DNA from: a virus
Reading direction: 5' to 3' (one strand)
Length of the DNA stretch: 64,000 nucleotides
IMG/VR virus record: IMGVR_UViG_3300031949_000013
Span: 30,012 to 94,011 of that record
In this document: piece after piece, positions 1-64,000 of the stretch
How the letters are laid out: the number at the start of each line of letters is the position of its first letter
How positions within the stretch are numbered: the first letter of the stretch is position 1
Position numbers and translations under genes: made by a program
The notes under the pieces: generated by a model
Databases searched by the model: none
The model's input: only the letters and a program-made list of their open reading frames with translations
What the model was told of the DNA's origin: nothing

Positions 1-2064
1 TCGAAGCGTGGCCTTGCCGTTCAGCGAAACGAAGCGGCCATTCTCGGTCTGCTTCGAGGTCGGCCCGAACTTGTCGATGTCGTAGGGCGTCCGGAAGTTG
101 ACGTGGGAGAGCGTGTTGTTCGCGATGAAGGGTTTGAAGTATTCACACTTCGCCATGTGGCTGGTCACCTCATTGAAGAGGAGACCAGCCTGGTCTTTGT
201 CAGTAGCAACCGAGATAAGTTGGATCCGGTTGCCGTTCGGCAGCCCGTAATAGTTCTGTGGGTTGTACAGATTCAGAAGACGATAGACTTCGTAGCTGGC
301 GAAGATGCCTGCAAGCGTGGTGTTGTGATTGGTGAACCCGTTCCCGACGAAGGCTTCTCCGTCTGGAACAGTCAAGTCGAAGACATGTGCCTCCGCCTGC
401 TCCACTGCGGATACAGCCGAGTAAAAGTAGTCCAGCCGGAGCAACTCTTCAAAGTGAGAGGTGTCCGCACCCAGCTCTTTACCTATTCCAATAAGTCGAG
501 GAATCCGTGGGTAAGTCAGGTCTTCACCAGAACCAGGCTTACACACATTGCCGGCCACCTCCCGAAGTTTGGATCGCCCCCAACCTAACTCACCCCTAGC
601 TGGATTCCTCTTGGGAACTGATTCGAGAAGGTCTCGGACTCGTTGATACTGATGCGGGATGCTCTCGGTATCCGATTTGCCTTCTTGAGCGTCCTTTAAC
701 GCCGCCAACACCGGAAGACGCTTCTTGTCAGAGTCAAACCCGATCAACCCGGCAAATATCTGACGAGAGCGCATTCCTTTGAGAGACAGGTTGGCATAAT
801 ACCTCTTCGTCTTCTTGTTCCACTTCGTCTTGACGCCCGAGACAATCCCAAGATTCAGCAGGAGTACCTGTACCTCATGGGCTAACCGGAAGCTAGCAGA
901 GGAAAAGGTAATGTGACTTCCACCACTTTCCGCACACCCGTCCGTCTCAAAGAGACCACGGAGAAACGCACAGACAACTGGCTTTGGGGATCTGAGGATG
1001 GCCCAGGGGACCATCTTGGAGTACCTGTCCCAACCCATCTCCCAACCGATGTCGTGAAAGAATCTCCGCACCCCAACGCTACAGAACTCCAGCCTTCCAG
1101 TGCTATTCGTGCGTTCATCCATCTGGATGCGAGGCTCACCGAGGAGGCTTCTGAAGTGACTTGTGAGATGCTCCCACGTCTCAGAGTGCTCTACGGTGAA
1201 CGCCGTTGAGTGGTCATCATTCCAGGTACCGTCGCCAACAAGGTACCCTAAGAAGTTGCCTAGCTTCTCATCGAGTATGCAGGGCAGGTCAACTTTCTTG
1301 ATCCCCTCCGTATTGTGGTAGGGGCGTAAGTCCAGGTAGTCCTTGGCCCACAGATCAGTGGATCTATTGATTGCTACGAAATCCCCTACCCTCAGTTGGT
1401 CCAGGTATCTCCACTCGACCTTACCTGCTTCGGACAGAACCTTGATACGATGATTCCCTGTACCAGACAAGGAGTAACCATCTTGGGTCTTCACCTGGAA
1501 GACCTCTTTCACCCCACCATTGTAGAAAGCCACTGACTGCGCTCGTCTACTAGCTTCCTGTACGACCTCCACCTGGAGGCTCGAAAACCCGTCCTCGGGA
1601 GCATTTCCAAGCTCACCTATGCGGAAGATCCCGTTGTTCGTTAGCGTGAGGGTATCCCACTCCACACACTTTCCGGACCTTCTACCAATGGCCAAGATCA
1701 GCTCTCGACGGTCGTGATCCTGTTCTTTGATGTTGCAACGACCCTCGTTGTAGAGATACGAGAGATACTCGACCTCAGTGAACTCGTAAAGAGTCCGGGT
1801 GTTGAACATGTCCGTGATCTTGATACGATCATCAGGATCATCAGGGAGCTTGTCGTCGAGAGGTAAACGGTAAAAGAGCTTGACTATGAACTTCTGGGCA
1901 GGGAAAAGCCTCAGAGCCAAGCCCCAAGGCTGCTCGATGTAATCGAGCACATTGAAGATCCTCTGTGCCCCCGTGCTGTTATCGGGAGCGTCCGCCATGA
2001 GAGACTGCTTCGCTTCATGCGCAGTCTTTCGGAGGAACCCGACAATGCCTTCTTGCTTAGCCAC
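1..2064 (-). CDS. terL: Terminase large subunit (3'-truncated by window edge), intein-containing
   Basis: Hand translation from GTG at 2064: MAKQEGIVGF...RELILAIGRRSGK|intein|TTLAGIFASYEVYRLL...ISVATDKDQAGLLF; terminase-type Walker A GRRSGKT; frame open to position 1. Confidence 0.85.
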   Translation of the reverse strand, partial: MAKQEGIVGFLRKTAHEAKQSLMADAPDNSTGAQRIFNVLDYIEQPWGLALRLFPAQKFIVKLFYRLPLDDKLPDDPDDRIKITDMFNTRTLYEFTEVEYLSYLYNEGRCNIKEQDHDRRELILAIGRRSGKCVEWDTLTLTNNGIFRIGELGNAPEDGFSSLQVEVVQEASRRAQSVAFYNGGVKEVFQVKTQDGYSLSGTGNHRIKVLSEAGKVEWRYLDQLRVGDFVAINRSTDLWAKDYLDLRPYHNTEGIKKVDLPCILDEKLGNFLGYLVGDGTWNDDHSTAFTVEHSETWEHLTSHFRSLLGEPRIQMDERTNSTGRLEFCSVGVRRFFHDIGWEMGWDRYSKMVPWAILRSPKPVVCAFLRGLFETDGCAESGGSHITFSSASFRLAHEVQVLLLNLGIVSGVKTKWNKKTKRYYANLSLKGMRSRQIFAGLIGFDSDKKRLPVLAALKDAQEGKSDTESIPHQYQRVRDLLESVPKRNPARGELGWGRSKLREVAGNVCKPGSGEDLTYPRIPRLIGIGKELGADTSHFEELLRLDYFYSAVSAVEQAEAHVFDLTVPDGEAFVGNGFTNHNTTLAGIFASYEVYRLLNLYNPQNYYGLPNGNRIQLISVATDKDQAGLLFNEVTSHMAKCEYFKPFIANNTLSHVNFRTPYDIDKFGPTSKQTENGRFVSLNGKATLR
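322..1668 (-). mobile_element. Intein with LAGLIDADG homing endonuclease (449 aa) in terminase Walker A
   Basis: Starts CVEWDT, block B TGNHRI, LAGLIDADG motifs LGYLVGDG and FLRGLFETDG, ends VFDLTVPDGEAFVGNGFTNHN followed by Thr+1. Confidence 0.93.
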
Positions 2065-2072
2065 TCAGCACC

Positions 2073-2729
2073 TTACCGGAGCACGCTCTCGGCCTGGTCT
2101 TCCCAGTTCTCCATCATGGACATGAACTTCGTGTAGAACAGATCAGCCTGCTCTGGAGACATCACCTGCTCGACCACGGACTTAATGTTCGTCGCCCAGA
2201 GCTGAAAGACTTTCTGGAAGGATTCGCTGCGAGGATCCAACGTCTGTTGACCCTGCTGTCGCAAATCAGACTGAAGAGCGGCAATCTCCTTCAAGACCTT
2301 CGTGTGTCGGCTGATGAGCTGGGAGGTGTCCTCACCCCGCTTCTGAAGTTCGATGCGCTGAAACTCCAAAGAAGCAGCGTTCTGCGCCACTCGAATGAGT
2401 GTGAGCCGGATAACCTCGGGTGAGCTGGACTTGTTCCTGGCAGCCTGTACCAGTTCGTCACCATCAACGAATCGAAGCTCTGACTCTTGCATCCTGGCGA
2501 GGTATTCCAGGTCGGCGGCTGTCGGAAGGGATACTGTCTTACCCTCCCTTCTGACGGCACGACTACGGCCACCAGTGCTCTTGGAAAACTCCCCAGTGGC
2601 GTTGTGAAACGGCAACACCTGGGCAACCTTTAGCTTTCGGACAGCATCCGAGCCTAGACCGCTGGCGGCTGCCAGGGGCTGCTCCTCCTCGATTTCGATT
2701 TCCTGGATGTTGTTATCGTTGTCTGCCAT
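2073..2729 (-). CDS. Hypothetical helical protein directly upstream of terL (possible small terminase)
   Basis: 218 aa ORF; function inferred from position only. Confidence 0.6.
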   Translation of the reverse strand: MADNDNNIQEIEIEEEQPLAAASGLGSDAVRKLKVAQVLPFHNATGEFSKSTGGRSRAVRREGKTVSLPTAADLEYLARMQESELRFVDGDELVQAARNKSSSPEVIRLTLIRVAQNAASLEFQRIELQKRGEDTSQLISRHTKVLKEIAALQSDLRQQGQQTLDPRSESFQKVFQLWATNIKSVVEQVMSPEQADLFYTKFMSMMENWEDQAESVLR

Positions 2730-2732
2730 GGC

Positions 2733-3131
2733 TCAATGCTTTCCTTCGGGCTTCGTGCCTCCCCCTCCATCAGTCCGAATAAGGAACTGGGAGAGATTCT
2801 TCACGGTGTCGTAGCCCTTGTCTCTCTCGATCTGCTTCTTGGTCCTCTCGTCGAGTTCCTTCCCGGTCTCCGCCAGATTGCGGACATTCATCTGATTCGG
2901 AGTCCCGTGGAAAACATCCTCTGGTCGGATGTCCCGACGATCCGGCTTGACAGTGTCCGTCCGGTCTTCCACTCCCCGAGCATGCTCATCCACGATGCTC
3001 TTTTCGATCCCATGAGGCTTATTGATGGGCTTGGTCAGAGTTTGATCACGCTTCCGCTCTCCCGGCGGCTGATCTGCCAGAAACAAGCGTTGGTGCCTTG
3101 CGGCAACCCGGAGAACGAGGGAGGAGATCAT
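2733..3131 (-). CDS. Hypothetical protein with N-terminal 'RVAARH' motif
   Basis: 132 aa ORF, start overlaps upstream stop. Confidence 0.65.
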   Translation of the reverse strand: MISSLVLRVAARHQRLFLADQPPGERKRDQTLTKPINKPHGIEKSIVDEHARGVEDRTDTVKPDRRDIRPEDVFHGTPNQMNVRNLAETGKELDERTKKQIERDKGYDTVKNLSQFLIRTDGGGGTKPEGKH

Positions 3132-5110
3132 AAGTCGATGTTGGTCCCGCCGAACTCAATACTGATAGGATCCTTCGAGGTAGTCATTTCGATGTCGCCC
3201 GGCTCCTGATGCTGAAGCTGGTATTCAACCATCATGCTCAGACCGTTGTTCATGATGTTCTCGTAGGAGACTTCGGAAGCCTTGCCCGACGCGAGGATGG
3301 CCCGCTGTTCAGCCAACTTGTCCACATAGGGAGGCTCCGTCACGAGAGGCTTGGCCAACACCGAACAAGCCCCAGTGGGATCTCGAAGAACACAGGAAGC
3401 ACACTTCGATCCCATCTTGACGTAGGGCACCAACCTGGAACGATGAAGCCGCCCGGCTTCCTTGCATCCCTTGCCGTAGTCCTCATAGATGGTGGGATCG
3501 ATGTACCTGATCCCCTGAAGGCCCTGCTCAGCGAAGACCTTTCGCAGCTCGTCCTTGGCCGCCCAAAGGTCTCTTGGGTCAAACCTGGATTTCATCAAGT
3601 TGGCGAGATCTTCTCCGTACATGCCCTCGTTCATGTACCGAGATGCCGCTCGGACGACATCCCGGATGGCCAAAGTGTTGGCCTTGTACTGATGCCCAGC
3701 CCCAGCGAACTGGGTCTCGATGGCTAGCCGGGTGCGAGCCCCAGGAGCCGGCTGAGGACCGGAGGCAGCCTTGTGGATGGCCTTCAAAGCCGCAACTGGA
3801 GTAGGCCCCCAGTCCAACCTGTCAGCGTTCCAGGGAAGCCGACAGGCTGTCCGGTGCTCATCCACGACAGCCTTCACGATCTCAGGCGTGAACACCTCAT
3901 CCGGACTAGCTACAAGCTTCCGGCCGTACATCATGCACCGACCGATCTGGGAGAAAATGCACGAGCCACACTTCTTCCCCGCCACGATCGCCTTGATCAT
4001 AGATCCGTGTTTGGCCAGGAAATCCGCTCCCTCACGGCACTCGTCGAAAGACTCCTGAGTCGAATAGACCACTCCGTAGAGCCCAAGATGATCCACAAGA
4101 GGCTTCCACTGAGGAGCGGTGGCCTGGATGTCGGTCAGGTCGAAAGCAAGTCGAAGTGACTGGACGATCTCCTCCTGGCTTCGGCCCTTGATCATCTCTC
4201 GACGAAGGAACGCCACGATCGGACGAGCCTTCAACTCGGCAGTCTTCTCCAGCTCGGCCTCGCGGTTCTTCTTCACCAAAGCCGAGGCCGCGATGAAGTC
4301 TGACTTAGCCCCCTCCGAAGTGACCGTGGAAGGTGGCTTATACTGCGTCTGCCCACTGAACTGCTGGGCTTCCGAAGTTGCTTTGGGAGCCAGGAAAGCG
4401 GCCCGAATTCTCTCTTTTGGATCCAACGTCGAAGCCTGAACAACCTTGCCCTTAGCACGCTGGAGATTCTCGACCTGGTTTGCCAACTCCTGATTGTACG
4501 GAACCTGGATCTGGATCTCCTTGTGGAAGACAGAGCAGTGGTGCGTTCCATCAGGGGTGCCCATGTGATGGGTGCAGTTGCCACACGCCTTTTTGGCCAC
4601 AACGAAACGAGCCGTTGAAGCCGTCTTTTGGGCAAACTCGACCGCCTTGCCACCTTGAGTACACTCCGGGAAATCCGAAGCCTCAATGTAGAAGCGACCA
4701 AGAAGACCTCGCTCGGCAAAGACCTGGGCCAGACCCGTCTTGGCTGCCTTGAGCGTCTCGGCGTCGTATCTCGATGTGAGAGCTTCCTTGATCCGTGCCG
4801 GGTCATTATACTGCATCACAGCCAGACGAGCCGTGCGAATGACGACCTCGGGAGACGTGCGAAGAGGTCCATGTGCTCGGGACAGATCACCCATAGTCTT
4901 CGGGTCGGTGTTCGGAACCAACCGCAAAGGCGAGGCATCTCGATTGTGATCCCAAAGCATGTTGAGGTCGGGAACCACATCCAAGTTCTGCTTGGGTAGT
5001 GTATCCTCGGTCCGGTACTTCTGCTCATCCACAGCCAGCCATTCGAGGTCGGAAACCCCGACGCCGGAACCTTCCTTCATGAAGTCTGTGATGTCTCCAA
5101 GTTCAGCCAT
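3128..5110 (-). CDS. Cys-rich protein with three internal repeats, putative virion protein
   Basis: 660 aa; unit 'L..R(Y/F)D...GL.G..Y....C..G....CxxC...C' occurs three times. Confidence 0.7.
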   Translation of the reverse strand: MAELGDITDFMKEGSGVGVSDLEWLAVDEQKYRTEDTLPKQNLDVVPDLNMLWDHNRDASPLRLVPNTDPKTMGDLSRAHGPLRTSPEVVIRTARLAVMQYNDPARIKEALTSRYDAETLKAAKTGLAQVFAERGLLGRFYIEASDFPECTQGGKAVEFAQKTASTARFVVAKKACGNCTHHMGTPDGTHHCSVFHKEIQIQVPYNQELANQVENLQRAKGKVVQASTLDPKERIRAAFLAPKATSEAQQFSGQTQYKPPSTVTSEGAKSDFIAASALVKKNREAELEKTAELKARPIVAFLRREMIKGRSQEEIVQSLRLAFDLTDIQATAPQWKPLVDHLGLYGVVYSTQESFDECREGADFLAKHGSMIKAIVAGKKCGSCIFSQIGRCMMYGRKLVASPDEVFTPEIVKAVVDEHRTACRLPWNADRLDWGPTPVAALKAIHKAASGPQPAPGARTRLAIETQFAGAGHQYKANTLAIRDVVRAASRYMNEGMYGEDLANLMKSRFDPRDLWAAKDELRKVFAEQGLQGIRYIDPTIYEDYGKGCKEAGRLHRSRLVPYVKMGSKCASCVLRDPTGACSVLAKPLVTEPPYVDKLAEQRAILASGKASEVSYENIMNNGLSMMVEYQLQHQEPGDIEMTTSKDPISIEFGGTNIDL

Positions 5111-5119
5111 TGAGGTGCC

Positions 5120-7390
5120 TCATCTCTCGGGGCGGCTATAGTTCGGGTCCGGCCGGTAGTTGTGCGTCGTGTAATCGTACCTGATGTACTGGGTGTCGTG
5201 ATGCTCGTACATCTCGCTCTTGTTCGGGAGATCCCTGTCGTAGTTGTACGGGTTGACGGGATCTGCGGGTAACTCGGACTGGGCGATCATCTCGTCGCTC
5301 AATCCCTCTGTGTAGTAGTCTGATCGAGCTACCGGCTCCTCGACATCGATCGGCATCACACTGTTCTGCGACCGCACGTTCGTCCGCTCGTTCAAACTGA
5401 CATCGACACTTGGAGTGTTGTCCTCCGTGAATCCTCCAGGATCACTCGGGAGCCCACTCGTCGGGCCGTACACGCCTTTCGTTCCGGATCCCTCGCCAGA
5501 AGGATTGCCATAACCTCCTGCGCCCTCACCCTCAGCCCCGCCTTCGGCCCCATAACCCAAGCCAAAATCCCAGGCATCCGCAGGTGGATCCAAGTCCTCG
5601 GGCAACCCCGAGGTGGCCTTCCGAGCTAAGAGATTGTGTTTCTTCATCAGGATAGCGTCGTTGACGTCTGACTTGTCCAAATGAAGCCGACGACCCATAG
5701 GAGACTTCAAGATACGATCCTCGGTCCAGCCCTTATCGAGCAGCTCGTTGACCGTTCGATAGTTATCTAGCGAGAGGAGCGGACCCCCACTCGGACGAGG
5801 AGTATCCAGCGGCGGAAACTTCATAGGTCCAGGCCAATCCCCACGACCCGCTTCACGAGTGTCGTTCTCCCAGGGAGTCCGATAGATGTAGTCATCCTCT
5901 CCACCATCGGAGAGCCCCCACTCATCGGTTACCCTAGGTTCATCCTCGTTATAGCTATCCAGAGGACCACGGTCTTCTGCCCGGTCCAAATGATCCACCC
6001 GAGGACCAGGGAGAGAGTCCGGAGACACAGAGGAGTTACCACGGAAGTAACTGTAGGACGCCATCTTGGCGTGCATCTCTGGAGAGAACTTTTGATCCTG
6101 CACCATCTCCGGAGCGAACTTGAGCTTCTTCTTGGGCTTCTTGAGCTTCTTCTTGGGCTTGCCCAACTGCTCAGGACGGGGTTCCTCCGAACCAGGAAGA
6201 CCAGATGATTCCAAAGCTTGCTCGGCTGTGGCTTCGTCTTCCTCATCAAATTCGACAGGCGGCTTGTCCTCGTCTTCTTCTTCGCCCTCGGGAGCTTCTT
6301 CCTCGGCCGGAGCTTCTTCCTCGGCCGGAGCTTCTTCGCCTTCAGAAGTCTCAAAAGGATTCTCAGAGCCTTCTTCTTCGGTTCCTGGCTCCTCACGAGA
6401 GTAACTCTCTTCTTCTTCCTCAGCCGGAACTTCTTCTTCCTCGGCCGGAGCTTCTTCTTCACCTTCCGGAGCTTCTTCTTCCTCAGCCGGAACTTCTTCT
6501 TCCTCAGCCGGAACTTCTTCTTCACCTTCCGGAGGTGCTTCCTCTTCTCCGAGAGGTACTTCCTCTTCGCCCTCGGGAGCTTCTCCGAGAGGTGCTTCCT
6601 CTTCGTCTTCACCAAGCGGGATTTCTTCCTCATCCTCGCCCGATGAGACTTCTTCGTCGTCAGCTCCAAGAGGCGCTTCCTCGCCAAGAGCTTCCCCAAG
6701 CTGTTCTTCCCCAGGCTGTTCTTCACCCGGAGCTTCTAGGTCCACACTCTCCTCGGCTGCGGCATCGGCTGCGGCGTCCTCAATGGCTTCCATGTCTCCT
6801 TCGGCCTCTGCCTCAGGGTCTTGGAGGATCTGTTGCGACTCCTGGAGGAACTTCCGAACATCCATGGCATCTGCGGGATCAAGCTGGTTGAGCTTGGGCT
6901 CCCAATGAGGAGCGTTGATCTCGTCGTGGATGCTGTCCGAGATCGCACTGAGATTCTCACAAGCGTCGTGGAGCTTGTCTCGAATCTCCTTCACCTTCAT
7001 CACATAGCCTCGACCACCAAGCATCCCGTCCGGGGAGATGGTTGAAGACTTGAGCCTGGCGAACTGACGGTAGGCTGTCAATCCATGGCCAAGGGCCACA
7101 CTCATAGCCCAGAGCATTCGGGAAAGCGGCTTGAGTGCTCTTGGATCATAGGGATGATCCTTCGGGATGTTCCGCTTGCCAGGACCACCTTGGTCACCAC
7201 CAGGAAGAGCAGAGACCCCCATGACTGCCGTCCCCTCCGAATCCCCTGTCGGCTCATCATTGCCGAAAGGCGGGGGTCCAGCAGCTATCTTCTCTAGCAC
7301 ATACCACCTCTTGTAGACCCTGGCTCGAAGGCGTTCCTCCGGAGTCAAGGCCAACAAAGTCATATCTACCTTTGTGTGGAGGTTGATCAT
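5120..7390 (-). CDS. Highly acidic low-complexity protein (putative head/scaffold-associated)
   Basis: 756 aa ORF with long Glu-rich repeat tract. Confidence 0.7.
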   Translation of the reverse strand: MINLHTKVDMTLLALTPEERLRARVYKRWYVLEKIAAGPPPFGNDEPTGDSEGTAVMGVSALPGGDQGGPGKRNIPKDHPYDPRALKPLSRMLWAMSVALGHGLTAYRQFARLKSSTISPDGMLGGRGYVMKVKEIRDKLHDACENLSAISDSIHDEINAPHWEPKLNQLDPADAMDVRKFLQESQQILQDPEAEAEGDMEAIEDAAADAAAEESVDLEAPGEEQPGEEQLGEALGEEAPLGADDEEVSSGEDEEEIPLGEDEEEAPLGEAPEGEEEVPLGEEEAPPEGEEEVPAEEEEVPAEEEEAPEGEEEAPAEEEEVPAEEEEESYSREEPGTEEEGSENPFETSEGEEAPAEEEAPAEEEAPEGEEEDEDKPPVEFDEEDEATAEQALESSGLPGSEEPRPEQLGKPKKKLKKPKKKLKFAPEMVQDQKFSPEMHAKMASYSYFRGNSSVSPDSLPGPRVDHLDRAEDRGPLDSYNEDEPRVTDEWGLSDGGEDDYIYRTPWENDTREAGRGDWPGPMKFPPLDTPRPSGGPLLSLDNYRTVNELLDKGWTEDRILKSPMGRRLHLDKSDVNDAILMKKHNLLARKATSGLPEDLDPPADAWDFGLGYGAEGGAEGEGAGGYGNPSGEGSGTKGVYGPTSGLPSDPGGFTEDNTPSVDVSLNERTNVRSQNSVMPIDVEEPVARSDYYTEGLSDEMIAQSELPADPVNPYNYDRDLPNKSEMYEHHDTQYIRYDYTTHNYRPDPNYSRPER
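6270..6740 (-). repeat. Coding tandem repeats (EEE[A/V]P[A/E/L]G?)
   Basis: Imperfect 18-24 nt repeats such as ttcttcctcggccggagc on the + strand. Confidence 0.85.
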
Positions 7391-7393
7391 GCT

Positions 7394-7678
7394 TCAACCC
7401 TTCAAAGGGGTTCCGGTATCATTGAAGAGCCGCTCGATGAAGTAGTTCTCGCCTTCCTGCTTGAGCGCCCACAAGTCTTGCGTGCTTTTGTGGACTAGCA
7501 TATCGGCCGACGCCCGAATGAACCCATTGAGGTCACTCAACGAACCAACCTTCACCCGAGTTGGCTTCGAGGCAGCCACCTTTTGCCCGTGAGGGGTGAT
7601 GACCTGTGGTTCCCTTTCGAAAAAGGCGTCCAGACCAGAGGTACTTGTCTCAATTGAATCTAGCTTGAAGTCCGCCAT
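7394..7678 (-). CDS. Hypothetical protein
   Basis: 94 aa ORF in tight operon. Confidence 0.65.
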   Translation of the reverse strand: MADFKLDSIETSTSGLDAFFEREPQVITPHGQKVAASKPTRVKVGSLSDLNGFIRASADMLVHKSTQDLWALKQEGENYFIERLFNDTGTPLKG

Positions 7679-7683
7679 GTTCC

Positions 7684-8583
7684 TCAGGTGATGTTGAGCT
7701 GAACCAAAACGTCCACGTAAGAGTTATCACTGTAGCCACTGACCCGGAAGGTTTCTTGGTACGTCCCGGTGGCCATAGTGTCGGCAGGAACAACCTGGAC
7801 TGTCACGTCCTGGGTCTCGCCAGAAAGAAGGGTGCCCGAAGTCGGCGTGAAAGCAACCAGCCAGTTGTCGGACAGACAAGTGAGCCGCTGGACTAGGAAC
7901 TCTAGCACGGAGCCCAACGGTCCGATGTTCTCGATAGTGAAGACCTGGTTCGGGAGAAGTGGGAAAGCTCCCGAGAGGGGTTTCACCACGCTGAAAGTGA
8001 GCACCAATGGTGTGGCGTCGATGATGGCCTTCGGCCGAACGTTGATCGTGATCGGAAGAGACTGCGGCGTGTTCGTCGCCGTATCGTCTTGGATCAAAAT
8101 GGTGGCGTTGTAGATGCCCGGGAGCAGACTCGTAGAATCCACAGACACCTGGAAGGTGCCTGACTCCTGGAAACCCAGGTTGCCAACAGTCGAGGGAGCA
8201 ACGGTAACGTAAGAAGCCGAGGGTGTCAGGAGAGCATCCAGCAAGGAACCGTAGACCCCCGAGTTCGTCACCAGGGCATCCTGCTGTTCCGAGAAACCTC
8301 GGCCAGTGTCCACATCGAACGTGAGTGATGCGGGAGGGCCGACCAAAATCACCGGCCGGAACTGGACTGCCAATTCCGAAACGCTGTCGGCCATCGCCGT
8401 GATAACGTCCCCTGGGATAGGAACCGTGTCACGAAGAATACCGAAGGGCGAAACAATGTTGAGGATCACAAATGACGGTGACGCCCCGGAGATATCCATC
8501 CGGGTAGTCCACCGCCAGACTCCTTGGGCCACCTGAAGGCTGAAGGAGTATTCATGACTCTGGAGATTGGCAGCTAGGGGCAC
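7684..8583 (-). CDS. Beta-rich Ig/BACON-like repeat protein, putative structural
   Basis: Two repeats of 'LTF...N.G..GS.L......P..G.L...E...(F/V).V.V....G.Y'. Confidence 0.6.
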   Translation of the reverse strand: MPLAANLQSHEYSFSLQVAQGVWRWTTRMDISGASPSFVILNIVSPFGILRDTVPIPGDVITAMADSVSELAVQFRPVILVGPPASLTFDVDTGRGFSEQQDALVTNSGVYGSLLDALLTPSASYVTVAPSTVGNLGFQESGTFQVSVDSTSLLPGIYNATILIQDDTATNTPQSLPITINVRPKAIIDATPLVLTFSVVKPLSGAFPLLPNQVFTIENIGPLGSVLEFLVQRLTCLSDNWLVAFTPTSGTLLSGETQDVTVQVVPADTMATGTYQETFRVSGYSDNSYVDVLVQLNIT

Positions 8584-8655
8584 GTAGACGGCTCCTCAAA
8601 CAGGAGGGCCGATAAAAGAAACCCCACAAATGTCCGATTTGGCTGTCAGAGCCAG

Positions 8656-9297
8656 TCAAACACAGGCATCCCCACCCCGATTGCTCCACTGAGGCAGTTT
8701 CACTTCCCGGAGAATGTTGAACTTCTTGGAAGCAATAGTCGAGAAGATTTTACGGTAGGGCATGTACTTCCCGTTCAGATCCGCCGCATCCTCGATGACC
8801 TTTACGGCCTTGAAAAACCGGTGACGTACCCGGCCTTGTGTCAAGCCCAACTTCGAGGCGACTTCGGATTGGCAGGTGGTCTGCCACATGCCAATTAGGA
8901 TATCCACGTCGATCTGCTGGGGCAGGATCTCCGGGAGATCCGCTCGTAAGTCGTCCTCGGTGACCTCCGGGATGCTGAGCAAGAACTTGATTCGCTGAAG
9001 ACTACGATCCAGGCGGTAGCTGATGGCCGCCTGTGTAACCTCGAAGATGGCCGCGATGTCCGCCTGACGCTTCTTCAAGATGTAGTAGAGGTAGATGAGA
9101 TCCGCCTCTCGTTCCGGGATACGATCCAACAGGGTTTCCACCCTGGCTTCGTATCCCTCTGGTAAGTCCCCCTCCTCATCGAATTCCTCATACGCATCGA
9201 CTGCCAGCTCATCGAGCTGAAAATCCAGGCCATCCTCTCCAGAGAAGCGATTGGCCAGTTCTGAGGGGTCTACTGGGATCACATACCCAATACTCAT
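8656..9297 (-). CDS. Sigma70 region-4-like protein with two tandem HTH domains
   Basis: IPEREADLIYLYYILKKRQADIAAIFEVTQAAISYRL and CQSEVASKLGLTQGRVRHRF. Confidence 0.7.
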   Translation of the reverse strand: MSIGYVIPVDPSELANRFSGEDGLDFQLDELAVDAYEEFDEEGDLPEGYEARVETLLDRIPEREADLIYLYYILKKRQADIAAIFEVTQAAISYRLDRSLQRIKFLLSIPEVTEDDLRADLPEILPQQIDVDILIGMWQTTCQSEVASKLGLTQGRVRHRFFKAVKVIEDAADLNGKYMPYRKIFSTIASKKFNILREVKLPQWSNRGGDACV

Positions 9298-11138
9298 AGT
9301 GTCAATCCGGTGGCTATCTCCGAAGAACGCTCAAAGAACGTCTCCAGAATCGAGTTGGGGTTAATCTCGACCGCTCTCAAAAGAGCAGCTACTTCATCTG
9401 GATTTGAATCTGGATCGATCTTCGTGAATGGGACATCTCTCAAGGTCATCAGGTCCACGTTGATACGCACTTGGGGTTCGGCCGAACGGAGCCTCTCATA
9501 CTGTACCTTGGTCAAACCGGTGAGGCCAGATCGATACAGAGCCTCTACCGTACCGTGAGCTTGAACCAGAGCCCTGAGAATCTTCTTTGGGACTCGGGGC
9601 ACGCCCGGAAGGTTGTCCGAGCTATCCCCAGTGAGAGCCCGGAGCTGTACCATGTCCGTAGGCTTCACACCATAATGCTCTTCTACCGCTTCCGGGTCAA
9701 ACAGCAACTCTTTTCTACTACCGATGGCTGGAATGAGGACGGAGACGTTCTCGGAGACGACCTGAAGGAAATCCCTGTCCGTGCCGAAAATGACTGTTTT
9801 CTGGCTGGAAAGCTTCTTCCGAACGAGAGTTGCGATGACGTCATCAGCCTCCTCATTAGGGTTGAATACCTGGTAAACCCCAAGACAAGGCAAAATCTTC
9901 CGAAGATAGCCCATCTGATCGAAGATCGGAGTGCCGGCTCTCGAAGGACGATTGGCCTTATATTCCGGATACTTGTCCTTCCTACGACGCGATGAGCCAT
10001 CCCAAGAAACATAGAGGGCGGATGTGTTGAATCTCTTCCGAAGCGCTCCCAGGCTCCGGAGAAAGCCTAGAATGACTCCCGTCGGGCGTCCTTGACTATC
10101 CGCAAGTTCGGACATCCCAGGGGCGTACAGGCACCGAAAGGCAAGGTTGTGACCATCGACGATGATGTTTTGAGGCATTTTTCCGGCTCCTGCTCTCCGA
10201 CGAGTCGCCTTCTTCCGCAGCAACTCGTTCATCTCTGCTCTGATCTGTCTACCCCGTCCGAGGACATCCTCGAACCAAGCCAACTCCAGCATTCCGCTCT
10301 CGATGACCATCCCGATCGCGGGATCCTCGATCCGCTTGTCCGCTTTGATGAATCTGGAAGTCGGGGCAGCGGCCATCAGCCACCCGGATAATCGCTCTAT
10401 CTCGGCGACTCTGCTTGGGAAATTCCACTTTTCCAGAGGATGATCGAAGAATCGGATGAAGGAGTAGGTCCGACTCCCATGGGTGTTCCAGTGGTTGAGC
10501 TGCTTGAGGCCCTGGTAACTATGGAGCACTGTGTCAAAGCCATTCTGCCAGGAAAACACAGGGTCGCTGCCCTGGACCCAGACTCGAAGCTGACCCAGAC
10601 GGGCTAGAAGCGGGGAGAGCGGGCTTCGGGTGCTGACCTGGAGGAACGACCTCGGAAGGGTGATGATGGTCTGCTTCGACCGAAGCTTAATGTAGACCTG
10701 GACGGCATCCTGCTCCGGGATCTCCTCGATGACCATGGCCTCGATGTGCTTGAAGTGGCCAGAAGTGATGACCACTGTATCCCCGACACCGATCCCCTGA
10801 TTGACCTCCAGATCGATCTGGCTGCGAATCTGGTCGATATGAGCGTCGGGTACCGTGGCCAGGACTCGATACCGAGACCCGTTGGTCTTGGTCAACACCG
10901 TATGGACGAACCGAGTGCCCTCCAGTTTGAAGTAGGCGGTGTCCGGAAGGGTCTTTCGAATGAAAGCGTACCCCTCCATCAGATAGTGGATGACGCGATC
11001 CCCACCTACTTGGGTCACGGCAGCCGGGATGAAAACTTCGCCCGGTTGTTTCAGCGATTGGAGGATGCCCGCCTTGAGAGCATCAGGGTCCTCCCCCTCG
11101 CTTTTCGGACTGAGTTCAAGGACAACCCACTCGCTCAT
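9294..11138 (-). CDS. NusG-like (NGN+KOW) domain fused to 5'-3' exonuclease (PolA N-term/FEN family)
   Basis: N-term W.V...EVFIP...LMEGYAFI and KOW GDTVVITSGHFK; C-term IVDGHNLAFR, EADDVIATL, DRDFLQ, ALTGDSSDNLPGVP. Confidence 0.8.
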   Translation of the reverse strand: MSEWVVLELSPKSEGEDPDALKAGILQSLKQPGEVFIPAAVTQVGGDRVIHYLMEGYAFIRKTLPDTAYFKLEGTRFVHTVLTKTNGSRYRVLATVPDAHIDQIRSQIDLEVNQGIGVGDTVVITSGHFKHIEAMVIEEIPEQDAVQVYIKLRSKQTIITLPRSFLQVSTRSPLSPLLARLGQLRVWVQGSDPVFSWQNGFDTVLHSYQGLKQLNHWNTHGSRTYSFIRFFDHPLEKWNFPSRVAEIERLSGWLMAAAPTSRFIKADKRIEDPAIGMVIESGMLELAWFEDVLGRGRQIRAEMNELLRKKATRRRAGAGKMPQNIIVDGHNLAFRCLYAPGMSELADSQGRPTGVILGFLRSLGALRKRFNTSALYVSWDGSSRRRKDKYPEYKANRPSRAGTPIFDQMGYLRKILPCLGVYQVFNPNEEADDVIATLVRKKLSSQKTVIFGTDRDFLQVVSENVSVLIPAIGSRKELLFDPEAVEEHYGVKPTDMVQLRALTGDSSDNLPGVPRVPKKILRALVQAHGTVEALYRSGLTGLTKVQYERLRSAEPQVRINVDLMTLRDVPFTKIDPDSNPDEVAALLRAVEINPNSILETFFERSSEIATGLTL

Positions 11139-11147
11139 TTTGTAACA

Positions 11148-12533
11148 CTACCCCCGCCAGGATCGCTCGAAGGCTCGTTTCCAGTCGCCAGGCGGCAGCA
11201 CCTTCTCCTCCTTCGAGGCTGTCACCACTCGCTTGTCCCCTTCCTCATGCCCCCTCGGGTGATCCTTGGGAACACCAAACTCGTCTACGGTTGTGAGAGC
11301 CATCGGGTCAGTTCCCAGATTTCCAGCTTTCCCATTGGTCACGGGAGGTGTTGGGGCAGGGACTTGAGGGGATGGTATTGGAGGGGGCGTAGGCTTGGAT
11401 GCCGCGATTGGTATTGTTGGAGCTGATACTGGTGATACTGGGTTTGGAGAGGAATGTAGTTGCAATTGTGGGGTTTGGGCAACAGGAATTTGTTGAGGAA
11501 GTTCCATCGTGGTGGTCAAGGCCACCACATCGCAGATGAGCCCTACCTTCGTTCGTGCCTGAGCAGATAGGAATTTGCGGGTATAACCGACGATCGAGGG
11601 TCCGTATTTCTTGTACAGCTCCTCTGCCTTCGCCCTGTCCACATAGGTGAACTCGGCAAACATTTTGTTGGCGAGACGGTAGGTGTTCATGGCCGCTTCG
11701 GCCAATCCAACCGAAACCTCCTCGGCACCCACCTGATCACAAGCGTCCTCGATCAAGGGGAGGGACTTCGTGGGGTCGTCGAGGGACAACAGAATTTCGT
11801 AGTAGGTCGTGGTCAGTCCAAGCCCCAGATAGTCCCGAACGGCTTCAACCGAGACCACACCAGCCTGCGAAATCATCTCCAGCCGATTCATGATGTCCCG
11901 AACATGCCCTCCAGAGCTGTCGATGACCGTGAACAAGGCATCTTCCTCGTATTCGACCTGTTCAGCTTGAAGGATTTGCTTCAATCTTTCGGCTATATGT
12001 TCCCGAGTTATCTTGCGAATCCGGTGCTCCTCACATCGTGAACGAATCGCCCCCCGGATCTTGTCCGGCTCGGTCGTGCAAAAAATGCCGACCATGTCCT
12101 TCTCCTCGATGGGCTTGAGGAGAACATCCTGGGCTGCATTGCTCATCCGATGAGCTTCGTCGAAGAGGTGGATTTGCTTGACGGCTCCCGGCACAACAAA
12201 AGGCAAATCATCCACGATCTGCCGGATGATGGCAACAGTCCCTTGACTGGCGGCATCCCGCTCATGAAAGGCCAAGGAGGTGTCGCTCAAGATCGCTTGA
12301 CAGTTCTCGCACTTGTTGCAGGGCTCCTGATCATCGGTCAGATGCTCGCACAGCATTGCTCTGGCCAGAACACGAGCCAGGGTCGTCTTGCCCTGGCCGT
12401 GTCCTCCGGAGAAGATGTACGAGGAATCGAGAGCCGTGCCAAGGCGGATCCTGGTCTTCAAGACCTGGACGGCGCCTTCTTGCCCAAGCACATCCGTGAA
12501 GTTCTTGGGCCTATAACGGATATCCCACATCAC
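11148..12533 (-). CDS. dnaX: DNA polymerase III clamp loader gamma/tau subunit
   Basis: RYRPKNFTDVLGQ, Walker A GGHGQGKTT, CNKCENC zinc site, DEAH, SRC motif. Confidence 0.9.
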   Translation of the reverse strand: MMWDIRYRPKNFTDVLGQEGAVQVLKTRIRLGTALDSSYIFSGGHGQGKTTLARVLARAMLCEHLTDDQEPCNKCENCQAILSDTSLAFHERDAASQGTVAIIRQIVDDLPFVVPGAVKQIHLFDEAHRMSNAAQDVLLKPIEEKDMVGIFCTTEPDKIRGAIRSRCEEHRIRKITREHIAERLKQILQAEQVEYEEDALFTVIDSSGGHVRDIMNRLEMISQAGVVSVEAVRDYLGLGLTTTYYEILLSLDDPTKSLPLIEDACDQVGAEEVSVGLAEAAMNTYRLANKMFAEFTYVDRAKAEELYKKYGPSIVGYTRKFLSAQARTKVGLICDVVALTTTMELPQQIPVAQTPQLQLHSSPNPVSPVSAPTIPIAASKPTPPPIPSPQVPAPTPPVTNGKAGNLGTDPMALTTVDEFGVPKDHPRGHEEGDKRVVTASKEEKVLPPGDWKRAFERSWRG

Positions 12534-13042
12534 AGCTCAGATAGCAGGTCTTCGACGTTCTCGGTCTCGGTTTCTGCGGTCTCGACCCCGGCTTCCTCCC
12601 GGGCGATGGTGTCCACCTGGATTTCGTGAGCCACCGAAACGAAGCCGGTGAGCTGGTCATTCCAGGCTCCATGACGACGCAGGATACTGGCGAACTCCTG
12701 GACATCGGGCTCCCGGATCTTCCACGTCATCTCGCCAGACTTTTCGTCTTCCTCGCCCGTGCAGCGCTCCAGGAGATGATCAACAAGGGCTTGGCGAGCC
12801 TCGTTGCTCAGCTCCACCCACTTGTCTCCGGCGACTTCAATGACGAAGTCCAATTCTAAGAGGAATTCTAAGGGTCCAGAAATCTTCCGGGTCTTACCCA
12901 GAACATCGATCCCACCTTTGCTCGACGCCTTGTCCACGAAAATGAACCCGAGTCGAGCCGTAGCTAACTCCGGGTGGTAGTTTGCGATCAATCCTCCTGC
13001 GACGGCTCGGACGGACTCTGCTTCACTGTATACCTTAGGCAT
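12530..13042 (-). CDS. Phage metallopeptidase-like protein (degenerate HExxH)
   Basis: DFVIEV...W..L....RQALVDHLLERC...PDVQEF..ILRRHG. Confidence 0.6.
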   Translation of the reverse strand: MPKVYSEAESVRAVAGGLIANYHPELATARLGFIFVDKASSKGGIDVLGKTRKISGPLEFLLELDFVIEVAGDKWVELSNEARQALVDHLLERCTGEEDEKSGEMTWKIREPDVQEFASILRRHGAWNDQLTGFVSVAHEIQVDTIAREEAGVETAETETENVEDLLSEL

Positions 13043-13757
13043 GGCTCTTCCTCTCTATCGTGTAAGGGTCAACCTGCCGAAGCAGGTAGTCTCGAAAGCG
13101 GGCATCACCCCAGACTTCCCATAACTCGTTGGGGTCTTTCGTGTACTTGTTCTCGGCAATGCGAACTCTAGGGGGAGTCAAGATGCGGACATCCAGGGAA
13201 TCACCATAGTCTTTCTGGAAGTCCGAACAAGCCTGTCGTCCGTCACGGTCGTTGTCATAGACCAACCAAACCTGCTTCACAAAGCGCCGGACGAGCCGAG
13301 CCAAAGCCTCGCTAGTCCCAAGAGTAAGGGCTGCGAAAGTGTTCTCGAACACCCGCTGGACGGGGAAAACATCGAATGCCCCTTCTACCATGAAGACTGT
13401 CTCTGTCTCCCACATTTTGGGAATGGCCTGGCCTAGCCCGAAGTACACCGACTCGTCCCGGTCGTGGTAGTACGTCAGGTAGCCCTTGATCCCCTGGGAG
13501 ATGTGCCGGAACTGGAGCCCTTTGATCTGGCCCAGGATATTCGTGAGGGGCAGCACAAAAACATCATCGAGTCGCTGGCCCCCATGAGAGAATTTGACGA
13601 ACTCCTTGGGCACTCCTGCCGGGAGATTCCTGTTCAGACAACCCAAATGGTAGAAGTCAACCTGAGCATCAGAAACACCTCGTGCCCAGAGCGCCTCACG
13701 CTCTCGATTGCCCAACCGTGCATGGGCAATTTGGACGAAGTCATCTAACCAACTCAT
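13035..13757 (-). CDS. DnaG-like primase core (TOPRIM), no N-terminal zinc-binding domain
   Basis: FVLPLTNILGQIKGLQFR, MVEGAFDV, YDNDRDG, KDPNE. Confidence 0.8.
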   Translation of the reverse strand: MSWLDDFVQIAHARLGNREREALWARGVSDAQVDFYHLGCLNRNLPAGVPKEFVKFSHGGQRLDDVFVLPLTNILGQIKGLQFRHISQGIKGYLTYYHDRDESVYFGLGQAIPKMWETETVFMVEGAFDVFPVQRVFENTFAALTLGTSEALARLVRRFVKQVWLVYDNDRDGRQACSDFQKDYGDSLDVRILTPPRVRIAENKYTKDPNELWEVWGDARFRDYLLRQVDPYTIERKSHA

Positions 13758-14358
13758 TGATGAGAATCACTGCCTGATGGATCCGCTGAAACACCAAGCC
13801 CACATGATCATCTATTCGGGTTGCGACGCCCACCAAGGTAGGGGCTGTTCCCAGAATCATCTGACCGGGAGGGAGATCGGAAAAGAAAATCCGAATCCCA
13901 TCCACTTCGGCCACATGACCTTGGGCTATGATGAGTTTGATGGCGTCATCCAGGGAAATCTCCCGACCGCAAACCTCGTGGAGAGTCACGAAAGGCACGA
14001 TCAACGTTCGAGGTAATAGGCCGAAGCTCTCCAGGCGATGCTTGGCTTGAGCTATGCTAGTACACCGATTGGCCCATCCGGAGATATCGGAAAGAGCCCA
14101 CAGAGTCCGGTAAAATTCAGCTAGAAGGCGTGGCTCCTCGTCCAATGGACACTCGGAGAACCCGTACCGGAGTACCTTCTCCCGGGAGACCACTGGCTGG
14201 ACAAAGGATCTTCGGGCATTGGTCACCAGGAATGGGGCATCCTCAGGTTCAACCGGCCGCTCCAGATAGGCCGGGACTGCAAAGCCCCCGTCCCGGGCTG
14301 CCTTCCGTCGGGACCGCTCTGGAACCAGGAAGCCCTCAAAGGCCGAGGGAGTCATCAT
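13741..14358 (-). CDS. Hypothetical protein
   Basis: 205 aa ORF in overlapping operon. Confidence 0.6.
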   Translation of the reverse strand: MMTPSAFEGFLVPERSRRKAARDGGFAVPAYLERPVEPEDAPFLVTNARRSFVQPVVSREKVLRYGFSECPLDEEPRLLAEFYRTLWALSDISGWANRCTSIAQAKHRLESFGLLPRTLIVPFVTLHEVCGREISLDDAIKLIIAQGHVAEVDGIRIFFSDLPPGQMILGTAPTLVGVATRIDDHVGLVFQRIHQAVILINELVR

Positions 14359-14857
14359 TGGTGGACTCCGGAAGCTGTTTCATCGGATCCGTTCTGATTC
14401 TCAAAAACCAAAACCAGATGCGCTTCCACCAAGGAAGACTGACAGGATGGGACAAAGCCCAGAGCAATCCGTGGACCTCGGGGAGATTCGTTTGCAACCA
14501 CCCAAGGTCATGCGTCTGGACCTCGAAGTCCCGTCGAAGGTCTTCCTTCGTGATCTTAGGGGTGTAGTAGGGACACCTCTGGGCATCGATAGGATCTTCG
14601 CAGATGGTTCCGTTCCATTGCTCAACGTTCTCCATGCCCAACGTGCAGAGCCCGAGAGACTGCTGGACGATCGACAAAGAAATCCGGTTGTAGTTCTCGT
14701 TGGGCTCACCATCAACTCTCTTCCGGACATCCATTGGATGCCGGTAGTTGTGGGTGCATTGGTGAGGCAATCGTTGGGACGTCAACTGAACTCGACGGTC
14801 CAGCTCCTTGGACAGCAGATACCGAACACGCCCTTGAAGATCCGAGGCTGGTCGCAT
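14336..14857 (-). CDS. Hypothetical Cys-containing protein
   Basis: 173 aa ORF coupled to neighbours. Confidence 0.6.
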   Translation of the reverse strand: MRPASDLQGRVRYLLSKELDRRVQLTSQRLPHQCTHNYRHPMDVRKRVDGEPNENYNRISLSIVQQSLGLCTLGMENVEQWNGTICEDPIDAQRCPYYTPKITKEDLRRDFEVQTHDLGWLQTNLPEVHGLLWALSHPVSLPWWKRIWFWFLRIRTDPMKQLPESTNDDSLGL

Positions 14858-15537
14858 CAGGCGCTCCTCAATTCCAAATACCTAAAGCCCGCCTCTTCCA
14901 CGACAACCTCCGAGCAACGATAAGCCCGATTAGCATGATCCAGGAACGACTGCTTATGGGTCACGAGCAGGACATCGATCTTCATAGACTCCGCAAGCTG
15001 CTGGAGGAAGCTGCCGGTGGCGTCCACGTAGTCGTCGGAGACCGAAGCCAACGTCTCATCGAGCAACAACAACGGGCGACGCTTGAGCCGGAGCAGAGCC
15101 ATCATGCGAAGGATCAGGTCGGCCACAGCCGAAGGTCCACCACCAAAGGAGTCCAGGGGTTTTCCCCGGATGGCCAACGGGTCATCGGCAGCCCCTTGAC
15201 GAAACAGGAAGTCCACCGAGACCTTATTGTACTTTGGGGAGATTTCAGCCTCAAAGCCCAGACCCAGGTCGAAGAAGATCGTGTTGAGACCTTCCGTGAC
15301 TACTCCCTCGATAGTCCGCACCTGCTTGACCACGAGCTGATCGAGCAGAGCACGAAAGAGTTCACTCACCTTGGTGAGCTTCTCGACCCGCACCGTGAGC
15401 TGGCTGACCTCAGCTTCCTTGGCAGCCAGCTCAAAGGTCATCCTATCCCGAAGCGTGGCGATTCGAATGGACGACTCCTCCACTGCTCGAACGCGATGGA
15501 TCAGGTCATCGATGGGATGAACCGAGTCACTTGACAT
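14857..15537 (-). CDS. Rad50/SbcC C-terminal half (signature, Walker B, H-loop)
   Basis: Coiled coil, then SFGGG signature, LLLLDE Walker B, LLVTH H-loop; no Walker A. Confidence 0.85.
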   Translation of the reverse strand: MSSDSVHPIDDLIHRVRAVEESSIRIATLRDRMTFELAAKEAEVSQLTVRVEKLTKVSELFRALLDQLVVKQVRTIEGVVTEGLNTIFFDLGLGFEAEISPKYNKVSVDFLFRQGAADDPLAIRGKPLDSFGGGPSAVADLILRMMALLRLKRRPLLLLDETLASVSDDYVDATGSFLQQLAESMKIDVLLVTHKQSFLDHANRAYRCSEVVVEEAGFRYLELRSA

Positions 15538-16742
15538 TTGATACCGCCTTCTGGACCCGGGAGTACCTTACCAGCGGGATCCATGTAGAACGGGTCGATG
15601 ACGCGGAAATAGTAGCTTTCCTTGCGCTTATCGGTGGCCGGAGCGATTCTAACTCCGATCGGAGTCTGCTTACAATCCAAAGAACTCACCATCTCCAGGA
15701 AGTGCTTGATGCTGACGTTGGTAGCAAAGCTCCTCGTCTTGGCTTCCTCGGTCATCGGGATCACCGTGACGTAGGGACTCTTGACAGTGCCGGTGGGCTC
15801 CTGGAACAAGAACTGGAGCTGCCACTTATCGGGGGCCGCCTCGTAGATGATTCGAACACGCTCCTTGTTCTTGTCCCCCGCTTCAAGCGCTTCTTTCATG
15901 TACCGCAACTGCCGGATGAGGAAATCCGTATCGACGAGAAGCCGAATCGACTCCTCTGGGTAGTAGGCATACCTGGGATGATTCTTGGTGTGGTGCGTCC
16001 AGCCGAACATCTGACCCTTGGTGTTGGTCAGGAAGGTCCAGTTGTCTCCAGTTCGCAGGATCACAGAACCCTCGCTCTTGGAGAGGAAGCTGAGCACCTG
16101 GGGCAAGTGGTTACCGTGAAGAGCCAAGCCCTTACCCTTGAAGGCATCGCAGTAGAAGTACGAGCCCCGCCGACCGTCTGCGGCGAACAGAGTGCCGTCA
16201 CCAGGCGCCCACTCGGGCTTGCTGGTGTCGAAAATCTGGATGGTCTTGAGGTACTCATCGACCTTCTGATTGTCGAGAGACACCAGGCTGCCCCTGACAG
16301 TCTCGATGGCCCGCTTGAGCAAAGCGGCCGGCATCTCAATGTCCGACTCCGAGGGCTCGGGATCCTCGACAGGTCGGATTGCCTGAGAGTCAAAAGACGG
16401 ACGCTCGCACACGTTCCCCGAGGCAGTCTCATAGTTCACGTAGAAACTGCCCTCTCGTTCCCCTGCCTCGAAGTTGAGGATCTCCTCGGGAGCGACGTGC
16501 TTGAAAACGTTGCTGAAGGCTCCAGGATAGATAAAGGTCCCCTCACCCTCGACGTTCGTAATCGCCAGGACCGCTCGGGCGATGTGTGTCTTGTCCTGGG
16601 AGTAGACGTAGCAGCTCTGGTCCCCACGGATGACAAACAAGTAGCCTGCCCCGCCTTGTTTCGTGACTTCCTGGGGAGGGACAATCCCCACAACATCGAG
16701 GGCCTGAACGATGTCAGACGCCTGAACACTGAACTTGATCAT
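15501..16742 (-). CDS. DNA polymerase III beta-clamp-like protein
   Basis: 413 aa with MIKFSV..., 'MPAALLKRAIE', 'AADGRR', 'YPEE' resembling DnaN; clamp-loader genes nearby. Confidence 0.6.
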   Translation of the reverse strand: MIKFSVQASDIVQALDVVGIVPPQEVTKQGGAGYLFVIRGDQSCYVYSQDKTHIARAVLAITNVEGEGTFIYPGAFSNVFKHVAPEEILNFEAGEREGSFYVNYETASGNVCERPSFDSQAIRPVEDPEPSESDIEMPAALLKRAIETVRGSLVSLDNQKVDEYLKTIQIFDTSKPEWAPGDGTLFAADGRRGSYFYCDAFKGKGLALHGNHLPQVLSFLSKSEGSVILRTGDNWTFLTNTKGQMFGWTHHTKNHPRYAYYPEESIRLLVDTDFLIRQLRYMKEALEAGDKNKERVRIIYEAAPDKWQLQFLFQEPTGTVKSPYVTVIPMTEEAKTRSFATNVSIKHFLEMVSSLDCKQTPIGVRIAPATDKRKESYYFRVIDPFYMDPAGKVLPGPEGGIKCQVTRFIPSMT

Positions 16743-16751
16743 GTTTGAACC

Positions 16752-17027
16752 TCAATCCTTTTTCTCGAATTTCGCCAGGGCTTGCTCGACCTCAGCTAAG
16801 TCCTTCTCGAAGGAGGCAATGGCTGCCTCGACTTCAACCTTCTTCTGATTGCGTTCCTCGACGAGCTTCTTCGGGTCATACCCTGCCGCCCGGATCTCCT
16901 TGATCAGGCGATCCAACTCTTCCCGCTTGGCTTGTAACTGACCCTTCAGAGTTGCTTTCTTTGACCGCACTTCTTGAGTCCTCCGGGAGAGTTCATCGAT
17001 CTTCTTTTTCATCTGCTCTGGAGTCAT
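16752..17027 (-). CDS. Small coiled-coil protein
   Basis: MTPEQMKKKIDELSRR... 91 aa; start shortened relative to ORF track. Confidence 0.7.
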   Translation of the reverse strand: MTPEQMKKKIDELSRRTQEVRSKKATLKGQLQAKREELDRLIKEIRAAGYDPKKLVEERNQKKVEVEAAIASFEKDLAEVEQALAKFEKKD

Positions 17028-17035
17028 GACTGCAC

Positions 17036-17908
17036 CTATACACCTGTGGAGGGTTTCTTCTCCATAACTTCTTGGCCTTCCTTGCACAAGCCAATGAAAG
17101 TACAGAAGCGACACTCCTCCTTGCTGGCCCTCGTTGGAAAAGCTCGCTGAGTCCGCTCGATGGGCTCACCTGCTCGACGGGTCATGCCCTGCTCAATCCT
17201 CGACACCGCTTCCATGACCTCGTCGAGCAACTCGTCCAGCTCGACTCGGGAGAAGTCCACCCAATCCATGCTCTCCGGCGGATCAAAACGCCAATAGACA
17301 AAGCCTAGCTTGTCAGGGAGAGCCCCGTCATTCCGCATGGAGTAGAGCAAGGCGTACCACTTGAGCTGCCGGGGATCCACGTAGGAAGCTCGATGCTTCG
17401 ATCCCTTCCCATCAAGAATCACGAGGTCATGATGCGGCTTGGTGCGTTGGATGATGAAATCGGCTCGGCCTCCGAGACGATGACCCTTCACGTCCACGTC
17501 GAGCTTAAACTCAGCATCCATTCGAGGTCCGGCTAAGCGATAGAACCGAACGATGCGGATGGCTCTGGCGATGGTGTCCCTGACATCGCCAAGAAGCTCC
17601 TCCTGACTCACATAGTTCGGCTTCTGATCGGCCTTGCTTTTCCACTGGATGACATGACCTCTCTTGACCTTGTCAGCCACGACCTTCTGGTACGTGTCTT
17701 CGATTCGTTTCTCCAGAGTCGCCTGGACGTTCTTCTCTCGCCAGAGGCCCTTCATGTAGAAGTCCTCCATGAGCGTGCCGACGACTGACCCATAGAGAGA
17801 ATTGACGGAGTTGTCGGGTTCCGGGGGTTTCGTCTCTGCGACGTATGAGTGCCAGTACCTCCTAGGGCACTTATGGGTCTTGAAGCCAGAGTAGGAGAGG
17901 TACATCAA
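17036..17908 (-). CDS. PD-(D/E)XK nuclease (RecB/AddB/Cas4-like)
   Basis: CPRRYW, GRADFI, ILDGKGS, QLKWYAL, C-terminal CRFC..C. Confidence 0.85.
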   Translation of the reverse strand: MMYLSYSGFKTHKCPRRYWHSYVAETKPPEPDNSVNSLYGSVVGTLMEDFYMKGLWREKNVQATLEKRIEDTYQKVVADKVKRGHVIQWKSKADQKPNYVSQEELLGDVRDTIARAIRIVRFYRLAGPRMDAEFKLDVDVKGHRLGGRADFIIQRTKPHHDLVILDGKGSKHRASYVDPRQLKWYALLYSMRNDGALPDKLGFVYWRFDPPESMDWVDFSRVELDELLDEVMEAVSRIEQGMTRRAGEPIERTQRAFPTRASKEECRFCTFIGLCKEGQEVMEKKPSTGV

Positions 17909-18888
17909 CCCGCCTTCTTCAACCTGGCTGTCTCCAGGTAATGCAGTGCCAGCTCTCGGATTTCTGTGGCGAAGGACAAGTTAGAAAGCGTGTCCTCGAT
18001 GGACGCTTCGGGGTCCATCAAGACATCTGCTCGAATCTTCTGGACGAACTGGTCGATGTGCCTGACCTGCTCGTCCTGACGCTCTTTGCGTTCAATATCG
18101 AAGACCTCGGAAGGAGGTAGAACGTCCAGAGGGAAAGGAGTGCAAACGATGCCACTCTTCGTGACTTCGATGATCCCCACCTTCGGTGTTCGTTCGAGGT
18201 TCTCCCGAATCAGAGCACCTCGACTCACAGCCCCTTGATTCAGGAACGTGCGGCCTTCCAGAGAGACAATGCCTTGGTCCCTGTGCCAGTGCCCGAAAGC
18301 CCACAAATCCGGACCATCTGGAAACACGAGATCGGAGTATCGGAAAACAGGCTCTCCGAAGAAGTCCTCGATGCTGGGAGGAGGGTTGGGTCCAGCCAAC
18401 GAGTGTACGAGGGCGATTAGGAAGGTGTCACCAGGCTGCTTCCGAATCAACCGTAACTCATTCAGGGTCCGGGTTGGGCTGTACGGTACGCCAACAACCC
18501 GGACTCGTAAGTCCCCATCCTCAAACACTTGCTCTCGTAAGTGTTGAAAGACCTTTGCAGCGTAAAGAACACCCAGGGGTTGTCTCTCGATGGTGTTCAG
18601 ATTGTTGTAGGCGATATCGTGGTTGCCTTCGACACAATAGGTTGGGCATGGGTATCCAGCTTGGACCTCTGCCGACTGAAACACGATGGAGTGTGGATTT
18701 CGACTGGCGGCCTTGATATGGAAGTAGTCACCGCAATCGAGGACAGCGTTGGCCTCATGCTTCTTGGCCAGCTCTCCGATCTGATGCAAGTTCCTCCAGA
18801 TCTCGGTCGGGTAGTCCCCCTTCCAGGAAGAGGGAGATCGATCCGTGACATGAACGTCCGTGCGATGGATAAAGCAAAGTCTAGGCAT
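17905..18888 (-). CDS. Mre11/SbcD metallophosphoesterase nuclease
   Basis: TDVH, CGDYFH, EGNHD, VH, FGHWH motifs. Confidence 0.9.
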   Translation of the reverse strand: MPRLCFIHRTDVHVTDRSPSSWKGDYPTEIWRNLHQIGELAKKHEANAVLDCGDYFHIKAASRNPHSIVFQSAEVQAGYPCPTYCVEGNHDIAYNNLNTIERQPLGVLYAAKVFQHLREQVFEDGDLRVRVVGVPYSPTRTLNELRLIRKQPGDTFLIALVHSLAGPNPPPSIEDFFGEPVFRYSDLVFPDGPDLWAFGHWHRDQGIVSLEGRTFLNQGAVSRGALIRENLERTPKVGIIEVTKSGIVCTPFPLDVLPPSEVFDIERKERQDEQVRHIDQFVQKIRADVLMDPEASIEDTLSNLSFATEIRELALHYLETARLKKAG

Positions 18889-20218
18889 CCAGATGCAGCG
18901 TGTGCCCCTCCGAAAGAGATTGTGAACAGGTCGGGCACAGCCCGAGATCAGACCACTCACCCAGAGCAGTCGCTTCCTGGCCTTCTACTTCGGTCAGATT
19001 TTCTGTGAGCTTGGTCACCACCACCGAAAGCTCTTGATGCTTCTCGGTGAAAGACACCAGCTCTAGCAGACTGTCAATCCCCTGGATACCCTCACCCGGC
19101 CCTTCCGTCAATTCGACGACCTCTAGTTCCTCCGTGGTGGTCATCAGCATCTCGTACTGATCCGCAAAGAGGGTGAGCTGAAGCAAGGCATGAATCTCTT
19201 GAAGAGGGATTTCAGAAGGCTCGATGGTCTTCTCGACTTCCTTCCAACCTGAAAAGATGGCCTTGAAGGTGGCGATCTGGACCAGCCAGTCCTCAATCTG
19301 GACCAGTTTCTCCCCCACAACCTCCAAGGCTTCTGTCTCGGGCTCAGGAATCCCTTCCACCGGCTCTAGATCGGTCACAGCGGCCGTTTTCTCGGCCAGG
19401 ACGACCTCGTACTCCAGGATCACGTTCAAGCCAGTCTCCATGGCTTGAGCGGGTTCTAGGTCAGGGATAGCGACGGCATCCACCGGCTGAAGAGCCCGGA
19501 TCCCATGAGCTAGCTCCTGGAGCTTGGTGTGGAATTGCTCGACCTTAACCTTCTCCCGAACCTTCTCCTGGATGGTGTCGAACACCTCGCCCACCAACTT
19601 GGCCCTAGCGATCGGATCTTCCGAGCCTTTGTACAGGAGAAGACTGATTTGAAGATCCAGAACATCCTTCTCCCGGACCTTGAGTGTCGAGACAGCCTCT
19701 CGGCGATCTCGCTCTACTTCAGTCATAGCAGCGTTGATATCGTCGAGCTTGGCGACATCCGAGAGTACATCAGCAACGACCGTGCCGGATTGGTTCAACA
19801 GGAAAATGGGATCAAACTGTTCGGCAACCTGGACGAGTTGCTTCCGGTCACCGACCTTGACCAAAGAGAAGTCCTTGGCCAGAAAATCCGGGAGGCCCCG
19901 GTCCACCTTGCTGTAGACCTCCCCGTTGTGCGTATACCTGTTGATCTCGTCGCCCTTCTCCCAGAGGAGATCCATCCCTTCGGTCTGGATGTGTACCGAG
20001 CACTGGCAGCGACACTTCTTTGTGCCCCGGATACGCCGGGAGCAGTGCTCCCCATGACGAACGAAGTCAGTGCCGAGAGCGTTCGTCAGAGCGGCCTGGA
20101 CTGCCCTGACGACCGCACTCTTGCCGATGTTGGATCGACCGACCAACACGGTGAACCCGTCGATCGTGAAGGTGGTCTTCTCTATCGACTGGAAGCCCTG
20201 GATCTCTACCTCTAACAT
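18881..20218 (-). CDS. Rad50/SbcC N-terminal half (Walker A, coiled coil, terminal zinc hook)
   Basis: IQGFQSI, GRSNIGKSAV, CPTC hook 14 aa before stop; no Walker B. Confidence 0.85.
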   Translation of the reverse strand: MLEVEIQGFQSIEKTTFTIDGFTVLVGRSNIGKSAVVRAVQAALTNALGTDFVRHGEHCSRRIRGTKKCRCQCSVHIQTEGMDLLWEKGDEINRYTHNGEVYSKVDRGLPDFLAKDFSLVKVGDRKQLVQVAEQFDPIFLLNQSGTVVADVLSDVAKLDDINAAMTEVERDRREAVSTLKVREKDVLDLQISLLLYKGSEDPIARAKLVGEVFDTIQEKVREKVKVEQFHTKLQELAHGIRALQPVDAVAIPDLEPAQAMETGLNVILEYEVVLAEKTAAVTDLEPVEGIPEPETEALEVVGEKLVQIEDWLVQIATFKAIFSGWKEVEKTIEPSEIPLQEIHALLQLTLFADQYEMLMTTTEELEVVELTEGPGEGIQGIDSLLELVSFTEKHQELSVVVTKLTENLTEVEGQEATALGEWSDLGLCPTCSQSLSEGHTLHLDA

Positions 20219-21420
20219 CAGCCTTCCGAGTGTTCCAGCTCGACTTCCTGCTCGATGGCTTCAACTTCGGCATCACCATCGGGAGAGAAGTCTGCCATCA
20301 TGATGTCCTCGTCATCGACATCCTCATCTGGAGGCGCGATTTCCACCTTGAGGGCTTCGAGAAGCTTCTTTCGTAGCTCTTGTGTAGTCTTCTCATCCTT
20401 GGAGAGGAACGTGCGCAGAGCTTCTTTTCCTCGGTAGGTCTGACCGTTCAGCCCGAGGGAAGGCCCGTTCTTCGAAATGAGCTTGTTGTTGATCCCGCCT
20501 TCGATGAGGGAGTGAAGGTCATCGATCCCGAGGCCGAACCGGATGAAGATGTCAGCCGTGTAGCCCTGCTTACCATCGATCTTCGACTTGATGATCTTCA
20601 CCTGCGTGTGGTTGCCGTAGGGATAGCTCTTTTCCTTGCCGGTGATCCGATCTTTCTTTTTCCACACGTCGGACCGGATGCGGGTAAACCGCAACCGTAA
20701 GTATGCGAAGAACTTGAGCGCCTTACCACCCGTGGTGTTATCCTCGCCGCCACCGTAGCCGGTGTTTCCGATGAGGGCACGAGTCTGGTTGATGAAGACG
20801 AGAGCCGTGCCCTGAGGGTTCTCGGAGATCTCTTTCGTGAGCCAAACCACGATGCGAGGAAGGAACTTCGCAAAGGCCCGAGCACGATCACCAATCATGC
20901 TGGCCTTGTCGATATTCTTCTCCATCTCGTCCTTCGTCACCATGGAGGCCACCGAATCCACAACGATGAGGGATACGCCGGTCATGATGCCGATGTAGAT
21001 CATCTTAATGCCCTCTTCGAGGTTGTCGGGCTCGATGACCATGAGCGTCTTGTTGTCGAACTTCACACCGACTTTCTCGGCGTACTCATGGTGGAGGGCA
21101 TGCTCGAAATCGAGGAACATAGCGACCTCGCCACGCTTCTGGACTTCGGCGATGGCTTCGAGGGCCGCCGTTGTCTTCCCAGAGGACTCTGCCCCGAAGA
21201 TCTCCGTGACGCGACGCCTGGGATAACCAGGACACACTGGCTTCCCATCGGAGGCAAGACCGCCGCCGATGAGGTCATCGATGACGAAAGAACCTGACGG
21301 AACCGACGGAAGCGCCCCCTTGTGCTTCTCGACCGGCCTCTTCTTCGTACTCTTGAGAATTGCTGCGGCTGCCCTCTGATAGATTGCAGAACTGGTAGCG
21401 GGTTTCTTGGCGGCGGCCAT
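20218..21420 (-). CDS. recA: Recombinase RecA
   Basis: EIFGAESSGKTT, DFEHAL, VVDSVA, FINQTR, TTGGKALKFFA. Confidence 0.95.
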   Translation of the reverse strand: MAAAKKPATSSAIYQRAAAAILKSTKKRPVEKHKGALPSVPSGSFVIDDLIGGGLASDGKPVCPGYPRRRVTEIFGAESSGKTTAALEAIAEVQKRGEVAMFLDFEHALHHEYAEKVGVKFDNKTLMVIEPDNLEEGIKMIYIGIMTGVSLIVVDSVASMVTKDEMEKNIDKASMIGDRARAFAKFLPRIVVWLTKEISENPQGTALVFINQTRALIGNTGYGGGEDNTTGGKALKFFAYLRLRFTRIRSDVWKKKDRITGKEKSYPYGNHTQVKIIKSKIDGKQGYTADIFIRFGLGIDDLHSLIEGGINNKLISKNGPSLGLNGQTYRGKEALRTFLSKDEKTTQELRKKLLEALKVEIAPPDEDVDDEDIMMADFSPDGDAEVEAIEQEVELEHSEG

Positions 21421-22077
21421 TCAAACCTCCTGTGGAATCTGTGAAAAGCGGAAGAAGCGGGCATTCTCTCGGAATGCTAGACCGGTGATGATGGTCTTTC
21501 CGGCCTTTGCCCCCTTCGTGAACTTGTGGACCTTGTAGAAAGCATTCCTCTCCGACGGAACCAAGTCTTCTTCTGTCAGCTCGCCCCGGATGAACTCCCA
21601 AAACCGGGCAGTAAAGCGAGCGATATGGTAGGCGTCGGCTTCGTTGTGGTTGAATCGGCCCTTCAGGATCCCTGTGTCGATTCGAGCCGCCTCGACCATG
21701 TCTCGCTTGTCCATAGATCCCCGCCGGATGGTGGGATCCATCCGAACCAAGCGCTTGACTGTCTGGGGATCAAAGAACACAACATCCTTCCGATGCGAGT
21801 AGACCGCCTCACAGACGTACACGAAGAGGCCGTACAGACCTTCCGAGTAGGACTCACCGAAGGGAGGGGATTCCACCCCAACGGCTTCAATCTGCGGATA
21901 GGTTTCCAAGAGCTGTGACAGAAGTTCTCGAAGAACAATGTAGCGGGTGACGAAGATAGACTTCGAATCAGTGGCGTGATGACCTTTCACCACGACACGA
22001 TCAGGTCCAGCTACGTCCGAGCGATGGACACACCAGCCGAACCCGGCCAAGGACGGGTCGATGCCGAGCGTGATCAT
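21421..22077 (-). CDS. ruvC: RuvC-like Holliday junction resolvase
   Basis: MITLGIDPSLAGFGW, VGVESP, HNEADAYHIA; start shortened relative to ORF track. Confidence 0.85.
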   Translation of the reverse strand: MITLGIDPSLAGFGWCVHRSDVAGPDRVVVKGHHATDSKSIFVTRYIVLRELLSQLLETYPQIEAVGVESPPFGESYSEGLYGLFVYVCEAVYSHRKDVVFFDPQTVKRLVRMDPTIRRGSMDKRDMVEAARIDTGILKGRFNHNEADAYHIARFTARFWEFIRGELTEEDLVPSERNAFYKVHKFTKGAKAGKTIITGLAFRENARFFRFSQIPQEV

Positions 22078-22123
22078 TACAGGAAGAGGGGACCAGAAAG
22101 TCCCGGTCCCCTCTCCTTTCTGG

Positions 22124-23017
22124 TCACACCGAGCCGGAGTCGTCGAGAAGGGCGTCCATCTCGCTGGACACTTCTTCACCCTTGTTCCCGGTAGAGAGCC
22201 CCAGCTTGATCTGAAGATCCGCTGTGGACATCTCACGGAACGGGATGAGCTTCTCGTAGTACGTCGCGGCTCGCTCCAGCACACGACGCATCAGCTCCGG
22301 AGACTTCCGCCAGGTGGCTTTGCCTCCACCCGTGATCTTGAAGTTCTGAAAGTCGGCGTTCTCACACTTCAGAATGAGATCCTGATCAGCGATGGTGAGA
22401 TCGTTCGACCGAAGGCCCTTGTTCACAGACCAAATAGACTCGTAGTTCTTCGGCCCGAATCGCCACGGTAAAACGTGCCAGTCGTTCAAAATGCGATTCT
22501 TGTCCAGCTCGTCACCCTTGCGAGGCAGGTTGCCGTCCTTGTCGCACGGGTAGAAGAGAGCGACCGTCGAGAAATAGTTCTTCGGGTCTCCCATTCCCTT
22601 CCACGCGACGTCCGCCTCCGCTCCGTCCAGGCCCAGACGAGAGAGGACGTAGCCCACCCCGTCCTTGTAGTGAGCCACGAACTTGCGGAACTTCACCTGG
22701 TTGACTTCGAGCTTCTCCACAGGAGTCAGCTCGTCCACCTTCTTGTTCAAGGATGCCGCCTTCTTGGCAATCGCTTCCTTGGCGATCTTCTCGACGTCCT
22801 CGCTCGATAAGGTGGTGCCTGCCTTCTTGGCCACTTGCTTGGCCGTCGTCACTGCGCAGATATCGACAGTGTGGAAGTACACTAAGGCCACTCGGTAGCA
22901 GCGACCTTTGTCCCCCTTGAACCACTCGGTGCGGTTGGAGGTGCCATACTTCTTGTCCTCATCGGAGTCTACTCCGACGTCGTCCTCGTACTGGTCATAC
23001 ACATTGGATTCAGACAT
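22124..23017 (-). CDS. Putative single-stranded DNA-binding protein
   Basis: Aromatic-rich core, acidic C-terminal tail, position in recombination cluster (inference). Confidence 0.5.
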   Translation of the reverse strand: MSESNVYDQYEDDVGVDSDEDKKYGTSNRTEWFKGDKGRCYRVALVYFHTVDICAVTTAKQVAKKAGTTLSSEDVEKIAKEAIAKKAASLNKKVDELTPVEKLEVNQVKFRKFVAHYKDGVGYVLSRLGLDGAEADVAWKGMGDPKNYFSTVALFYPCDKDGNLPRKGDELDKNRILNDWHVLPWRFGPKNYESIWSVNKGLRSNDLTIADQDLILKCENADFQNFKITGGGKATWRKSPELMRRVLERAATYYEKLIPFREMSTADLQIKLGLSTGNKGEEVSSEMDALLDDSGSV

Positions 23018-23102
23018 GATTGTTGTGCCTTTCCTGCTATTTACAGGACGCCCCAGCCCTACAAATTTGAATATGGGTAGGTCAGAGTCGTCGAAAGCCC
23101 TT

Positions 23103-23963
23103 TTACACCGACTGCGCGTCATCGTCGAATAAATTTGAGAGGTCGTCACCATCGAGAAAACGGTCCAATTCAGGATCCCCGTCCCCCGTTGTTGTTGGGG
23201 TAGGAGCCGTCTCAACGGCAACCGCTTCGTCCACACCGTCGATGAGGTCCGAGAAGTCGTCTACCTCGGGAGCTGTCTTTTGGACTTCCAGGAGCTTTGC
23301 CTCTACGGCTACCTCAGCTTCCGGGGGCGGTGTCTCCTCCTCGGCAGCTATCTCCTCCTCGGCAGCTAAGGGATCCTGACCTGACAGGAGGATGTCATTC
23401 AGCTCCGTCATGCTTCTGTCGATCTCCTCCTCTGAGAGACCGCTGTTGGACGCTCCAGTCGTGCTTCCTCGTGATGTGCCGGACTCGTCTCCGTAGAACG
23501 AACCGGAGTCAATAGCATCACGTATCAGAGCACGCTGAGCCCGGATGTCGCTCATCGTGCTTTTCAGTTCGTTGTACCGATGTCGGACTGCCTTCTCGAC
23601 GTAGCCCAGATCGAGAAGCTGGCCTTCGAGTGTCTGGATTTCTGTCAGGCGGTCTCGAAGGATCAGGTTCACTGTGGACTTGCGGTCATCAATGTTCGGC
23701 TGACGACGCACACGATCGTCCTCAGCTAAGAGCCGGTCGGACTCAATCTGGAAGACTGCCTCCAGGCCATGTCTGACCCGGTCCAAGGTCTGGCGCTCCT
23801 GGAGGATTTCTTGAAGAATCAGACTCACCGTGTTGATGTAGCCACGAGTCAAGGAGATCATCTCGTGAATATGCTTCGGACCTAAAGACCAAGCATCCGC
23901 CGGCAGCTCCACGGAAAACTTGCCGATCTGGTCGTAAATCTCATCTACCCGCTTAGGTTCCAT
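23103..23963 (-). CDS. Coiled-coil protein with acidic tail (possible recombination mediator)
   Basis: 286 aa ORF. Confidence 0.55.
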   Translation of the reverse strand: MEPKRVDEIYDQIGKFSVELPADAWSLGPKHIHEMISLTRGYINTVSLILQEILQERQTLDRVRHGLEAVFQIESDRLLAEDDRVRRQPNIDDRKSTVNLILRDRLTEIQTLEGQLLDLGYVEKAVRHRYNELKSTMSDIRAQRALIRDAIDSGSFYGDESGTSRGSTTGASNSGLSEEEIDRSMTELNDILLSGQDPLAAEEEIAAEEETPPPEAEVAVEAKLLEVQKTAPEVDDFSDLIDGVDEAVAVETAPTPTTTGDGDPELDRFLDGDDLSNLFDDDAQSV

Positions 23964-26169
23964 GAGCTACCACTTCCGTCAGGTTGGGTGTCTCTACACC
24001 AGCGAGCTGAGCCGAGATTGTGTCGGCCAGCACCGTGTTACGAGTGACTACCTTGTCGTTCTTCACCGCTGTCAGAATCGCGGATTCCTCTCCCACGAGC
24101 CAGACTCTCTTCCTGGCCCTCGTCACTGCCGTGTAGAGCAGATTCCGCTGGAGCATCCGCCCCTGGGCCTTCACGATGGGCATGAGGATGGTATCGAACT
24201 CGTTGCCCTGGCTCTTGTGGACGGTCACGGTATAGGCCAGACGTAGCTTCTCCAAAGCGTCACTCTCAGTGAACTCCACGACTCCCTCTTCACGTCCTTC
24301 AGCACCGTAGATACGAACGAGCAAAGTGTCGTCGGGGGTCAAGCGAAGGAACTTGCCAACATCCCCATTGTAGACATTCAGTTCATAGTCGTTCTTCACG
24401 ACCATGAGACGGTCCCCTTCACGGAACAGAAGCGAGCCCTTCTTCCACTCAGCCTGGCTCGTGAGCGGATTCAGACGCTCACGGAGAAGGTCATTCAAGT
24501 TGTTGACTCCTACGACGCCATCGTACTTAGGGGACAAGACCTGGAAGTTGGCATCCTTGGCCTTGAGCCTTGAGGCCACCTCGACAATGAACTGGACAAT
24601 CTTCTCCTCGTCGCTGCACCGCACGAACTTGAACTCGGTCGCTGTCTTCGGATCCTCCAGGAGAGGCATTTCTCCTTGATTGATCCTATGTGAGTTTTGG
24701 ACGATGGCGCCTTTTGAAGACTGACGAAAAATCTGAGTGAGCTTGACGCTCGGAAGAGCCTGACAAGCCATCAGCTCCCGGATAACGCTACCCGGACCCA
24801 CCGACGGAAGCTGAGCTGAATCTCCCACCAGAACAATGATAGTGTCGTGACTCAAGGCGCTCAGGAGCCGGTAAAATAACTCCTGATCCACCATGGAGCA
24901 CTCGTCCACGATAACAGCATTCGTAGGGTACTGTCGTCCGCCGGACCCATATTCCCATTCGGAACCGTTGTACTTGAGCAGACGATGGATGGTTCCCGCT
25001 GGTCTTCCGGTCACCGCAGAAAGCCTCTTGGCGGCAATCCCGGTCGGAGCCATCAAGGTGTAGTTCAAACCATTCTTCTCGAACAGGTTGACGAAGGTTC
25101 GAATCACCATCGTCTTGCCCGTCCCGGGTAATCCGGTGAGAACCAGGATCCTCTGCTGGATAAGAATCTCGACGGCCTTCCGTTGAAGCTCTGACAGTTC
25201 GATACCGAAAGTCTGCTCGTATTCGTGCAAAAACTTTGCAGGGTCTACATCGAGACCCGAAGGCATGTGCATCTTAGCAAGAAGCCGGGCCGCATCCCGC
25301 TCGTATTGGTAGAACGTCGGCAAGTAAACCCCCACGTCGGGGTCTACAATGACGGACCGGTGACTCACGAGTTGGTCCACCGCTCTGATGCAACAGTCAT
25401 AGGAGATCTCACCGACTTCCAGATTACGTAGTCTCTCGGGGATGTCTCCCCGTCGAAGAAAGAGGTGTCCGTCGAGAGAAGCTTCCTGGAGTGCCCAGAG
25501 GATGGATCCACAGATTCTCCGAGGGTCATTCAGAGGTATACCCATCGTCACAGTGGCTAAGGTGTCAACCTTCTCGAAAGAGAAGCCTCGAATCTCCATC
25601 AGGCGGTATGGGTTTGAACGGATGATCGAGGAGGCGTCAAGACTGAACTTGGCCAGGATCGCTTGTTGATCAGTCGGGGTGAAGGTGTCATTCAGAAGGC
25701 TGCTCAAGTCCCGAGCCGAGAGCATTCTCTGCCAGCCCTCTACAGCTCCACGAATACTCTCCGGGGTGAGTCCCTCGAAGGTCTCAGCTAAGACCTCGCT
25801 CGGCTTGTTCGTGAGAACGTTGTAGGTCTCCAGGCCGTACTTCTCAATCAGTCGTCTGGAGACAGTGGGATCCGTGAAGCCTTCAACGCAGAGCTGTAAG
25901 AAAACCTCAATGTCCGAGTGAAACCTAGCCCAAGGCTCCCAGGTCTCGACCTTGAACTGGCGACCGAATTTCTTGTGATTGGTCCATCTACCGATCAAAC
26001 GCAACGGGACGTTGTACCGAAGTTGAATCAGCCCGGGTAAGAGGCCCTTGACTGCCGTGGCCCTGTCATTAAAGACAGAGTCCTCGACTTCGTGGACGTC
26101 AAAGTTGAAGATGAAAAAACCGTCTTTCGAAAAGGCGACCGAGTGGACATAGCCAGATAAGACGGACAT
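23953..26169 (-). CDS. recD2: RecD2-like SF1B helicase
   Basis: NPYRLMEIRGFSF HhH, GLPGTGKT, VDECSM, GDSAQLPSVG, TVHKSQG, YTAVTRAR. Confidence 0.93.
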   Translation of the reverse strand: MSVLSGYVHSVAFSKDGFFIFNFDVHEVEDSVFNDRATAVKGLLPGLIQLRYNVPLRLIGRWTNHKKFGRQFKVETWEPWARFHSDIEVFLQLCVEGFTDPTVSRRLIEKYGLETYNVLTNKPSEVLAETFEGLTPESIRGAVEGWQRMLSARDLSSLLNDTFTPTDQQAILAKFSLDASSIIRSNPYRLMEIRGFSFEKVDTLATVTMGIPLNDPRRICGSILWALQEASLDGHLFLRRGDIPERLRNLEVGEISYDCCIRAVDQLVSHRSVIVDPDVGVYLPTFYQYERDAARLLAKMHMPSGLDVDPAKFLHEYEQTFGIELSELQRKAVEILIQQRILVLTGLPGTGKTMVIRTFVNLFEKNGLNYTLMAPTGIAAKRLSAVTGRPAGTIHRLLKYNGSEWEYGSGGRQYPTNAVIVDECSMVDQELFYRLLSALSHDTIIVLVGDSAQLPSVGPGSVIRELMACQALPSVKLTQIFRQSSKGAIVQNSHRINQGEMPLLEDPKTATEFKFVRCSDEEKIVQFIVEVASRLKAKDANFQVLSPKYDGVVGVNNLNDLLRERLNPLTSQAEWKKGSLLFREGDRLMVVKNDYELNVYNGDVGKFLRLTPDDTLLVRIYGAEGREEGVVEFTESDALEKLRLAYTVTVHKSQGNEFDTILMPIVKAQGRMLQRNLLYTAVTRARKRVWLVGEESAILTAVKNDKVVTRNTVLADTISAQLAGVETPNLTEVVAHGT

Positions 26170-26426
26170 CAGGGAAATCCTCGCCAGGTAGCAAGAGACA
26201 GCATCGCTTCATGGGTTGTACCCTCAGTCTCCAAAGCACTGCTGTAGACCACTTGAAGTGCGGTCACGATAAAACTACTGGCGAGACTGCCACGGATACA
26301 GTAATCCAACACCTCCAAAATCTCGATAGCCCAGGGAGGGTCTGACCACTTCTCAATAAGAGGCTTCAGCGACACATCGAGTTGCGTCGTAGAGGACCCC
26401 AAGAGAAGATCACGGAGTTCGTTCAT
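26169..26426 (-). CDS. Hypothetical protein
   Basis: 85 aa, coupled overlaps. Confidence 0.55.
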   Translation of the reverse strand: MNELRDLLLGSSTTQLDVSLKPLIEKWSDPPWAIEILEVLDYCIRGSLASSFIVTALQVVYSSALETEGTTHEAMLSLATWRGFP

Positions 26427-27205
26427 TCCTCAACCATTCTGAGGAAGTCTTCTTCGGAGAGGCACACCGTTCCGTTCTTGCGAGCTGCAACAGCTTTCGA
26501 GCTGGTGGAGTTGGGGTCGGCGATCACGAGGTACGAGAGTCCTTTACCGACGGATCCTTTCACTCCACCGCCGGCCGCCACAACCATTGCCTCCAAGTCA
26601 CCTCGCTTCCGGACCATGCTCCCAGTGAAGCAGAAGGACTTCCCGGTGAGTGAACCTACGATCACGTCCTTGATCCGGACCCCCAGACCATGAAGCTCCT
26701 TGACCTGGCCGGCGTGATGCTGAAGCCAATTGGCCAGCGTCCGGGACTTCACCGGGCCGAGACCCGGAACCTTGCTCAGGGCAACGGCGTCGAGATTGCT
26801 CAACTTGGCCCAGGAATCATGGCCAGCATCCATGACCATCCGGATCGTTGAGGCTGCACAGCCTGGAATCGACAAGGCGCCCAGAAGGCTCTCCATCGGG
26901 ATGGGGTTCTTAGCCCAGAGAATCTTGAGCAACTTGTCGGCCACGTGATCAGAAATTCGGTCCACTTCAGCCAGGGCCGGGATGGTAAGCTTGTAGAGAT
27001 CGGGAACGGCCTTCACCTTACCCGAGGTGACCAGCTTTTCGATGAGAACTTCGCCCCATTCCTTGATGTCCAGGGACTTGATGTACCGCTCGATGCGTCC
27101 GACCGCCTGAGCAGAGCAATCAGCCGTGTTCGGGCAGATGAGGTACTCACCCTCCATCTCGGTCTCGGAGCCACAGACGGGGCACTGAGGGGGCGGGATC
27201 ACCAT
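26423..27205 (-). CDS. ligA: NAD-dependent DNA ligase C-terminal part (Zn finger, HhH, BRCT)
   Basis: CPVCGS...CPN..C, LDIKEWGE, ALSIPG, VPGLGPV, BRCT LTGKSFCFTG. Confidence 0.92.
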   Translation of the reverse strand: MVIPPPQCPVCGSETEMEGEYLICPNTADCSAQAVGRIERYIKSLDIKEWGEVLIEKLVTSGKVKAVPDLYKLTIPALAEVDRISDHVADKLLKILWAKNPIPMESLLGALSIPGCAASTIRMVMDAGHDSWAKLSNLDAVALSKVPGLGPVKSRTLANWLQHHAGQVKELHGLGVRIKDVIVGSLTGKSFCFTGSMVRKRGDLEAMVVAAGGGVKGSVGKGLSYLVIADPNSTSSKAVAARKNGTVCLSEEDFLRMVEE

Positions 27206-27984
27206 TGGTACACCTGGCCTGTGGGGTAGCAGTCAGGATCGTTTGGATCTACCCAAGGCTTTCCAGGGCCTCTCCAGGGACGAATACCCACTTGCATCTC
27301 CATGCCCTCCAAAGCTGTGGCATTCACCCAATTGGCATTCCACCCATGCCTATGCACGTAGTCATTGAGGGCATCCCGTTTAGCCGCAATCTTGGGCCAG
27401 GCCCACTTGAAGTCTGGCTTCACCTCCCAAAGCTCGTGAATGTTGCCGAGGAGGACCACCAGGAAGTCAGGCCAATAGTTTCGTTTCGCTCCGTCGAACA
27501 GGTACGGGATAGAAAGTGGTTCCACCTCGTAACGTAGAACGTGAGGGTGGAGGTCCAATACCTTTGCCACTCGCAGTTCCCACGATGAGCGCACCCACTG
27601 CTCTCCGAGAGACTTTGGGCTCGTTATCCAGCATCCCCGACCTATCCCACGAAGGCGCCCATCCCCCCAAGCACGAGTGACACCTTCGGAGATTCTACTT
27701 CTTACTTCGGGCGTTCGCTCATACTTCCCCGCGACGCCCACACCTTTTCCGGAGCGAGCCGCCGACATCTTCTGTATTGCCTCGGGGGTATGACCCACCC
27801 CACGAGTAGGATTGTGCTCTTGCATGAAGTTAGACTGCTTCAGTCGCATCTCGTCTGACTTGAGGTGAGCAAGGCCAAAACGGGATTTGAACTCAGCAGC
27901 CGTAGAAAACCCATGTTTGCGGATGTGGTCCGTCGTAATGAACTCAGTGACCACATGGCACACGGGGCAGGTCAACTTAGCCAT
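27199..27984 (-). mobile_element. Free-standing endonuclease (Zn finger + NUMOD3 + TnsA-like PD-(D/E)XK) splitting ligA
   Basis: MAKLTCPVC, HTPEAIQKMS and RTPEVRSRIS NUMOD3-like motifs, RSSWELR...YEVEP...YWPDFLV...EVKP. Confidence 0.82.
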
Positions 27985-29107
27985 TGACCCTCCCAAGAAT
28001 CTTGGGGATGACATCACCCCCACGAGCCAGTATGACTTGGCAGCCGATCTCCAGCCGGTGCTTCCGAATAAAAGCCACGTTGTACAATGAGGCGTGGTCA
28101 ATAGTTGCGCCAAGGAGATTTACTGGATCTACTACGGCCACTGGAGTAATCCGGCCTGAAGCCCCTACTTGCCACTCCACGGCTCTGAGAGTGGTAACTC
28201 GGGTAATAGGAGCGAACTTGAAGGCTACCGCCCCAAGTGGCCGACCATCCTTCTCCCCGAGGAAAAGTTGGAGATCAAGACGATTGATCCTGATCACTAG
28301 ACCATCTATGTCGTAGTCGAGGGAATCTCGGATGCTCTCCTGGTACTGTAGCCAGATCTGAGTGATAGCCGCCACACTGGAGACAGTTCCGTAGTTCGGG
28401 ACTTTGAAGCCCTGTGCTTTCAGCCATTCGAACTGAGCAAGCTCAGTACCGTGGCTGTGTGCCGTGGCATGGATCACATCACTCTCCAAGACGGAGTAGG
28501 TGATGACCGACAGGTGCTCCGAGCCTTTTCCGTCGTAGCGTTTGGAGACACCGGCTGCGGTGTTCCTGGTGTTGGCCTTATCAGGGAAGTGCTTGGCGAA
28601 GTCACTCTTGAACAGAACGATCTCCCCTCGGATGGATCCAGAGAAGCCTGGCACCTCCTGAACGAGACCCTTCATCTTCCGGACGTTCGGAGTGATGTCC
28701 TCGCCAACCAACCCGTCCCCACGGGTGAGAGCTTGAACGAACTTCCCCTCCTCATACCGGAGATGGATCGAGATACCATCGAGCTTCTCGGTCCAGAGCA
28801 AATGTTCCCAGGAAGGGTCCGTGACCGGAAGACCCGTCCCCTCTACCCATCGAAGAAGCTCTTCGGGGAGGTTCACCTTGTCCAGGGAACCCATTGGCAC
28901 TCCGTGGCTGACCTTGACCCATTCCGAAACCGCTGAAGCCCCGATAGCCTTGATCTCGGGAGAGTCCGGACGAAGCATTCGCAGCCGATCCCGGGAGGCA
29001 TCATAGACCTCGTCTGGAACCAACGAAATCCCCCGCTCGTAGGCCACTCGCCACTCGGCGAGCTTCACTTCCAGCTCGTCAGCTTCCTCTTCGTCGAATA
29101 CAAACAT
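27977..29107 (-). CDS. ligA: NAD-dependent DNA ligase N-terminal part (adenylation + OB domains)
   Basis: PMGSLDK, EKLDG, TRGDG..GEDIT, RNTAAG, DIDGLV, AFKF, RGGDVIPKI. Confidence 0.93.
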   Translation of the reverse strand: MFVFDEEEADELEVKLAEWRVAYERGISLVPDEVYDASRDRLRMLRPDSPEIKAIGASAVSEWVKVSHGVPMGSLDKVNLPEELLRWVEGTGLPVTDPSWEHLLWTEKLDGISIHLRYEEGKFVQALTRGDGLVGEDITPNVRKMKGLVQEVPGFSGSIRGEIVLFKSDFAKHFPDKANTRNTAAGVSKRYDGKGSEHLSVITYSVLESDVIHATAHSHGTELAQFEWLKAQGFKVPNYGTVSSVAAITQIWLQYQESIRDSLDYDIDGLVIRINRLDLQLFLGEKDGRPLGAVAFKFAPITRVTTLRAVEWQVGASGRITPVAVVDPVNLLGATIDHASLYNVAFIRKHRLEIGCQVILARGGDVIPKILGRVNG

Positions 29108-29154
29108 GGCTTCCAGGATGTTCAGGCACCCTGGATCAACCTACACCGGGAAGG

Positions 29155-29421
29155 TCAACTCCGCTTGATGTCGTCGGGATAAATCCCGAGCACCTGGCCG
29201 TTGCCTTGCTGTTCCACCATTTCGGCGATCTTTTGCAAGTTCTCGAAGGAAGCCAGAGTGAACCTGACTTCCTTTCCGTTGTACTTGGCCAGAATCTCCT
29301 GAATATCCATGACCACCGTACGGCCCTCAACATTCTCTGTCCGAATGACGTACCGGTCCGTCATAGGATCTTGTTCCACGATGCCTTCGATGAGGTGACC
29401 TAGAGTCGATGGATCGGGCAT
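29155..29421 (-). CDS. Hypothetical protein
   Basis: 88 aa ORF. Confidence 0.6.
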   Translation of the reverse strand: MPDPSTLGHLIEGIVEQDPMTDRYVIRTENVEGRTVVMDIQEILAKYNGKEVRFTLASFENLQKIAEMVEQQGNGQVLGIYPDDIKRS

Positions 29422-29427
29422 GATTCC

Positions 29428-31725
29428 TCAAACAAGAGAGCAGACACCACCAGCGCACGCCACCTCGCCCTTCAGGTCCGTGGAGTCGTCATCCTCGATC
29501 AGGGCTGTGTAGTCCACTGGCTTGTAGTTCCGAAGAATGTCGTTCCACCTATGCTCATCCTCGGGAGTGCTGATCTCTTCATTGGGAGCGAAGGCGTAAT
29601 CCTTGTCTCCGGAAGCTGGGAGGAGCGAGACTCCCGTGAAGAACTCACGATTTTGCCAAAGGTACTCCGCCACATCTTCCCACTCTTCGGGTCGAACCTG
29701 AGCCGTGTTCGAGACATTGTGGTTCAAGCCGGGCGAGATCGAGATGTCAGCCGTCCCTGGAAGAACCCAGTTCTGCTGAGTGGACTTGACCATGTCGAGG
29801 AACTCCAGAGCTGAAAGATCCTCTTTGACGGTAGCGCCTGGGGGAGCTTCCACCGGAAACTCGATGACCCACTTCCCGTCGGGCTTCCGAACACACATGT
29901 GCGGATTCACAGCCTTGAACGCTTGAAAAACGGGCTCCAACTCGTCAGCAGTCACGCGACGGATATACCGACGAGCATGATGGGCGTGATGGCCTGAACC
30001 AACACAACCTAACTCCAACGATGTCGTCCCAGAAGGCTTCACACACGTTGTTCGCACGGCCGGATTGATTCCAAGACGCGCTGCATACTCAGCGTTCCAT
30101 TGACGGATCATCCCCGCAACTTGCCTCTGATAATCGGGATGGCAGGCAATGCTGGGGGTATCCAACATACCAGTCATTCCAATGCCAAGAAGCGCTTCCC
30201 TAGCAGCCAAAGTCTCGGAGACCCAGCCCAGATACGGCATCTTCGTGTAGGTTGCCTGAAGTGTACCGATCAATGTCGCTGCTTTGGCTGCCTTGACGAA
30301 ATCTTCAAATGACGTGAACTTGGCAGCATTGATCTCACAGAGGTTGCAGAAGGCCCACCCTGTGAACGTATCACCAACCTCAACCGAGATATCCTGCTTA
30401 CGAAGCTTCTGCTGGGTAGTCTCGTCGATGACCAGCTTTGGATTCAGGCCAATTTCACCGCAGGGATTAGTCCCATAGTCGTGGTCGTTCGTGAAATAGA
30501 ACCCCGGCTCTCCCCACTGTCGAGTCATCGAGAAGAGACGCTTGAATTGCTTCTTCCGAACTTCGTCTCGCTTGAGCACGACCGAGTTGTTGGCGTTCGC
30601 CAACCAAGGCTCGTTCGTGTACCAGTTACCTGTCTTGCAGTACATCATCTCGCTATCGTCGAGCGAAAACAGGGCAATCATGGCCGAGCGACGGATCCCA
30701 CCAGACAGAACCGCATCAGCGGCATGACAAAGGATCCGGTGACACTCGATGGGACGAAGCTTTCGACCCTGAGCCGCTGAGAGAACCCCACGAATACGTT
30801 CCAATGATTCCTTGAGCTTTAAGTGCCCTGGGGCTCTACCTCCGGAGGTCTTGAGGGGAGTCCCGGCTGGACGAATCTTGAAGTAGGACAATTCTAAGTT
30901 TGTTCCGTCCTGATAGCTCCGAAGAAGAGCCTTGAGGGCTTCTCCCCACCCCTCAATGCTGTCCTCCACGATGTGGTGCTCGACTAATTTCGGATCCACG
31001 TAGGCAATGACGGGGAGCTTCTCCACATGGTCGAACTGCACAGAGTAACCTACGCCACAACCGGAGAGCAGAAGGAACAGCGCCTCAGAGAACGCATCGA
31101 AGCGATCAATCAAAGTAAACGAGCAGTTGTAGATTCGATTGTGGTTACTCAGAATAGCTGGTCCGCCAAACTGCATAGACCTCATCGAGGGGAGAACATT
31201 CTTCTCCCGAACCAGGTCAAAGGCTTCTTGAATCTCCGAAGCCATCTCTGGAAACCGACCGAGGTGCATCCCCTCAACCCTCTCAACGGTCTCCGCGTAA
31301 ACCTCACGACGCCTCAGCTCTGGGATATAACGGGCGTACTTGCCCGCATGGATGTAGTCCGCCAGGCCCTTGGAATCTACAGCCTTGGCCCGAATCTGCC
31401 TCAACTCTTGGCGCTGGTGTCGATAGAGGATGTACGCCTTGGCAACAGTGAACTGACCATGCCGCATGAGCGAGGTCTCAACAGCATCTTGCACCGTTTC
31501 GACATCCACAATCTCACCCGAGAGTGAATGCAGCACCGTGCGAACTACCGCTGCTACAACTTGCTCGTCTACCTCACCGACGCTATCAGCCCAAGCCAGG
31601 CTGATAGCCTTGCGTAACTTTCCTGGGTCGAAACCCTGAAGAGTTTTCCCATCACGCTTGCGGGTGTATCTCACACCAGAACCGGCACCATTCGAGGGTA
31701 GGAAGTTGATTACTGCGGCGTCCAT
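29428..31725 (-). CDS. nrdJ: Class II (B12) ribonucleotide reductase with ATP cone
   Basis: ATP cone RKRDG, YNCSF, TNPCGEI, CNLCE, CVKPSGT, C-terminal ACAGGVC; no NrdB in window. Confidence 0.88.
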   Translation of the reverse strand: MDAAVINFLPSNGAGSGVRYTRKRDGKTLQGFDPGKLRKAISLAWADSVGEVDEQVVAAVVRTVLHSLSGEIVDVETVQDAVETSLMRHGQFTVAKAYILYRHQRQELRQIRAKAVDSKGLADYIHAGKYARYIPELRRREVYAETVERVEGMHLGRFPEMASEIQEAFDLVREKNVLPSMRSMQFGGPAILSNHNRIYNCSFTLIDRFDAFSEALFLLLSGCGVGYSVQFDHVEKLPVIAYVDPKLVEHHIVEDSIEGWGEALKALLRSYQDGTNLELSYFKIRPAGTPLKTSGGRAPGHLKLKESLERIRGVLSAAQGRKLRPIECHRILCHAADAVLSGGIRRSAMIALFSLDDSEMMYCKTGNWYTNEPWLANANNSVVLKRDEVRKKQFKRLFSMTRQWGEPGFYFTNDHDYGTNPCGEIGLNPKLVIDETTQQKLRKQDISVEVGDTFTGWAFCNLCEINAAKFTSFEDFVKAAKAATLIGTLQATYTKMPYLGWVSETLAAREALLGIGMTGMLDTPSIACHPDYQRQVAGMIRQWNAEYAARLGINPAVRTTCVKPSGTTSLELGCVGSGHHAHHARRYIRRVTADELEPVFQAFKAVNPHMCVRKPDGKWVIEFPVEAPPGATVKEDLSALEFLDMVKSTQQNWVLPGTADISISPGLNHNVSNTAQVRPEEWEDVAEYLWQNREFFTGVSLLPASGDKDYAFAPNEEISTPEDEHRWNDILRNYKPVDYTALIEDDDSTDLKGEVACAGGVCSLV

Positions 31726-31737
31726 GCAGGAACTCCT

Positions 31738-32718
31738 TCATGATGCGACAGACAAAACGGCAAGCTCAACCAGAGTTCGTTTAGATCTAGCTGGCCCTTT
31801 TACATTTGCATCTAGCCGGCACAAATTGGCCAGGTTGCTCTGAAGGCTCTTGACGTTGTGGCGATTGGACCAGAGCAAGAACGTGTTCTGAAGACGGTAA
31901 ACGTTCATTCCCATCTGGCTAGCAATCTCGTCTTTCGACTTACCTACGTCGAGCAGTGAGCGTGCCATGATGAGACGTTCTACGTGGTGCATAAGAGCAG
32001 AAGCGATAGGCACACTCGCAGCATCTCCCTCATAACGGTAGAGATGTGCAACCAAGTTCATGGCTCGCTTGACGTTTTTCTCACACGCTGCATCTGCCAC
32101 TTCATACGGCGTTGCCGGAGGCTGCGATGCCACCACCCTCTGCACATGCTCAGTGGTCACTGTCCCATGCGGCCCCACTAAGAGGCTAAGCTTCTTGAGT
32201 TCGTTGACTAGCACGTAAAGATCATCACCGACAAACTTGAGCAGCAGGTCATTGATACCTTTACCTAAGATAACTCCGAGAGCTGCGGCTTCCTTGTCCA
32301 AACGATCCTGCTTACCCTTGGTATCCCAGGGCTTGAGCTTGTTGAATGTCTTGGAAGTCCCCTTTGCCGCTGCTTTATGCCAAACTTCTGGGAACTTGAC
32401 TTCGCCCTTCTTGGAAGGGCGGCAGACAGCCAGAAGAATGGACGAGAGATCCTCAGAGGATTTCTCTTCAATGTACTCCTCCAGAGCCCCGGTTTTCTTG
32501 ATGCCTTCGGCGTTGTCCACAATGACCAGACGGGAACGCTCGTCCATGAACGAGTATTCATCACAAGCAGTCACAATCTCAACGCTCTCTAAGCCCTTGC
32601 CCTCCAGAAAAATAACCTGACGGCTCTTGCTCGAACGTGCCTTATCGATTTCGAGGTCGAGGTCAAACTCCTCCGTTCCAGAGCAAATGATGAACGGGGC
32701 CAACCTCGGTTTCGCCAT
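31738..32718 (-). CDS. holA: DNA polymerase III delta subunit-like
   Basis: RLVIVDNA, VGDDLYVLVNELKKLSL, C-terminal D...KG. Confidence 0.8.
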   Translation of the reverse strand: MAKPRLAPFIICSGTEEFDLDLEIDKARSSKSRQVIFLEGKGLESVEIVTACDEYSFMDERSRLVIVDNAEGIKKTGALEEYIEEKSSEDLSSILLAVCRPSKKGEVKFPEVWHKAAAKGTSKTFNKLKPWDTKGKQDRLDKEAAALGVILGKGINDLLLKFVGDDLYVLVNELKKLSLLVGPHGTVTTEHVQRVVASQPPATPYEVADAACEKNVKRAMNLVAHLYRYEGDAASVPIASALMHHVERLIMARSLLDVGKSKDEIASQMGMNVYRLQNTFLLWSNRHNVKSLQSNLANLCRLDANVKGPARSKRTLVELAVLSVAS

Positions 32719-32719
32719 C

Positions 32720-33667
32720 TCAGTCCCTTACACCAAGCAGGGCGGATTTCACGTGCGAAGATAACGTGATTTTGACACCACGATCCAGATGCGTCTGTAC
32801 AACACGCAGTTGCGTGAGCAGCTTGTACGCTCGCTCGGAAGGCCACACTTCTTGCAGCTTCTGGATCTTCTCCTCGATGTCCGTGTTCGTGATCTGGGCC
32901 GGAGCTACGGTGATCATGAGGAGGTCGTGGAGTAGGTGTTCGAGAAAACGAATCCCAAGGGCCAAATCAGCCCCGAGCGCGTCAATGGCTGTGAAAACTG
33001 CTGCGGGACTTTGCAGGAGGTCCGGCTTCAGTAGCTCCAGAACTTGATCTCGTAGCCGCAAGCGGCCTGAGCCCCAGTACCCGATGGCTCGTCCGACGGA
33101 ACCTTCTGCTAGGCGCGTGAGCACAAGAGCTTTTGACGCATCTGTCTCAAACTGCTGGATCCGTGCGAGTATAAAGGCTTCCGGTAGAGCACGGTAACGC
33201 ACGAGTCCGCAGCGACTTCGGATCGTCGGAAGCACAGCGTCGGCGGACTCCGCCAACAAGAAAAAACGTACGACGTCAGGAGGCTCCTCTAGCGTCTTCA
33301 GGAGAGCATTTGCAGCCGCCGTGTTCATACGGTCAGCACCGTCGATCACGACGTACCGAGCCGCTGCGTAGCTTGGGTAGTTGAGCACATCTGCCGTCAG
33401 CTCACGAACCACGTCCACCTTGATGGTGCCATTCTCATCCGGCTGAATCAGCGTTAGATCTGGGTGCATTCCCTGATCAATCTGCCGACCATGGAAGGTG
33501 TCCGTTACGTCCCCCTTGCTGAACGACTCCTGAGCTGCCTGAAGGACGGAGAATTTCTTGCCGATCCCGTCCTTACCTACCAGCAGAAGCGGTGACGTGA
33601 TATGACCATCGACGACCCTACGTAAGAACCGAACGCCTTCAGCTTGACCCTGAACCAGGTTCAACAT
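32720..33667 (-). CDS. holB: DNA polymerase III delta' subunit-like
   Basis: GKDGIGK, HPD, ADRMNTAAANALLKTLEEPP, LPTIRSRC. Confidence 0.9.
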   Translation of the reverse strand: MLNLVQGQAEGVRFLRRVVDGHITSPLLLVGKDGIGKKFSVLQAAQESFSKGDVTDTFHGRQIDQGMHPDLTLIQPDENGTIKVDVVRELTADVLNYPSYAAARYVVIDGADRMNTAAANALLKTLEEPPDVVRFFLLAESADAVLPTIRSRCGLVRYRALPEAFILARIQQFETDASKALVLTRLAEGSVGRAIGYWGSGRLRLRDQVLELLKPDLLQSPAAVFTAIDALGADLALGIRFLEHLLHDLLMITVAPAQITNTDIEEKIQKLQEVWPSERAYKLLTQLRVVQTHLDRGVKITLSSHVKSALLGVRD

Positions 33668-33836
33668 GAGCGTCTAGAAGCCGCTCCTCGGGCTCTGGAT
33701 CGATCGGTTGCAGGTGGAGAACCACATGATATGCCTGGCCACATTTTTCGCAAACCAATCGAGAAGGCTCCTTCCCCGATTTAGCCAAGTGCCCTCTACA
33801 CCGAAGGCACACGAGCATTCCTAAATTGTCGGACAT
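33639..33836 (-). CDS. Small zinc-ribbon protein
   Basis: CLRC...CEKC. Confidence 0.5.
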   Translation of the reverse strand: MSDNLGMLVCLRCRGHLAKSGKEPSRLVCEKCGQAYHVVLHLQPIDPEPEERLLDAHVEPGSGSS

Positions 33837-33838
33837 GC

Positions 33839-34063
33839 TCAATAGTCGAAGTGGCCACCGACAGAAACGCCCCAAGTGTGCCCGCACTTGATACACCGAT
33901 AAAGGCGTTGACCGTGATGCTCTGCTCCACCGGTTCTGATCTCGGCGGCCTCCATAGAGTCACAGCTTCTCGGGCTTCGACACTTCAAGTTGATCGTTTT
34001 CTCCGCTGGAGCAGTCCCAGTCAATCCAGGCTGCGTCCCTCCCGCATCAAATCGTTCGGACAT
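33839..34063 (-). CDS. Small zinc-ribbon protein (TFIIS-C-like pattern)
   Basis: C....C...YRCIKCGHTW. Confidence 0.65.
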   Translation of the reverse strand: MSERFDAGGTQPGLTGTAPAEKTINLKCRSPRSCDSMEAAEIRTGGAEHHGQRLYRCIKCGHTWGVSVGGHFDY

Positions 34064-34073
34064 GATGAACCTT

Positions 34074-35255
34074 TCAAAGTAGAGACCCGCCCCACTTGGT
34101 GTTCAAGTTTACAGCGAGCTGGCTGAATTCAGATCCCAAGAGATGTCTACTGTAAATAAGAATCTCGCAGATCGTTCCCACGAGATGAAAAGTCGGGCCT
34201 CCTGATAACAACCCACTGTACCTCCCGATAGCTCCCATGATCGGGGAAGGGTTGCCCGCGAGCTGGCGAGTAGGATCCCAGCCTTCCTGGCTAAGATCAT
34301 AAGGTTGGGTTGCCGAAATCCCCAGCAGATCGACATCCTGGTTGAGCCCAATTCGAGCCCTAGATCCGCCCGGATTTTGGCTGGATTGTGACCACTGCAA
34401 CAGCTTGAATGTGTTCGGCGAAAGAGCTGGATCATAGGGCGAGATAGCCGCAAGATCCCCAAGCACCCAGGTACTCAGTCTTCCTTTAGGTCCAGGAAGA
34501 GGCGAGATGTGATCGTTCTGCTTGATGTAGCAGTCGAGCCCACTTCCCAGACCTTCGTAGCCGGCAGCAACCAGAAAGCCTCCGATCGTCTGAGTTGGGG
34601 ATTCCTGATACTTCCCGACAACGAGAACAGTCCAGTCCTGCATCGCCTGAAGTGGCAAATCAAGCCACTGGGTACCATCAAAAGTGACCCCCGGAAGATT
34701 GTTCAGAGCGGTAGAGACGAACCCTGGACGAGCCCCGGGGTCCGCCTGGAATGCGTTCTGCCCTCGCACGGTGTCCTTCCAAACGGACACCTTGGAGCTG
34801 GAGAGAGACACCGCAGTGGACCTCGAAGCATCAAACTGAGCAACGAGATCCGGAATGGTGTTCGGTAAGAAACCCTGCTGGACCGTCTGGACGGGATACG
34901 CCTCGGCATCGACAAAAACCAACGACAAAGTCGCCAACGTCCGGTTGTAGAGTGCCGGGTCTCCAAAGTCTTTGCCGACCGGGATCTCCGTGAGGTCATT
35001 CACCGTAGAATTAGGGAGCACCCCCAGTGTTCCGTCTTGGAACAAGCCCAGGATCTTGGACCAGTCTTCCCGGGTCACCAGCACGTCGAAGGCTCTCCCG
35101 TGCAAACGCACGTAAGCTACGTTCTTGGAGACACTTGCATCCACCGTCCCCCAGCCCTTCCAGTAGCCCACAAGGGCCGAGGCAAGATCCGGGATATCCT
35201 GCTGACGGATCCTGCCTGGCCGAATCGTGGCAATCTTCGCTAGCCGGTTGTCCAC
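34074..35255 (-). CDS. LamG/concanavalin-like domain protein, putative virion
   Basis: FDAS...VSVWKD...PGVTFDG...GTICEILIYSRHL. Confidence 0.65.
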   Translation of the reverse strand: MDNRLAKIATIRPGRIRQQDIPDLASALVGYWKGWGTVDASVSKNVAYVRLHGRAFDVLVTREDWSKILGLFQDGTLGVLPNSTVNDLTEIPVGKDFGDPALYNRTLATLSLVFVDAEAYPVQTVQQGFLPNTIPDLVAQFDASRSTAVSLSSSKVSVWKDTVRGQNAFQADPGARPGFVSTALNNLPGVTFDGTQWLDLPLQAMQDWTVLVVGKYQESPTQTIGGFLVAAGYEGLGSGLDCYIKQNDHISPLPGPKGRLSTWVLGDLAAISPYDPALSPNTFKLLQWSQSSQNPGGSRARIGLNQDVDLLGISATQPYDLSQEGWDPTRQLAGNPSPIMGAIGRYSGLLSGGPTFHLVGTICEILIYSRHLLGSEFSQLAVNLNTKWGGSLL

Positions 35256-35280
35256 TGATATGTCCGTGCCACAAGTAGAA

Positions 35281-36930
35281 CTAGACGTGCAGATTTCCGG
35301 GCTTTTCAGCCTTGCTGGGCTTGCGAATGAGCGTCTCCGTCGTGAGCATCGTGCTCACGATCGACACAGCATTCACCAGGGCACACCTCACCACTTTGGT
35401 TGGGTCGATCACTCCGGCATCCAGGAGGTTCTTGATCGTCATGTCCGTGGCATCCACGCCATCAAACTCATCTGCTTCCTTGACCTTCTGAACCCAAACC
35501 GAACCACTCTCACCAGCATTGATTACGATCTGCTTGAGCGGGATCTCGCATGCTTTGAGCACCAAGTTGAATCCGATGATTTCATCGTCCGATGGCGGGG
35601 GCGAGTCGTCTTCCTCTCGCAGGGTAGGGTCTTCGATCAAAACTTGAACTCGCTGGGCAGCCCGGATCAATGTGAGCCCACCACCTGGCACGATCCCCTC
35701 GTCGAGAGAAGCCTTCGTCGCGTACAGTGCGTCTTCCATGCGAGCCTTCAGCTCCTTCATGGCCACCTCGGTCGAAGCCCCAACCTTGATGACGCACACA
35801 CCACCCAGTAACTTCCCGAGCCGCTCACGGAGCTTGTCCATGTCGTACTCCGAAGCAGTCCGCTCCATCTGGCTTCGAATCTGGTTGATCCTCGCCTCGA
35901 TCTCTTCCGGCTCTCCACCACCGTCAACAATGGTGGTCATCTTGGACGTGGACCGAATCCTCCCCGTGGTCCCAAGACATCCTGTCGGGTTGTCTCCGTG
36001 GAAGACCTCGTCGAAAGTCATCCCCTGATCCTTGGAGATCAGGGTCGCGCCCGTGAGGATGGCGATATCCTGGAGATACTCCTTCTGCCTCTCTCCGAAT
36101 CCAGGAGCCTTGATGAGTAAGCTCTTGAGCTTGCCCTGACCGAGGTTTTGGGCAAACAGGGGAAGGGCTTCACCCTCGAAATTCGGAGCGATGATAACCA
36201 GAGGAACATCGTCCTCGACGAGCTTCTCCAGCATCGGGAGTATAGGGCGACAGGCCGAGACCACGTAGTCTGTCACCATGATCGCCGGGTTGTCGTAAAC
36301 TGCCGACATGCTTCCCGGGTCATTGATGAAGACGGGGCTCACGAAACCTTGGTCGAACTGCATCCCGTCCACGGCATCAAGAGTTGTCTCGATACCTCGA
36401 CCTTCCTCAATGTTGACCACCCCATCCTTACCGACCTTGGCAACGGCTTCGGCCACGATCTTGCCGAGGTCTCGATCACCGTTCGCACTAATCGTGGCGA
36501 TGTTCTCGACATCCTCCTGGCTCTTCACAGGGATTGACAAAGCGATCACCTGATCAACCACCCAAGCCACCGCCTTGTCCATGCCCCGCTTGAGGGAGAT
36601 AGGTGCGACTCCAGCCGTGATGTACTTCATCCCCTCGGAAAACATGAATTGGGCCAGGACAGTTGCCGTCGTAGTCCCGTCACCAGCATCGTCACTCGTC
36701 TTGGAAGCAACCTCCCGGACGAGCAAGGCCCCCATGTTCTCCCACGGGTCGGCCAGCTCGATCTCCTTGGCAACACTCACACCGTCCTTGGTGACGACAG
36801 GATCCCCGAAGGTTTTAGCTAAGGCAACATTTCGCCCCCGTGGCCCTAAGGTGACTGCCACGGTCTTAGCGAGCTTGTTCACACCTGCAAGTAACTTGGC
36901 CCGAGCCTTGGATCCATTTTCGATTGGCAT
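35281..36930 (-). CDS. groEL: Chaperonin GroEL
   Basis: VTLGPRGRNV, TKDGVSVAKEI, AGDGTTTATVLA, GVIDPTKV; no GGM tail. Confidence 0.97.
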   Translation of the reverse strand: MPIENGSKARAKLLAGVNKLAKTVAVTLGPRGRNVALAKTFGDPVVTKDGVSVAKEIELADPWENMGALLVREVASKTSDDAGDGTTTATVLAQFMFSEGMKYITAGVAPISLKRGMDKAVAWVVDQVIALSIPVKSQEDVENIATISANGDRDLGKIVAEAVAKVGKDGVVNIEEGRGIETTLDAVDGMQFDQGFVSPVFINDPGSMSAVYDNPAIMVTDYVVSACRPILPMLEKLVEDDVPLVIIAPNFEGEALPLFAQNLGQGKLKSLLIKAPGFGERQKEYLQDIAILTGATLISKDQGMTFDEVFHGDNPTGCLGTTGRIRSTSKMTTIVDGGGEPEEIEARINQIRSQMERTASEYDMDKLRERLGKLLGGVCVIKVGASTEVAMKELKARMEDALYATKASLDEGIVPGGGLTLIRAAQRVQVLIEDPTLREEDDSPPPSDDEIIGFNLVLKACEIPLKQIVINAGESGSVWVQKVKEADEFDGVDATDMTIKNLLDAGVIDPTKVVRCALVNAVSIVSTMLTTETLIRKPSKAEKPGNLHV

Positions 36931-37332
36931 TCAACCCTTCTTTCCGTGATTGTGTTGCCCCTCATACACCATCTGGACCTCCTTAGGATCCAGATCTTCA
37001 GGGTCAGGAATCGACACATGACTCGTCGCAGCTCGGCGAGTCAGATCCTCCCGGGTCACTTCCCGAGAGCGAACCCAGATCGAAGAAGTTGTCGCCGGTT
37101 GAAGGCGTGACCAAAGCCAGCCGTAAGCATCAAGAAGGAGTAGTCTGCGGTCAAACCCCATTTGATCCCACAGGAGCTTCGATGTCTCGCCTTCTCGGAG
37201 GAAGATTTCAGCTTCCCACCAGGTCTCAACGAGCTGGATCTGAAAATCCTCCCCCGGTCGTAAGAGTTGTCGGACATGGACTTTGATCTCCTCGTCCGGG
37301 TAGAGAGCTAGTTCATCGAAGGCGACGGGCAC
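36931..37332 (-). CDS. Hypothetical protein
   Basis: GTG start after AGGGAG RBS. Confidence 0.55.
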   Translation of the reverse strand: MPVAFDELALYPDEEIKVHVRQLLRPGEDFQIQLVETWWEAEIFLREGETSKLLWDQMGFDRRLLLLDAYGWLWSRLQPATTSSIWVRSREVTREDLTRRAATSHVSIPDPEDLDPKEVQMVYEGQHNHGKKG

Positions 37333-37504
37333 GATTCTCCCTACTCCAGCGTTTCGCGCTGGCTGCCCTAAGCTTCTCTCTTGTATCATCCGTAGGTCGA
37401 ATCCCCAGATGACTCGTGGCTATTCGAGCCCGATGCTCAGCGGATTTAGGTTTCTTAGCCATCTCCTCGCGGTCTAGGACTTTTCGGCATTGCGTGGCTG
37501 CCAT
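37313..37504 (-). CDS. NUMOD3-only mini protein (probable homing endonuclease remnant)
   Basis: [15 protein letters not shown] and [13 protein letters not shown] motifs, no catalytic domain. Confidence 0.45.
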
Positions 37505-38040
37505 TTCAGGATGTTGAGGAACAGCATTCCTTGTTCAACCGCATCATCTACGGCAACGTGGGTATGCCTCGCTTCAGGAAACCATTCTCTAGGCATGTTT
37601 CGTTTCGTGGTTTCTCTGAACCCAGTACCCAGCTTTGCCATTGCAAAGGACTTGATATCCAAAGCTGAGAACGAAAAGGGGGAGCTGCCGAGGAAGCGGA
37701 TCATGTAGTGGTACACGAACATAAAGTCAAATGTTGCCGGATACCCGACGAAGACTGGGGTTCCCCCGAAGGACTTCACCCACTCGACATATTGACGCAT
37801 CGCCATCTCTGACGGCTGGGGGTTCGACCGGCAGGCGTCGTAAACTTCCTTGGACTGCTTCTGCCACCAAGCTTCGGTGTCGGGATCAGGTGAAGCGTCG
37901 GGAAGAGTCTCCAGGTTGACCGAAAAGGTACCAAGCATCTTTCCAGCCTCGTTGAATCCCGCAGCTCCCAGGCTGAGCATCGAATTCGGCCCCGGAATAG
38001 GGCCATCTGTTTCCACGTCTGTACTGATATAGATTTCCAT
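37474..38040 (-). CDS. DEDDh 3'-5' exo(ribo)nuclease
   Basis: [26 protein letters not shown]. Confidence 0.85.
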
Positions 38041-38096
38041 CTTTTCCCTCTTCTTACACCGCTGTTGGTGATGCACTGATAGGCCAAGTTAGGAGA

Positions 38097-39281
38097 ATGA
38101 CCTCGTCAGATCGCTGGAAAACCTCCACCGCCGTCCCCAGGCCCCAAGCTTGGTGGAAGAACGGAGCAGAGGATAGCTGGTGGCAGAAGGGACGATTCCC
38201 GGGTTTTGGCGAGAGATTCGAGGTTGACCCAACTTTCTGGATCGGGATTGCGGGCCTCAAAGAATCCTTCGAAGGTGGGCCTCCTCTCCAGGTTGCTACC
38301 TGGGAAGGAAATCTGGGCGTTCCCCTCCAACAGCTCTTCCAAGCCGTCTCACAGGTTCTTGGGTGTCATCTCGTTCGGATCGTCGATCACGGAAACAACA
38401 ACGGCCACTTCTTGTTTGTCTCCGAGAAATCGATGCTGGACATTCGGCTCTCCGAGAAAGGAGCCTACATCTCAATTAAAGCTGGCTCCTTCGACGAGGA
38501 AGTCACCAAGAAAGCCAGTCAGCTCTTTGGTAGGTGTGTCATTCCAGATGACCCCCGGAAGGGCTTAGTCTTCACACTGATCTCCACAATGAGCGGCTAC
38601 TCGATCTCCAGACTGGGCTTAGCTGGGACCCCCCTGGAGCGAGGGAACTACAATCCAGGGGTCCTCTCGGCCTATGACCATGTGGTGGAAGACCTGAACA
38701 CCGAGAGTCCTTGTGGTCGGCTTACCATCCTCTCAGGTACCCCAGGCACAGGCAAAACATACGTCGTCAGGTCACTCCTGTCGGCTGTGACCAACGCCGC
38801 CTTCATCCTCGTTCCGCCGCATCTCATGAAAGAGCTGAGCGGTCCCGAGATCCTTCCGGCCCTTACCCAAGCCAAGAATGAGTTCAACGGTCCGATCGTC
38901 CTCATCATCGAGGATGCGGATCAGTGCTTGGTCGAACGCAAGGAAGGCGATATGTCGGCGATCTCGTCGATGTTGAACCTCGGAGACGGTATCCTCGGAT
39001 CCATCCTCGATGTTCGCATCCTCGCCACGACCAACGCCAAAACCTTGGAGATGGACGAGGCCACCCGTCGGCCAGGTCGTCTCTGTCGGTACATCCCGAT
39101 TGGTCTTCTGGACAAGGCTTCAGCCGAAGCTGCCTTGTCACGGCTCGTGGGTCGGTCAGTTCCACAACAGCAGGGACAGATGACTCTGGCCGAGGTCTAC
39201 AGTAAAGCTCGGGTTCTCGGTTGGAAGCCACCGCCGAAGGAACCCGAGAAGCCCGCCATGCGGCCTGAAATCCTGTACTGA
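38097..39281 (+). CDS. AAA+ ATPase
   Basis: GTPGTGKT, IIEDAD, ATTN, RRPGR. Confidence 0.85.
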   Translation: MTSSDRWKTSTAVPRPQAWWKNGAEDSWWQKGRFPGFGERFEVDPTFWIGIAGLKESFEGGPPLQVATWEGNLGVPLQQLFQAVSQVLGCHLVRIVDHGNNNGHFLFVSEKSMLDIRLSEKGAYISIKAGSFDEEVTKKASQLFGRCVIPDDPRKGLVFTLISTMSGYSISRLGLAGTPLERGNYNPGVLSAYDHVVEDLNTESPCGRLTILSGTPGTGKTYVVRSLLSAVTNAAFILVPPHLMKELSGPEILPALTQAKNEFNGPIVLIIEDADQCLVERKEGDMSAISSMLNLGDGILGSILDVRILATTNAKTLEMDEATRRPGRLCRYIPIGLLDKASAEAALSRLVGRSVPQQQGQMTLAEVYSKARVLGWKPPPKEPEKPAMRPEILY

Positions 39282-39289
39282 GCTGGAGC

Positions 39290-40285
39290 ATGGATAGCCT
39301 TGCTATCAAAGTAGCCGCCAAGTTCTCTCGCATCCCTGCAACCAAGATTCAGGTCCGGGATGAGGGTGACTTCAAGATGCTTTATCTGCCAAGACACGCA
39401 GCGGTAGTAGAGCCTATAGCGGAAAAAGTACACAGCTCCTTCAAGATGTATCAAGCCGCCGGCATCCCTGTGAAACACAAGCTCGAAGTGGCTCTTCATG
39501 GGAGTGGGGCAGCTCATGCCGATGCTCTCTACGGATGGGGTCAGATCCAGGTTGCCCCAAAAGCATACAACGACGTGAACCTCGTGAAAACGCTCATTCA
39601 CGAGCTGGGCCACTACATGCACGACATGGTTGTGCCATGGGGCTACGGCAACCCGGAAATCATGAGCCGCTATCTGTGGGCTCTGAAGCAAAAAGGTACT
39701 GGAACCGGACCGCGATTGGATGTGATCCGCAAGAGACTTCGGGTCATTGAAGCTCTGCTCCGACAACTGGACGAGCAGAAGTACGTTCTGAAACCTCTAC
39801 CTCGAAAAGGAGAGGTATTCGATTACGGGTATTGGTCAAACGGAGTTCAGCTCCCCCTCAAAGTGAGGATCCTACGAAAGTCTGGTCCCAACGTGACACT
39901 AGAGGTCACAAATCCAGAGGTCATCCCGTTCAACCAATCAGGATACTTCCCGCGAACACAAGGGAAAGTGGTGATCACTGTTTCTGTCAAGTCTCTGTTG
40001 TTCAAAGGAGTTAACACGGAAGTTGAGGGGCGAATTGCGGAACTCAACAAAGAACGTGATGCCCTCTATGCTGAGGGAAAAGCCATTGCTCGGACAGAAC
40101 AGGATGATCGCTACGAGGCCCAGCGACACGAGTGGGCACCGACGCAATACTCCAGGAAAGACGTCAAGGAGTGGTTCGCAGAGCTATGTACCACCTTCGT
40201 CTTAGGCCATCTGAAGAAGCCAGTAGACGATTGGCTTCTGTCCGTGATCAGAACCGGGAAGTCTCCGCCCGGACTAGAACTTTAG
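39290..40285 (+). CDS. Zincin-like metalloprotease domain protein
   Basis: IHELGHYMH and EWFAE. Confidence 0.7.
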   Translation: MDSLAIKVAAKFSRIPATKIQVRDEGDFKMLYLPRHAAVVEPIAEKVHSSFKMYQAAGIPVKHKLEVALHGSGAAHADALYGWGQIQVAPKAYNDVNLVKTLIHELGHYMHDMVVPWGYGNPEIMSRYLWALKQKGTGTGPRLDVIRKRLRVIEALLRQLDEQKYVLKPLPRKGEVFDYGYWSNGVQLPLKVRILRKSGPNVTLEVTNPEVIPFNQSGYFPRTQGKVVITVSVKSLLFKGVNTEVEGRIAELNKERDALYAEGKAIARTEQDDRYEAQRHEWAPTQYSRKDVKEWFAELCTTFVLGHLKKPVDDWLLSVIRTGKSPPGLEL

Positions 40286-40596
40286 AGGCCCGTGCAAGCC
40301 CGGAACAGGTAGACCACTCCTCCAAGGGCTCCTAGAAGAAGCAGAAGGATCACCCCGAGTCTGAGAAGAATCCCCCTCGCGTCCTTCTCGGGGTCGTAAT
40401 CGACGAAACCCGCGTCGAACATCCTAAGAGCTTTCTCTGTGTCCTTCCAATGGAAGACCTTCGAGAAAGTCCTCCGAATCATCCCCTCGTCCATCAAAGA
40501 AGCATGGGTCTTTGTCCACGAGATCAACCCTTCGAGGTCAGCGTTACGAACCCTCTCCCGGCCCTGTTCTAGAACCTCGGCAGACAATTTGGCCAT
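40282..40596 (-). CDS. Small membrane protein
   Basis: C-terminal hydrophobic helix ILLRLGVILLLLLGALGGVVYLF. Confidence 0.65.
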   Translation of the reverse strand: MAKLSAEVLEQGRERVRNADLEGLISWTKTHASLMDEGMIRRTFSKVFHWKDTEKALRMFDAGFVDYDPEKDARGILLRLGVILLLLLGALGGVVYLFRACTGL

Positions 40597-40620
40597 AGCC
40601 ACTAAGTACACCAAAAGAAA

Positions 40621-42033
40621 TCAGTCAGTTCCTTTGATGTTAGCGACAGGAAACATCCTGTGGGCCACCCGGGCGATCCCTGTGACCTCCAGGACTCCGA
40701 GTACCTCGTCCAAGTCCTTGTAGACGTGACCACATTCGTCGAGCGGGGTGTGCTTGTGGTTGCCAACAATGCCCTCGATGGTGACCCCATCAAAGACCCG
40801 TTGGACCGTCTTCATCTCGTTGTCGATCCGGTCCTGCTTGTGCTCCAACTTTCGCTTGGCGTCGCCACGACCCATAAGACGACCTGAGCCGTGGTTGACC
40901 GAGCAGGCTGACTTGTAGGCTCCTGGCTCGGCGAAGAGAATCGCTGCCCCGTGATACATCGACCCTGGGATAAGGCACGGGTGCCCTGTCGTCTCCCAAA
41001 CCGTCCCCACCAGGTCCGGATGTCCGGCCGGAAAAGCCCGGGTCGCACCCTTCCGATGGACAAAGCCCCGCTTGGTCGTCCCGTCAGGAAGGACCAGAGT
41101 CTCCTGCTGGACGAGATTGTGACTGATTTCGTAGTAGACCTCGCCCTCGACCCCAAAAACCTCCTGGAGAGCCTCCTGGACGCCCTGGACGATGATGTGG
41201 CGGTTGGCTATGGCGAAGTTAGCCGCTGAGTTGTGGTGAGCCCAGTAGTCCTTGCCTACCTGCTCATCCATCCGAACCCAGGACTCCTCCCGACGCTTCG
41301 AAGACAGACCCCGAGCCTTAGCCCCTTCGTAGAAGAAGTGCTCGGCTGTCTGCCAACCGTAACCCCGGGAGCCACAGTGGATCATCACGTAGACCTCACC
41401 CGTGTCCCGATCTACCTGCATCTCGATGAAGTGGTTGCCACCACCCACAGATCCGAGCTGCGGAACGACCTTCTTCCGAGCACGCTCAATCTTGTTGAGG
41501 TCAATGTCCTCCGGAACCGCGATGAACTGCCGCTCGCAAAGTTCTTCCTTGACCCCTAAAGCCTTCGCTCCGTGACGAAGAATGTCCTCTGCCTGCTTCT
41601 CGGAGAACTTCGGCATGAACTCCGGGCGTGCTGAGCCAACACCCGTAGCAACACGCTTCTCGACCTCCCGGACCCACCGTTCCCGGTTGTACCATCCTCG
41701 GACGCTCTTGGCCGTGAGCGGAACCTTCATGTACAGAACGCCACACGAGATGTCGTAGCCACTGGCAGCCTGAATGACCGTGTCCTCGGTGACGATTACA
41801 CATCCGACAGGGACGCCGTATCCGAGGTGACAATCCGGAAGAGCATAGGCCCCAATCACGCCCTCGTAGCTCGCTCCATTAGCGAGCTGCGACCACATCT
41901 GCTCTTCAGAGGCGTTGTACAGGGAATCCGAAAGGAAAGCATGGGCCTCGACCTTCATGTTCCCCGACTTCGGGAGCACGTAGTGACCTTCCTCGATCTT
42001 CTGGGCAATGTACTTGAAAGACATGACAGTCAC
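40621..42033 (-). CDS. rtcB: RNA ligase RtcB
   Basis: LPDCHLGYGVPVG, GYDISCG, GGGNHFIE, HCGSRG, SHN, VHRKGAT, HGSGR. Confidence 0.96.
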   Translation of the reverse strand: MTVMSFKYIAQKIEEGHYVLPKSGNMKVEAHAFLSDSLYNASEEQMWSQLANGASYEGVIGAYALPDCHLGYGVPVGCVIVTEDTVIQAASGYDISCGVLYMKVPLTAKSVRGWYNRERWVREVEKRVATGVGSARPEFMPKFSEKQAEDILRHGAKALGVKEELCERQFIAVPEDIDLNKIERARKKVVPQLGSVGGGNHFIEMQVDRDTGEVYVMIHCGSRGYGWQTAEHFFYEGAKARGLSSKRREESWVRMDEQVGKDYWAHHNSAANFAIANRHIIVQGVQEALQEVFGVEGEVYYEISHNLVQQETLVLPDGTTKRGFVHRKGATRAFPAGHPDLVGTVWETTGHPCLIPGSMYHGAAILFAEPGAYKSACSVNHGSGRLMGRGDAKRKLEHKQDRIDNEMKTVQRVFDGVTIEGIVGNHKHTPLDECGHVYKDLDEVLGVLEVTGIARVAHRMFPVANIKGTD

Positions 42034-42165
42034 AGGTTACCCAAAGGGTGCTCCCGAAAGTGGTACAACAGAACTCAGTTTGGATCATTCCAGGGACGGG
42101 ATCTCCTTGCCGGTGAACGACACGAAGACCTGATCCCCCACAGAAAGAACATACACCGAGCATGA

Positions 42166-42200
42166 AAAAAACGGGGCCTACTATCGACTAGCAGGCCCCG
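42166..42200 (-). terminator. Intrinsic terminator after vWA gene
   Basis: Minus strand cggggcctgcta...tagtaggccccg followed by U7. Confidence 0.8.
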
Positions 42201-42206
42201 ATCCTT

Positions 42207-43787
42207 TCACCACTGGGTCTTGCTCTTCGACTGCGAGATCCGATCTTTAAGTCCGGATGACTCCTCGACAGGGGCTTCTGGACTCGTTTGCTGGGGAATT
42301 ACCCACGGGATAGCACCACCAGGGAGGGCACCACCTTCCAAACCCGTAACCGTTTGACCCCCAAAATGGAGGTCGGCTACGGGCTGGACCACTGGCTGAA
42401 CTGTCTGGGACGGCTCCGTGAATGCTGCGACCATGTGATCCATCATGCTGTTGCTGACAGAAACATTGGCACCAATGAGGTCTGCTTGAGCTTCCCCATC
42501 CATGCTGGAGACACCGTAGCCCCTGGTCCCAGCAGACTGAACACTCCGGAGATAACCTGAACTAGAAGCGTAGAGATCTGCTCGACCAACGCGAGCACTG
42601 AGACCTCTCGACATGCCACCGAGACGCTCGTGACCTCGGTTCTGGAGCTGCCTAGCCATCTGTTCCATGAGGTCGGCCGCCGTCTTGTATTCGCCCTTCT
42701 TGGCTTGCTCCTCGGCCTCGATTTGGGCTCGAATCATCTGGGCAAGACCAACAATGGCATCGACTTCCTTGTTCGGCTCCTTCTGGACTTCATCGAGCTT
42801 GACAAAAGTCACCTTGGCCTTGATGTCCTCGGACTTCAGCTCTTTCGCCCCCTCGGCATTGAAAACCGAGTAAACGAGGTGGATGTTGAAGACCGTGGAC
42901 TGACGCGGGAACGCTTGTCCTTGCTTCGAGAACTTCGTGGCGAGGACGATGTTCCGCGTCTCCTCAGCCAGAAGGTCCGAGAGCTTGATCTCGACCTGGC
43001 CAGTAACGTCTTCCTCCTCGGCTTCCACATCGGAGATGACCTTGGTGATCTGGTGGCCGTTCACCGGCTCAACGGTGATTTGGATGTCTGTGGCATAGGC
43101 CGAAAGAAGACCTCCCAGCTCCTTGCCGAAAGCCATCAGGGCCGTATCTGGATCCTTGACGTAAGCGTAGTTGCCTTTGGCCTGCTTCGAGCACTCCACG
43201 AGGAAGTCCTGGTCACAGCCGTTGTAAACTCCACCACCGACGTCTCCGTAGCCGAAGAAAGAGATCGTGGTGGCGCTCGTTCCGAGGGCTTGATTGGTGA
43301 GCTTGAGGATAGCTTCCTTGTTCGTGACGCCTTCCGTCGGCTGACCATCCGTGAAGAAAATGATCCGCTGGACGAAACTGAGTGGCAAATCGAGACTCTT
43401 CATGGTCTCGATAGCTCCGGTCAGACCACCCGAGTAGTTCGTCCCTCCCATAATACGGAGATTGTCGATGGCCGCCCTAAGCTTCTCCTTGAAAGCAGGA
43501 GTCACTGCCTCTGGCTTGACCAGAGGGTGGAAATTGCTCTCAAAAGCCAGGAGCCCACAGACATCCCCGGGGGTGAGCTGGTCCACGAGCTTTCGCACAC
43601 TCCTCTTGGCGTACTCCAGCTTCGAGCCCTTCATGGACCCTGAAAGGTCGATGACCGGGAGAACTGCCAACTTCGGTCGCTGATTCAGCCAGTCGATGGA
43701 AGGGGCGATGAGGGACAGGACGAGATGACCATCCGTATCCTCGGTGTGGTTGATCTTGTCGTAGGGAAAACGTGCCAGAATCTCCAT
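42207..43787 (-). CDS. von Willebrand factor A domain protein
   Basis: MIDAS DLSGSM, GGTN, FFTDGQP. Confidence 0.9.
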   Translation of the reverse strand: MEILARFPYDKINHTEDTDGHLVLSLIAPSIDWLNQRPKLAVLPVIDLSGSMKGSKLEYAKRSVRKLVDQLTPGDVCGLLAFESNFHPLVKPEAVTPAFKEKLRAAIDNLRIMGGTNYSGGLTGAIETMKSLDLPLSFVQRIIFFTDGQPTEGVTNKEAILKLTNQALGTSATTISFFGYGDVGGGVYNGCDQDFLVECSKQAKGNYAYVKDPDTALMAFGKELGGLLSAYATDIQITVEPVNGHQITKVISDVEAEEEDVTGQVEIKLSDLLAEETRNIVLATKFSKQGQAFPRQSTVFNIHLVYSVFNAEGAKELKSEDIKAKVTFVKLDEVQKEPNKEVDAIVGLAQMIRAQIEAEEQAKKGEYKTAADLMEQMARQLQNRGHERLGGMSRGLSARVGRADLYASSSGYLRSVQSAGTRGYGVSSMDGEAQADLIGANVSVSNSMMDHMVAAFTEPSQTVQPVVQPVADLHFGGQTVTGLEGGALPGGAIPWVIPQQTSPEAPVEESSGLKDRISQSKSKTQW

Positions 43788-43983
43788 TGGGAAACCTCCG
43801 TAAAACAGTCGGTGGGTCTATCTCAGATGCAGAACCGGGCGGTTCTCAAATCCTCGACGTTCCTTCGCGATGCCCGCAGCCTTCTCAAGCCCGTAGGCGC
43901 AGTCGGCTGTACAGAGACTCAAACCCAAAGGGCGCAGTCCCTATCTGTTGGCTACCATACACCAGTCGTAGAGTCTGGACAAG

Positions 43984-44020
43984 AAAAATGAGGAAAGGGG
44001 CGATTTTCTCGCCCCTTTCA
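43984..44020 (-). terminator. Terminator-like hairpin after HNH gene
   Basis: aaggggcga/tcgcccctt stem followed by tttttc. Confidence 0.6.
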
Positions 44021-44024
44021 CGTT

Positions 44025-44642
44025 TCACGCTGCCTGGATGAAGGACAACCACTCTTCGGGCGCCCTAGACGGGTCGATGTAGGGCTCCGTCATCGGGAGC
44101 ACCTTCGGCTTCCTGGGTACGCTGAGGAGAGCCATACCTGCTTCCTGAGGAGTACGGTCCTCCTTCTTGCTGTTGCAGGGGTAGCAAGCCATCACAACGT
44201 TCTCCCAGGTCGTGGGAGTTCCCGTGAACCCTTCCTTCCGCCACCGAGACTTCGGCGTGACGTGATCGAAGTTCAGCTTCGAGAGCGGGAGCTTGTCCCC
44301 GCAGTATTGGCACATGAAGTGGTCACGAGCCGCTACGTTGATCTTGCTGAACTTGACTCCACTCTTGTCCTTGCTGACCCGCTTCCGAAGAACAGCAACC
44401 GCCGGCACCATGATGGTGATGGAATCGGCATCCGTCCCGATGACCTGCCGAAGAGCCCTTCGCAGCTCAGGAAACACCGCCAAGTGGTTCCGCCCGATGA
44501 CCGCCAAGACCTCATTGTATTGGACGAGGACTTCAATCTTCCCGGAGAACATCCGAGTCACGGCGTCCTTCCAGTCGATGATCTCGTGGGGCTTGTAGGT
44601 CTGGTTCAGGATGAGAGTTTGAGCAAACGACGAGGACATCAC
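44025..44642 (-). CDS. HNH endonuclease (McrA-like)
   Basis: RDHFMCQYCG, NFDHVTPKSR, WENVVMACYPCNSKK. Confidence 0.9.
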   Translation of the reverse strand: MMSSSFAQTLILNQTYKPHEIIDWKDAVTRMFSGKIEVLVQYNEVLAVIGRNHLAVFPELRRALRQVIGTDADSITIMVPAVAVLRKRVSKDKSGVKFSKINVAARDHFMCQYCGDKLPLSKLNFDHVTPKSRWRKEGFTGTPTTWENVVMACYPCNSKKEDRTPQEAGMALLSVPRKPKVLPMTEPYIDPSRAPEEWLSFIQAA

Positions 44643-44883
44643 ACACCTACCTCATAGGGTTCTCCGGAATACGTCGGGCCGGGTTGGAAATCAACCCTTC
44701 GAGCGAAACTTCGCCAAGTTTCTAGACAGACCAGATCATCAATTTGGCCCATTGGCCAATGCAAGACGACCCAGTCTGCGGGAAAACGAGAGGCCGGAAT
44801 CTTCCGACCTCTCAGGGGCCTCGGCTTCTACACCACCGGCCTCCACCACCTCAACGGCTTTGAAACCGTCAAAGACTTTTTCG

Positions 44884-45216
44884 TGGACTCGCCGGGAATC
44901 GAACCCGGATCCGCGAGACTTCCAGCTAATCTTCGTTCACGTGCGTAGTCACCGTATCCCCGGAGACTGAGTTCTCGGGTTCGGCCGAGACCTACTTTCC
45001 GTGTACTCCTTGCTCACCTACTCGGAACTCCTCGGTGAACCAGCCCTAGTGCTTGCGCCAGTCTTGATACCAGGACGATCTCTCTAGACTGACGGCTCAG
45101 GCCGCGAGGCCGAAAGCAGTTGCGTTGTCGTTCGCAGTTGATACGACCCATTGAAGAGATGGGTGCTCTTGCACGCAGACTATCCTTCTGTTCCCACGTC
45201 GAAACCAATCGAGCCC
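44884..45216 (-). ncRNA. ssrA: tmRNA; tag peptide (A)NDNATAFGLAA at 45097-45135
   Basis: 5' GGGCTCGATTGGTTTCGAC, Ala-like acceptor with G3:U70, 3' T-arm GGTTCGATTCCC, tag ending LAA-stop. Confidence 0.95.
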
Positions 45217-45400
45217 ATGAACCACCGACCATCAACAACTTCAACGAACCTCCTGGATCAGTCAGGTTCTCCATCTCCGGTCAGTGGGTGCTGGTTGCCC
45301 AGCTCTATACGTTCACCAGACAATACGTCCGGGCCGTCATTCAGTCAACCTTCCAGGGAAGATTGATCCGGGGGTCTCCCGAACAGCCTGATCGGCAGGC

Positions 45401-45489
45401 TGGTGGCAACGAAGGGACTCGAACCCTTACGCCCGCTAAGGAGCAGCAGATTTTGAGTCTGCCTTGTCTACCAGTTCCAGCACGTTGCC
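45401..45489 (-). tRNA. tRNA-Leu(CAA)
   Basis: Cloverleaf, loop CT-CAA-AA, long variable arm, CCA. Confidence 0.92.
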
Positions 45490-45599
45490 ATTGTGCGAGT
45501 TGCTCGGTACCGAGCTTCAGGGATTGAACCCATGGGGCCAGCGACGCTGATGCTTTTCCGCTGTTTATCTCGCTACCCTACGCAGTTTCGAACCTGCGG

Positions 45600-45686
45600 T
45601 GCTGACGGCGGGAGTCGAACCCGCACGGCCTCGAAGGGCCACTAGGCTCTCAACCTAGCGTGTCTACCTAATTCCACCACGTCAGC
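45600..45686 (-). tRNA. tRNA-Leu(GAG)
   Basis: Loop TT-GAG-AG. Confidence 0.92.
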
Positions 45687-45954
45687 GGAAGACTCTCAGT
45701 TTCCTCGTGAGATATCCCCGTACCAAATAGCCAAACCATGAAAGTTTCCTTCCTCAACTCCGAACCGGTTCATTGGGATTTGCTTAAACAGCATAGCAAA
45801 AGTCCTGAAGAGCGGGTCAGAAACCATCAGGCCGGGACATCCAGTCTGGATCCTTCTCAAAAGACCCCAACCCTTTGAGTAGGTCGGAGACGGAGGAGAG
45901 TCACCCCATCTTCTAACGAAGACGCCTCTTGCGAGACTATGAGGATTTCTCCGG

Positions 45955-46040
45955 TGTCATCGGGGAGAGTCGAACTCCCACGCCCTTTACAGAGCACCTG
46001 GTTCTGAGCCAGGGTTGTCTACCAATTCCAACACGATGAC
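45955..46040 (-). tRNA. tRNA-Leu(CAG)
   Basis: Loop CT-CAG-AA. Confidence 0.92.
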
Positions 46041-46045
46041 ATTAT

Positions 46046-46211
46046 GGGAAAGAGTCGTCAGGAGCTAGGAGGAGGTTTTCCTTGGGACCGTCGCCTGTAT
46101 CCGATAGTGCCTTGAGATGGAATGGCACCTGTAGTCTGGAGCTGGCTGTGTCCGTAGGAGAGAATTGTTCGCCTCACCTCTTGCGAGGTGTCGGTTTATG
46201 GACTCTTTCCC
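46046..46211 (-). ncRNA. Unclassified structured RNA downstream of DIP1984-like gene
   Basis: Perfect 11-bp terminal stem GGGAAAGAGTC/GACTCTTTCCC with internal hairpins. Confidence 0.55.
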
Positions 46212-46252
46212 GTGAGACACTGGTTGCCCAGCAGTCCCACCTTCAACCCAGG

Positions 46253-46765
46253 TTACTCGAAGAGTCCCGGGTCCAAGTCTGCAATTTCGATCTCACGACC
46301 GTTGCCGGTGTTGATGGCCGCTCGGAAAGCACTCGCTCGCTTACTCGCTTGCTCGGCAAGCTTGGTGCTCTCCTTAACCGAAAGAGTTGCCTCGGCCCGC
46401 TCTTGCGTCGGGTCACGAGTGATCGGCATGTCCTCCATGTACCGAGACCGAGATGGGGCCGGCTTGACCGCACCCCACATCTTCTCGACCCGGCCGGCTG
46501 AGCCGACCCGCTTGATGGCTTCGGCCAGACTCATCGACTCATCACCCACCGTCACGGTGAAAGCGAGGTTGTACTTCATCTGAGCGACCTGGAGACGAGC
46601 GACGGCCAGCTCGGCCTTGAGGTACGTTTCGATGAGACTCTGCGGCGAGTCCTTCTCCTCGTCCTTGAATTTGTGGAGGCTCTCCGGGAACATCTTCTCG
46701 GCTGCACCCTTCCGCAGCTCCCACATCTTCAGTGCTTCTCGCAGTGCCCAACCTGTCGTCTTCAT
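46253..46765 (-). CDS. DIP1984/septicolysin-like helical protein
   Basis: 'LREAL', 'N....V....MSLAEAI', C-terminal 'AINTGN' resemble the DIP1984 family by eye. Confidence 0.55.
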   Translation of the reverse strand: MKTTGWALREALKMWELRKGAAEKMFPESLHKFKDEEKDSPQSLIETYLKAELAVARLQVAQMKYNLAFTVTVGDESMSLAEAIKRVGSAGRVEKMWGAVKPAPSRSRYMEDMPITRDPTQERAEATLSVKESTKLAEQASKRASAFRAAINTGNGREIEIADLDPGLFE

Positions 46766-46833
46766 GATGTCTCCCTATACACCACTCGCTTGGGTCTTGG
46801 ACATCTGAAGGCGTCGAATCTTCGGAACCAGAG

Positions 46834-46911
46834 TAGGCCGCAGTGGAGTTGGACCACTTCCGCCTGTTTATAGGACAGGTGCCAGCAACCGGCCAGCTTA
46901 GGCTACGGCCC
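46834..46911 (-). tRNA. tRNA-Ile(TAT), atypical
   Basis: Loop CC-TAT-AA (C33), T-loop TCCAACT. Confidence 0.7.
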
Positions 46912-46963
46912 GTAAAAGGCGACGTAGCCTCGTATGTTCTCTCTCATGACAACTTCCTTTCAG

Positions 46964-47047
46964 TAGCCCCGGAGGGAGTCGAACCCTCACGCTCGCAAGG
47001 AGCACCGGATTTTAAGTCCAGGGTGTCTGCCGTTCCACCACGAGGCC
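46964..47047 (-). tRNA. tRNA-Leu(TAA)
   Basis: Loop CT-TAA-AA. Confidence 0.92.
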
Positions 47048-47057
47048 ACAGATGTTG

Positions 47058-47131
47058 TAGCGGGTATGGGGATCGAACCCATCAATTCTGGTTTGTAGGA
47101 CCAGCGCTTTCTCCAGCTAGACTCACCCGCC
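47058..47131 (-). tRNA. tRNA-Val(TAC)
   Basis: Loop CC-TAC-AA (C33). Confidence 0.85.
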
Positions 47132-47133
47132 AT

Positions 47134-47397
47134 TCAATCTTCCACTCCGAACTTGAACACCTTGATGGACATGATGACAAAACCTTCAGGTATACCGAAG
47201 CTTCCTCGAAGAGCATAGGTTACCTCTGCACGGATATACCGACCCGTATAGCTCTTGTTCTCTGGAATCCACTCACCTAACTCTAAGGTGTCACCCACCT
47301 GGAAATCTCGATCGTCTTGCCGCCACTCGAAAGTCTTCCGACCGTCCCATAAGGCTTGGAACGGATCGGGCCAAGCCTTGAGCTTGTGGTTCCTCAT
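47134..47397 (-). CDS. DUF3850/ASCH-PUA domain protein
   Basis: HKLKAWPDPFQALWDGRKTFEWRQDDRDFQVGDTLEL..W...YTGR. Confidence 0.8.
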   Translation of the reverse strand: MRNHKLKAWPDPFQALWDGRKTFEWRQDDRDFQVGDTLELGEWIPENKSYTGRYIRAEVTYALRGSFGIPEGFVIMSIKVFKFGVED

Positions 47398-47405
47398 CGT
47401 AGTAG

Positions 47406-47485
47406 TGCTGGGGAAGGGATTCGAACCCTCACGCTTTTGGCGCCGCACCCTAAATGCGGTGTGTCTGCCGTTCCACCACCCCAGC
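47406..47485 (-). tRNA. tRNA-Leu(TAG)
   Basis: Loop TT-TAG-GG. Confidence 0.92.
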
Positions 47486-48019
47486 TCGTTTTCTCCGCTC
47501 TCTACCGTAAAGAGCAATCGAAGTGACTTCTGCCCAACCTTTACCACCACACCAGCCAGGTGTTTGACTATGGCAGTTTGGGCAAATGAACTCTAAGTTA
47601 GAAGGTCTGTCGTCCAGCCAATCCCGGTTCTTGTGATTGACCTGGAGCATCAGAGGCTTATCATTCCACGTGGCGTTCAAGTTACAGGCACTACACTGAT
47701 AGGGGACACCGGATTCAATCAGAGCACGTCGTAACTGGTAAGCTGCTCTCCGATTTCCAGACTCTCGTTTCACTAGAACCCTTCGCCAAGATTTCTTCTT
47801 GGGTCCACGATGATACACTCCTGAGTTGGCCGTTTGGCCTCTGAAGTGTGAAGTGTCTACACCGTATTCTCGAAGTCTTTTAGCTATGAGGGTTTGTGTG
47901 CCTCCGGCCTGACGTAGTCCAAGGATGCGCAACACACCTGCTACCGAGATGGATTGGCGTGCGGCATCCTCAAGTAATTGCTTAGTGTACACACGACGGG
48001 GTGGGTAAGGTCTTGGCAC
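47450..48019 (-). CDS. HNH homing endonuclease; its stop codon is the TAG anticodon of tRNA-Leu
   Basis: CSAC...LQVNHKN...NLEFICPNCHSQT; GTG start at 48019. Confidence 0.85.
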   Translation of the reverse strand: MPRPYPPRRVYTKQLLEDAARQSISVAGVLRILGLRQAGGTQTLIAKRLREYGVDTSHFRGQTANSGVYHRGPKKKSWRRVLVKRESGNRRAAYQLRRALIESGVPYQCSACNLNATWNDKPLMLQVNHKNRDWLDDRPSNLEFICPNCHSQTPGWCGGKGWAEVTSIALYGRERRKRAGVVERQTHRI

Positions 48020-48046
48020 TCTACAATGGCAGAGACCATAACAAGA

Positions 48047-48079
48047 AAACCGCCGCGTCTGCCATTCCGCCACTGGAGC
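48047..48079 (-). pseudogene. 5' half of a tRNA-Leu truncated at the anticodon
   Basis: GCTCCAGTGGCGGAATGGCAGACGCGGCGGTTT then unrelated sequence. Confidence 0.75.
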
Positions 48080-48083
48080 AGGG

Positions 48084-48157
48084 TACGGGACATGGGGATC
48101 GAACCCATCGATTTCCGCGTGTGAGGCGGATGGCTTCACCAGCTACACTCGTCCCGC
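48084..48157 (-). tRNA. tRNA-Val(CAC)
   Basis: Loop CT-CAC-AC. Confidence 0.85.
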
Positions 48158-48177
48158 AAAAAGAATCTCTACACCTG

Positions 48178-48246
48178 TGGCGATGAGAGGACTTGAACCT
48201 CAGCGCAAAAGCTTATGAAACTCCGCTCCCACCTTGGGACACCGCC
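48178..48246 (-). tRNA. tRNA-Met(CAT), probably elongator, short D-arm
   Basis: Loop TT-CAT-AA, GGC acceptor start. Confidence 0.7.
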
Positions 48247-48256
48247 ATTATCTTTG

Positions 48257-48330
48257 CACCCCTGGCAGGATTCGAACCTGCATCTCCTGGCTTAGAAGGC
48301 CAGAGCCCTGTCCAGTTGGACCACAGGGGC
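48257..48330 (-). tRNA. tRNA-Arg(TCT)
   Basis: Loop CT-TCT-AA. Confidence 0.9.
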
Positions 48331-48334
48331 ATGT

Positions 48335-48406
48335 TGGAGTCCCGGGAGGGAATCGGACCCTCGAAGTCGATTTTGCAGACCGACTGCCGACCCATCGAAC
48401 CGGGAC
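48335..48406 (-). tRNA. tRNA-Cys(GCA)
   Basis: Loop CT-GCA-AA, U73, CCA. Confidence 0.8.
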
Positions 48407-48601
48407 ATCTTGGTCGTTTTGGTTCGCAGACGACCTTACTGCGGCCTTCCAAGCCATCAGGCGATCCTTTGCAGGGTGCTTCGGCCGAAGTCCTGATCCC
48501 CAATGGAGAGTCCCATGTTATCCCACTTCTTGGAAGACGACGCACAATCTCTGGTAGCCCTAAGTCTCAACCCAGGGTCAGAGAACGGAGACAAGCTCCG
48601 G

Positions 48602-48672
48602 AGCAGGTAACGGGAATCGAACCCGTGTCTGGACGTTGGCAACGTCCTGCTAGACCTTCCAGCTATACCTGC
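48602..48672 (-). tRNA. tRNA-Gly(GCC)
   Basis: Loop TT-GCC-AA. Confidence 0.9.
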
Positions 48673-48875
48673 ATGCTGCACCTGAAACTAACCTCAGCAC
48701 CGAGGAATTGAACCTCGTCCCCCGGGTTACGCACCCGGTATGCTACCGGCACACTCGCACCAAGTCGAGCTTCAGGTTCCGTCCGGATTGACCTGCCCAA
48801 TGGCAGATCCGGCGGCACGGTCGCCAAGTCTTACGTCCGAAGACATTGCCGTGGAAGGCTCGACAAGGTTCACGA

Positions 48876-48950
48876 TGGAGCGGGACATGGGAATCGAACC
48901 CACCTGGATCTGCTTGGGAAGCAGATGCGGCACCTTGCCGCCTCTCCCGC
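48876..48950 (-). tRNA. tRNA-Gly(CCC)
   Basis: Loop TT-CCC-AA, CCA. Confidence 0.88.
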
Positions 48951-49127
48951 ATTGTGGTGCTTTTTCTCCGGCCAGCTTTCCATGGAAACTAACTGAAGCT
49001 TCGTGGGGTGGCCATAGCACCAAACCAAGTGCTCTGACGTGGTTCCGTAAACCCCGCGTTCGGTGCCCCTTAGCGGGCAGAACATGGTGAGCATCCCACT
49101 CTAGATTCCGAGGAACCTGTAGAATTT

Positions 49128-49239
49128 GAGACGACAAGAGGTGCCGAGAGGTGCCTCCATTAGGCGACCAGGCGAAAGTTGTCTTTGGCGCCCGGTATTG
49201 AAATCGAATCAATTGTACTCCCAAGCTGGCATTCGTCTC
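49128..49239 (-). ncRNA. Y RNA-like 1 (permuted tRNA cargo)
   Basis: GAGACGAATGCC..GGGAGTACAAT, T-like arm, closed acceptor, D-like arm, TTGTCGTCTC. Confidence 0.8.
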
Positions 49240-49241
49240 GG

Positions 49242-49313
49242 AGCGGGTAGGGGGAATCGAACCCCTCGTCGTCTGCTTGGAAGGCAGACACTCTACCATT
49301 GAGCTATACCCGC
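49242..49313 (-). tRNA. tRNA-Gly(TCC)
   Basis: Loop CT-TCC-AA. Confidence 0.92.
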
Positions 49314-49316
49314 GTG

Positions 49317-49859
49317 TCAGACTGACCACAGAAAGTGACCTAAATCTTCTGCCCAGTCCTCGGCGCCTTTGGCCGAAGGATGGATCCCATCGTTGATCAA
49401 TTTGATGCCCAATGGTTCAGCATCGTGAACCCGATCCGCACCACTCTCTCGGATACCTTTGCGAACAGCGTCGATTGGGTAACGTAACTTCGGGGGTAGA
49501 AGCCAAACAACCTGGACTTTACGTCGGTAAGCTAGTGCAACGAGACGCTTGGCTCTCTCTGGAAACTTCATTCGATTCACCGGCACGCCATGATCGTTGA
49601 CGCCCAACGAGATCAAGACCCTGTCGGGCTTGTATTGCCGGAGAGCATCCACGAACCAGTGTTCCTTAATCCACTGGTCCACGTTGGTCCCACCTCGTGC
49701 TGAGGTATGGAGCTTCTTGCCGTACTTCTTGGCAACCCGCCACAACCGAGGAGACAACATGTACGCCAGACTGTCTCCGATCAGGAGCGTCGGTCTCGAC
49801 TCAGACGCTAGAAGCCAGGGACTTATGAGACTGGCCAGAAGAAAAGCACGTCGGTTCAT
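49317..49859 (-). CDS. SGNH/GDSL hydrolase with Tat-like signal
   Basis: MNRRAFLL, IGDSLA, LGVND, DGIHP. Confidence 0.88.
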   Translation of the reverse strand: MNRRAFLLASLISPWLLASESRPTLLIGDSLAYMLSPRLWRVAKKYGKKLHTSARGGTNVDQWIKEHWFVDALRQYKPDRVLISLGVNDHGVPVNRMKFPERAKRLVALAYRRKVQVVWLLPPKLRYPIDAVRKGIRESGADRVHDAEPLGIKLINDGIHPSAKGAEDWAEDLGHFLWSV

Positions 49860-49867
49860 GTTACCGG

Positions 49868-49938
49868 AGCGGATGACGGGAATCGGACCCGTGTCCCTAA
49901 CCTGGCAAGCTAGGACTCTACCATTGAGCTACACCCGC
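49868..49938 (-). tRNA. tRNA-Gly(GCC), second copy
   Basis: Loop TT-GCC-AG. Confidence 0.85.
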
Positions 49939-49941
49939 AAG

Positions 49942-50052
49942 ACTGTGACTGACCCCTGTCGGGCTTCCGTGTATAAGACGGAGTGGGGACCATCCCCAAA
50001 CGAACACCACCAGGGCACTCGTGCCGGAATCGAACCGACTATTTATCACAGC
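49942..50052 (-). ncRNA. Circularly permuted tRNA-like RNA retaining a TAT anticodon arm
   Basis: Order: closing stem, T-arm, closed acceptor, D-arm, anticodon arm TCCGT-CTTATAC-ACGGA, closing stem. Confidence 0.6.
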
Positions 50053-50108
50053 TTCCTATTCGGTTGTCTCCACAAAGGAGTGCCGAGAGGCGAGGCCGTT
50101 CACCTCGG

Positions 50109-50179
50109 AGCCTCCAGAGAGAATCGAACTCTCGCCGGTCCCATACCAAGGGACTACTCGACCTTCGAGCTATGGAGGC
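50109..50179 (-). tRNA. tRNA-Thr(GGT)
   Basis: Loop TT-GGT-AT. Confidence 0.9.
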
Positions 50180-50303
50180 ATTGGGCAGTCTCTCCTGCTG
50201 TTACACCACTGTGGCAGGTGTCGCCCTCCGTTGTGCTGGAGACGCAGTCGAAGAAACCGGTGGTCCCACGATCCAAAAGATCGTCATCCGCTGCTTCGGC
50301 TAG

Positions 50304-50374
50304 TGGAGCCAGAGAGAATCGAACTCTCATTTCCAGCTTGCAAGGCTAGCACACTCCCGTTGTGTTATGGCCCC
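50304..50374 (-). tRNA. tRNA-Ala(TGC)
   Basis: Loop CT-TGC-AA, G3:U70. Confidence 0.92.
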
Positions 50375-50383
50375 ATGGTTGGG

Positions 50384-50459
50384 TGGTACCCCCGCTCGGA
50401 TTCGAACCGAGAAACAATCAGCTTCGAAGGCTGAAGCCTGTATCCATCAGGACGAGGGC
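50384..50459 (-). tRNA. tRNA-Arg(TCG)
   Basis: Loop CT-TCG-AA, CCA. Confidence 0.85.
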
Positions 50460-50461
50460 AT

Positions 50462-50538
50462 TGGTTGCAGGAGCCGTGTTGCACCGGCATGGCCAAGGTT
50501 ATGAGCCTTGGTTGGGAGCTAGGACTACCCTTCCTGCG
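50462..50538 (-). tRNA. tRNA-CAT, initiator-like (C1:A72), atypical D/T loops
   Basis: Loop CT-CAT-AA, CCA. Confidence 0.7.
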
Positions 50539-50539
50539 G

Positions 50540-50613
50540 CGTCTCTGGCAGGAGTCGAACCTGCATGAACCCAGCTTCGGAGGCTGGTGCCTTATCCATT
50601 AGGCCACAGAGAC
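50540..50613 (-). tRNA. tRNA-Arg(CCG)
   Basis: Loop CT-CCG-AA. Confidence 0.92.
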
Positions 50614-50865
50614 ATTGTGAATCAGTCTCAATCGACGACGAAGCTTCCGCATCGCCTGCCACTCGATCTGGCGAACCCTCTCTGCACTCAGTCCAAGAAT
50701 GAAAGCAATCTCTTCCAGGCGGGTCTCTCCAACATCGGCGAGATCCAAGACACAAAGAGTGTCACTGTTGCTGGTTCTTTGGTGGTACACGCAGGAAGAC
50801 CACTTGCAAGGTCTTGCCTCGTTAATCCCTCCAGGTAAGCAGTCACCACGTGTCTTCGGATCCAC
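50599..50865 (-). CDS. Small Cys-rich protein with sigma70 region-4 HTH
   Basis: TRLEEIAFILGLSAERVRQIEWQAMRKLR. Confidence 0.75.
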   Translation of the reverse strand: MDPKTRGDCLPGGINEARPCKWSSCVYHQRTSNSDTLCVLDLADVGETRLEEIAFILGLSAERVRQIEWQAMRKLRRRLRLIHNVSVA

Positions 50866-50892
50866 AGAATCACCGCTACACCAAATAGTTTG

Positions 50893-50964
50893 CGGGGCCG
50901 ACGGGAATCAAACCCGCCTCGCTGGCGTGACAAGCCAGTCGCCTCATCAGATGCGTACGGCCCC
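50893..50964 (-). tRNA. tRNA-Asp(GTC)
   Basis: Loop TT-GTC-AC. Confidence 0.85.
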
Positions 50965-50968
50965 ATTG

Positions 50969-51040
50969 CGATGCTACGGGGAGTCGAACCCCGATTTTCT
51001 CCGTGACAGGGAGATGTCCTAGCCGTTAAACGATAGCACC
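50969..51040 (-). tRNA. tRNA-Asp(GTC), second copy
   Basis: Loop CT-GTC-AC. Confidence 0.92.
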
Positions 51041-51044
51041 AATC

Positions 51045-51385
51045 CTGAGCATCTCTGTAAGCGGGGTTCTGTCGTGGATAGTTATTCCTCTAGGCCCACC
51101 GTCACCGATGGGCTCAAGCAGCAACCCGGAGACTCGGGCGAGCAGCCCTCGAACGTCCCCTGTTTGCCTTGCTCCGGGCCTCGCCCCATGCCTCACGTGT
51201 TACCACGTGAGCGGTGGGCTTTTACCCCACCGTTTCACCCTTACCTAATGCAAGCACTAGGCGGTCTGTTTTCTGTTGAACGAGTGAGACATCACTGCCT
51301 CCCAGGCGTTACCTGGAACCCTGCTCTATGGAGCCCCGACTTTCCTCAGGGCCGGAGAAGCCCTGCAACTATCTGAGGTACTCAA
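51045..51385 (-). ncRNA. rnpB: RNase P RNA (bacterial type A)
   Basis: P4 halves GAGGAAAGTCGGGGC and ACAGAACCCCGCTTA; GGGTGAAACGGTGGGGTAAAAGCCCACCGC; GGAGCAAGGC; P1 terminal stem. Confidence 0.93.
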
Positions 51386-51391
51386 GTTGTT

Positions 51392-51542
51392 GAGAATGGT
51401 GACAAGGGACGCAGAGACTATTTTGGGACCTGTGCTCTGCCAACTGAGCTACGTCCTCCGTAATCGTTTCCGGGGAGAACGACGGGACTCGAACCCGTGA
51501 CCACTGGTTTGAATTGTAATCCCTACAGCATTCACCACTCTC
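51392..51542 (-). ncRNA. Y RNA-like 2 (canonical YrlA architecture)
   Basis: GTGGTGAATGCTGTAGGGATTACAAT, T-arm GGTTCGAGTCC, closed acceptor, D-arm GCTCAGTTGGCAGAGC, TTGTCACCAT. Confidence 0.9.
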
Positions 51543-51544
51543 GG

Positions 51545-51618
51545 TAGGCGCACTGAGAATCGAACTCAGACCTCCAGTTTATCAGACTGGCGTCCAGAAC
51601 CAACTAGACTATACGCCT
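51545..51618 (-). tRNA. tRNA-Ile(GAT)
   Basis: Loop CT-GAT-AA. Confidence 0.9.
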
Positions 51619-51622
51619 GTAG

Positions 51623-51695
51623 CGTCCCCACAGGGAGTCGAACCCTGATCTTCTCGCTGAGAACGAGAGATCCTGAGCCATTAGACGATGGGGAC
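51623..51695 (-). tRNA. tRNA-Glu(CTC)
   Basis: Loop TT-CTC-AG. Confidence 0.9.
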
Positions 51696-51706
51696 ATGAA
51701 TGAAAG

Positions 51707-51838
51707 GCGACGACAAAAGTTGGTGTGTCAACACCTCATCTCCAAGGTTTCCCTCTTCGAAGGTGGGTATCGATCCCACTCCTCCAGCTCTTGCGAGCTG
51801 ACGTGCTGACCATTGTAGACAACACCGGCATTCGTCGC
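51707..51838 (-). ncRNA. Y RNA-like 3 (non-permuted D/AC/T-like cargo)
   Basis: GCGACGAATGCC..CTACAAT ... TTGTCGTCGC. Confidence 0.75.
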
Positions 51839-51915
51839 TGGCGTCCCCAGAAGGATTCGAACCTTCATGAACCAGGTTTCGTAGACCTGTGCCTTATCCA
51901 TTAGGCCATGGGGAC
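51839..51915 (-). tRNA. tRNA-Arg(ACG)
   Basis: Loop CT-ACG-AA, CCA. Confidence 0.93.
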
Positions 51916-52300
51916 ATGAAGTCGTCGATGCGTGCGGAGTCGATGGCAGACTGCGCATACAAGATCACACTTGGCGATCTCCCGCAGAATAACCTCTCGG
52001 CTGACCCTGAGATTGCGCATCGTCGCGACGGCCATCACCTTCTTACCTCGAACATGATCGAAGTCCATCGCACACGGATGATACTCGTTACCGCAATCTA
52101 TGCAGGGCTTCCTCTTCAACTCGTTGATGAACTCGTCGTAGGCAAGGTTGTGAGCCCTGGCCTTTGTGAGATAATAAGCCTTGTTTTCTCGGTAATGCCG
52201 GCGAGTGTACTGCCGATGGCATTCCTTGCAGAAAGGGTTGAAGCCGTCTTTCCGGGACGTGTTCTTGGTGAGTCTAACAAATAGATTCGTAGACCTTACA
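51901..52300 (-). CDS. HNH-like endonuclease (start uncertain, possibly 5'-truncated)
   Basis: CKEC, CIDCG...DFDHVRG...KCDLVCAVCHRLRT; paralog of 56470-56952. Confidence 0.65.
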
Positions 52301-52307
52301 CTCTTCC

Positions 52308-52382
52308 TGGTGACCCCAGCGAGTGTCGAACTCGCTTTTTCAGCGTGAGAGGCTGATGTCCTAGCCGGTAGACGATGGGGCC
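52308..52382 (-). tRNA. tRNA-Glu(CTC), second copy
   Basis: Loop CT-CTC-AC, CCA. Confidence 0.9.
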
Positions 52383-52612
52383 GTATCGAAGTCTGGGAAG
52401 ATGGGCTGGAAAGGCTTTCGTCGAGGAGCTTCCGGGGGCTGTGTGCTTGCCTCGACAAGAGCTTCCGGGGGCGGTGTGCTCTCCTCAATCGTTACTTCCG
52501 AGGAGCGTGGTGCTACAGCTCTGAAAGAGGAAGACTCACAGGCAAAGCTGCAATACTCGGTAGTCGTGTATACCGCTGGCTTCTGACCACACCAAGCACA
52601 AGGTCGTTTCAC
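52361..52612 (-). CDS. Small Zn-binding hypothetical protein
   Basis: CAWCG...YCSFAC. Confidence 0.5.
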   Translation of the reverse strand: MKRPCAWCGQKPAVYTTTEYCSFACESSSFRAVAPRSSEVTIEESTPPPEALVEASTQPPEAPRRKPFQPIFPDFDTAPSSTG

Positions 52613-52614
52613 TT

Positions 52615-52690
52615 TGGCGCCCCTGGCAAGATTCGAACTTGCACCGACCACTTTAGGAAAGTGATGCCCTATCCGTTAGACCACAGGGGC
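52615..52690 (-). tRNA. tRNA-Arg(CCT)
   Basis: Loop TT-CCT-AA, CCA. Confidence 0.92.
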
Positions 52691-52702
52691 GTAGACTACA
52701 CC

Positions 52703-52789
52703 TGGCGGAAGATAGAGGTCTCGATCCCCAGTCCGTTCAGGACCGCACCGCTTTCAAAACGGGCTCAGCTCCTAGCCGATTTACCTTCC
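52703..52789 (-). tRNA. tRNA-Ser(TGA), 8/4 fold
   Basis: 8-bp acceptor, 4-bp T-stem, long D-stem, loop TT-TGA-AA. Confidence 0.82.
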
Positions 52790-52945
52790 GTAGTCGGCCC
52801 GCTGTTCTTTCTCAGAGAGCCTGGCCTTCTGCTCTTGCCGAATCTGCTGACCTAGGTTGCCCTTCATACCATTGCCCTTATGGGGCTTGCACCAAAGACA
52901 ACCAGCACGAAGGTCTTTCCGCTTACCACGCTTGTGATGCGCCAT
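52781..52945 (-). CDS. Small basic protein (54 aa)
   Basis: MAHHKRGKRKDLRAGCLWCKPHKGNG..., RBS AGGAG. Confidence 0.6.
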   Translation of the reverse strand: MAHHKRGKRKDLRAGCLWCKPHKGNGMKGNLGQQIRQEQKARLSEKEQRADYGR

Positions 52946-53063
52946 GAGTCACTCCTTGCCGGCGTCACCGGCTTGAAAGTGATCTCGTGGACATCCCAAA
53001 TGGGCGTCATGACCTGAGAAGTTGGCAGTTTCGGGGCGAGTTGTCAACCGTTTATGAATCCTC

Positions 53064-53495
53064 TTGGGCGTGGTCGTCTATCCTTCAACGACAAGCTTCC
53101 TACTCGCCATCGGCCCCTACGTGACCGACCAGGGAAAGTACGTGCTCTGGCAGGACCAGGGCCAACAGCTCTTCGGGCTTCAGCGGAGAACAAACCTGCA
53201 AGACATCCTAGCCATTCCCTTGGATGAGATCCTCTCAGAGCTTGGTCTCTTGCAATTCTGCTCAAACACCACCCAGCGAGCCTGGGTAGATACCTGGATG
53301 CGAGTCGTCGAGGCTGCTGTGACGTTGCCGGGTGTCGGCTCCTACTACTACAACCTCCTGCTAGCTCAAGCATCGGCCCATCTGACTCTCGGGGGCAACA
53401 GCAACATAGTTGCAACCCTCTCAGTCCAGGCGGGGGTAGCATCGAGCTTGAGCGGCAACAGCTCGCTTTTTGCAGATGCTACTGTGACACCCTGA
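53064..53495 (+). CDS. Hypothetical protein, antisense to the RNA operon
   Basis: 143 aa ORF filling a gap between tRNAs. Confidence 0.55.
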   Translation: MGVVVYPSTTSFLLAIGPYVTDQGKYVLWQDQGQQLFGLQRRTNLQDILAIPLDEILSELGLLQFCSNTTQRAWVDTWMRVVEAAVTLPGVGSYYYNLLLAQASAHLTLGGNSNIVATLSVQAGVASSLSGNSSLFADATVTP

Positions 53496-53570
53496 TGGTC
53501 GGAGATGCGGGGATCGAACCCGCCGACGCCGGTACCCGAAACCGGTGGCCCACCCTGAGCCTTATCTCCG
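53496..53570 (-). tRNA. tRNA-Pro(CGG)
   Basis: Loop TT-CGG-GT, CCA. Confidence 0.88.
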
Positions 53571-53572
53571 AT

Positions 53573-53646
53573 TGGTTGGGGCAGCAAGGATCGAACTTGC
53601 ATAGCGAGCTTCAAAGACTCGCGTCTTGCCATTAGACGATGCCCCA
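53573..53646 (-). tRNA. tRNA-Gln(TTG)
   Basis: Loop CT-TTG-AA, CCA. Confidence 0.9.
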
Positions 53647-53650
53647 AAAC

Positions 53651-53756
53651 GTACCAACGAGTAGTTGAGAGTCCGTGAGCACCAGCTCATACAGGCAGGA
53701 ATCGAACCTGGCCTTCCATAGGTTGGTTGGATTGTAAACCCTCAGGCATTTGGTAC
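53651..53756 (-). ncRNA. Y RNA-like 4 (T- and D-arm only)
   Basis: GTACCAAATGCCTGAGGGTTTACAAT ... CTCGTTGGTAC. Confidence 0.72.
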
Positions 53757-53784
53757 CGCCCCAGTCCGAAGACCGGGGTGAGTC

Positions 53785-53886
53785 TCACTTCGACCGCTTC
53801 TTGTTGCGGTACGCCTTTCGCCAACAAGGACGGCACATACAGGGCCGGCCGAGTAGCTCAGTGGCAATCAAACACCACCGACACAT
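53785..53886 (-). CDS. 33-aa Cys-rich basic peptide with hairpin-sequestered SD
   Basis: AAAGGAGGTGA then MCRWCLIATELLGRPCMCRPCWRKAYRNKKRSK. Confidence 0.5.
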   Translation of the reverse strand: MCRWCLIATELLGRPCMCRPCWRKAYRNKKRSK

Positions 53887-53978
53887 CAGCATCACCTCCT
53901 TTCAAGCGAGGTGAGCTACGGGGGTCTGTCCTTTCTGATAGTCATCTGTTCTCCTTGAAGTTGCTTCCGGAGAGATTG

Positions 53979-54049
53979 TTGGCGAGCAGGGACTCGAACC
54001 CCGATACCGAGAACCAGAATCTCGTGTCCTGCCATTGGACGACTCGCCA
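53979..54049 (-). tRNA. tRNA-Gln(CTG)
   Basis: Loop TT-CTG-GT. Confidence 0.9.
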
Positions 54050-54052
54050 AAT

Positions 54053-54203
54053 GTCGCGACAAGGTGTTGCAGAGACGTTCAACCCTTTCGGGACCGGTGT
54101 GTCTGCCGTTCCACCACTCACTCCGAAGAGTGAAGAGGGAGTCGAACCCTCAAGCTCTTTCGAGCGCCGGTTTGCTTATTGTAGTCCCTACTGCATTCGC
54201 GAC
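54053..54203 (-). ncRNA. Y RNA-like 5 (permuted tRNA-Leu-type cargo with variable arm)
   Basis: GTCGCGAATGCAGTAGGGACTACAAT, V-arm, T-arm, UUCG-capped acceptor, Leu-type D-arm GTGGAACGGCAGACAC, TTGTCGCGAC. Confidence 0.88.
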
Positions 54204-54205
54204 GG

Positions 54206-54289
54206 TGTCACCGAAAGGAGTCGAACCTTCACGCCCTTTTAGGACACGAGCACCTCAAGCTCGCGTGTCTGCCATTCCACCACGGTGAC
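54206..54289 (-). tRNA. tRNA-Leu(GAG), second copy
   Basis: Loop TT-GAG-GT. Confidence 0.92.
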
Positions 54290-54293
54290 GTAA

Positions 54294-54445
54294 ACCTGAT
54301 CCACTCAAAGCCCAAGGGAAGGGTAATGCAGGCAAGATAGACTTGGTGACCACCACGCTCGCACCTTCCCAGGTCGTAAGACCTGTCCGCACCCGACCAA
54401 GAAGGTTACGGAATTTACTTTCCCAGGGCTCTGAATGGATCAGGC
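54294..54445 (-). ncRNA. 6S RNA-like rod with central bubble
   Basis: ~28-bp imperfect closing stem, two-sided ~13-nt bubble, apical stem. Confidence 0.55.
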
Positions 54446-54447
54446 GG

Positions 54448-54520
54448 TACGGGACGTGGGGATCGAACCCACCTGATCTTGCTTGTCGAGCAAGTGCCGT
54501 CACCAGACGACAAGTCCCGC
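54448..54520 (-). tRNA. tRNA-Val(GAC)
   Basis: Loop TC-GAC-AA (C33). Confidence 0.85.
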
Positions 54521-54524
54521 ATGA

Positions 54525-54741
54525 TCAACCTCGACTAGAATGACCGAGACTGGCGCTCGTCACGCCTGTATGGCCGGCACATTACATCCCCACGGTGCCT
54601 TTCGACATCGTGTCCAGTTTGGATGCAGTTCGCCCCGCAGGAGATAAGTACGAGACCTATCTCCCGCCGTCGCTAACTGGATTGCTCCAGGCTCGCTACC
54701 TTAGGACCGTTATTGTAATCCCTGTCGGCATTCGAGATTGA
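54525..54741 (-). ncRNA. Y RNA-like 6 (cargo starts with 23S rRNA H69/H70 sequence)
   Basis: CTCGAATGCCGACAGGGATTACA-ATAACGGTCCTAAGGTAGCGA ... CTAGTCGAG. Confidence 0.8.
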
Positions 54742-54742
54742 T

Positions 54743-54817
54743 TGGTCAGGGCGGCGGGGATTGAACCCGCCAACGCCAGTCCCCCAGACTGGTGGCCCAC
54801 CTTGAGCCTTCGCCCTG
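54743..54817 (-). tRNA. tRNA-Pro(GGG)
   Basis: Loop CT-GGG-GG, CCA. Confidence 0.88.
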
Positions 54818-54828
54818 ATAGCTACATG

Positions 54829-54912
54829 CGGAGAACACTGGAGTCGAACCAGACACCTTTCGGTGCAATCGGTTTAGCAAACCGTTGAGCGTCCACACAC
54901 TCTTTGCTCTCC
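54829..54912 (-). tRNA. tRNA-Ser(GCT), 8/4 fold
   Basis: GGAGAGCA/TGTTCTCC acceptor, CTGG/CCAG T-stem, loop TT-GCT-AA. Confidence 0.82.
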
Positions 54913-54978
54913 ATAACCGCCCGCCTACCAGAAGTGTCCAGTGATTTCTCACTAACTGCCCCCAGTGCGCAACGGTAG

Positions 54979-55063
54979 CGGAAAACGGAGGTCTTGATCC
55001 CCAGTCCCGTAAAGGACCGCACTGCTTTCGAGGCAGGCTTGGCTCCTAGCCAATTCATTTTCC
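54979..55063 (-). tRNA. tRNA-Ser(CGA), 8/4 fold
   Basis: Loop CT-CGA-AA. Confidence 0.82.
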
Positions 55064-55067
55064 ATAG

Positions 55068-55114
55068 ACGACCTGTTCCGTTGCTCCCTTCCGGGCCTGG
55101 CGGGTACAGATCGT
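55068..55114 (-). ncRNA. ffs: Minimal SRP (4.5S) RNA domain IV
   Basis: CGCCAGGCCCGGAAGGGAGCAACGG core closed by ACGATCTGT/ACAGGTCGT. Confidence 0.78.
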
Positions 55115-55202
55115 TGGCGGAAAGCCGAGGTCTTGATCCCCATACCCTTTCAGGTACACATCGCCTTCCAAGCGAGTCTGGCCCCCGGCCAGTTGACTTT
55201 CC
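55115..55202 (-). tRNA. tRNA-Ser(GGA), 8/4 fold
   Basis: Loop TT-GGA-AG, CCA. Confidence 0.82.
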
Positions 55203-55223
55203 ATTGTTGACCCATCACTCGAT

Positions 55224-55484
55224 ATGGACTCGCTGGCCCAACGAGTAGCCAAAAGATTCTCCTTCAAGTACGTCCCGAAGGAGAAGAAGCAGCACAAGAT
55301 TGATCGGTTGATGGAGGTCATCCGAGACGCCACCGGCATATCTCGTGGCATCGCAGAGGACATCGCTGATGCTGTTGTCCGTGGACGGAATCTCGATGCC
55401 TTGAGCATTCAGAAAAACTGGCCCGTGGATGATGGGTTCTTAAAGGGACCATCGGGCCAATTATCTCTAAACGAACTAGGTTAG
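55224..55484 (+). CDS. Hypothetical protein (MDSLAQRVAKRF N-terminus), antisense to the RNA operon
   Basis: 86 aa ORF filling an inter-tRNA gap. Confidence 0.65.
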   Translation: MDSLAQRVAKRFSFKYVPKEKKQHKIDRLMEVIRDATGISRGIAEDIADAVVRGRNLDALSIQKNWPVDDGFLKGPSGQLSLNELG

Positions 55485-55502
55485 GGTCACGATGGGATTC
55501 GA

Positions 55503-55577
55503 TGGTCGGGGAGGGGAGAATCGAACTCCCAATTTCCTGTACCCAAAACAGGCGACCTACCATTGGCCTACACCCCG
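55503..55577 (-). tRNA. tRNA-Pro(TGG)
   Basis: Loop TT-TGG-GT, CCA. Confidence 0.9.
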
Positions 55578-55581
55578 ATTC

Positions 55582-55730
55582 AAGCGACGACGAGAATTGC
55601 AGAGACTCCGTTTAGGTGTCCTGACCACTAGACGACAGTGCAATGAGTCTTGTTCTGTTGCACCGCCAGGATTCGAACCTGGGTCACCCGCTTAGAAGGC
55701 GATTGTAATCCCTACTGGCATTCGTCGCTT
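55582..55730 (-). ncRNA. Y RNA-like 7 (permuted tRNA cargo retaining Arg-UCU anticodon hairpin)
   Basis: GCGACGAATGCCAGTAGGGATTACAAT-CGC CTTCTAA GCG, T-arm, acceptor, D-arm, CTCGTCGTCGC. Confidence 0.88.
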
Positions 55731-55805
55731 GGTGGCTAGGGTCGGGATCGAACCGACTACACGCGGATTTTCAATCCGCTGCTCTACCTTCTGAGCTACC
55801 TAGCC
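55730..55805 (-). tRNA. tRNA-Phe(GAA)
   Basis: Loop TT-GAA-AA, CCA. Confidence 0.93.
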
Positions 55806-56023
55806 AGATCCGGTTTTCACGTCTCCGGGCTGCACTACAGATTCGGTGGGGATGATATCGACGGGGGATGACCGGAAACCTGCCCAACCTCAGCTCCCGC
55901 TATTCTGTAGCCGCTGTGTTGAGAGACGCAAGCATCTCCAAGACCTAGGTGAAGTCGTGCCTTCCCAGGTTCAACACCTGCCCCGTGTGTAACGGACATT
56001 GAAGCCGTATGCACGAGACATCG

Positions 56024-56095
56024 AGCCCGCAGCCGGAATCGAACCGGCTTATCCGCCTTACGAGAGCGGTGCCTCACCATTTAGGCGTTACGGGC
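56024..56095 (-). tRNA. tRNA-Thr(CGT)
   Basis: Loop CT-CGT-AA. Confidence 0.9.
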
Positions 56096-56097
56096 AC

Positions 56098-56238
56098 AGC
56101 ATCGACGAGTTATGGAGGAGACCATCAACCCACCACTAACCGGGCTTCACTCCGGCCGAAGTGGATCGTCCCCCAATACCCACTACCGAAGTGATGAGCA
56201 TTGGCGGGACGATTGTAATCCCAACCGCATTCGATGCT
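56098..56238 (-). ncRNA. Y RNA-like 8 (two-hairpin non-tRNA cargo)
   Basis: AGCATCGAATGCGGTTGGGATTACAAT ... CTCGTCGATGCT. Confidence 0.8.
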
Positions 56239-56241
56239 TAG

Positions 56242-56312
56242 TGGAGATGAAGGGAATCGAACCCTTATTAGAAGACTGCCAGCCTTCCGTTCTCCCGTTG
56301 AACTACATCCCC
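56242..56312 (-). tRNA. tRNA-Ala(GGC)
   Basis: Loop CT-GGC-AG, G3:U70. Confidence 0.9.
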
Positions 56313-56316
56313 GTAG

Positions 56317-56387
56317 TGGAGTCATGGAGAATCGAACTCCAATTTCTGCGATGCGAACGCAGCGTACTCCCGTTGTACGATGACCCC
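56317..56387 (-). tRNA. tRNA-Ala(CGC)
   Basis: Loop TT-CGC-AT, G3:U70. Confidence 0.9.
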
Positions 56388-56396
56388 ATTTGCTTC

Positions 56397-56457
56397 GAGT
56401 TGACTAGGTGTTGCGAAGACTTCGTTTAGCCATTGTAATCCTCACGGCATTCAACTC
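56397..56457 (-). ncRNA. Y RNA-like 9 (minimal, stem only)
   Basis: GAGTTGAATGCCGTGAGGATTACAAT..GTCTTCGCAACACCTAGTCAACTC. Confidence 0.75.
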
Positions 56458-56464
56458 TCAGCGG

Positions 56465-56535
56465 CAGGGCTAGTAGGAGTCGAACCCACTCGGCAACGGA
56501 TTTGGAATCCGTCCGGCTACCTCAGCCTTAGCCCT
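56465..56535 (-). tRNA. tRNA-Trp(CCA)
   Basis: Loop TT-CCA-AA. Confidence 0.85.
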
Positions 56536-56952
56536 AAGTTTTACCCAACCTTGCTCGCGTGCTGTCTTTCGGCGATGGCAGTTGGCGCACCGAACCTCGC
56601 ACTTCAACATCTCTAATTGAATCTTGGCCCAGGAGTGACCGTTCATAATCATCCTAGCTATACCAGCCAACTTCTTCCCTCGAACATGATCCCAATCGAG
56701 GACTACAAGGTCATTCTCCCCGCAGTCTACACAAGATTTCCCTTGAAGGATTTCGAACACCCTCTTCCGACTCTCGTGCCTCTTGGCCAAGGTTCTCAAC
56801 CTGAACGGTTTGGGATTGTCGTAATACCCTTTCAGATTGACTTTCCGTTGGCACTGGCGGCAGATGCTCTGGCGAGTGCCCTTCTTTTTCGACCGCCAAT
56901 TGAAGTCCTTCTCCGGATCTTTCGGGTGTCTGCACTTTGGACATGTCCTCAT
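56470..56952 (-). CDS. HNH-like endonuclease reading through tRNA-Trp
   Basis: CPKC, CRQC, CVDCG...DWDHVRG...KCEVRCANCHRRKT. Confidence 0.82.
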   Translation of the reverse strand: MRTCPKCRHPKDPEKDFNWRSKKKGTRQSICRQCQRKVNLKGYYDNPKPFRLRTLAKRHESRKRVFEILQGKSCVDCGENDLVVLDWDHVRGKKLAGIARMIMNGHSWAKIQLEMLKCEVRCANCHRRKTAREQGWVKLRAKAEVAGRIPNPLPSGFDSY

Positions 56953-57176
56953 GCCTCTAAACTACCACAAGTAGTTGGAGCAACAGCCAAGAAAATTTAG
57001 CGGAACGGCAGAGCACCATTTGCCGTCCCTCATTGTATTCAGGTAGGTGACCCTATTGAGGCTAGAGTGGCGTACCTCAAACGGTGCAATTTGATCCACC
57101 ATCAGCCAGACTTTCCTGGCAGTCAACTCTCGTTACTTGTGCTAGCTGGTCCAGGCAAACCTTCACGAGTGTTTCC

Positions 57177-57252
57177 TGGTCCCTCAGGTTGGAATTGAAC
57201 CAACACCTTCTGCTCTTCAGGCAGACGCTTCCACCAGGTTAGCTTCTGAGGG
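57177..57252 (-). tRNA. tRNA-Phe(GAA), second copy
   Basis: Loop CT-GAA-GA, CCA. Confidence 0.88.
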
Positions 57253-57364
57253 TTGAGGCTGGGTTTTCGGGTTTTCACCGTGTGGTTATCCAGCAGACCA
57301 CATTCAGTGATGAGGCTCACTGCGGCCGTCAGCAGACTACTTCTTTAGCTCCGTCTGCTATGGA

Positions 57365-57438
57365 TGGTGACCCCACGGGGAATTGAACCCCGGTTCTTAC
57401 CTTGAAAGAGTAACGTCCTACCATTAGACGATGGGGCC
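57365..57438 (-). tRNA. tRNA-Glu(TTC)
   Basis: Loop CT-TTC-AA, CCA. Confidence 0.92.
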
Positions 57439-57442
57439 GAAC

Positions 57443-57511
57443 AAGTCCGACTAGGAGATGCCGAGATCTTTTTCATTTTCGGTGATTGTAATCCCGACGG
57501 CATTCGGACTC
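57443..57511 (-). ncRNA. Y RNA-like 10 (minimal)
   Basis: AGTCCGAATGCCGTCGGGATTACAAT..ATCTCGGCATCTCCTAGTCGGACT. Confidence 0.78.
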
Positions 57512-57513
57512 AG

Positions 57514-57587
<74 letters not shown>

Positions 57588-57588
57588 G

Positions 57589-57661
57589 AGCCGGCGACAG
57601 GATTCGAACCCGCCTAAACCTCGTTACAAATGAGGTGCTCTCCCTAGAGAGCTACGCCGGC
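57589..57661 (-). tRNA. tRNA-Thr(TGT)
   Basis: Loop TT-TGT-AA. Confidence 0.9.
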
Positions 57662-57773
57662 AAACGTGTGTTGTGACAAAATTCAGGAGGAGACTTGCTA
57701 GACTAACAGGGTTCATCGGGTCGGATTCAAACCAACCTTGCAGGGCTCATCTGCCCCCAAAGAGACATGATTA

Positions 57774-57845
57774 AAGGCCGACGAGGTTTCGCTGTAGAAC
57801 TTGGTTCTTTACAAGAGATTGTATTCCACAACAGCATTCGGCCTT
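57774..57845 (-). ncRNA. Y RNA-like 11 (minimal)
   Basis: AAGGCCGAATGCTGTTGTGGAATACAAT..TTCTACAGCGAAACCTCGTCGGCCTT. Confidence 0.78.
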
Positions 57846-57921
57846 GGGGTGACGTACGGGAATCGAACCCGCCATTGACCGGGTCACAGCCGGCCCCCTT
57901 CACCAGTTGGGTAACGTCACC
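57845..57921 (-). tRNA. tRNA-His(GTG)
   Basis: G-1:C73, loop CT-GTG-AC, CCA. Confidence 0.9.
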
Positions 57922-57929
57922 ATAGTTTC

Positions 57930-58080
57930 AAGCGACGACGAGGATTCGAGAGACAGCCAGTGTAGGAGCCCTTCTAAGTGCCAATCTCGTGACCGAGGTC
58001 ACGAGGCGGAATCTGCCTCCGCAAGGCTCCGGGCCTGGCTTGCCCTTGGTCGATTGTAGTCCCTCAGGCATTCGTCGCTT
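57930..58080 (-). ncRNA. Y RNA-like 12 (multibranch non-tRNA cargo)
   Basis: AAGCGACGAATGCCTGAGGGACTACAAT ... GTCTCTCGAATCCTCGTCGTCGCTT. Confidence 0.8.
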
Positions 58081-58155
58081 GGCGACCCGTGAAGGGATCG
58101 AACCTTCCACCGTCGGCTTAACAGGCCGCCGCTACACCTTGTCAGCTTACGGGTC
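58080..58155 (-). tRNA. tRNA-Asn(GTT)
   Basis: Loop CT-GTT-AA, CCA. Confidence 0.88.
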
Positions 58156-58239
58156 GTGTCGGCAAACTCGCTCATGGCAACCCAGGTCATCCCGTTGCAA
58201 GGACTTGCTGGGAGGCAACTCCACGAGGTCATCTACCGT

Positions 58240-58315
58240 TGGCTCCAGGGGCAGGAGTCGAACCTGCATGACCTTCCGTTAACAGCGGAGGCGGCTTACC
58301 TATGCCCACCCTGGA
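58240..58315 (-). tRNA. tRNA-Asn(GTT), second copy
   Basis: Loop CT-GTT-AA, CCA. Confidence 0.85.
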
Positions 58316-58487
58316 AAAACTGTGGGAACAGCCGAGAAGTGATCTTCCCGACTGTTCCCGCAGACGAGTCCAGGAGAGAAACATCACTTCCGCAGTCCCG
58401 GCCGCTGGAGCCCTTCGCTATGAAGGTCGATCACGCTCCGGCTGCTTCAGCACTCCGAAGAGTGCCTCAGTGGCGTTCCAAATCCTG

Positions 58488-58506
58488 TCGAGTTGTCAAG
58501 GACCAG
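58488..58506 (-). promoter_or_regulatory. boxA-like antitermination element
   Basis: CTGGTCCTTGACAACTCGA resembles rrn boxA (TGCTCTTTAACA / TTCTTTGAAAAC types). Confidence 0.45.
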
Positions 58507-58534
58507 AGAACCACCTGTGTGATTCTTGTTCCGG

Positions 58535-58606
58535 CTCAGGGTCTCGGGATCGAACCGAGATTCACGGCTTCAGAGACCGTTGTCTTGCCTATTGGACGAA
58601 CCCTGA
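58535..58606 (-). tRNA. tRNA-Gln(CTG), second copy
   Basis: Loop CT-CTG-AA. Confidence 0.9.
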
Positions 58607-58626
58607 ATATCTACTGCATCACTTCG

Positions 58627-58700
58627 TGGGTCTGGAGGGAGTCGAACCCTCATCTCATCGGGTAAGAGCCGAGTATGTTATCCATTGCCACCACAGACCC
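58627..58700 (-). tRNA. tRNA-Lys(CTT)
   Basis: Loop CT-CTT-AC. Confidence 0.85.
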
Positions 58701-58707
58701 GTGGGAG

Positions 58708-58778
58708 TGGGAGCACAGAGAATCGAACTCAGATCGACCGGGTAAGAACCGGCTGCTCTACCGTTGAGCTATGCTCCC
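58708..58778 (-). tRNA. tRNA-Lys(CTT), second copy
   Basis: Loop TT-CTT-AC. Confidence 0.9.
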
Positions 58779-58838
58779 CTTTCTTGTTTGAGTGCCGGTA
58801 TCACCGGCTTTCGCTTGAGCTTGATCATGATGTTCACC

Positions 58839-58913
58839 TGGTCGGGGGCACGGGGATCGAACCCGCCTCTCTCGGATTAAAAGTCCGCTGCGTCACCTTG
58901 ACGCCAACCCCCG
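58839..58913 (-). tRNA. tRNA-Lys(TTT)
   Basis: Loop CT-TTT-AA, CCA. Confidence 0.88.
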
Positions 58914-58971
58914 ATGATTGAATCGGGAGCCGGTGCGTTTGAGTTCCTTGAGAGACATCGTTCTTTCCTTG

Positions 58972-59055
58972 TGGAGCATGATGGAATCGAACCACTTAGC
59001 CGTTAGGCACCGCGTTTACAGCGCGACTGTCGTCCCAGCGACAACTTCATACTCC
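58972..59055 (-). tRNA. tRNA-Tyr(GTA), 8/4 (or 9/3) fold
   Basis: GGAGTATG/CATGCTCC acceptor, short T-stem, loop CT-GTA-AA. Confidence 0.8.
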
Positions 59056-59069
59056 GTGTTTTTGACCCT

Positions 59070-59109
59070 GAAACGACCGAGGCCGCCTCGGTTTCCCTTT
59101 GGCGGCCTC
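59070..59109 (-). terminator. Attenuator terminator hairpin before first tRNA
   Basis: GAGGCCGCC/GGCGGCCTC 9-bp stem with weak U tail (GGTCGTTTC). Confidence 0.6.
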
Positions 59110-59139
59110 ATGATCCCTCTCGGGTTGTCACTTTGCCGC

Positions 59140-59295
59140 CTAAGTACCCACCTCCGGATTGGCGAACTTGATGGAGGTGGCGGGAACGAGATACGAACTA
59201 TCCTGGCGCAGTCCTAGACCCATTCCGCAGACACACCACACCGTCAAGGCTTCTGCCTTCGCTGTGGTTTGGAGATGGAGTTTGGTAGCGAACAT
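59140..59295 (-). CDS. Putative attenuator leader peptide (51 aa, all 20 amino acids)
   Basis: MFATKLHLQTTAKAEALTVWCVCGMGLGLRQDSSYLVPATSIKFANPEVGT; stop overlaps antiterminator strand TTAGGCGGC. Confidence 0.6.
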   Translation of the reverse strand: MFATKLHLQTTAKAEALTVWCVCGMGLGLRQDSSYLVPATSIKFANPEVGT

Positions 59296-59417
59296 GATTG
59301 CTCTAAGAGGAGTTCCTTGTTAGGGAGATCCTCCGGTTCCTGGTAATGTACACCGGTTAGACGCCTCAGCCACAGAAAAATCAACCGGGCGATGTCGATT
59401 TTTCTAACGTCCCGAAA

Positions 59418-60419
59418 TCAAGGAGAAACTTGATTCGAGAGCTGGGTGTTCACCATGACCCCGTTGAAGGCCGACGCTCCGAGCCCTTGGCCGATCACTA
59501 GATAGGTCGGCTGGAACGAGATCCAATCCGCTGTGGGATCCGTAGTCCAATCCATGTCTGGGACAGCTACACCGTTCACAGTCAGAGAAGCATGTCGTGC
59601 AGAACCCGAGAGGAGGTTCTCAGAATCCCAACTCAAGCGAACCGACATCGGGGCTCCTGGGGAAAACGAGGCCGTGGAAGGAGTGACTTCTGCGACAAGC
59701 ATTCCAACCGCATCCGTGATACGGAGGAGCGGGCGATTGAGGCTGTCTACCGCGAGAAGGATGTACTTTGTAGGAGTCGTCAGGTTGTTGGTGAGGTACA
59801 GGACCGTTCTCTCTGGACCAGCATCCAAGCCACCGCTCATCCCTGACACAACAAAGCCCACATCAGCGACCGTCTCTGTGATCGTGACGTTGCCAGCGGA
59901 TCCGGGGGTGTCGTTCACGAGGAGAATTTGCCCTGGAGTACCCGGAGAAGCCGTGATGTCCAGGGAACCAGCCGTGTTGATAGCTGCGATGATGGCGGCC
60001 CTGACGGTGGCCAACGAGTCTGCACCCGTAAAAGCCACAGCGACATTTCCAGGAGTTACTGTGGCGTTATCATCGAACTCGAAGACAGACGGTGGGTTGA
60101 CTCCATCGTCGAGCGTGAATGTCTCAGTATCAACTAGCAGAGAGCCATCCACGGTCACAATAGAGCCTGAAGCCGCAGTCAACAGGATCACGGCACCAGA
60201 AGTGTACTGGACATCCAACGTGCCCCTCTGACCCGGGACCAGTGAAAGCGGAAAGACACCCCCTCCAGGACTTGAGAAGACGGCACCATTCAAGGCAGTC
60301 ACAACCGAAAGAGGAGCCATCGATTGTCCTCGCCATGAAACGAGGCCATCGGGGGTAACGGATGGTATGCTTTGTCCCTGATTGGTGACGAAGCCTGGGA
60401 CGAGGAAGTTGCTGGGCAT
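59418..60419 (-). CDS. Putative virion structural protein (beta-rich, LamG-like C-terminus)
   Basis: 333 aa, S/T/G/V-rich; ETFTLDDG..VFEFD..IIAAIN segment. Confidence 0.65.
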   Translation of the reverse strand: MPSNFLVPGFVTNQGQSIPSVTPDGLVSWRGQSMAPLSVVTALNGAVFSSPGGGVFPLSLVPGQRGTLDVQYTSGAVILLTAASGSIVTVDGSLLVDTETFTLDDGVNPPSVFEFDDNATVTPGNVAVAFTGADSLATVRAAIIAAINTAGSLDITASPGTPGQILLVNDTPGSAGNVTITETVADVGFVVSGMSGGLDAGPERTVLYLTNNLTTPTKYILLAVDSLNRPLLRITDAVGMLVAEVTPSTASFSPGAPMSVRLSWDSENLLSGSARHASLTVNGVAVPDMDWTTDPTADWISFQPTYLVIGQGLGASAFNGVMVNTQLSNQVSP

Positions 60420-60473
60420 TCGGGCTCCTTCCCTTCACTGGGGGTAAAAGTTCTTTTGCGTTCACCCCTGTAG

Positions 60474-61088
60474 ATGCCCGAGTTCCCGAACGAAGTTACA
60501 GCCCTCCTGCGGATGGCCTCCGAGAAATCGAAGACCGCCCAGAAGCGGTTCGTCTGTCGGGCTTTCAAGACTGACTGGAACCAGTTCGTCGAGGAATGGG
60601 CCAGCCGGGCCTATGTCTTCGTGGCCAACGCCTTCGGAGGCTACCAGCGAGAACCTCTCGTCGAAATCGTGGCCATGCACGATGGGGCTCATGCTGGAGG
60701 AGCCAATGCCAGCTTCGACCCGAGCACCGGCAGGATCACTCTCTCCTCGGTCATAGAGGGAAATCCTGGCTGCACCCTGGAGAAGATCACCCACGAGCTG
60801 ACCCATGCCGCCCTGGCCTCCTTCCCAGAGGATGTGTTCTACGACGAGGGTTCTGTGGATTATGCCGTTTGGATCATGGCCCACGCACCGGCCTGGGAGC
60901 CCTACAGGGCACAAATGATCGAGGCCGCAGCCTTCAACATCCAGGTCCGACGGGACAGAGCCCTCAAAGCCGGGTCCGACTGGGACCGAAAGAGGTGGGC
61001 TGGGGGTCTTCACGCTCACTTGGCCTACGGTCCCCACGTCATTTCCAGGCTCAGGCAGAAGAAGCTCGAAGGCGACTTCACCTGGTGA
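60474..61088 (+). CDS. Zincin-like metalloprotease domain protein
   Basis: ITHELTHA and YDEG. Confidence 0.7.
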   Translation: MPEFPNEVTALLRMASEKSKTAQKRFVCRAFKTDWNQFVEEWASRAYVFVANAFGGYQREPLVEIVAMHDGAHAGGANASFDPSTGRITLSSVIEGNPGCTLEKITHELTHAALASFPEDVFYDEGSVDYAVWIMAHAPAWEPYRAQMIEAAAFNIQVRRDRALKAGSDWDRKRWAGGLHAHLAYGPHVISRLRQKKLEGDFTW

Positions 61089-61130
61089 GGCCAACGGAGA
61101 ACTGAAGCATGCCCCTAGTTAAGATACAGG

Positions 61131-62441
61131 TTGATCATGACTGACTACTTCGTTCGATCACTGGTCGTTGATCCCCTGACGTACTCGCCGTCGGCAAGGG
61201 CCACGGCGATCACCTTACGTATGATCTACGAGTTCTGGGGCTACTGCGTCAACGGAACCGCTCTGCTGACCACGCCTGGCGGGATGCCCACGACCCCTAC
61301 GGCCGGACCAGCTAATGGTTTCGAGGGAACAACGGTCCTTGCCACTGGCAGTGACGGGGCGACAATCGTTGGAGCCGACACGTTTGATTCGGCGGGTGCA
61401 ACGTTCACTTCTGCACATCTGAATAAACATCTCGTTGTCTGGAAACCCGGTGACCCAACATCGGAGAATTCGATTTACCAGATCATTGGTGTACCAAGCT
61501 CAACACAGCTTAGACTTTTGGTTGCGAACGGAGGAGTCCCTGATCCGACTACGCTGAAGCCCTCATTCACGAGTCGAAGCAGCATCCAGTACCGGATCAT
61601 CGACCTAGCAACGGTGGGCGGGCTGGCGTGGGTAGCAGTTACGCATTACGTGGTGCTCCAATTCACTCCGACTTTGATCAATGCGGGCCAGGCGAGCAGC
61701 CAGGTCCAGTTCCGTCTGAAGACCGGGATTTCGACACCCACCAACATCGACATGATTCTGAGCCCAGGAGGGACTTGGACCGGTGCCGCGTTCACAGATG
61801 GATCAACGGCCATCTTTCCGAACTCGAATACAAGCGGGTTACACAACAGCGCATCGGGCACCTACTGCCTGTTCACGATGATCGCGGACGAAAACTCGGT
61901 CATCATGCACATTTCGGGTTTCGGGATGACAACCGGCACCACGGGTGGGTACTACATCGAGATCCCAAAGCGGCTCTACACGCTAGCTCAAGACCCAAAC
62001 CCCATCGCCGCTTGCTGTTGGGGTGTGGCCAACATGATCGTGACTTCCAGCACACTGAACCTCAGCGGCTACTGGTGGATGGTATGCCCTGACACGGTCA
62101 CCCGAAATCACCTGCCTCTGACACGCTCGGTGCAGGGAATTGGTACGGACAGCACCGCCTCTGAAGGTCTAGCATTCAATGATAACCTCGACGGGGACCG
62201 TGGATTCAACTATCCGCGTGGGCTAGGGTTGACATCCCCGGTGCTGATTGGGCACCACAAGACTGCTGGTCAGTATGCCCTAGCCAGAGCACAGCTCAGA
62301 CGAATGCGGATGGCGACGACAGCACTGCCGAACTACAAGCGCATTGGCACCAATGGTGAGTGGCTGCATTTGAACACCAGCATTCTGTTCCCCTGGGACA
62401 ACACGATCTTGCCCTTCAACCTGATGTCACTGGGGTTCTGA
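61131..62441 (+). CDS. Putative virion structural protein
   Basis: 436 aa, T/G/S-rich; resembles next ORF (NSIYQI vs NSGIFRV, terminal W.H....W). Confidence 0.7.
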   Translation: MIMTDYFVRSLVVDPLTYSPSARATAITLRMIYEFWGYCVNGTALLTTPGGMPTTPTAGPANGFEGTTVLATGSDGATIVGADTFDSAGATFTSAHLNKHLVVWKPGDPTSENSIYQIIGVPSSTQLRLLVANGGVPDPTTLKPSFTSRSSIQYRIIDLATVGGLAWVAVTHYVVLQFTPTLINAGQASSQVQFRLKTGISTPTNIDMILSPGGTWTGAAFTDGSTAIFPNSNTSGLHNSASGTYCLFTMIADENSVIMHISGFGMTTGTTGGYYIEIPKRLYTLAQDPNPIAACCWGVANMIVTSSTLNLSGYWWMVCPDTVTRNHLPLTRSVQGIGTDSTASEGLAFNDNLDGDRGFNYPRGLGLTSPVLIGHHKTAGQYALARAQLRRMRMATTALPNYKRIGTNGEWLHLNTSILFPWDNTILPFNLMSLGF

Positions 62442-62442
62442 T

Positions 62443-63840
62443 ATGGCTAATTACCTTTGTAGGGATCTGCTCGGGACTAACACTGCGCCAAAGGCACATG
62501 CTTACCTGCTCAGTCTATTCCTCCGGCGGGTGCTCAAGTTCACCTACGTTGGCGACACGAACTTCGCCATCAACGCAGTTGGTACGCTGCTCATCGCCAC
62601 AGGGGATTCAACTCCTACAGTGGCCCCGACGTTCGGAGCCGGTACAAAGGCTGGCATCAACTACGGTGTCGGTCTGGAATACTACGTCGGCATTCCGGTT
62701 GCGTCTCACACGGTAGTGGCAGGGGACGTGAATCGGCTTCTTGTGATGAAAAGCACAGCAAACCCGAAGCACAACTCCGGCATCTTTAGGGTCACTGCTA
62801 TCGATGTGCCGAACAATCGGTTGCTGGTAGACTACCGAACTGCTGAGTTTCCGCCAGCCGAGGCCGATGACAGCATCGAGTGGTACTTGTACGAGTCCGA
62901 CAATTTCGCCTCGATCCCCGCCTCTGGAACGACAAGTGGTGGCACGGGCTATCGAGGTGCAGGTACAAGCACGAACGGCCGGATCATCTTGCAGAGCCCA
63001 CATGCGACCGCATGGCAGGTCCGGATCTGCAACGAAAACAGTACGGACTTCTCAACCAACGGCACCACGCCTGTCATCTCGGTAGCCCCGGGATTTAGTG
63101 GGACTTCTGCTGGTGATTTTGCTGTGGCAGGGCGGCATCTGCACACAGCACAGTGGTACGACACGGCCAATGGGACTCTCTATCAAGGTACGACGCCTGG
63201 ATGCGGGGCCAGCGCTGCAACGATCTACCGCTACACGATGCTTGGAGATGACACGGGGCAATCCTTCGTCATGATGTTGCGCTTCGTGTCAGGACAGGGC
63301 AACAGCGAGATGTTCCTCATGGGCATCGCAGACAATGAGCCAGCTCCCCTTCCGGCCGACAACTTGTCTAGACTATTTGCCTATGGTGATGGTTACGGAT
63401 TGAATGTCGGTAACTACATGAACGATATTGCATGGGCCACGGGTCGTTCAGATAACACCGCTCGTGGAGAAGGCACTTCTTTCGGTGATAAAATCACACG
63501 TCCCGTTGCAGCAACTCTTGGTGCTTGGAACTATCTGTATGGTGCGACTGTTGCAGCCAGCGTCATCGTAGAGGCGACGGCAGCAGACTCGGTATACTCC
63601 AGTTCCACAGACCTTCTGTCTGTTGTCCTTTGGGCTGGCATGCGTGGAACACAATATCCTGGGGGTGGAGTGCCAACCGCATTCCCATTCGAACCGCGCT
63701 TCTTGGGAACCGTACCTTGGCTCCGTCAGGGGCGAACAAACTTTGGAAACTACACACTCACGACGGATGCTGGGAAAGCCTGGCAACACTTCAGGAATGG
63801 CGTGTACATGGAGTGGAGTGGACCGGCAGTGGTGGCCTGA
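62443..63840 (+). CDS. Putative virion structural protein
   Basis: 465 aa, apparent paralog of upstream ORF. Confidence 0.7.
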   Translation: MANYLCRDLLGTNTAPKAHAYLLSLFLRRVLKFTYVGDTNFAINAVGTLLIATGDSTPTVAPTFGAGTKAGINYGVGLEYYVGIPVASHTVVAGDVNRLLVMKSTANPKHNSGIFRVTAIDVPNNRLLVDYRTAEFPPAEADDSIEWYLYESDNFASIPASGTTSGGTGYRGAGTSTNGRIILQSPHATAWQVRICNENSTDFSTNGTTPVISVAPGFSGTSAGDFAVAGRHLHTAQWYDTANGTLYQGTTPGCGASAATIYRYTMLGDDTGQSFVMMLRFVSGQGNSEMFLMGIADNEPAPLPADNLSRLFAYGDGYGLNVGNYMNDIAWATGRSDNTARGEGTSFGDKITRPVAATLGAWNYLYGATVAASVIVEATAADSVYSSSTDLLSVVLWAGMRGTQYPGGGVPTAFPFEPRFLGTVPWLRQGRTNFGNYTLTTDAGKAWQHFRNGVYMEWSGPAVVA

Positions 63841-64000
63841 TGGCAACAGCAACAGACATCAACATCAGCGGCAGCTATCCAACGTCCGAGCCCGACCTCG
63901 GCGAATCAAACAACTTTGGAGCCGAGGCTGTCACGTTAGACCTGCCCACGTTGGAGGAGATAGATCCAACAGGAGGCATTCTTGGACCTACGACTTACTA
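63840..64000 (+). CDS. Partial ORF (MATATDINISG...)
   Basis: ATG overlaps upstream TGA; open to window end. Confidence 0.55.
   Translation, partial: MATATDINISGSYPTSEPDLGESNNFGAEAVTLDLPTLEEIDPTGGILGPTTY

Follow-up and report, generated by a model that had tools for sequence, protein, structure and literature searches.

The window analysed here is a 64,000-nucleotide stretch (positions 30,012 to 94,011) of the IMG/VR record IMGVR_UViG_3300031949_000013. The contig is that of a phage, since it carries both portal and large terminase genes; its G+C content is even throughout, and one strand holds nearly all of its genes. CheckV puts the full genome at roughly 470 kb, of which the contig would cover about 20%. 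Within the window there is a 14.2-kb island of stable-RNA genes (44883-59055), and all of these, the tRNAs, tmRNA, RNase P RNA and other RNAs alike, are on the minus strand, co-oriented as the original prediction had it. The island is tightly packed, with only 1-10 nt between many genes, and is broken up by several protein genes:

46253..46765 (-), 170-aa open frame within the array, matching no Pfam family and missing from the relative G001
47134..47397 (-), DUF3850 protein of 87 aa within the array (Pfam PF12961, 90 bits)
49317..49859 (-), SGNH/GDSL hydrolase of 180 aa within the array (Pfam PF13472)
50599..50865 (-), protein of 88 aa carrying sigma-70 region 4 (Pfam PF04545, 36.7 bits)

Two of the predicted non-tRNA genes are readily recognized:

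44883..45216 (-), tmRNA, the last gene of the array (ARAGORN; Rfam RF00023, 97.2 bits, threshold 47)
51042..51384 (-), full-length bacterial class A RNase P RNA (Rfam RF00010, 262.1 bits over model positions 1-367, threshold 100 bits)

The tmRNA is 97% identical in G001; its tag, ANDNATAFGLAA*, ends in LAA and its acceptor stem has the G3:U70 pair. The RNase P RNA adjoins a tRNA-Asp gene at a distance of one base, and its P4 strands (GUCGGGG/CCCCGC) maintain this helix via a compensatory change. Such a gene is also found within the tRNA arrays of G001, G004, G005, G006 and eight more viral contigs of 31-463 kb. In an alignment of 12 viral tRNA-array RNase P RNAs, 50 of the 68 pairs have compensatory changes, and at the variable P4 pair seven sequences have C-G and the other five G-C, with no breaks.

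The main body of the island consists of tRNA genes. Those below were all called by ARAGORN (Rfam scores in bits):

45401..45489 (-), tRNA-Leu(CAA), 47.4
45598..45686 (-), tRNA-Leu(GAG) copy 1, 55.3
45953..46040 (-), tRNA-Leu(CAG), 49.2
46963..47047 (-), tRNA-Leu(UAA), 49
47405..47485 (-), tRNA-Leu(UAG), 51
48081..48158 (-), tRNA-Val(CAC), 39.9
48256..48330 (-), tRNA-Arg(UCU), 61.9
48600..48672 (-), tRNA-Gly(GCC) copy 1, 59.5
48876..48950 (-), tRNA-Gly(CCC), 35.3
49240..49313 (-), tRNA-Gly(UCC), 65.6
49866..49938 (-), tRNA-Gly(GCC) copy 2, 58.6
50107..50179 (-), tRNA-Thr(GGU), 54.3
50303..50374 (-), tRNA-Ala(UGC), 65
50384..50459 (-), tRNA-Arg(UCG), 35.5
50538..50613 (-), tRNA-Arg(CCG), 63
50892..50964 (-), tRNA-Asp(GUC) copy 1, 45.5
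50968..51040 (-), tRNA-Asp(GUC) copy 2, 56.9
51543..51618 (-), tRNA-Ile(GAU), 65.7
51622..51695 (-), tRNA-Glu(CUC) copy 1, 52.4
51839..51915 (-), tRNA-Arg(ACG), 61.4
52308..52382 (-), tRNA-Glu(CUC) copy 2, 52.2
52615..52690 (-), tRNA-Arg(CCU), 56.4
53496..53570 (-), tRNA-Pro(CGG), 29.4
53573..53646 (-), tRNA-Gln(UUG), 60.4
53978..54049 (-), tRNA-Gln(CUG) copy 1, 56.2
54204..54289 (-), tRNA-Leu(GAG) copy 2, 49.9
54743..54817 (-), tRNA-Pro(GGG), 29.8
54828..54912 (-), tRNA-Ser(GCU), canonical 7/5, clan match 40.5
55503..55577 (-), tRNA-Pro(UGG), 59.9
55730..55805 (-), tRNA-Phe(GAA) copy 1, 68.6
56023..56095 (-), tRNA-Thr(CGU), 53.1
56241..56312 (-), tRNA-Ala(GGC), 63.5
56316..56387 (-), tRNA-Ala(CGC), 57.6
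56463..56535 (-), tRNA-Trp(CCA), 34
57177..57252 (-), tRNA-Phe(GAA) copy 2, 61.3
57365..57438 (-), tRNA-Glu(UUC), 63.4
57588..57661 (-), tRNA-Thr(UGU), 48.7
57845..57920 (-), tRNA-His(GUG), 51.7
58080..58155 (-), tRNA-Asn(GUU) copy 1, 48.2
58533..58606 (-), tRNA-Gln(CUG) copy 2, 51.3
58626..58700 (-), tRNA-Lys(CUU) copy 1, 51.6
58707..58778 (-), tRNA-Lys(CUU) copy 2, 65.3
58839..58913 (-), tRNA-Lys(UUU), 43.9
58971..59055 (-), tRNA-Tyr(GUA), first gene of the array, clan match 33.8

The others are initiator-type, non-canonical, atypical or doubtful:

46833..46911 (-), UAU-anticodon tRNA-like gene ("Ile UAU"; ARAGORN at relaxed threshold only, with a differing fold)
47057..47131 (-), tRNA-Val(UAC), C33, loop CCUACAA (ARAGORN; Rfam 43.6 bits)
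48177..48246 (-), second CAU tRNA, elongator Met or Ile2 (Rfam 26.9 bits, sub-threshold; ARAGORN at ps90)
48335..48406 (-), tRNA-Cys(GCA), atypical, 3-bp D stem and 6-bp anticodon stem (ARAGORN; top Rfam match tRNA-Sec, 28.1 bits)
48692..48764 (-), doubtful CGU tRNA-like gene, G33, G:U-rich acceptor (ARAGORN at ps90 only)
50460..50537 (-), third CAU tRNA-like gene, loop CUCAUAA, non-canonical T loop (manual parse)
52703..52789 (-), tRNA-Ser(UGA), 8/4-type, G73, CCA encoded (ortholog L054:560-643, 37.4 bits on the tRNA-Sec model)
54448..54521 (-), tRNA-Val(GAC), regular 7/5 cloverleaf, C33, loop UCGACAA (Rfam clan 34.8 bits; manual parse; alignment)
54978..55063 (-), tRNA-Ser(CGA), 8/4-type
55115..55202 (-), tRNA-Ser(GGA), 8/4-type, CCA encoded
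57513..57587 (-), initiator-type CAU tRNA, anticodon stem closed by three G-C pairs, 1-72 mismatch (ARAGORN; 62.3 bits)
58240..58315 (-), tRNA-Asn(GUU) copy 2, atypical (ARAGORN; Rfam clan match 27.1 bits)

With default settings ARAGORN finds 48 tRNAs with 40 distinct anticodons between 44883 and 59055. Of these 48, 44 exceed the Rfam tRNA threshold (42-44 tRNAs lie above it in all). The remaining five anticodons (Ser UGA, CGA and GGA, Val GAC, and UAU) exist on non-canonical genes; adding the second CAU gene and one or two doubtful tRNA-like candidates gives 54-56 genes in all. The 55 tRNAs and 45 anticodons originally counted are thus reproducible, but only if the non-canonical and weak genes are included, and charging of the five anticodons that depend on non-canonical genes is a prediction.

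The three Ser genes with low scores belong to the 8/4 type. The second CAU tRNA has a weak anticodon stem, and its G001 ortholog, 98.6% identical, is called by ARAGORN at default settings; the third CAU gene drew no call from either ARAGORN or Rfam and is 98.7% identical in G001. The CGU tRNA-like gene is probably a pseudogene. C33 anticodon loops occur in Val-UAC (likewise C33 in G001), Val-GAC and the UAU gene. The last of these also has C55 and an abnormal D region, either enlarged or with an extra hairpin, whereas its ortholog in a relative (L054:7262-7339, 39.2 bits) has U33 and U55; relative to the G001 ortholog, one anticodon-stem pair has changed in a compensatory way. Such pair changes, in the UAU gene as in the RNase P RNA, point to selection on structure. 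The proposal that this tRNA-Ile(UAU) bypasses TilS is nonetheless weak: the gene is non-canonical, U33 and U55 are mutated here, AUA codons are rare, and the two further CAU genes could serve as Ile2.

The prediction of a full set, as opposed to a rare-codon supplement, is well founded, given the redundant C34 isoacceptors and a gene to decode AUA, which makes up 0.2% of the phage codons. What finds no support is the associated claim that the set does not reflect codon-bias tuning. When the 45 anticodons are ranked by how strongly the phage's codons call for them, all eight that are duplicated fall within the top 11 (Mann-Whitney p = 6e-6 for gene dosage against demand), and hence the dosage is tuned. 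As judged from the genes, the decoding set would be complete and self-sufficient: about 54 genes provide 45 anticodon species, with dosage matched to the phage codons.

Interleaved with the tRNAs are other structured RNAs, including twelve Y RNA-like modules (Ya-Yl):

49128..49239 (-), Yl (motif; fold)
51396..51538 (-), Yk, whose T and D arms resemble those of a tRNA (sub-threshold Rfam match to YrlA, 47.6 bits, E 1e-9, threshold 69)
51707..51838 (-), Yj
53651..53756 (-), Yi
54053..54203 (-), Yh
54528..54738 (-), Yg, the largest (motif; fold)
55584..55728 (-), Yf
56099..56237 (-), Ye (motif)
56397..56457 (-), Yd, minimal, stem only (motif)
57444..57510 (-), Yc, minimal (motif)
57775..57844 (-), Yb, minimal (motif)
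57932..58078 (-), Ya
54290..54447 (-), "6S-like" RNA, very stable (z = -7.6; minimum-energy structure equals centroid)
55070..55112 (-), miniature SRP RNA, 43-nt helix-8 hairpin (Rfam local search, 29.8 bits, E = 4.5e-5)

The element first read as 6S-like (54294-54445) is a real and very stable structure, a 25-bp stalk with three hairpins in both minimum-energy and centroid folds, but nothing backs a 6S identity: Rfam gives no match even at E values up to 5, its fold is not a rod with a central bubble, and a search for an ortholog found none. The supposed SRP core is a hairpin located between two tRNA-Ser genes. It has the GGAA tetraloop and the AGG/AGCA loop, and the same helix-8 motif recurs in the tRNA arrays of six or more other viral contigs, in two of which it scores at or above the RF00169 threshold; the block of Ser genes and hairpin (54978-55203) shows 98% identity to its counterpart in a wetland relative. 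The hairpin is not, however, a full SRP RNA, and since its score is below the Rfam threshold and the distal portion of 4.5S RNA would have no space, it may not function as one.

Beyond the end of the array lie three further protein genes:

44025..44642 (-), HNH endonuclease, between array and RtcB (Pfam PF01844)
42207..43787 (-), protein of 526 aa that begins with a von Willebrand A domain (Pfam), not Ro60-like in sequence by PDB search
40621..42033 (-), RtcB RNA ligase (Pfam PF01139, 297 bits, full model)

RtcB, found here and in three of four relatives, does lie downstream on the same strand, but its linkage to the array is loose: two genes and several terminator-like hairpins occupy the intervening 2.85 kb, and in G005 it is about 130 kb away. 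TROVE-like (Ro60-like) open frames occur in G006 and G002, and weakly in G005. Between close relatives the array itself is a mosaic, with per-gene identities from 56 to 100% and genes swapped or inserted.

The contig carries the RNA subunits of RNase P, the tmRNA system and a minimal SRP hairpin without their protein subunits; RnpA, SmpB, SRP54 (Ffh) and TilS were found neither here nor on four relatives, one of them complete. Most of the genome lies outside this contig, which covers only about 20%, so the missing partners could be encoded elsewhere. Our overall reading, to which we incline with some reserve, is that the array represents the stable-RNA island of a huge phage, specifying a translation RNA pool of its own. 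This suggests that the phage brings its own translation RNAs rather than depending on those of its host.

How might such an island operate? It would be transcribed as long precursors; terminator-like hairpins within the array (58359-58324, 55285-55257, 45889-45865) speak against a single transcript, and RNA-library contigs of a relative span parts of the array, though such libraries can contain DNA. Cleavage at tRNA and tRNA-like boundaries would divide the precursors into units: the phage RNase P RNA, partnered by host C5 protein, would most likely make the 5' cuts, and host 3' processing and CCA addition would finish the ends; the same processing would free the tmRNA, SRP hairpin and Y RNAs. 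The mature RNAs could then load onto host aminoacyl-tRNA synthetases, EF-Tu, SmpB and Ffh, and onto a phage or host Ro60. Such a pool could sustain phage protein synthesis when that of the host is depleted, be it by host shut-off as a long infection proceeds or by defence nucleases that cleave tRNAs, with RtcB and the Y RNA modules contributing repair and quality control. The more specific idea originally advanced, that the kit replaces RNAs destroyed by host defence nucleases, is a plausible hypothesis: the completeness of the set, the RNA-only subunits, the nearby RtcB and the C33 loops agree with it. Of the claims that came with it, the absence of codon tuning is unsupported, the TilS bypass weak and the RtcB linkage loose. 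Neither RNase P RNA nor SRP RNA is known to be a target of such nucleases.

With respect to known systems, the 8/4-type tRNA class has already been reported in phages (PMC5389517). New here are the match between tRNA gene dosage and codon demand, the negative searches for the partner proteins RnpA, SmpB, Ffh and TilS, and the presence of RNase P RNA, with covariation, in tRNA arrays on 12 or more further large viral contigs.

The viral record in IMG/VR is 94,011 bp long, of which the window covers bases 30012-94011, and at the completeness estimated by CheckV, about 20%, the whole genome would be near 470 kb. Genes for a portal protein and for the large subunit of the terminase lie upstream of the window (PHROGs), and the window itself has genes for a clamp loader, RecA, a RecD2-type helicase, a 5'-3' exonuclease, ribonucleotide reductase, NAD ligase and a chaperonin. 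Nearly all of the genes are on the minus strand, the G+C content is flat (0.53-0.57), and the array of stable-RNA genes at 44883-59055 is flanked on both sides by phage genes of the same orientation. The contig is a fragment of a huge phage and not cellular DNA, and signs of a chimera were not seen in it.

With default settings ARAGORN finds 48 tRNAs with 40 distinct anticodons, along with one tmRNA, and, as had been predicted, every gene is on a single strand (minus, 44883-59055). The Rfam tRNA threshold (RF00005, 29 bits) is passed by 42 tRNAs in a scan of the whole window and by 44 in a focused scan; Ser GCU, Tyr, Cys and the second copy of Asn are ARAGORN genes matched only by the related tRNA-Sec model, at 27-40 bits. 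The intron mode of ARAGORN gave nothing extra. The original prediction of 55 genes with 45 anticodons is reproducible only if the non-canonical and weak genes are counted, and not at default, where the missing anticodons are Ser UGA, CGA and GGA, Val GAC and Ile UAU. The less regular genes, together with the strong CAU gene, are as follows.

46833-46911, minus strand: 'Ile UAU' gene, the weakest of the five, with C33, C55 and an enlarged D region or extra hairpin
48177-48246, minus strand: second CAU gene, 26.9 bits; its ortholog in the related viral contig G001 is called by ARAGORN at default
48692-48764, minus strand: poor CGU-like element, doubtful
50460-50537, minus strand: third CAU-loop tRNA-like gene, doubtful
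54448-54521, minus strand: Val GAC gene, a regular cloverleaf whose sole oddity is C33; Rfam clan match of 34.8 bits
57513-57587, minus strand: strong CAU gene with initiator features

The three Ser genes are called once ARAGORN is relaxed. In all three the acceptor stem has 8 bp and the T stem 4 bp, the variable arm is long and position 73 is G; the CCA is encoded in two of them, and the eight acceptor pairs of Ser UGA are kept through changed pairs in G001. Since bacteria and phages are known to have tRNA-Ser of this 8/4 architecture (Mukai et al. 2017, PMC5389517), the three are probably working genes and not pseudogenes. In the case of the UAU gene, the G001 ortholog has U33, U55 and the loop CUUAUAA, scores 39.2 bits and shows a compensatory pair in the anticodon stem relative to the window copy; on this evidence the gene is a conserved member of the lineage. 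The tRNA-Ile(UAU) of the original prediction thus exists as a conserved gene, but it is non-canonical here (C33, C55 and the abnormal D region), and the window copy is only putatively a working tRNA. A further tRNA-like element at 49973-50084, uncalled by the tools at default, combines a perfect 7-bp acceptor stem (GGCACUC/GAGUGCC) and a canonical T arm with an irregular middle.

U33 is present in 47 of the 48 ARAGORN genes and a purine (A or G) at position 37 in all 48. C33 is found in Val-UAC (47057-47131), where G001 has it as well, in Val-GAC and in the UAU gene, that is, in two of the three tRNA-Val species. These C33 loops may represent escape from anticodon nucleases or else decay; they are consistent with the published idea of an escape of phage tRNAs from nucleases through loop changes (PMC10264068). 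RNA-library contigs of a relative (85-95% identical) cover stretches of tRNA, Y RNA and tRNA; such contigs, from libraries that may contain DNA, show neither transcription, ends nor strand and are not counted as evidence of expression.

The array had been interpreted as a replacement kit rather than codon-bias tuning. However, all eight of the duplicated anticodons are among the top 11 of 45 in codon demand (Mann-Whitney p = 6e-6, computed over 56 phage ORFs and 21,978 codons). The tRNA gene dosage is tuned to the phage's own codon use, which contradicts the "rather than" of that interpretation. The set also retains genes for very rare codons (AUA, 0.2% of codons) and redundant C34 species, and it is therefore a whole pool and not a supplement. 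The dosage could also be taken as a sign of pure translation boosting, with an array that only raises tRNA supply and processing to meet codon demand and has no link to defence or host RNA loss; the RNase P RNA would then serve to keep some 55 additional precursors from saturating the host enzyme. The position of the RNase P RNA among its own substrates favors this idea, as does the looseness of the RtcB link, which is not conserved in the related contig G005. However, codon supply leaves the tmRNA, the SRP hairpin and the Y RNA modules unexplained, some genes add little decoding capacity (the C34 species beside U34 isoacceptors, the AUA gene), and C33 anticodon loops are unexpected in speed-optimised tRNAs. 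We consider boosting as the sole function rather unlikely.

The predicted RNase P RNA was confirmed by a match to RF00010 over the full model.

51042-51384, minus strand: RNase P RNA, class A, full length, one base from tRNA-Asp; 262.1 bits against a threshold of 100, model positions 1-367

Its P4 strands, GUCGGGG and CCCCGC, pair with each other, and in comparison with the GUCCGGG/CCCGGC of most bacteria they contain a compensatory pair. This variable P4 pair is C-G in seven and G-C in five of 12 RNase P RNAs from viral arrays, and broken in none. Because the 12-sequence viral alignment has compensatory changes in 50 of the 68 predicted pairs, the RNase P RNAs of viral arrays are, as judged by covariation, maintained ribozyme genes. 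G001, in which the 3' half of the array is found in synteny (77-95% identity), has an RNase P RNA of 259 bits and an RtcB in the same place. The 252-kb G005 has about 52 tRNAs, a tmRNA, an RNase P RNA (263 bits) and Y-like modules, with its RtcB about 130 kb from the array. Two other relatives, G004 and G006 (170 kb, with terminal repeats and rated complete), have shorter RNase P RNAs within their tRNA arrays. A scan with the common P4 motif added eight viral contigs (31-463 kb) with RNase P RNAs of 108-300 bits, the lowest of which is cut off by the end of its locus. Seven of these eight genes are among tRNAs; the exception, in L090, is separated from the closest tRNAs found by about 10 kb. 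Naturally shortened RNase P RNAs of about 240-325 nt occur in the viral tRNA arrays of L050 (from G004), L051 (from G006), L099:4462-4786, L092:4030-4350 and L059:7049-7289; a block of the specificity domain is missing from them in the alignment, and one reduced form reaches only 46 bits.

The tmRNA is equally clear, as had been predicted: it scores 97.2 bits with RF00023 (threshold 47), its tag frame ANDNATAFGLAA ends in a stop after the terminal ...LAA, and its acceptor stem (GGGCUCG/CGAGUCC) has the G3:U70 alanine identity pair. With respect to partner proteins, neither SmpB (PF01668) nor RnpA (PF00825), an SRP54-type GTPase or TilS was found on the window's record, G001, G004, G005 or G006; host SmpB would consequently be needed for the phage tmRNA. 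As far as can be seen, the kit is RNA-only on the sequence covered, and 80% of the genome of the window's phage lies outside it.

The predicted SRP core is a much smaller element.

55070-55112, minus strand: 43-nt hairpin between tRNA-Ser(GGA) and tRNA-Ser(CGA)

Its sequence, CAGGCCCGGAAGGGAGCA, is a letter-for-letter match to the universal helix-8 consensus, with the GGAA tetraloop and the AGG/AGCA symmetric loop that constitute the site for the Ffh M-domain. This motif is exact, but the score of 29.8 bits (with the helix-8 part of the archaeal model; local E = 4.5e-5) is below the RF00169 threshold of 40 bits and the distal helix is missing: only 51 nt separate the flanking tRNA-Ser genes, leaving no room for the distal end of a 4.5S-type RNA (about 100 nt in total). 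The helix-8 motif is also found inside the tRNA arrays of at least six other viral contigs, and two of these elements reach the RF00169 threshold (L063, 83 nt, 42.1 bits; L079, 44 nt, 40.7 bits), L063 in particular suggesting that genuine small SRP RNAs exist in viral tRNA arrays.

Many of the gaps between tRNAs are occupied by twelve Y RNA-like modules (Ya-Yl, 49128-58078). All are below the YrlA threshold (RF02553, 69 bits), the best reaching 47.6 bits (E 1e-9); their motif is observed in 12 copies against 0.3 expected by chance. The closing stems, which correspond to the conserved Ro60-binding stem of YrlA, vary in sequence with pairing kept, and three of the modules are bare stems. There is no Ro60 (TROVE) gene on the 94-kb contig; TROVE-like open frames are present in G006, in the related record G002 and, weakly, in G005. 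A scan of viral contigs for the Y-stem pattern gave 20 loci, only three of them at tRNA arrays, and the remainder are probably due to chance. All 12 stems have an invariant UACAAU in the 5' strand, one letter off the -10 promoter hexamer, and a promoter scan flagged one of these (56461-56432); for sigma-70 promoters the scan was uninformative (6 sites against 7.4 expected).

Such reduced elements raise the question of decoys. The mini SRP hairpin, the Y-like stems, the tRNA-like pseudogenes and perhaps the tmRNA could be mimics that soak up Ffh, Ro60, SmpB or tRNA-targeting nucleases, and not working replacements. A 43-nt SRP element that keeps its Ffh-binding tetraloop and symmetric loop with no room for a distal end would suit this role, and so would the bare Y stems, the several non-canonical tRNA-like genes and partner proteins that are not encoded. 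However, the RNase P RNA, the tmRNA and at least 44 tRNAs appear from their sequences to be fully functional, and the L063 array holds an 83-nt SRP RNA above the RF00169 threshold. Decoys seem to us quite improbable as the explanation.

The element that the original prediction had labeled 6S-like (54294-54445) is, by contrast, a misnomer.

54290-54447, minus strand: structured RNA, z = -7.6, among the most stable elements of the block

The minimum free energy and centroid folds of this RNA coincide, in a stalk of 25 bp topped by a three-hairpin junction, and not in a rod with a large two-sided central bubble. None of the 6S models in Rfam (RF00013 and its relatives) matches it, whether the array is scanned at E up to 1 or the isolated gap at E up to 5. 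It has no counterpart in G005 or G001 either, and an exact-word scan of viral contigs with its stalk produced one chance match, lacking both tRNAs and alignment. It is a structured RNA outside the Rfam families, and the 6S label is rejected. In the 20 inter-gene gaps no other Rfam family was matched below E = 2. Four gaps without an Rfam match (52786-53043, 55203-55502, 58316-58532 and 56953-57176) have fold z-scores of -3.7 to -5.1 against mononucleotide-shuffled controls and may hold further RNAs.

The block also contains protein genes (DUF3850, a sigma-70 region 4 protein, an SGNH hydrolase and others without a family), three internal terminator-like hairpins and, at its end, several hairpins 3' of the tmRNA. 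The strongest terminator-like site of the region (58324-58359, a 16-bp G+C-rich hairpin followed by a T run) sits between tRNA-Gln(CUG) and tRNA-Asn, only five tRNA genes into the array. Beyond the array there is an HNH endonuclease gene, then a gene for a VWA-domain protein, then RtcB (Pfam).

44019-43993: terminator-like hairpin between the array and RtcB
42207-43787: VWA-domain protein gene
42200-42172: terminator-like hairpin between the array and RtcB
40621-42033, minus strand: RtcB RNA ligase, full-length match to PF01139 (297 bits, profile positions 1-426)
37474-38076, minus strand: 200-aa Rv2179c-like 3'-5' exoribonuclease (DEDD type)

RtcB therefore has the location and orientation that had been predicted, but because of the intervening genes and terminator-like hairpins it is probably not co-transcribed with the array. 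The exoribonuclease, about 2.5 kb beyond RtcB, is a candidate for the trimming of the 3' ends of array RNAs. We also considered the VWA protein as a disguised Ro60 and rejected this on its sequence, which has no TROVE match and whose PDB matches cover only the VWA domain of unrelated proteins.

The array is far from static. Per-gene identity between the window and G001 ranges from 56 to 100%, there are insertions, and tRNA-Gly(CCC) and tRNA-Gly(UCC) have exchanged places (window 48600-49938 against L054:3597-4940, from G001). Given this mosaicism the comparison is not clean, and per-gene identity to G001 was dropped as a gauge of whether the weak tRNAs are under selection. The array appears to evolve by cassette exchange. 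In a wetland relative the Ser(CGA)-hairpin-Ser(GGA) block is 98% identical and its flanks 92-95%. Two ORF-bearing segments, 46253-46765 and 51916-52307, are absent from G001 (502 and 299 alignment gaps) and look like mobile insertions; the ORF at 51901-52290 is HNH-like by eye (CxxC...H...CxxCH), yet it has no Pfam match at E up to 0.01. Rfam tRNA matches in other viral arrays span as much as 206 nt (L079:6061-6266) and 128 nt (L063:1871-1998), which suggests genes with insertions, possibly introns.

A mosaic with inserted genes is also what one might expect of passenger DNA, in the form of a captured, near-neutral bacterial tRNA array with fragments of rnpB, ssrA and ffs, or of a chimeric assembly; units of this kind are described as moving between mycobacterial chromosomes, plasmids and phages (PMC5966550). 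However, the RNA genes are intact, the combination recurs in many distinct large viral contigs with an RNase P RNA that covaries, and the dosage fits the codon usage of the phage and not that of an arbitrary host. Moreover, the composition is uniform, the array is flanked on either side by co-oriented phage genes, and a 50-kb contig from the likely source run, which is not independent of the original assembly, has zero differences over 44600-57570. The passenger explanation was already unlikely, and we give it very little credence.

The best reading of these sequences is that the island is a phage-specified, demand-matched pool of translation RNAs, with its own RNase P ribozyme helping in the processing, that would be loaded onto host proteins. 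The ribozyme would help to process the array RNAs, the host proteins would receive them, and the phage could keep translating when the host RNA pool fails, be it through defence nucleases, phage-induced shut-off or simple demand. More tentatively, and as a possibility short of a probable one, several lineages of huge phages may have an RNA-only take-over kit (RNase P ribozyme, tmRNA, minimal SRP RNA, Y RNAs and tRNAs) that rebuilds the translation-linked ribonucleoproteins of the host around phage RNAs. Some of these RNAs, for example the 43-nt SRP hairpin with its missing distal end, could be dominant-negative mimics that redirect host Ffh.

Huge phages reportedly carry suites of translation-related RNAs (Al-Shayeb et al. 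2020, Nature 578:425, as cited in PMC8172020). Large tRNA sets and a tmRNA are already known in them, and the meaning of these, codon supply or defence evasion, is debated. What the island adds is a set as complete as that of a bacterium, a dosage that follows phage codon use, and, together with the tRNAs, the catalytic RNA of RNase P as well as a miniature SRP RNA. RNAs carried without their partner proteins predict hybrid particles of phage RNA and host protein. If the take-over kit is real, it would include the first RNase P ribozyme and the first SRP RNA known from a virus; the full-text literature searched, with most subscription journals outside it, contains no report of a phage-encoded RNase P RNA, SRP RNA or 4.5S RNA. 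Recurrence in more than a dozen large viral contigs provides a comparative data set, including the naturally shortened RNase P RNAs, and with the island the long-standing question of why phages carry tRNAs becomes directly testable.

Among known systems, the closest are the huge phages or megaphages, whose genomes, several hundred kb in size, encode dozens of tRNAs (as many as 67-74 reported) and a tmRNA and which, like ours, are uncultivated and from soil or sediment (Lui et al. 2021, PMC8172020); the array here goes beyond such suites with its full-length RNase P ribozyme, the SRP helix-8 hairpin and the 12 Y RNA-like modules. The cultured Xanthomonas jumbo phage XacN1 is similar in having 56 tRNA genes for all 20 amino acids, but these are in long terminal repeats and not in a single-copy island, and its abstract mentions no RNase P RNA, SRP RNA or Y RNA (PMC5852040). 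The tRNA array units of Mycobacterium are likewise dense clusters of at least 30 tRNA genes on mobile DNA, which, unlike the array here, are not reported with RNase P RNA or SRP RNA (PMC5966550, PMC12803027). An anti-defence role has been proposed for tRNA arrays on mobile DNA, together with anticodon-loop changes in phage tRNAs (van den Berg et al. 2023, PMC10264068), and the C33 changes here may be of that kind. Gene-rich jakobid mitochondrial genomes (PMC3590771) belong to an organelle and not to a virus, and provide an analogy of logic only.

The Y RNA-like modules recall the rsr-yrlA-rtcBA operon of Salmonella and other bacteria (PMC4201824, PMC7790460): the stem shares the conserved sequence of Rfam YrlA, some modules have a tRNA-like domain, RtcB is nearby and relatives have Ro60-like genes. 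In contrast to that operon, there are twelve modules instead of one or two, they are interleaved with tRNAs, all are below the Rfam threshold and this contig has no Ro60 gene. Finally, the tRNA-Ser genes resemble the (8/4) tRNA-Ser of PMC5389517 in the lengths of their acceptor stem (8 bp) and T stem (4 bp), in having a long variable arm and G73, and in belonging to a tRNA cluster of a phage; unlike that set, the three 8/4 genes here span the whole UCN box, and tRNA-Ser(GCU) is a canonical 7/5.

Follow-up and report, generated by a model that had tools for sequence, protein, structure and literature searches.

Why would an RNA built like a Ro60 partner carry a piece of the ribosome? Y RNAs act both as tethers between Ro60 and other proteins and as gates of its cavity, and YrlA mimics tRNA (PMC4201824). 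In the tRNA array of the phage described here, one Y RNA-like gene opens its cargo with an exact copy of 23S rRNA. This raises the questions of whether the copy is real, whether it is kept by selection, what structure it belongs to, and what it might bind.

The RNA array and its Y RNA-like elements

The window, meaning the whole stretch of DNA analysed here, is the last 64 kb of a 94-kb IMG/VR record that is ~20% complete according to CheckV. Relatives of the phage are jumbo phages of 250-620 kb, and the record is a jumbo-phage fragment. A long RNA array on the minus strand runs from 59.1 to 44.9 kb of the window and holds 48 tRNAs (ARAGORN), several more tRNA-like elements, an RNase P RNA and a tmRNA. 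The RNase P RNA is a full-length bacterial RNA of class A (262 bits); it and the tmRNA lie on the minus strand at 51042-51384 and 44883-45216. Both are present in the closest relative, G001, and at least the tmRNA is found in another relative, G003. Three repeated elements of ~85 nt (54913-55200 and 52691-52790, minus strand) resemble long-arm tRNAs and are possibly tRNA-Ser with a CGA anticodon; ARAGORN calls none of them, and one overlaps a weak match to the archaeal SRP model. ORFs with cysteine-rich and HNH-type motifs in gaps of the array (56470-56952, 51916-52307 and 47486-48080, minus strand) are probably mobile endonucleases, and an HNH ORF at 44025-44642 is confirmed by Pfam. Downstream of the array, on the same strand, lies an RtcB RNA ligase gene (40621..42033, minus; Pfam RtcB, E = 2.9e-88). 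The region between the RtcB and tmRNA genes encodes a 526-aa protein with an N-terminal vWA domain (42207-43787, minus) that is not a TROVE protein.

Printing the gaps between the tRNAs revealed 12 YrlA-like Y elements with one common handle in the array. The element of interest occupies 54530..54736 on the minus strand and, with both handle strands included, measures 207 nt. Its minimum free energy (MFE) is -89.7 kcal/mol, with z = -4.2 relative to shuffles. The tRNA-Pro(GGG) gene (54743..54817, minus) stops 6 nt before the element, and a tRNA-like element (54448..54521, minus) begins 8 nt past it. The latter reaches 34.8 bits with the tRNA-Sec model, which is below the gathering score, and is not called by ARAGORN. 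The Y RNA would be cut from a long tRNA/ncRNA transcript by tRNA-processing enzymes. Processing of the tRNA-Pro(GGG) 3' end would set the 5' end of the Y RNA, and RNase P cleavage at the tRNA-like element would set its 3' end.

The handle comprises two stems and conserved unpaired bases on both strands. Its 5' strand (54712..54736, minus) consists of the terminal stem, GAAUGC, the second stem and UACAAU. The 3' strand (54530..54551, minus) fits the 3' consensus of the paralogues and YrlA; in the 12 elements this side reads GUCUC...CU(U)GUC, followed by the terminal stem. The handle motif is common to the element and its 11 paralogues, six of which are sub-threshold matches to the YrlA family (RF02553), with scores of 24-48 bits compared to a gathering score of 69. 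The best paralogue aligns to all 114 positions of the YrlA model in Rfam. Since this alignment covers the full model, the shared motif corresponds to the YrlA Ro60-binding handle, and the 5' handle motif of the element is that of the paralogue aligned to YrlA positions 1-23. Terminal stems vary in sequence yet stay complementary in 7 homologues. The conserved Ro60-binding handle is present in the element, where it is predicted to bind Ro60. The preliminary description had called the element a Y RNA, an identity that is upheld by the handle it shares with the YrlA-matching paralogues. The RF02553 model itself gave no match in 54440-54745 even at E values up to 10; the model contains a tRNA-like domain, and the element is without one. 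ARAGORN and Rfam found no tRNA or tRNA-like match inside 54530-54736, and no Rfam family covers the cargo. Sequence comparison of the handle supports the assignment of the element as a phage Y RNA-type RNA.

A different handle was seen in G003 (452 kb, 94% complete). This record encodes Y-like RNAs with permuted tRNA-like cargos and no rRNA segment at L043:8686-8858, 10714-10854, 11993-12157 and 12420-12552, and their handle reads GGGCACCC...ACAAGC / CAACUCGGGUGCCC. No TROVE gene was found in G003, which suggests another partner protein for its Y-like RNAs.

The 23S rRNA segment and its distribution in phages

Directly after the handle motif common to all 12 Y-like elements, positions 54713-54693 (minus) form an exact 21-nt match to E. 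coli 23S rRNA 1916-1936. The preliminary description had reported this copy of the H69/70 region, placed it next to a conserved stem and considered it unlikely to arise by chance, and each of these points was confirmed. Neither the window nor the 94-kb record contains a second copy of the segment, and a match to it was absent from all 100 shuffles even when 3 mismatches were allowed. In the short-word BLAST comparison that had been proposed, carried out with the whole window against E. coli 16S, 23S and 5S rRNA, the segment stood alone above noise with E = 6e-5; the next best matches were 14-mers with E ~0.9. No other part of the window has a significant rRNA match. According to the Rfam LSU structure line, the segment begins with the three bases that end the H69 loop, continues through the H69 3' strand, C-UAA-G turn and GUAGC linker, and stops at the first base of the H70/71 closing pair. 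As the first two bases (AU) belong to the shared handle sequence UACAAU, the cargo-specific identity amounts to 19 nt (54711-54693). This part, R1 (54693..54711, minus), runs from the H69 3' strand to the start of H70. When flanks are included, 24 of 26 nt match 23S rRNA; there is no collinear 23S similarity beyond the segment, and the LSU model gave no match at the element.

A chance match, a captured scrap of rRNA or an assembly chimera would each leave the segment without a function, and the limitation of the match to 21 nt in the window's copy is what such an origin could produce. The expected chance count, however, is close to zero. Run X2, an independent freshwater metagenome from a different study, contains a contig identical over 54639-54789, an interval that spans the tRNA-Pro end, the handle, R1 and the next hairpin; because the junction is identical there, the chimera that the preliminary description had considered is dismissed. 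The segment is also conserved across divergent phages while its flanks diverge, and control 19-mers of 23S rRNA are essentially absent from viral contigs. An origin by chance, capture or misassembly is hence exceedingly improbable, and we regard it as refuted by the X2 junction, the model-based alignment and the conservation figures given below. A relative with ~90% identity was observed in another freshwater metagenome, run X4. It is identical through the handle, R1 and the following elements hp1 and R2 and then diverges before 54667. Its next hairpin has a different stem with 10 of 12 loop bases the same, including CGUACU; the sequence is a single low-depth contig.

Conservation of the segment was assessed in other phages. 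The closest relative (G001, RtcB 96% identical) is not usable: its contig begins within the array, at a point already downstream of where the homologous element would lie. In G011 (RtcB 75% identical), a Y-handled element at the syntenic place, between tRNA-Pro and tRNA-Leu(GAG), has a cargo that opens with R1 carrying one G-to-A change. Pattern scans of IMG/VR identified five more Y-handled R1 elements (L087, L100, L093, L103 and L118) and one R1 element in which no handle could be recognised (L084; the L086 sequence is identical as far as it was read). Without exception, these R1 elements lie inside tRNA arrays of unrelated phages, and the rRNA-like element is single-copy in each genome searched. 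The window copy, G011 and the five IMG/VR elements constitute the seven Y-handled elements, and handle-less L084 is the eighth member. Mean pairwise identity of R1 among the seven is 96%, and that of the remaining cargo is 55% in global alignment, compared to 54% for shuffled sequence; aligning the complete elements with MAFFT gave no reliable result. Y RNAs homologous to the element do keep the segment in other phages, a point on which the preliminary description had staked its reading, and the suggested extension of Y RNA mimicry from tRNA to rRNA gains from this retention in all seven. The comparison supports the view that R1 is a selectively kept rRNA look-alike.

Several further searches were negative within their scope. 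A 701-nt region gave no match in cultured-phage records, the exact pattern of handle plus segment had no second copy in IMG/VR, and the paralogue-specific handle pattern was absent from JGI metagenome contigs. A query with the protein encoded upstream of the array returned only relatives of <=63% identity from viral and metagenome contigs, and the viral-contig loci that matched it and were checked had no adjoining tRNA array. A covariance model of R1, hp1 and R2 detected no diverged copies in the loci fetched from 12 other jumbo-phage records. No RNA run was listed among the public sequencing runs holding the sequence.

Enrichment in viral contigs is specific to this part of 23S rRNA. Two other universal 23S 19-mers occur at 0 and 1 IMG/VR loci, and the single locus is a true rRNA gene. 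R1 occurs at 17 IMG/VR loci, 14 of them without rRNA context; the rest are true 23S rRNA (L095 and L097) and a longer rRNA-like piece (L088). The enrichment of H69/H70 in phage genomes relative to two empty controls suggests that phage-host conflict includes a contest over the H69/H70 junction. We know of no bacterial factor with a role at this junction in such a conflict.

Similar rRNA segments are also found in phages that have no Y handle at all. One handle-less RNA lies in an AT-rich phage tRNA array (L084:2300-2640, minus). It matches 23S 1912-1936 at all 25 nt, shares the hairpin and UAGCGA box of the Y-handled elements, and also has a stretch like the H68 tip and a GUACGGAGGCC element like the H68/H69 boundary. 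In cyanophage-like contigs, ~33 nt at L125:2040-2120 are nearly identical to 23S 1910-1942, with one G-to-A change, and are followed by a different hairpin and a CACGAUUGCCG box like 23S 1966-1975. Segments of this family (also L105, L107, L108, L112-L114, L121, L123, L126-L130, L135, L137 and L140) are intergenic, lie between a terminator and a sigma-70-like promoter, and have no Y handle. Two cultured phages have look-alikes of this rRNA region as well. Vibrio phage PWH3a-P1 (L143:1500-1525; NC_020863.1 ~80887-80910) has a complete, unannotated intergenic H69 hairpin look-alike with A for G1910, a stem variant as in the Y-type elements. Enterobacter phage Arya (L144:1200-1245; NC_031048.1) has an unannotated intergenic look-alike of H71.

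The handle-less copies (L084/L086, the L125 family, PWH3a-P1 and Arya) resemble the Y-handled ones in that 19-33 nt of the same rRNA region are identical or nearly so, and L084 has the same module of R1, hairpin and R2 within a tRNA array. They differ in lacking the Y handle, and the H69 loop or H71 is retained in some of them. For those located between a terminator and a promoter, an RNA role is only putative. The existence of rRNA segments without a handle means that Ro60 is not required for the role of the segment, and the handle-less phage copies suggest that the segment has a ligand of its own.

Structure of the cargo and a possible domain IV junction

R1 is followed by a GNRA-capped hairpin, hp1 (54677..54692, minus), at the position of H70/H71. 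A second UAGCGA box, R2 (54668..54676, minus), comes next and pairs in the model-based alignment with the UAGCGA that ends R1, closing hp1 with an H70-like helix. A hairpin directly follows R1 in 8/8 members, and its stem sequence differs in each. Its loop is a GNRA tetraloop in the window copy, G011, L100, L093 and L103, and other loops are present in the rest. In the model-based alignment, 85% of cells are paired versus 71% in shuffles, and slid controls reach 17-45%. Both sides change in 5 of the 9 pairs, and none of 500 shuffles reaches this covariation score. The closing pairs between R1 and R2 (U-A, G-C, C-G and A-U) are kept in 6 to 8 of the 8 members. The covariation of hp1 shows that R1 is embedded in a real RNA structure, with a GC/GC closing helix that resembles H70.

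This structure bears on the idea that the segment is kept as DNA, as a target or decoy of a homing endonuclease, and not as RNA. The segment overlaps what we take to be the classic I-CeuI site in rDNA, HNH endonuclease genes are present in the array, and related segments occur in intergenic DNA between terminator and promoter in other phages. However, no HNH gene of the array adjoins the element, and every Y-type case sits at a fixed place in a structured RNA gene, with a covarying hairpin and a pairing box. The co-occurrence with Ro60 described below also speaks against a DNA site, and a nuclease for it would cut every host rRNA operon as well. A role at the DNA level appears very improbable.

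The rest of the cargo consists of two larger hairpins and a short pairing element. Hairpin A (54637..54667, minus) has 13 bp, folds, and takes the junction position of H67. The loop of hairpin A holds a 9-mer (54647-54655) that the preliminary description had noted as complementary to the sarcin-ricin loop. The 9-mer is indeed present in the hairpin loop, but its significance is at chance level: the element contains 3 nine-mers complementary to E. coli rRNA compared to a mean of 3.1 in 2000 shuffles. It is found at the same position in 0 of 6 Y-handled homologues. As a complement at chance level that is not conserved, it was rejected as meaningful. One lead in the other direction is the low-depth X4 contig, whose loose end has a loop resembling that of hairpin A on a different stem. 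The composite hairpin with a GAAA tip (54576..54636, minus) also folds, and takes the position of H68. It is built alike in G011 and L100, with what reads by eye as one G-C to A-U swap in the basal helix. The GGCCAU element R3 (54567..54575, minus) can pair with CGGUC of R1, reproducing pairs of the 23S H69 stem. A small hairpin B predicted by folding (54552..54566, minus) lies between R3 and the 3' handle strand and is absent in G011 and L100.

R3 has counterparts in the homologues. GRCC is found 27-41 nt before the 3' end, just ahead of the 3' handle strand, in 6/7 Y-handled elements, and handle-less L084 also has GGCC, 80 nt before the end of the excerpt taken. L103 has GGCGG at the R3 place and breaks one H69-like pair. 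Four core pairs between R1 and R3 are kept in 7/8 members, and L093 has A-U where others have G-U. The H69-like closing helix is almost without covariation because both strands are nearly invariant. When the cargo is folded alone, R1 pairs with R3. The MFE fold of the window cargo alone is a four-way junction of this closing helix, hp1, the 13-bp hairpin and the composite hairpin, and the order of the helices matches H69, H70/71, H67 and H68 of domain IV in the Rfam LSU structure. The R3 elements of L087 and L103 are significantly like 23S 1886-1914 (p ~0.008 and <0.002), the end of H68 and the 5' strand of H69. In the window copy, the similarity of R2 and R3 to 23S is not significant, and only 19-21 nt are significantly rRNA-like. 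It is plausible from these folds that the cargo mimics the four-way junction of 23S domain IV; we go no further than plausible since the two H69-like strands hardly vary. A hairpin of the handle GGGAUU with GGUCCU of R1, seen in an MFE fold, would resemble a whole H69 and was rejected, as it competes with the Ro60 stem and is impossible in G011.

The proposed mimic can be compared with the domain IV core itself (H67-H71, E. coli ~1830-1975). The H69 3' strand, C-UAA-G turn, GUAGC linker and first H70 base are identical, a GC/GC helix closes the next hairpin as in H70, the GGCC strand can form H69-stem pairs, and the four junction helices come in the same order. In contrast to the ~150 nt of the 2.9-kb rRNA, the element is circularly permuted, has ~140 nt, and is not in a ribosome. 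Unrelated hairpins stand at the positions of H67 and H68 in the window's copy. The element has no H71, no H70 internal loop and no counterpart of the functional H69 tip, which argues against ligands needing those parts.

YrlA (RF02553; PMC4201824; 10.1101/312249), the type of bacterial and phage Y RNA that Rsr/Ro60 binds, is the nearest described relative of the handle, with a 5' terminal stem, GAAUGC, a second stem, a CUAC-type bulge and a 3' side of GU..C / CUUGUC. Like YrlA, the element is a neighbour of tRNA genes; in relatives of the phage, its counterparts also have a Ro60 gene nearby. In the proposed fold of the element, as in YrlA, a translation RNA is imitated with its natural ends sealed and is joined to the handle via its would-be loop, the anticodon loop in YrlA and the H69 loop in the element. 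The cargo of YrlA is a rearranged tRNA look-alike, whereas that of the element starts with exact 23S 1918-1936 and seems to reconstruct the junction of domain IV. The element also differs in being missed by the Rfam model, and there is no Ro60 gene in its 94-kb record. Described species have one to a few Y RNAs, and the element is one of 12 Y-like genes in a single array.

Ro60 co-occurrence, possible ligands and significance

The Y-handled rRNA-like element co-occurs with Ro60. TROVE/Ro60 genes are present in 5 of 6 records with the element versus 1 of 24 related or comparison records without it; completeness reaches at least 90% in 9 of these 24. In G028, ~0.2 kb separates the element from a downstream TROVE + Ro60-vWA gene, and a tRNA-like Y element lies in this gap. 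No TROVE, Ro60-vWA or DUF2828 domain was found in the 94-kb record, which covers ~20% of the genome. The Ro60 gene of G011 lies ~12 kb upstream of the first tRNA of the array, and an equivalent position might fall ~7 kb past the end of the window's contig; this is a weak guide, since only 1 of 5 flanking ORFs is shared with G011.

The best-supported reading is that the RNA serves as an off-ribosome bait, coupled to Ro60, for a factor recognising the base of H69 and the H69/H70 linker. The first bases of the cargo reproduce exactly the 3' strand of H69, its linker to H70 and the beginning of H70; the next hairpin takes the place of H70/H71, two more come after it, and the terminal GGCC element would pair back to the first cargo bases with pairs of the H69 stem. 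Such pairing would put the Y handle where the H69 tip belongs. The RNA would thus present a site of 23S domain IV away from the ribosome. The bait would be bound by a factor whose normal target is this part of the 50S interface, and the factor would thereby be titrated or recruited to the phage Ro60 and the RNA-repair or decay enzymes that are its partners; RtcB is encoded downstream, and jumbo-phage TROVE with RtcB has been interpreted as an RNA-repair platform (PMC7824862). Candidate factors include a nuclease, a modification or assembly enzyme, a ribosome-splitting factor, or the 30S subunit. We infer with somewhat better than even confidence that the element is a phage Y RNA carrying a look-alike of 23S domain IV as a Ro60-coupled bait for a factor that recognises the site.

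The copying of a short rRNA structure outside the ribosome has precedents. Leaders of ribosomal-protein operons and other off-ribosome mimics copy a short rRNA structure and capture the binding factor of the real site. The element resembles these leaders in having a piece of rRNA copied outside the ribosome. They act in cis, as mRNA leaders of cellular genes, and their protein ligands are known, whereas the element is a stand-alone phage RNA on a Ro60-type handle, and its ligand is only putative.

The preliminary description had proposed a decoy or splint for rRNA-targeting toxins or repair enzymes. A splint is unlikely because the segment is identical to rRNA and not complementary to it. A decoy is plausible in the genomic context, given RtcB downstream and Ro60 in relatives. 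In its sacrificial form, a ribotoxin nuclease recognising H69/H70 would cleave the cargo and not the 23S rRNA of the host or of ribosomes serving the phage, and Ro60 and RtcB would handle or reseal the fragments. The RtcB gene lies on the same strand as the array. Cleaved rRNA within ribosomes is a substrate that RtcB can repair (PMC9304027), and nucleases aimed at H69 exist, H69 being a nuclease target in eukaryotic ribosomes (PMC13189344). The near-complete set of stable RNAs in the phage suggests pressure on translation RNAs. However, the H69 loop, which is the cut site of the known H69 nuclease, is replaced by the Y handle, and the H70 loop is replaced by a hairpin. The UUCCU site of MazF-mt6 is in the H70 loop. 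A literature search found no bacterial nuclease targeting 1919-1936, and to our knowledge none is known. A sacrificial decoy is for these reasons considered unlikely, though it is the least unlikely of the rival accounts.

The ligand could also be the small subunit, as the cargo may imitate the 50S surface that forms bridges B2b/B2c with 16S h24/h45. The RNA would then sit on free 30S and deliver Ro60 there or compete with subunit joining. The element retains the base of H69, the linker from there to H70, and the junction, including the positions of H67 and H68; these parts carry central intersubunit bridges, and the protein-poor 50S interface offers few protein ligands. Against such docking, the cargo has neither the H69 tip (B2a) nor H71 (B3), which are the main bridge elements, binding by an isolated junction would be weak, and complementarity to 16S rRNA is not beyond chance. 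We consider a 30S-docking adaptor decidedly unlikely, more so than a sacrificial decoy, and prefer the Ro60-coupled bait for a site-recognising factor.

The only cargo described so far for bacterial or phage Y RNAs is a tRNA mimic, and Y RNAs are seen as tethers or gates of Ro60; we found no description of rRNA-like Y RNAs in the literature. The sequence comparisons support the conclusion that RNAs with a Ro60-type handle imitate rRNA as well as tRNA. A selected rRNA-junction cargo in several phage lineages with Ro60 would make the cargo a modular address label. It points to a ribosome-linked target and provides a handle on what bacterial and phage Ro60 RNPs act on. A broader and more tentative proposal, which we hold to be possible but doubtful, is that jumbo phages with Ro60 have a set of Y RNAs with interchangeable miniatures of translation parts (tRNAs and the bridge junction of 23S domain IV), each directing the same surveillance or repair machine built on Ro60, or a bait that titrates, towards a different factor associated with the ribosome. 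If this is true, a phage could intercept attacks of the host or of rivals on the ribosome, or control subunit joining, and the handle-less copies in unrelated phages would mark a widespread new factor that reads the H69/H70 junction.

Follow-up and report, generated by a model that had tools for sequence, protein, structure and literature searches.

Upstream of a large tRNA array in an uncultured giant phage lies an element that is probably a translation-sensing leader-peptide transcription attenuator, one that would report overall decoding capacity. Judged by comparison with homologous sequences, its open reading frame (ORF) is maintained and evolves as a coding sequence, the presence of all 20 amino acids in the encoded peptide is under selection, and both of the alternative RNA pairings around its stop codon are conserved. 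We infer termination by the downstream hairpin, the direction of the switch, its physiological trigger, and what an in-ORF hairpin (P1) and the Shine-Dalgarno-like arm of P1 do. The original prediction, made from the letters of the window, had proposed such an attenuator, and its core part is supported by the coding evolution, the selected all-20 content, competing pairings that are possible in 11/11 DNA homologs and a promoter-like block.

The window, by which we mean the whole stretch of DNA that was analysed, is the final 64 kb of a 94-kb virus contig (55.7% G+C). Its tRNA array opens after the leader with Tyr, Lys(UUU), Lys(CUU) and Gln(CUG), and the same order is found in relatives. Several weak Y-RNA-like matches also fall within the array stretch (59055-44881), and other genes of the phage encode GroEL, ribonucleotide reductase and a RecD-like helicase. 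The leader element occupies a 362-nt gap between a 333-aa ORF (60419-59418) and tRNA-Tyr (59055-58971). From 5' to 3' it consists of the promoter-like block, the ORF with P1 in its last 14 codons, region 2 with (G)GGCGGC, a small hairpin (P2), region 3 with GGCCGCC, a capped internal loop, region 4 and a tail. The features are as follows.

60419-59418, minus strand: upstream 333-aa ORF
59345-59385, minus strand: promoter-like block, with a T-rich tract, a -35-like GTGGCT (59373-59368), a 17-nt spacer and a -10-like TACATT (59350-59345) after TG
59295-59140, minus strand: leader ORF, 51 codons plus UAG, peptide MFATKLHLQTTAKAEALTVWCVCGMGLGLRQDSSYLVPATSIKFANPEVGT
59148-59180, minus strand: P1, in-ORF hairpin of CCACCUCC with GGAGGUGG, 17-nt loop
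59135-59142, minus strand: region 2, UAGGCGGC, in which the stop codon runs directly into the putative antiterminator's 5' strand
59110-59131, minus strand: P2, small hairpin between regions 2 and 3, GUGA..CCC GAGA GGG..UCAU
59079-59109, minus strand: terminator-like hairpin of regions 3 and 4, with GAGGCCGCC, an internal loop, a GG-AAA-CC cap and GGCGGCCUC; 9 bp, GC-rich
59066-59078, minus strand: conserved tail with an interrupted U-tract, GGUCGUUUCAGGG, which can form G-U pairs with GGCGGC
58971-59055, minus strand: tRNA-Tyr(GUA), first gene of the array (ARAGORN), 10 nt past the conserved tail and 23 nt past the hairpin
59055 to 44881, minus strand: 48 tRNA genes covering all 20 amino acids (ARAGORN)
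within 59055-44881, minus strand: tmRNA and class-A RNase P RNA (262 bits)
after the array, minus strand: HNH protein, vWA protein and RtcB (rtcB at 40621-42033)

The four flanking ORFs matched nothing in PHROG or Pfam. In the same phage, uninterrupted runs of 5-7 U follow canonical terminator hairpins at 42200-42172 and 44019-43993. Within the array itself (58359-58324) there is a strong hairpin of 16 bp that has a U-run, so the leader's reach over the whole 14 kb is only putative. Recoding of TAG was considered and rejected, as no suppressor tRNA appears in the ARAGORN output and ORFs under table 11 densely cover the window.

The leader ORF holds 20 amino acid types and 39 distinct codons, and every coordinate of the original prediction proved correct. 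This extends to the stop codon UAG (59142-59140) inside UUAGGCGGC (59143-59135), to the hairpin arms GAGGCCGCC (59109-59101) and GGCGGCCUC (59087-59079), and to the in-ORF pairing of CCACCUCC (59180-59173) with GGAGGUGG (59155-59148). Two weaknesses that it had named were also seen: the leader's Shine-Dalgarno sequence is weak compared with those of many phage genes, and the tail after the hairpin is interrupted. The ORF lies 49 nt 3' of the promoter-like block and 84 nt 5' of tRNA-Tyr, with the same layout at 11 loci. We ran the proposed comparison of codon diversity with random 51-codon windows, and it marks the leader as unusual: among 57,736 stop-free 51-codon windows drawn from the six frames of the 94-kb contig, 0.91% hold all 20 types, 0.41% hold at least 39 codons and 0.033% do both. 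Taken alone, the all-20 content of this ORF is a post-hoc, 1-in-100 observation and a mild oddity. It becomes significant because the relatives are complete as well, both the DNA homologs (11/11) and the distinct full-length members of the family (33/33).

Relatives of the leader and their amino acid content

The original prediction had suggested a search for analogous leaders ahead of tRNA arrays in related phages, and 11 DNA homologs were found. BLAST against a 452-kb viral contig revealed a homologous stretch just 5' of a Tyr-like tRNA, Lys(UUU), Lys(CUU) and Gln(CUG). Two degenerate DNA patterns were also used, the first requiring TAGGCGGC (the source of seven of the DNA homologs) and the second requiring only the peptide end A-N-P-E-V-G-T plus TAG. 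The BLAST match and the two patterns led to loci L007, L019, L020, L021, L022, L023 (identical to L025), L024, L026, L029 and L032 (identical to L030), and all 11 DNA homologs lie directly ahead of a tRNA array that opens Tyr-Lys-Lys-Gln. Pattern matches L014-L016, L018, L027, L028 and L031 were dropped as chance matches inside coding regions. A profile search of a 5.8-billion-protein collection returned 29 called peptides, and the pooled, de-duplicated family comprises 33 distinct full-length peptides; no search criterion covered amino acid composition.

Other searches added little. BLAST of 58900-60500 against 50,697 phage records gave no match, a genome contigs collection gave no match to the element, and profile and single-protein scans of viral contigs returned nothing further. 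Synteny via the upstream 333-aa protein led to six viral loci whose neighbourhoods contain no tRNAs. With a covariance model built on the 3' half of the element, exactly one copy was recovered from the 64-kb window. In RNA run X1, available as assembled contigs only, a contig of an 89% relative spans 59173-59853; contigs of this kind carry no 3'-end information and do not prove transcription.

Within the family, Trp occurs exactly once and Tyr exactly once in all 33 members; in the window's leader their codons are at 59235-59233 and 59193-59191, respectively. Single copies also prevail for Asp (97% of the 33 members), Asn (88%) and His (79%), and eight types in total are mostly single-copy (W, Y, D, N, H, C, F and I). 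For database peptides the start was set at the Met giving the shortest suffix that still has at least 47 residues, and under this rule 25/25 hold 20 types. Four shorter gene calls (35-45 aa) miss one to three types. P0017 is an N-terminally shortened form of P0009, P0018 is the L007 ORF begun at ATG, P0024 is without H, K and R and looks closely related to P0018, and P0011 is without His only. The GTG starts of L007, L020 and L032 were picked by homology to MS(S/T) N-termini; begun at its ATG, L007 has only 18 amino acid types. In P0021 the stop comes three codons later.

The random expectation of completeness is 1.2-4.8% per sequence. When residues were shuffled within alignment columns, which keeps conservation, 0/20,000 shuffles reached at least 8/10 complete sequences, and 5,000 column shuffles of the 33-sequence set gave ~7 complete sequences, with a maximum of 14/33. 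A tree-edge null, in which residues identical to the nearest relative were kept and the rest redrawn, yielded a joint P of ~1e-7 to 1e-9; counting a like residue within ±3-5 columns as inherited brought this to ~1e-6. The alignment displays how single-copy residues fare: one that is lost from its usual column reappears at another position. This was observed for His (L023 and L029), Ile (L024), Asn, Lys and Phe (L019), Trp (L032 and P0029) and Tyr (P0016, P0023, P0025 and P0026). It was also observed for Asp, where RQD changes to RQG together with PEVGT to PEVDT, in P0013 and P0015 (MSS start) and in P0027 (MFAL start), so that Asp relocation occurs in both peptide subgroups. These comparisons indicate that having all 20 amino acids is a family-wide property under selection, kept by compensatory relocation.

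Homologous ORFs measure 47-63 codons over the family and 49-58 codons in the 11 DNA homologs. Conserved residues show synonymous changes in the codon alignment (TGT/TGC, TAT/TAC, ATC/ATT, AAT/AAC and CAG/CAA), and the indels comprise whole codons in every case; between L007 and L020, for example, there are 4 synonymous and 0 nonsynonymous changes, plus 1 inserted codon. The leader frame is the sole frame open in 11/11; each of the others is interrupted by stops in several of the homologs or in most of them. This unique open frame, the synonymous changes and the whole-codon indels together argue that the leader ORF is translated. At the same time, pN/pS is ~0.5-1.1 for most pairs, from which it follows that the peptide sequence is hardly constrained, with the open frame and the composition kept, as expected for a sensor and not for a working protein. 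Peptide identity is roughly 30-40%, down to 27% versus the window's peptide, and the leader peptide has no Pfam match.

Codon choice is consistent with the same picture. Summed over the leaders there are 391 distinct codons, compared to 354.6±6.3 under the codon usage of the phage and 369.6±6.2 under uniform synonymous usage. Synonymous codons thus appear over-dispersed within leaders, which is only suggestive because close relatives are not independent. Of the 40 anticodon species detected by ARAGORN among the array tRNAs, 35 are engaged by the codons of the window's leader; for random 51-codon stretches taken from long ORFs of the phage the figure is 28.0±3.4, with 1.25% reaching 35.

Alternative pairings around the stop codon

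The promoter-like block is the sole alignable block in the diverged upstream regions of the 11 homologs. Its consensus is a T-rich tract plus TTGC[GA]/TTGAC, N16-18 and TAnnn[T/C], located 12-49 nt ahead of the start codon. A generic sigma-70 scan made no call at 59345-59385. The conserved block probably functions as a promoter, which would make the ORF the first cistron.

P1 is predicted in 11/11 homologs, with 90% of cells paired. Its 3' arm, GGAGGUGG, is a perfect Shine-Dalgarno-like sequence that ends 5 nt ahead of the last sense codon. The GAG and GUG codons in this arm are invariant at synonymous sites, though the search patterns allowed GAR and GUN, and this points to RNA-level constraint on the Shine-Dalgarno-like GGAGGUGG. 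P1 may act as a polymerase pause hairpin and the Shine-Dalgarno-like arm as a holdfast for the terminating ribosome. A downstream ORF served by the internal GGAGGUGG was considered and dropped, there being no conserved start codon after it.

GGCGGC, the core of region 2, is positioned at the stop or one base after it in 11/11 homologs, including G001 (detected by BLAST), L029 and L032, three lineages whose searches did not demand it. P2 folds in every homolog, and its lower stem covaries (GUGA/UCAU, GUGA/UCAC, CAGA/UCUG and UUCA/UGAA). Covariation is also seen at the base of the 3:4 stem (GAG/CUC, GAA/UUC and AAG/CUU) and in its upper part (GG/CC, AGAC/GUCU and UCC/GGA). In a model-fitted alignment the helices covary above all 500 shuffles and all slid controls. 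Regions 2, 3 and 4 are themselves almost invariant, which puts their pairings beyond test by covariation, and this invariance is partly ascertainment because the first DNA pattern, behind seven of the homologs, required TAGGCGGC. A few matched changes do occur: in L029 and L032 region 2 carries an additional G (UAGGGCGGC), matched by GCCGCCCUG in region 3, and the 2:3 helix of L021 and L023 is extended by an A-U pair.

Single-sequence folding of the RNA up to region 3 gave P1 and a 6-11-bp 2:3 helix closing P2 in 11/11. When the RNA was masked from the 5' end through 12 nt past the stop, the 3:4 hairpin was predicted to form, again in 11/11. The two full-length states are predicted to be near-isoenergetic, only a few kcal/mol apart. 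In the window's minimum-energy fold, region 2 pairs with a segment of the 5' UTR; this pairing was folded in the window only, and we treated it as chance, the 5'-UTR stretch not being alignable across homologs. A boxA-like CUCCCUAACAA in the 5' UTR was likewise dropped, being present only in the window, L022 and L024 and absent from other lineages.

The tail departs from the phage's canonical terminators with their 5-7 consecutive U. It reads UCGGUCGUUUC in the window and UUAGUCGUUUU or UUGUCGUUUUU in relatives, with GUCGUUU in 10/11 homologs and UUGUCGUUUUU in L029; the consensus over homologs is UU(C)(A/G)GUCGUUU(C/U)(A)GGG. In several predicted folds it pairs with region 4 or region 2. A simple terminator scan of the window did not call the leader hairpin. 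Rfam cmscan (E≤1, 44000-60000) found no match at 59056-59420, and T-box and other curated leader families were not encountered there.

A possible switch and its alternatives

We propose the following scheme. Transcription would start at a promoter ~50 nt upstream, with the ~50-codon ORF as first cistron, holding at least one codon per amino acid and spread over many synonymous codons. An unhindered ribosome would reach UAG while RNA polymerase makes the downstream hairpin; positioned at UAG, it would cover UAGGCGGC (region 2), leaving the GCCGCC of region 3 to pair with region 4. The 3:4 hairpin and its U-rich tail would then stop or strongly cut transcription before tRNA-Tyr. A ribosome held at least two codons before the stop, or never loaded, would leave region 2 free to pair with region 3 around P2 as an antiterminator, and polymerase would continue into the tRNA genes. 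The net effect would be negative feedback, with phage tRNAs made when any charged tRNA is limiting.

Region 2 is flush against the stop, and this would allow almost the whole ORF to sense a stall. The exception is its very end: a stall in the last three codons leaves at most 5/6 core bases of region 2 free, which makes the sensing of Val or Asp marginal under this model in the 8/33 members where one of these residues is supplied only by the last three codons. The model also needs the ribosome to linger at the stop, since region 2 would be free again after release.

Against an attenuator stand the interrupted U-tract of the tail, the canonical terminators elsewhere in the phage, a leader hairpin that goes uncalled in the terminator scan, and the weak Shine-Dalgarno sequence of the leader. 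The first two of these would suit an ORF that senses translation with an output other than intrinsic termination, namely Rho access, RNase processing or 5'-end stability, or polymerase pausing. We regard this as unlikely, with a modest chance of being right. It would account for the conservation of tail GUCGUUUCAGGG as a sequence, beyond a mere U-run, and for the predicted minimum in 5/11 homologs, a three-way structure in which region 2 pairs with the tail; a 14-kb untranslated transcript would moreover be open to Rho. Yet the geometry of 2:3 versus 3:4 pairing, the stop abutting region 2 and the spacing match classical attenuators such as the trp leader, the L029 tail UUGUCGUUUUU is nearly canonical, and no C-rich unstructured rut-like stretch is evident. 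A second alternative concerns polarity. P1 is self-contained, so no competitor for region 2 would remain after ribosome release, and completed translation with rapid release at UAG could free region 2 and switch the array on only when translation works, as in a checkpoint. We find such reversed polarity quite improbable: an early-stalled or absent ribosome would also free region 2, so that the switch would lack an off state and nothing would explain the upkeep of all 20 amino acids, the Shine-Dalgarno-like GGAGGUGG is placed where a ribosome could be held at the stop, and the whiB7 precedent has the opposite polarity (PMC10274678).

Two further readings dispense with sensing. The ORF might encode a small protein with its own job, the hairpins serving as insulator, terminator or processing signal for the array. 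Gene callers predict the ORF in many assemblies, and conservation is seen at the C-terminal NPEVGT as well as at the W-C, D, Y and P-T-S-I positions. These conserved residues are, however, mostly the single-copy ones that move about with their count kept, and NPEVGT overlaps RNA elements with synonymous sites also fixed. With pN/pS at ~0.5-1.1, no Pfam match and the completeness of 33/33 members left without explanation, a small protein is distinctly unlikely. Least expected of all, and very improbable in our view, is a structured non-coding 5' leader in which the open frame is incidental. The 365-nt intergenic RNA does fold better than shuffles (z = -3.4), and several helices are conserved, but the frame is open in 11/11 at ~30-40% peptide identity with in-frame indels only, no other frame is open throughout, the 5' two thirds of the ORF lack conserved structure, and there is no Rfam match.

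Returning to the attenuator, a link to anticodon nucleases or to 'rescue' may exist. In its most far-reaching form, which we consider possible though rather doubtful, the leader would be a 'pan-tRNA gauge': a minimal ORF, kept by evolution with just enough codons to test every amino acid and most isoacceptors, that switches on 48 tRNAs, tmRNA, RNase P RNA and Y-like RNAs as a complete replacement set (RtcB being encoded downstream) once anticodon nucleases cut host tRNAs or these tRNAs run low during infection. The supply of tRNA would then be a regulated counter-defence and not a constitutive codon-usage aid.

Relation to known leaders and tRNA arrays

Phage tRNA arrays are usually discussed as constitutive codon-usage helpers or as spares against host tRNA-cutting defences, and to our knowledge their regulation is essentially undescribed. 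No description of tRNA genes under leader-peptide control turned up in full-text literature searches. The element fairly likely belongs to ribosome-mediated attenuation, a known kind, with the all-20 leader ahead of tRNAs as the new part. If so, the principle of attenuation, familiar from amino acid operons and whiB7, would extend to stable-RNA genes of viruses. If the sensor reading is true, tRNA production would be feedback-controlled. An all-20 leader with Trp and Tyr once each in 33/33 would be a tidy natural solution for sensing 'any decoding failure', and as a compact part of ~230 nt it could report a shortage of any single charged tRNA.

In the trp leader, a ribosome at the stop masks region 2. 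The phage element resembles trpL, hisL, pheL, leuL, thrL and ilv leaders in having a promoter-proximal short ORF whose stop adjoins the 5' strand of the candidate antiterminator, in the predicted competition of that antiterminator with a terminator-like hairpin, and in an in-leader hairpin that is a possible pause site. It differs from these classical leaders in that there is no codon run for the amino acid or amino acids of the operon, every one of the 20 being represented instead by about one to a few codons; the putative targets are genes for tRNAs and further stable RNAs, the tail has a broken U-tract, and absence of translation is predicted to leave the phage element on, where classical leaders are super-attenuated. 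Stalling within a short leader ORF also remodels downstream RNA in ermCL, bmrB-bmrCD and the leaders of ARE-ABCF genes (msrD and vmlR). Such antibiotic-responsive leaders switch on genes that counter the translation block and depend on drug-specific arrest peptides. They share with the phage leader the proposed trigger, a stall in a short leader ORF, whereas here the peptide sequence is nearly unconstrained and the composition is kept.

Nearer in logic is whiB7/wblC of mycobacteria and other Actinobacteria, where an upstream ORF (uORF) of mixed composition precedes a terminator/antiterminator and a stall at any represented codon leads to readthrough. The amino acids sensed by the whiB7 uORF are those present in it, and one Trp codon is enough; expression rises when the start codon is lost, which makes on the default state (PMC10274678). 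The M. smegmatis uORF holds 19/20 amino acids; uORFs vary in the amino acids held, that of M. tuberculosis being without several, and are Ala-enriched (PMC10274678). The composition of the phage leader and its predicted default-on logic would fit a general translation-stress sensor of this type. Differences lie in the target, a bacterial transcription-factor (WhiB-like) gene for whiB7 and tRNA-Tyr with a 48-tRNA array here, and in the completeness kept in 33/33 phage leaders. We saw no sequence or Rfam relation between the whiB7 leader and the phage leader.

A long tRNA array induced by translational stress is known from the trn operon of Anabaena sp. PCC 7120, which is repressed by the protein TrcR through direct repeats that overlie the promoter; the two papers mention no leader peptide or attenuator for this operon (PMC8421152, PMC10272220). 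Both cases involve an extra, horizontally mobile tRNA array, switched on by impaired translation in Anabaena and putatively so in the phage, and in both rtcB is associated functionally or genomically. The means of control differ, with the TrcR repressor there and a candidate leader attenuator here.

Pairing of the conserved tail and variation at the leader end

The conserved tail, the interrupted U-tract that follows the terminator-like 3:4 hairpin, contains a GUCGUUU motif (within window 59066-59087, minus strand, and homologs) that is complementary via G-U pairs to GGCGGC, the region 2 sequence at the leader stop. In predicted folds with the antiterminator (2:3) formed, this motif pairs with region 4, the 3' arm of the hairpin, in 7 of the 11 homologs. 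In 5 of the 11 the predicted partner is region 2 instead, generating a three-way junction. At one homologous locus (L022), the tail reads GUGCUUU and the pairing with GGCGGC is lost.

The end of the leader peptide is otherwise invariant, with variants seen in four database peptides of the family (P0013, P0015, P0027 and P0021). One variant end, PEVDT, has Asp moved to the second-last codon and occurs in both MSS-type and MFAL-type peptides. Another, PEVGTKAA, places the stop three codons later, and region 2 would therefore be translated.

Sequences flanking the leader

Two elements were identified upstream of the leader ORF:

59374-59405, minus strand: hairpin AGAAAAAUCGAC / GUUGAUUUUUCU, 13 nt past the stop of the 333-aa gene
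59304-59338, minus strand: boxA-like CUCCCUAACAAGGA in the 5' UTR, common to the window, L022 and L024

The 3' arm of the hairpin is U-rich and overlaps the T-rich portion of the leader's promoter-like block, and the hairpin may be the terminator of the upstream 333-aa gene. The boxA-like sequence agrees in 9 of 11 positions with boxA, the antitermination box of rrn operons, and is absent from leader lineages other than those of the window, L022 and L024.

Behind the leader, the tRNA-Tyr gene has an unusual shape. In Rfam, the window copy gives only a weak tRNA-Sec-like match (33.8 bits), and ARAGORN misses the homologs in L007 (1664-1750) and L023 (about 2840-2930), both of which align with the tRNA-Tyr of the window.

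Hairpins and stable RNAs in and beyond the tRNA array

The array and the region downstream contain the following features:

58324-58359, minus strand: 16-bp hairpin GGGAACAGTCGGGAAG...CTTCTCGGCTGTTCCC, then ACAGUUUUUC, in the array gap from tRNA-Gln (58533) to tRNA-Asn (58315)
51042-51384, minus strand: complete RNase P RNA of class A, scoring 262 bits
44881-45216, minus strand: tmRNA, tag ANDNATAFGLAA
43993-44019, minus strand: canonical intrinsic terminator, 11-bp stem and 5 consecutive U, after the HNH gene
42172-42200, minus strand: canonical intrinsic terminator, 12-bp stem and 7 consecutive U, after the vWA gene
40621-43787, minus strand: vWA-domain protein and RtcB, downstream of the array

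The hairpin inside the array may act as a terminator there or represent a further small RNA, and is relevant to the extent of the array that a single leader can gate. The two canonical terminators, which lie just ahead of rtcB, show that termination by the host polymerase relies on signals of the ordinary kind. The array also contains seven YrlA-like matches, all sub-threshold, and with the vWA-domain protein and RtcB downstream the arrangement resembles the rsr-yrlA-rtcB locus for RNA repair in bacteria.
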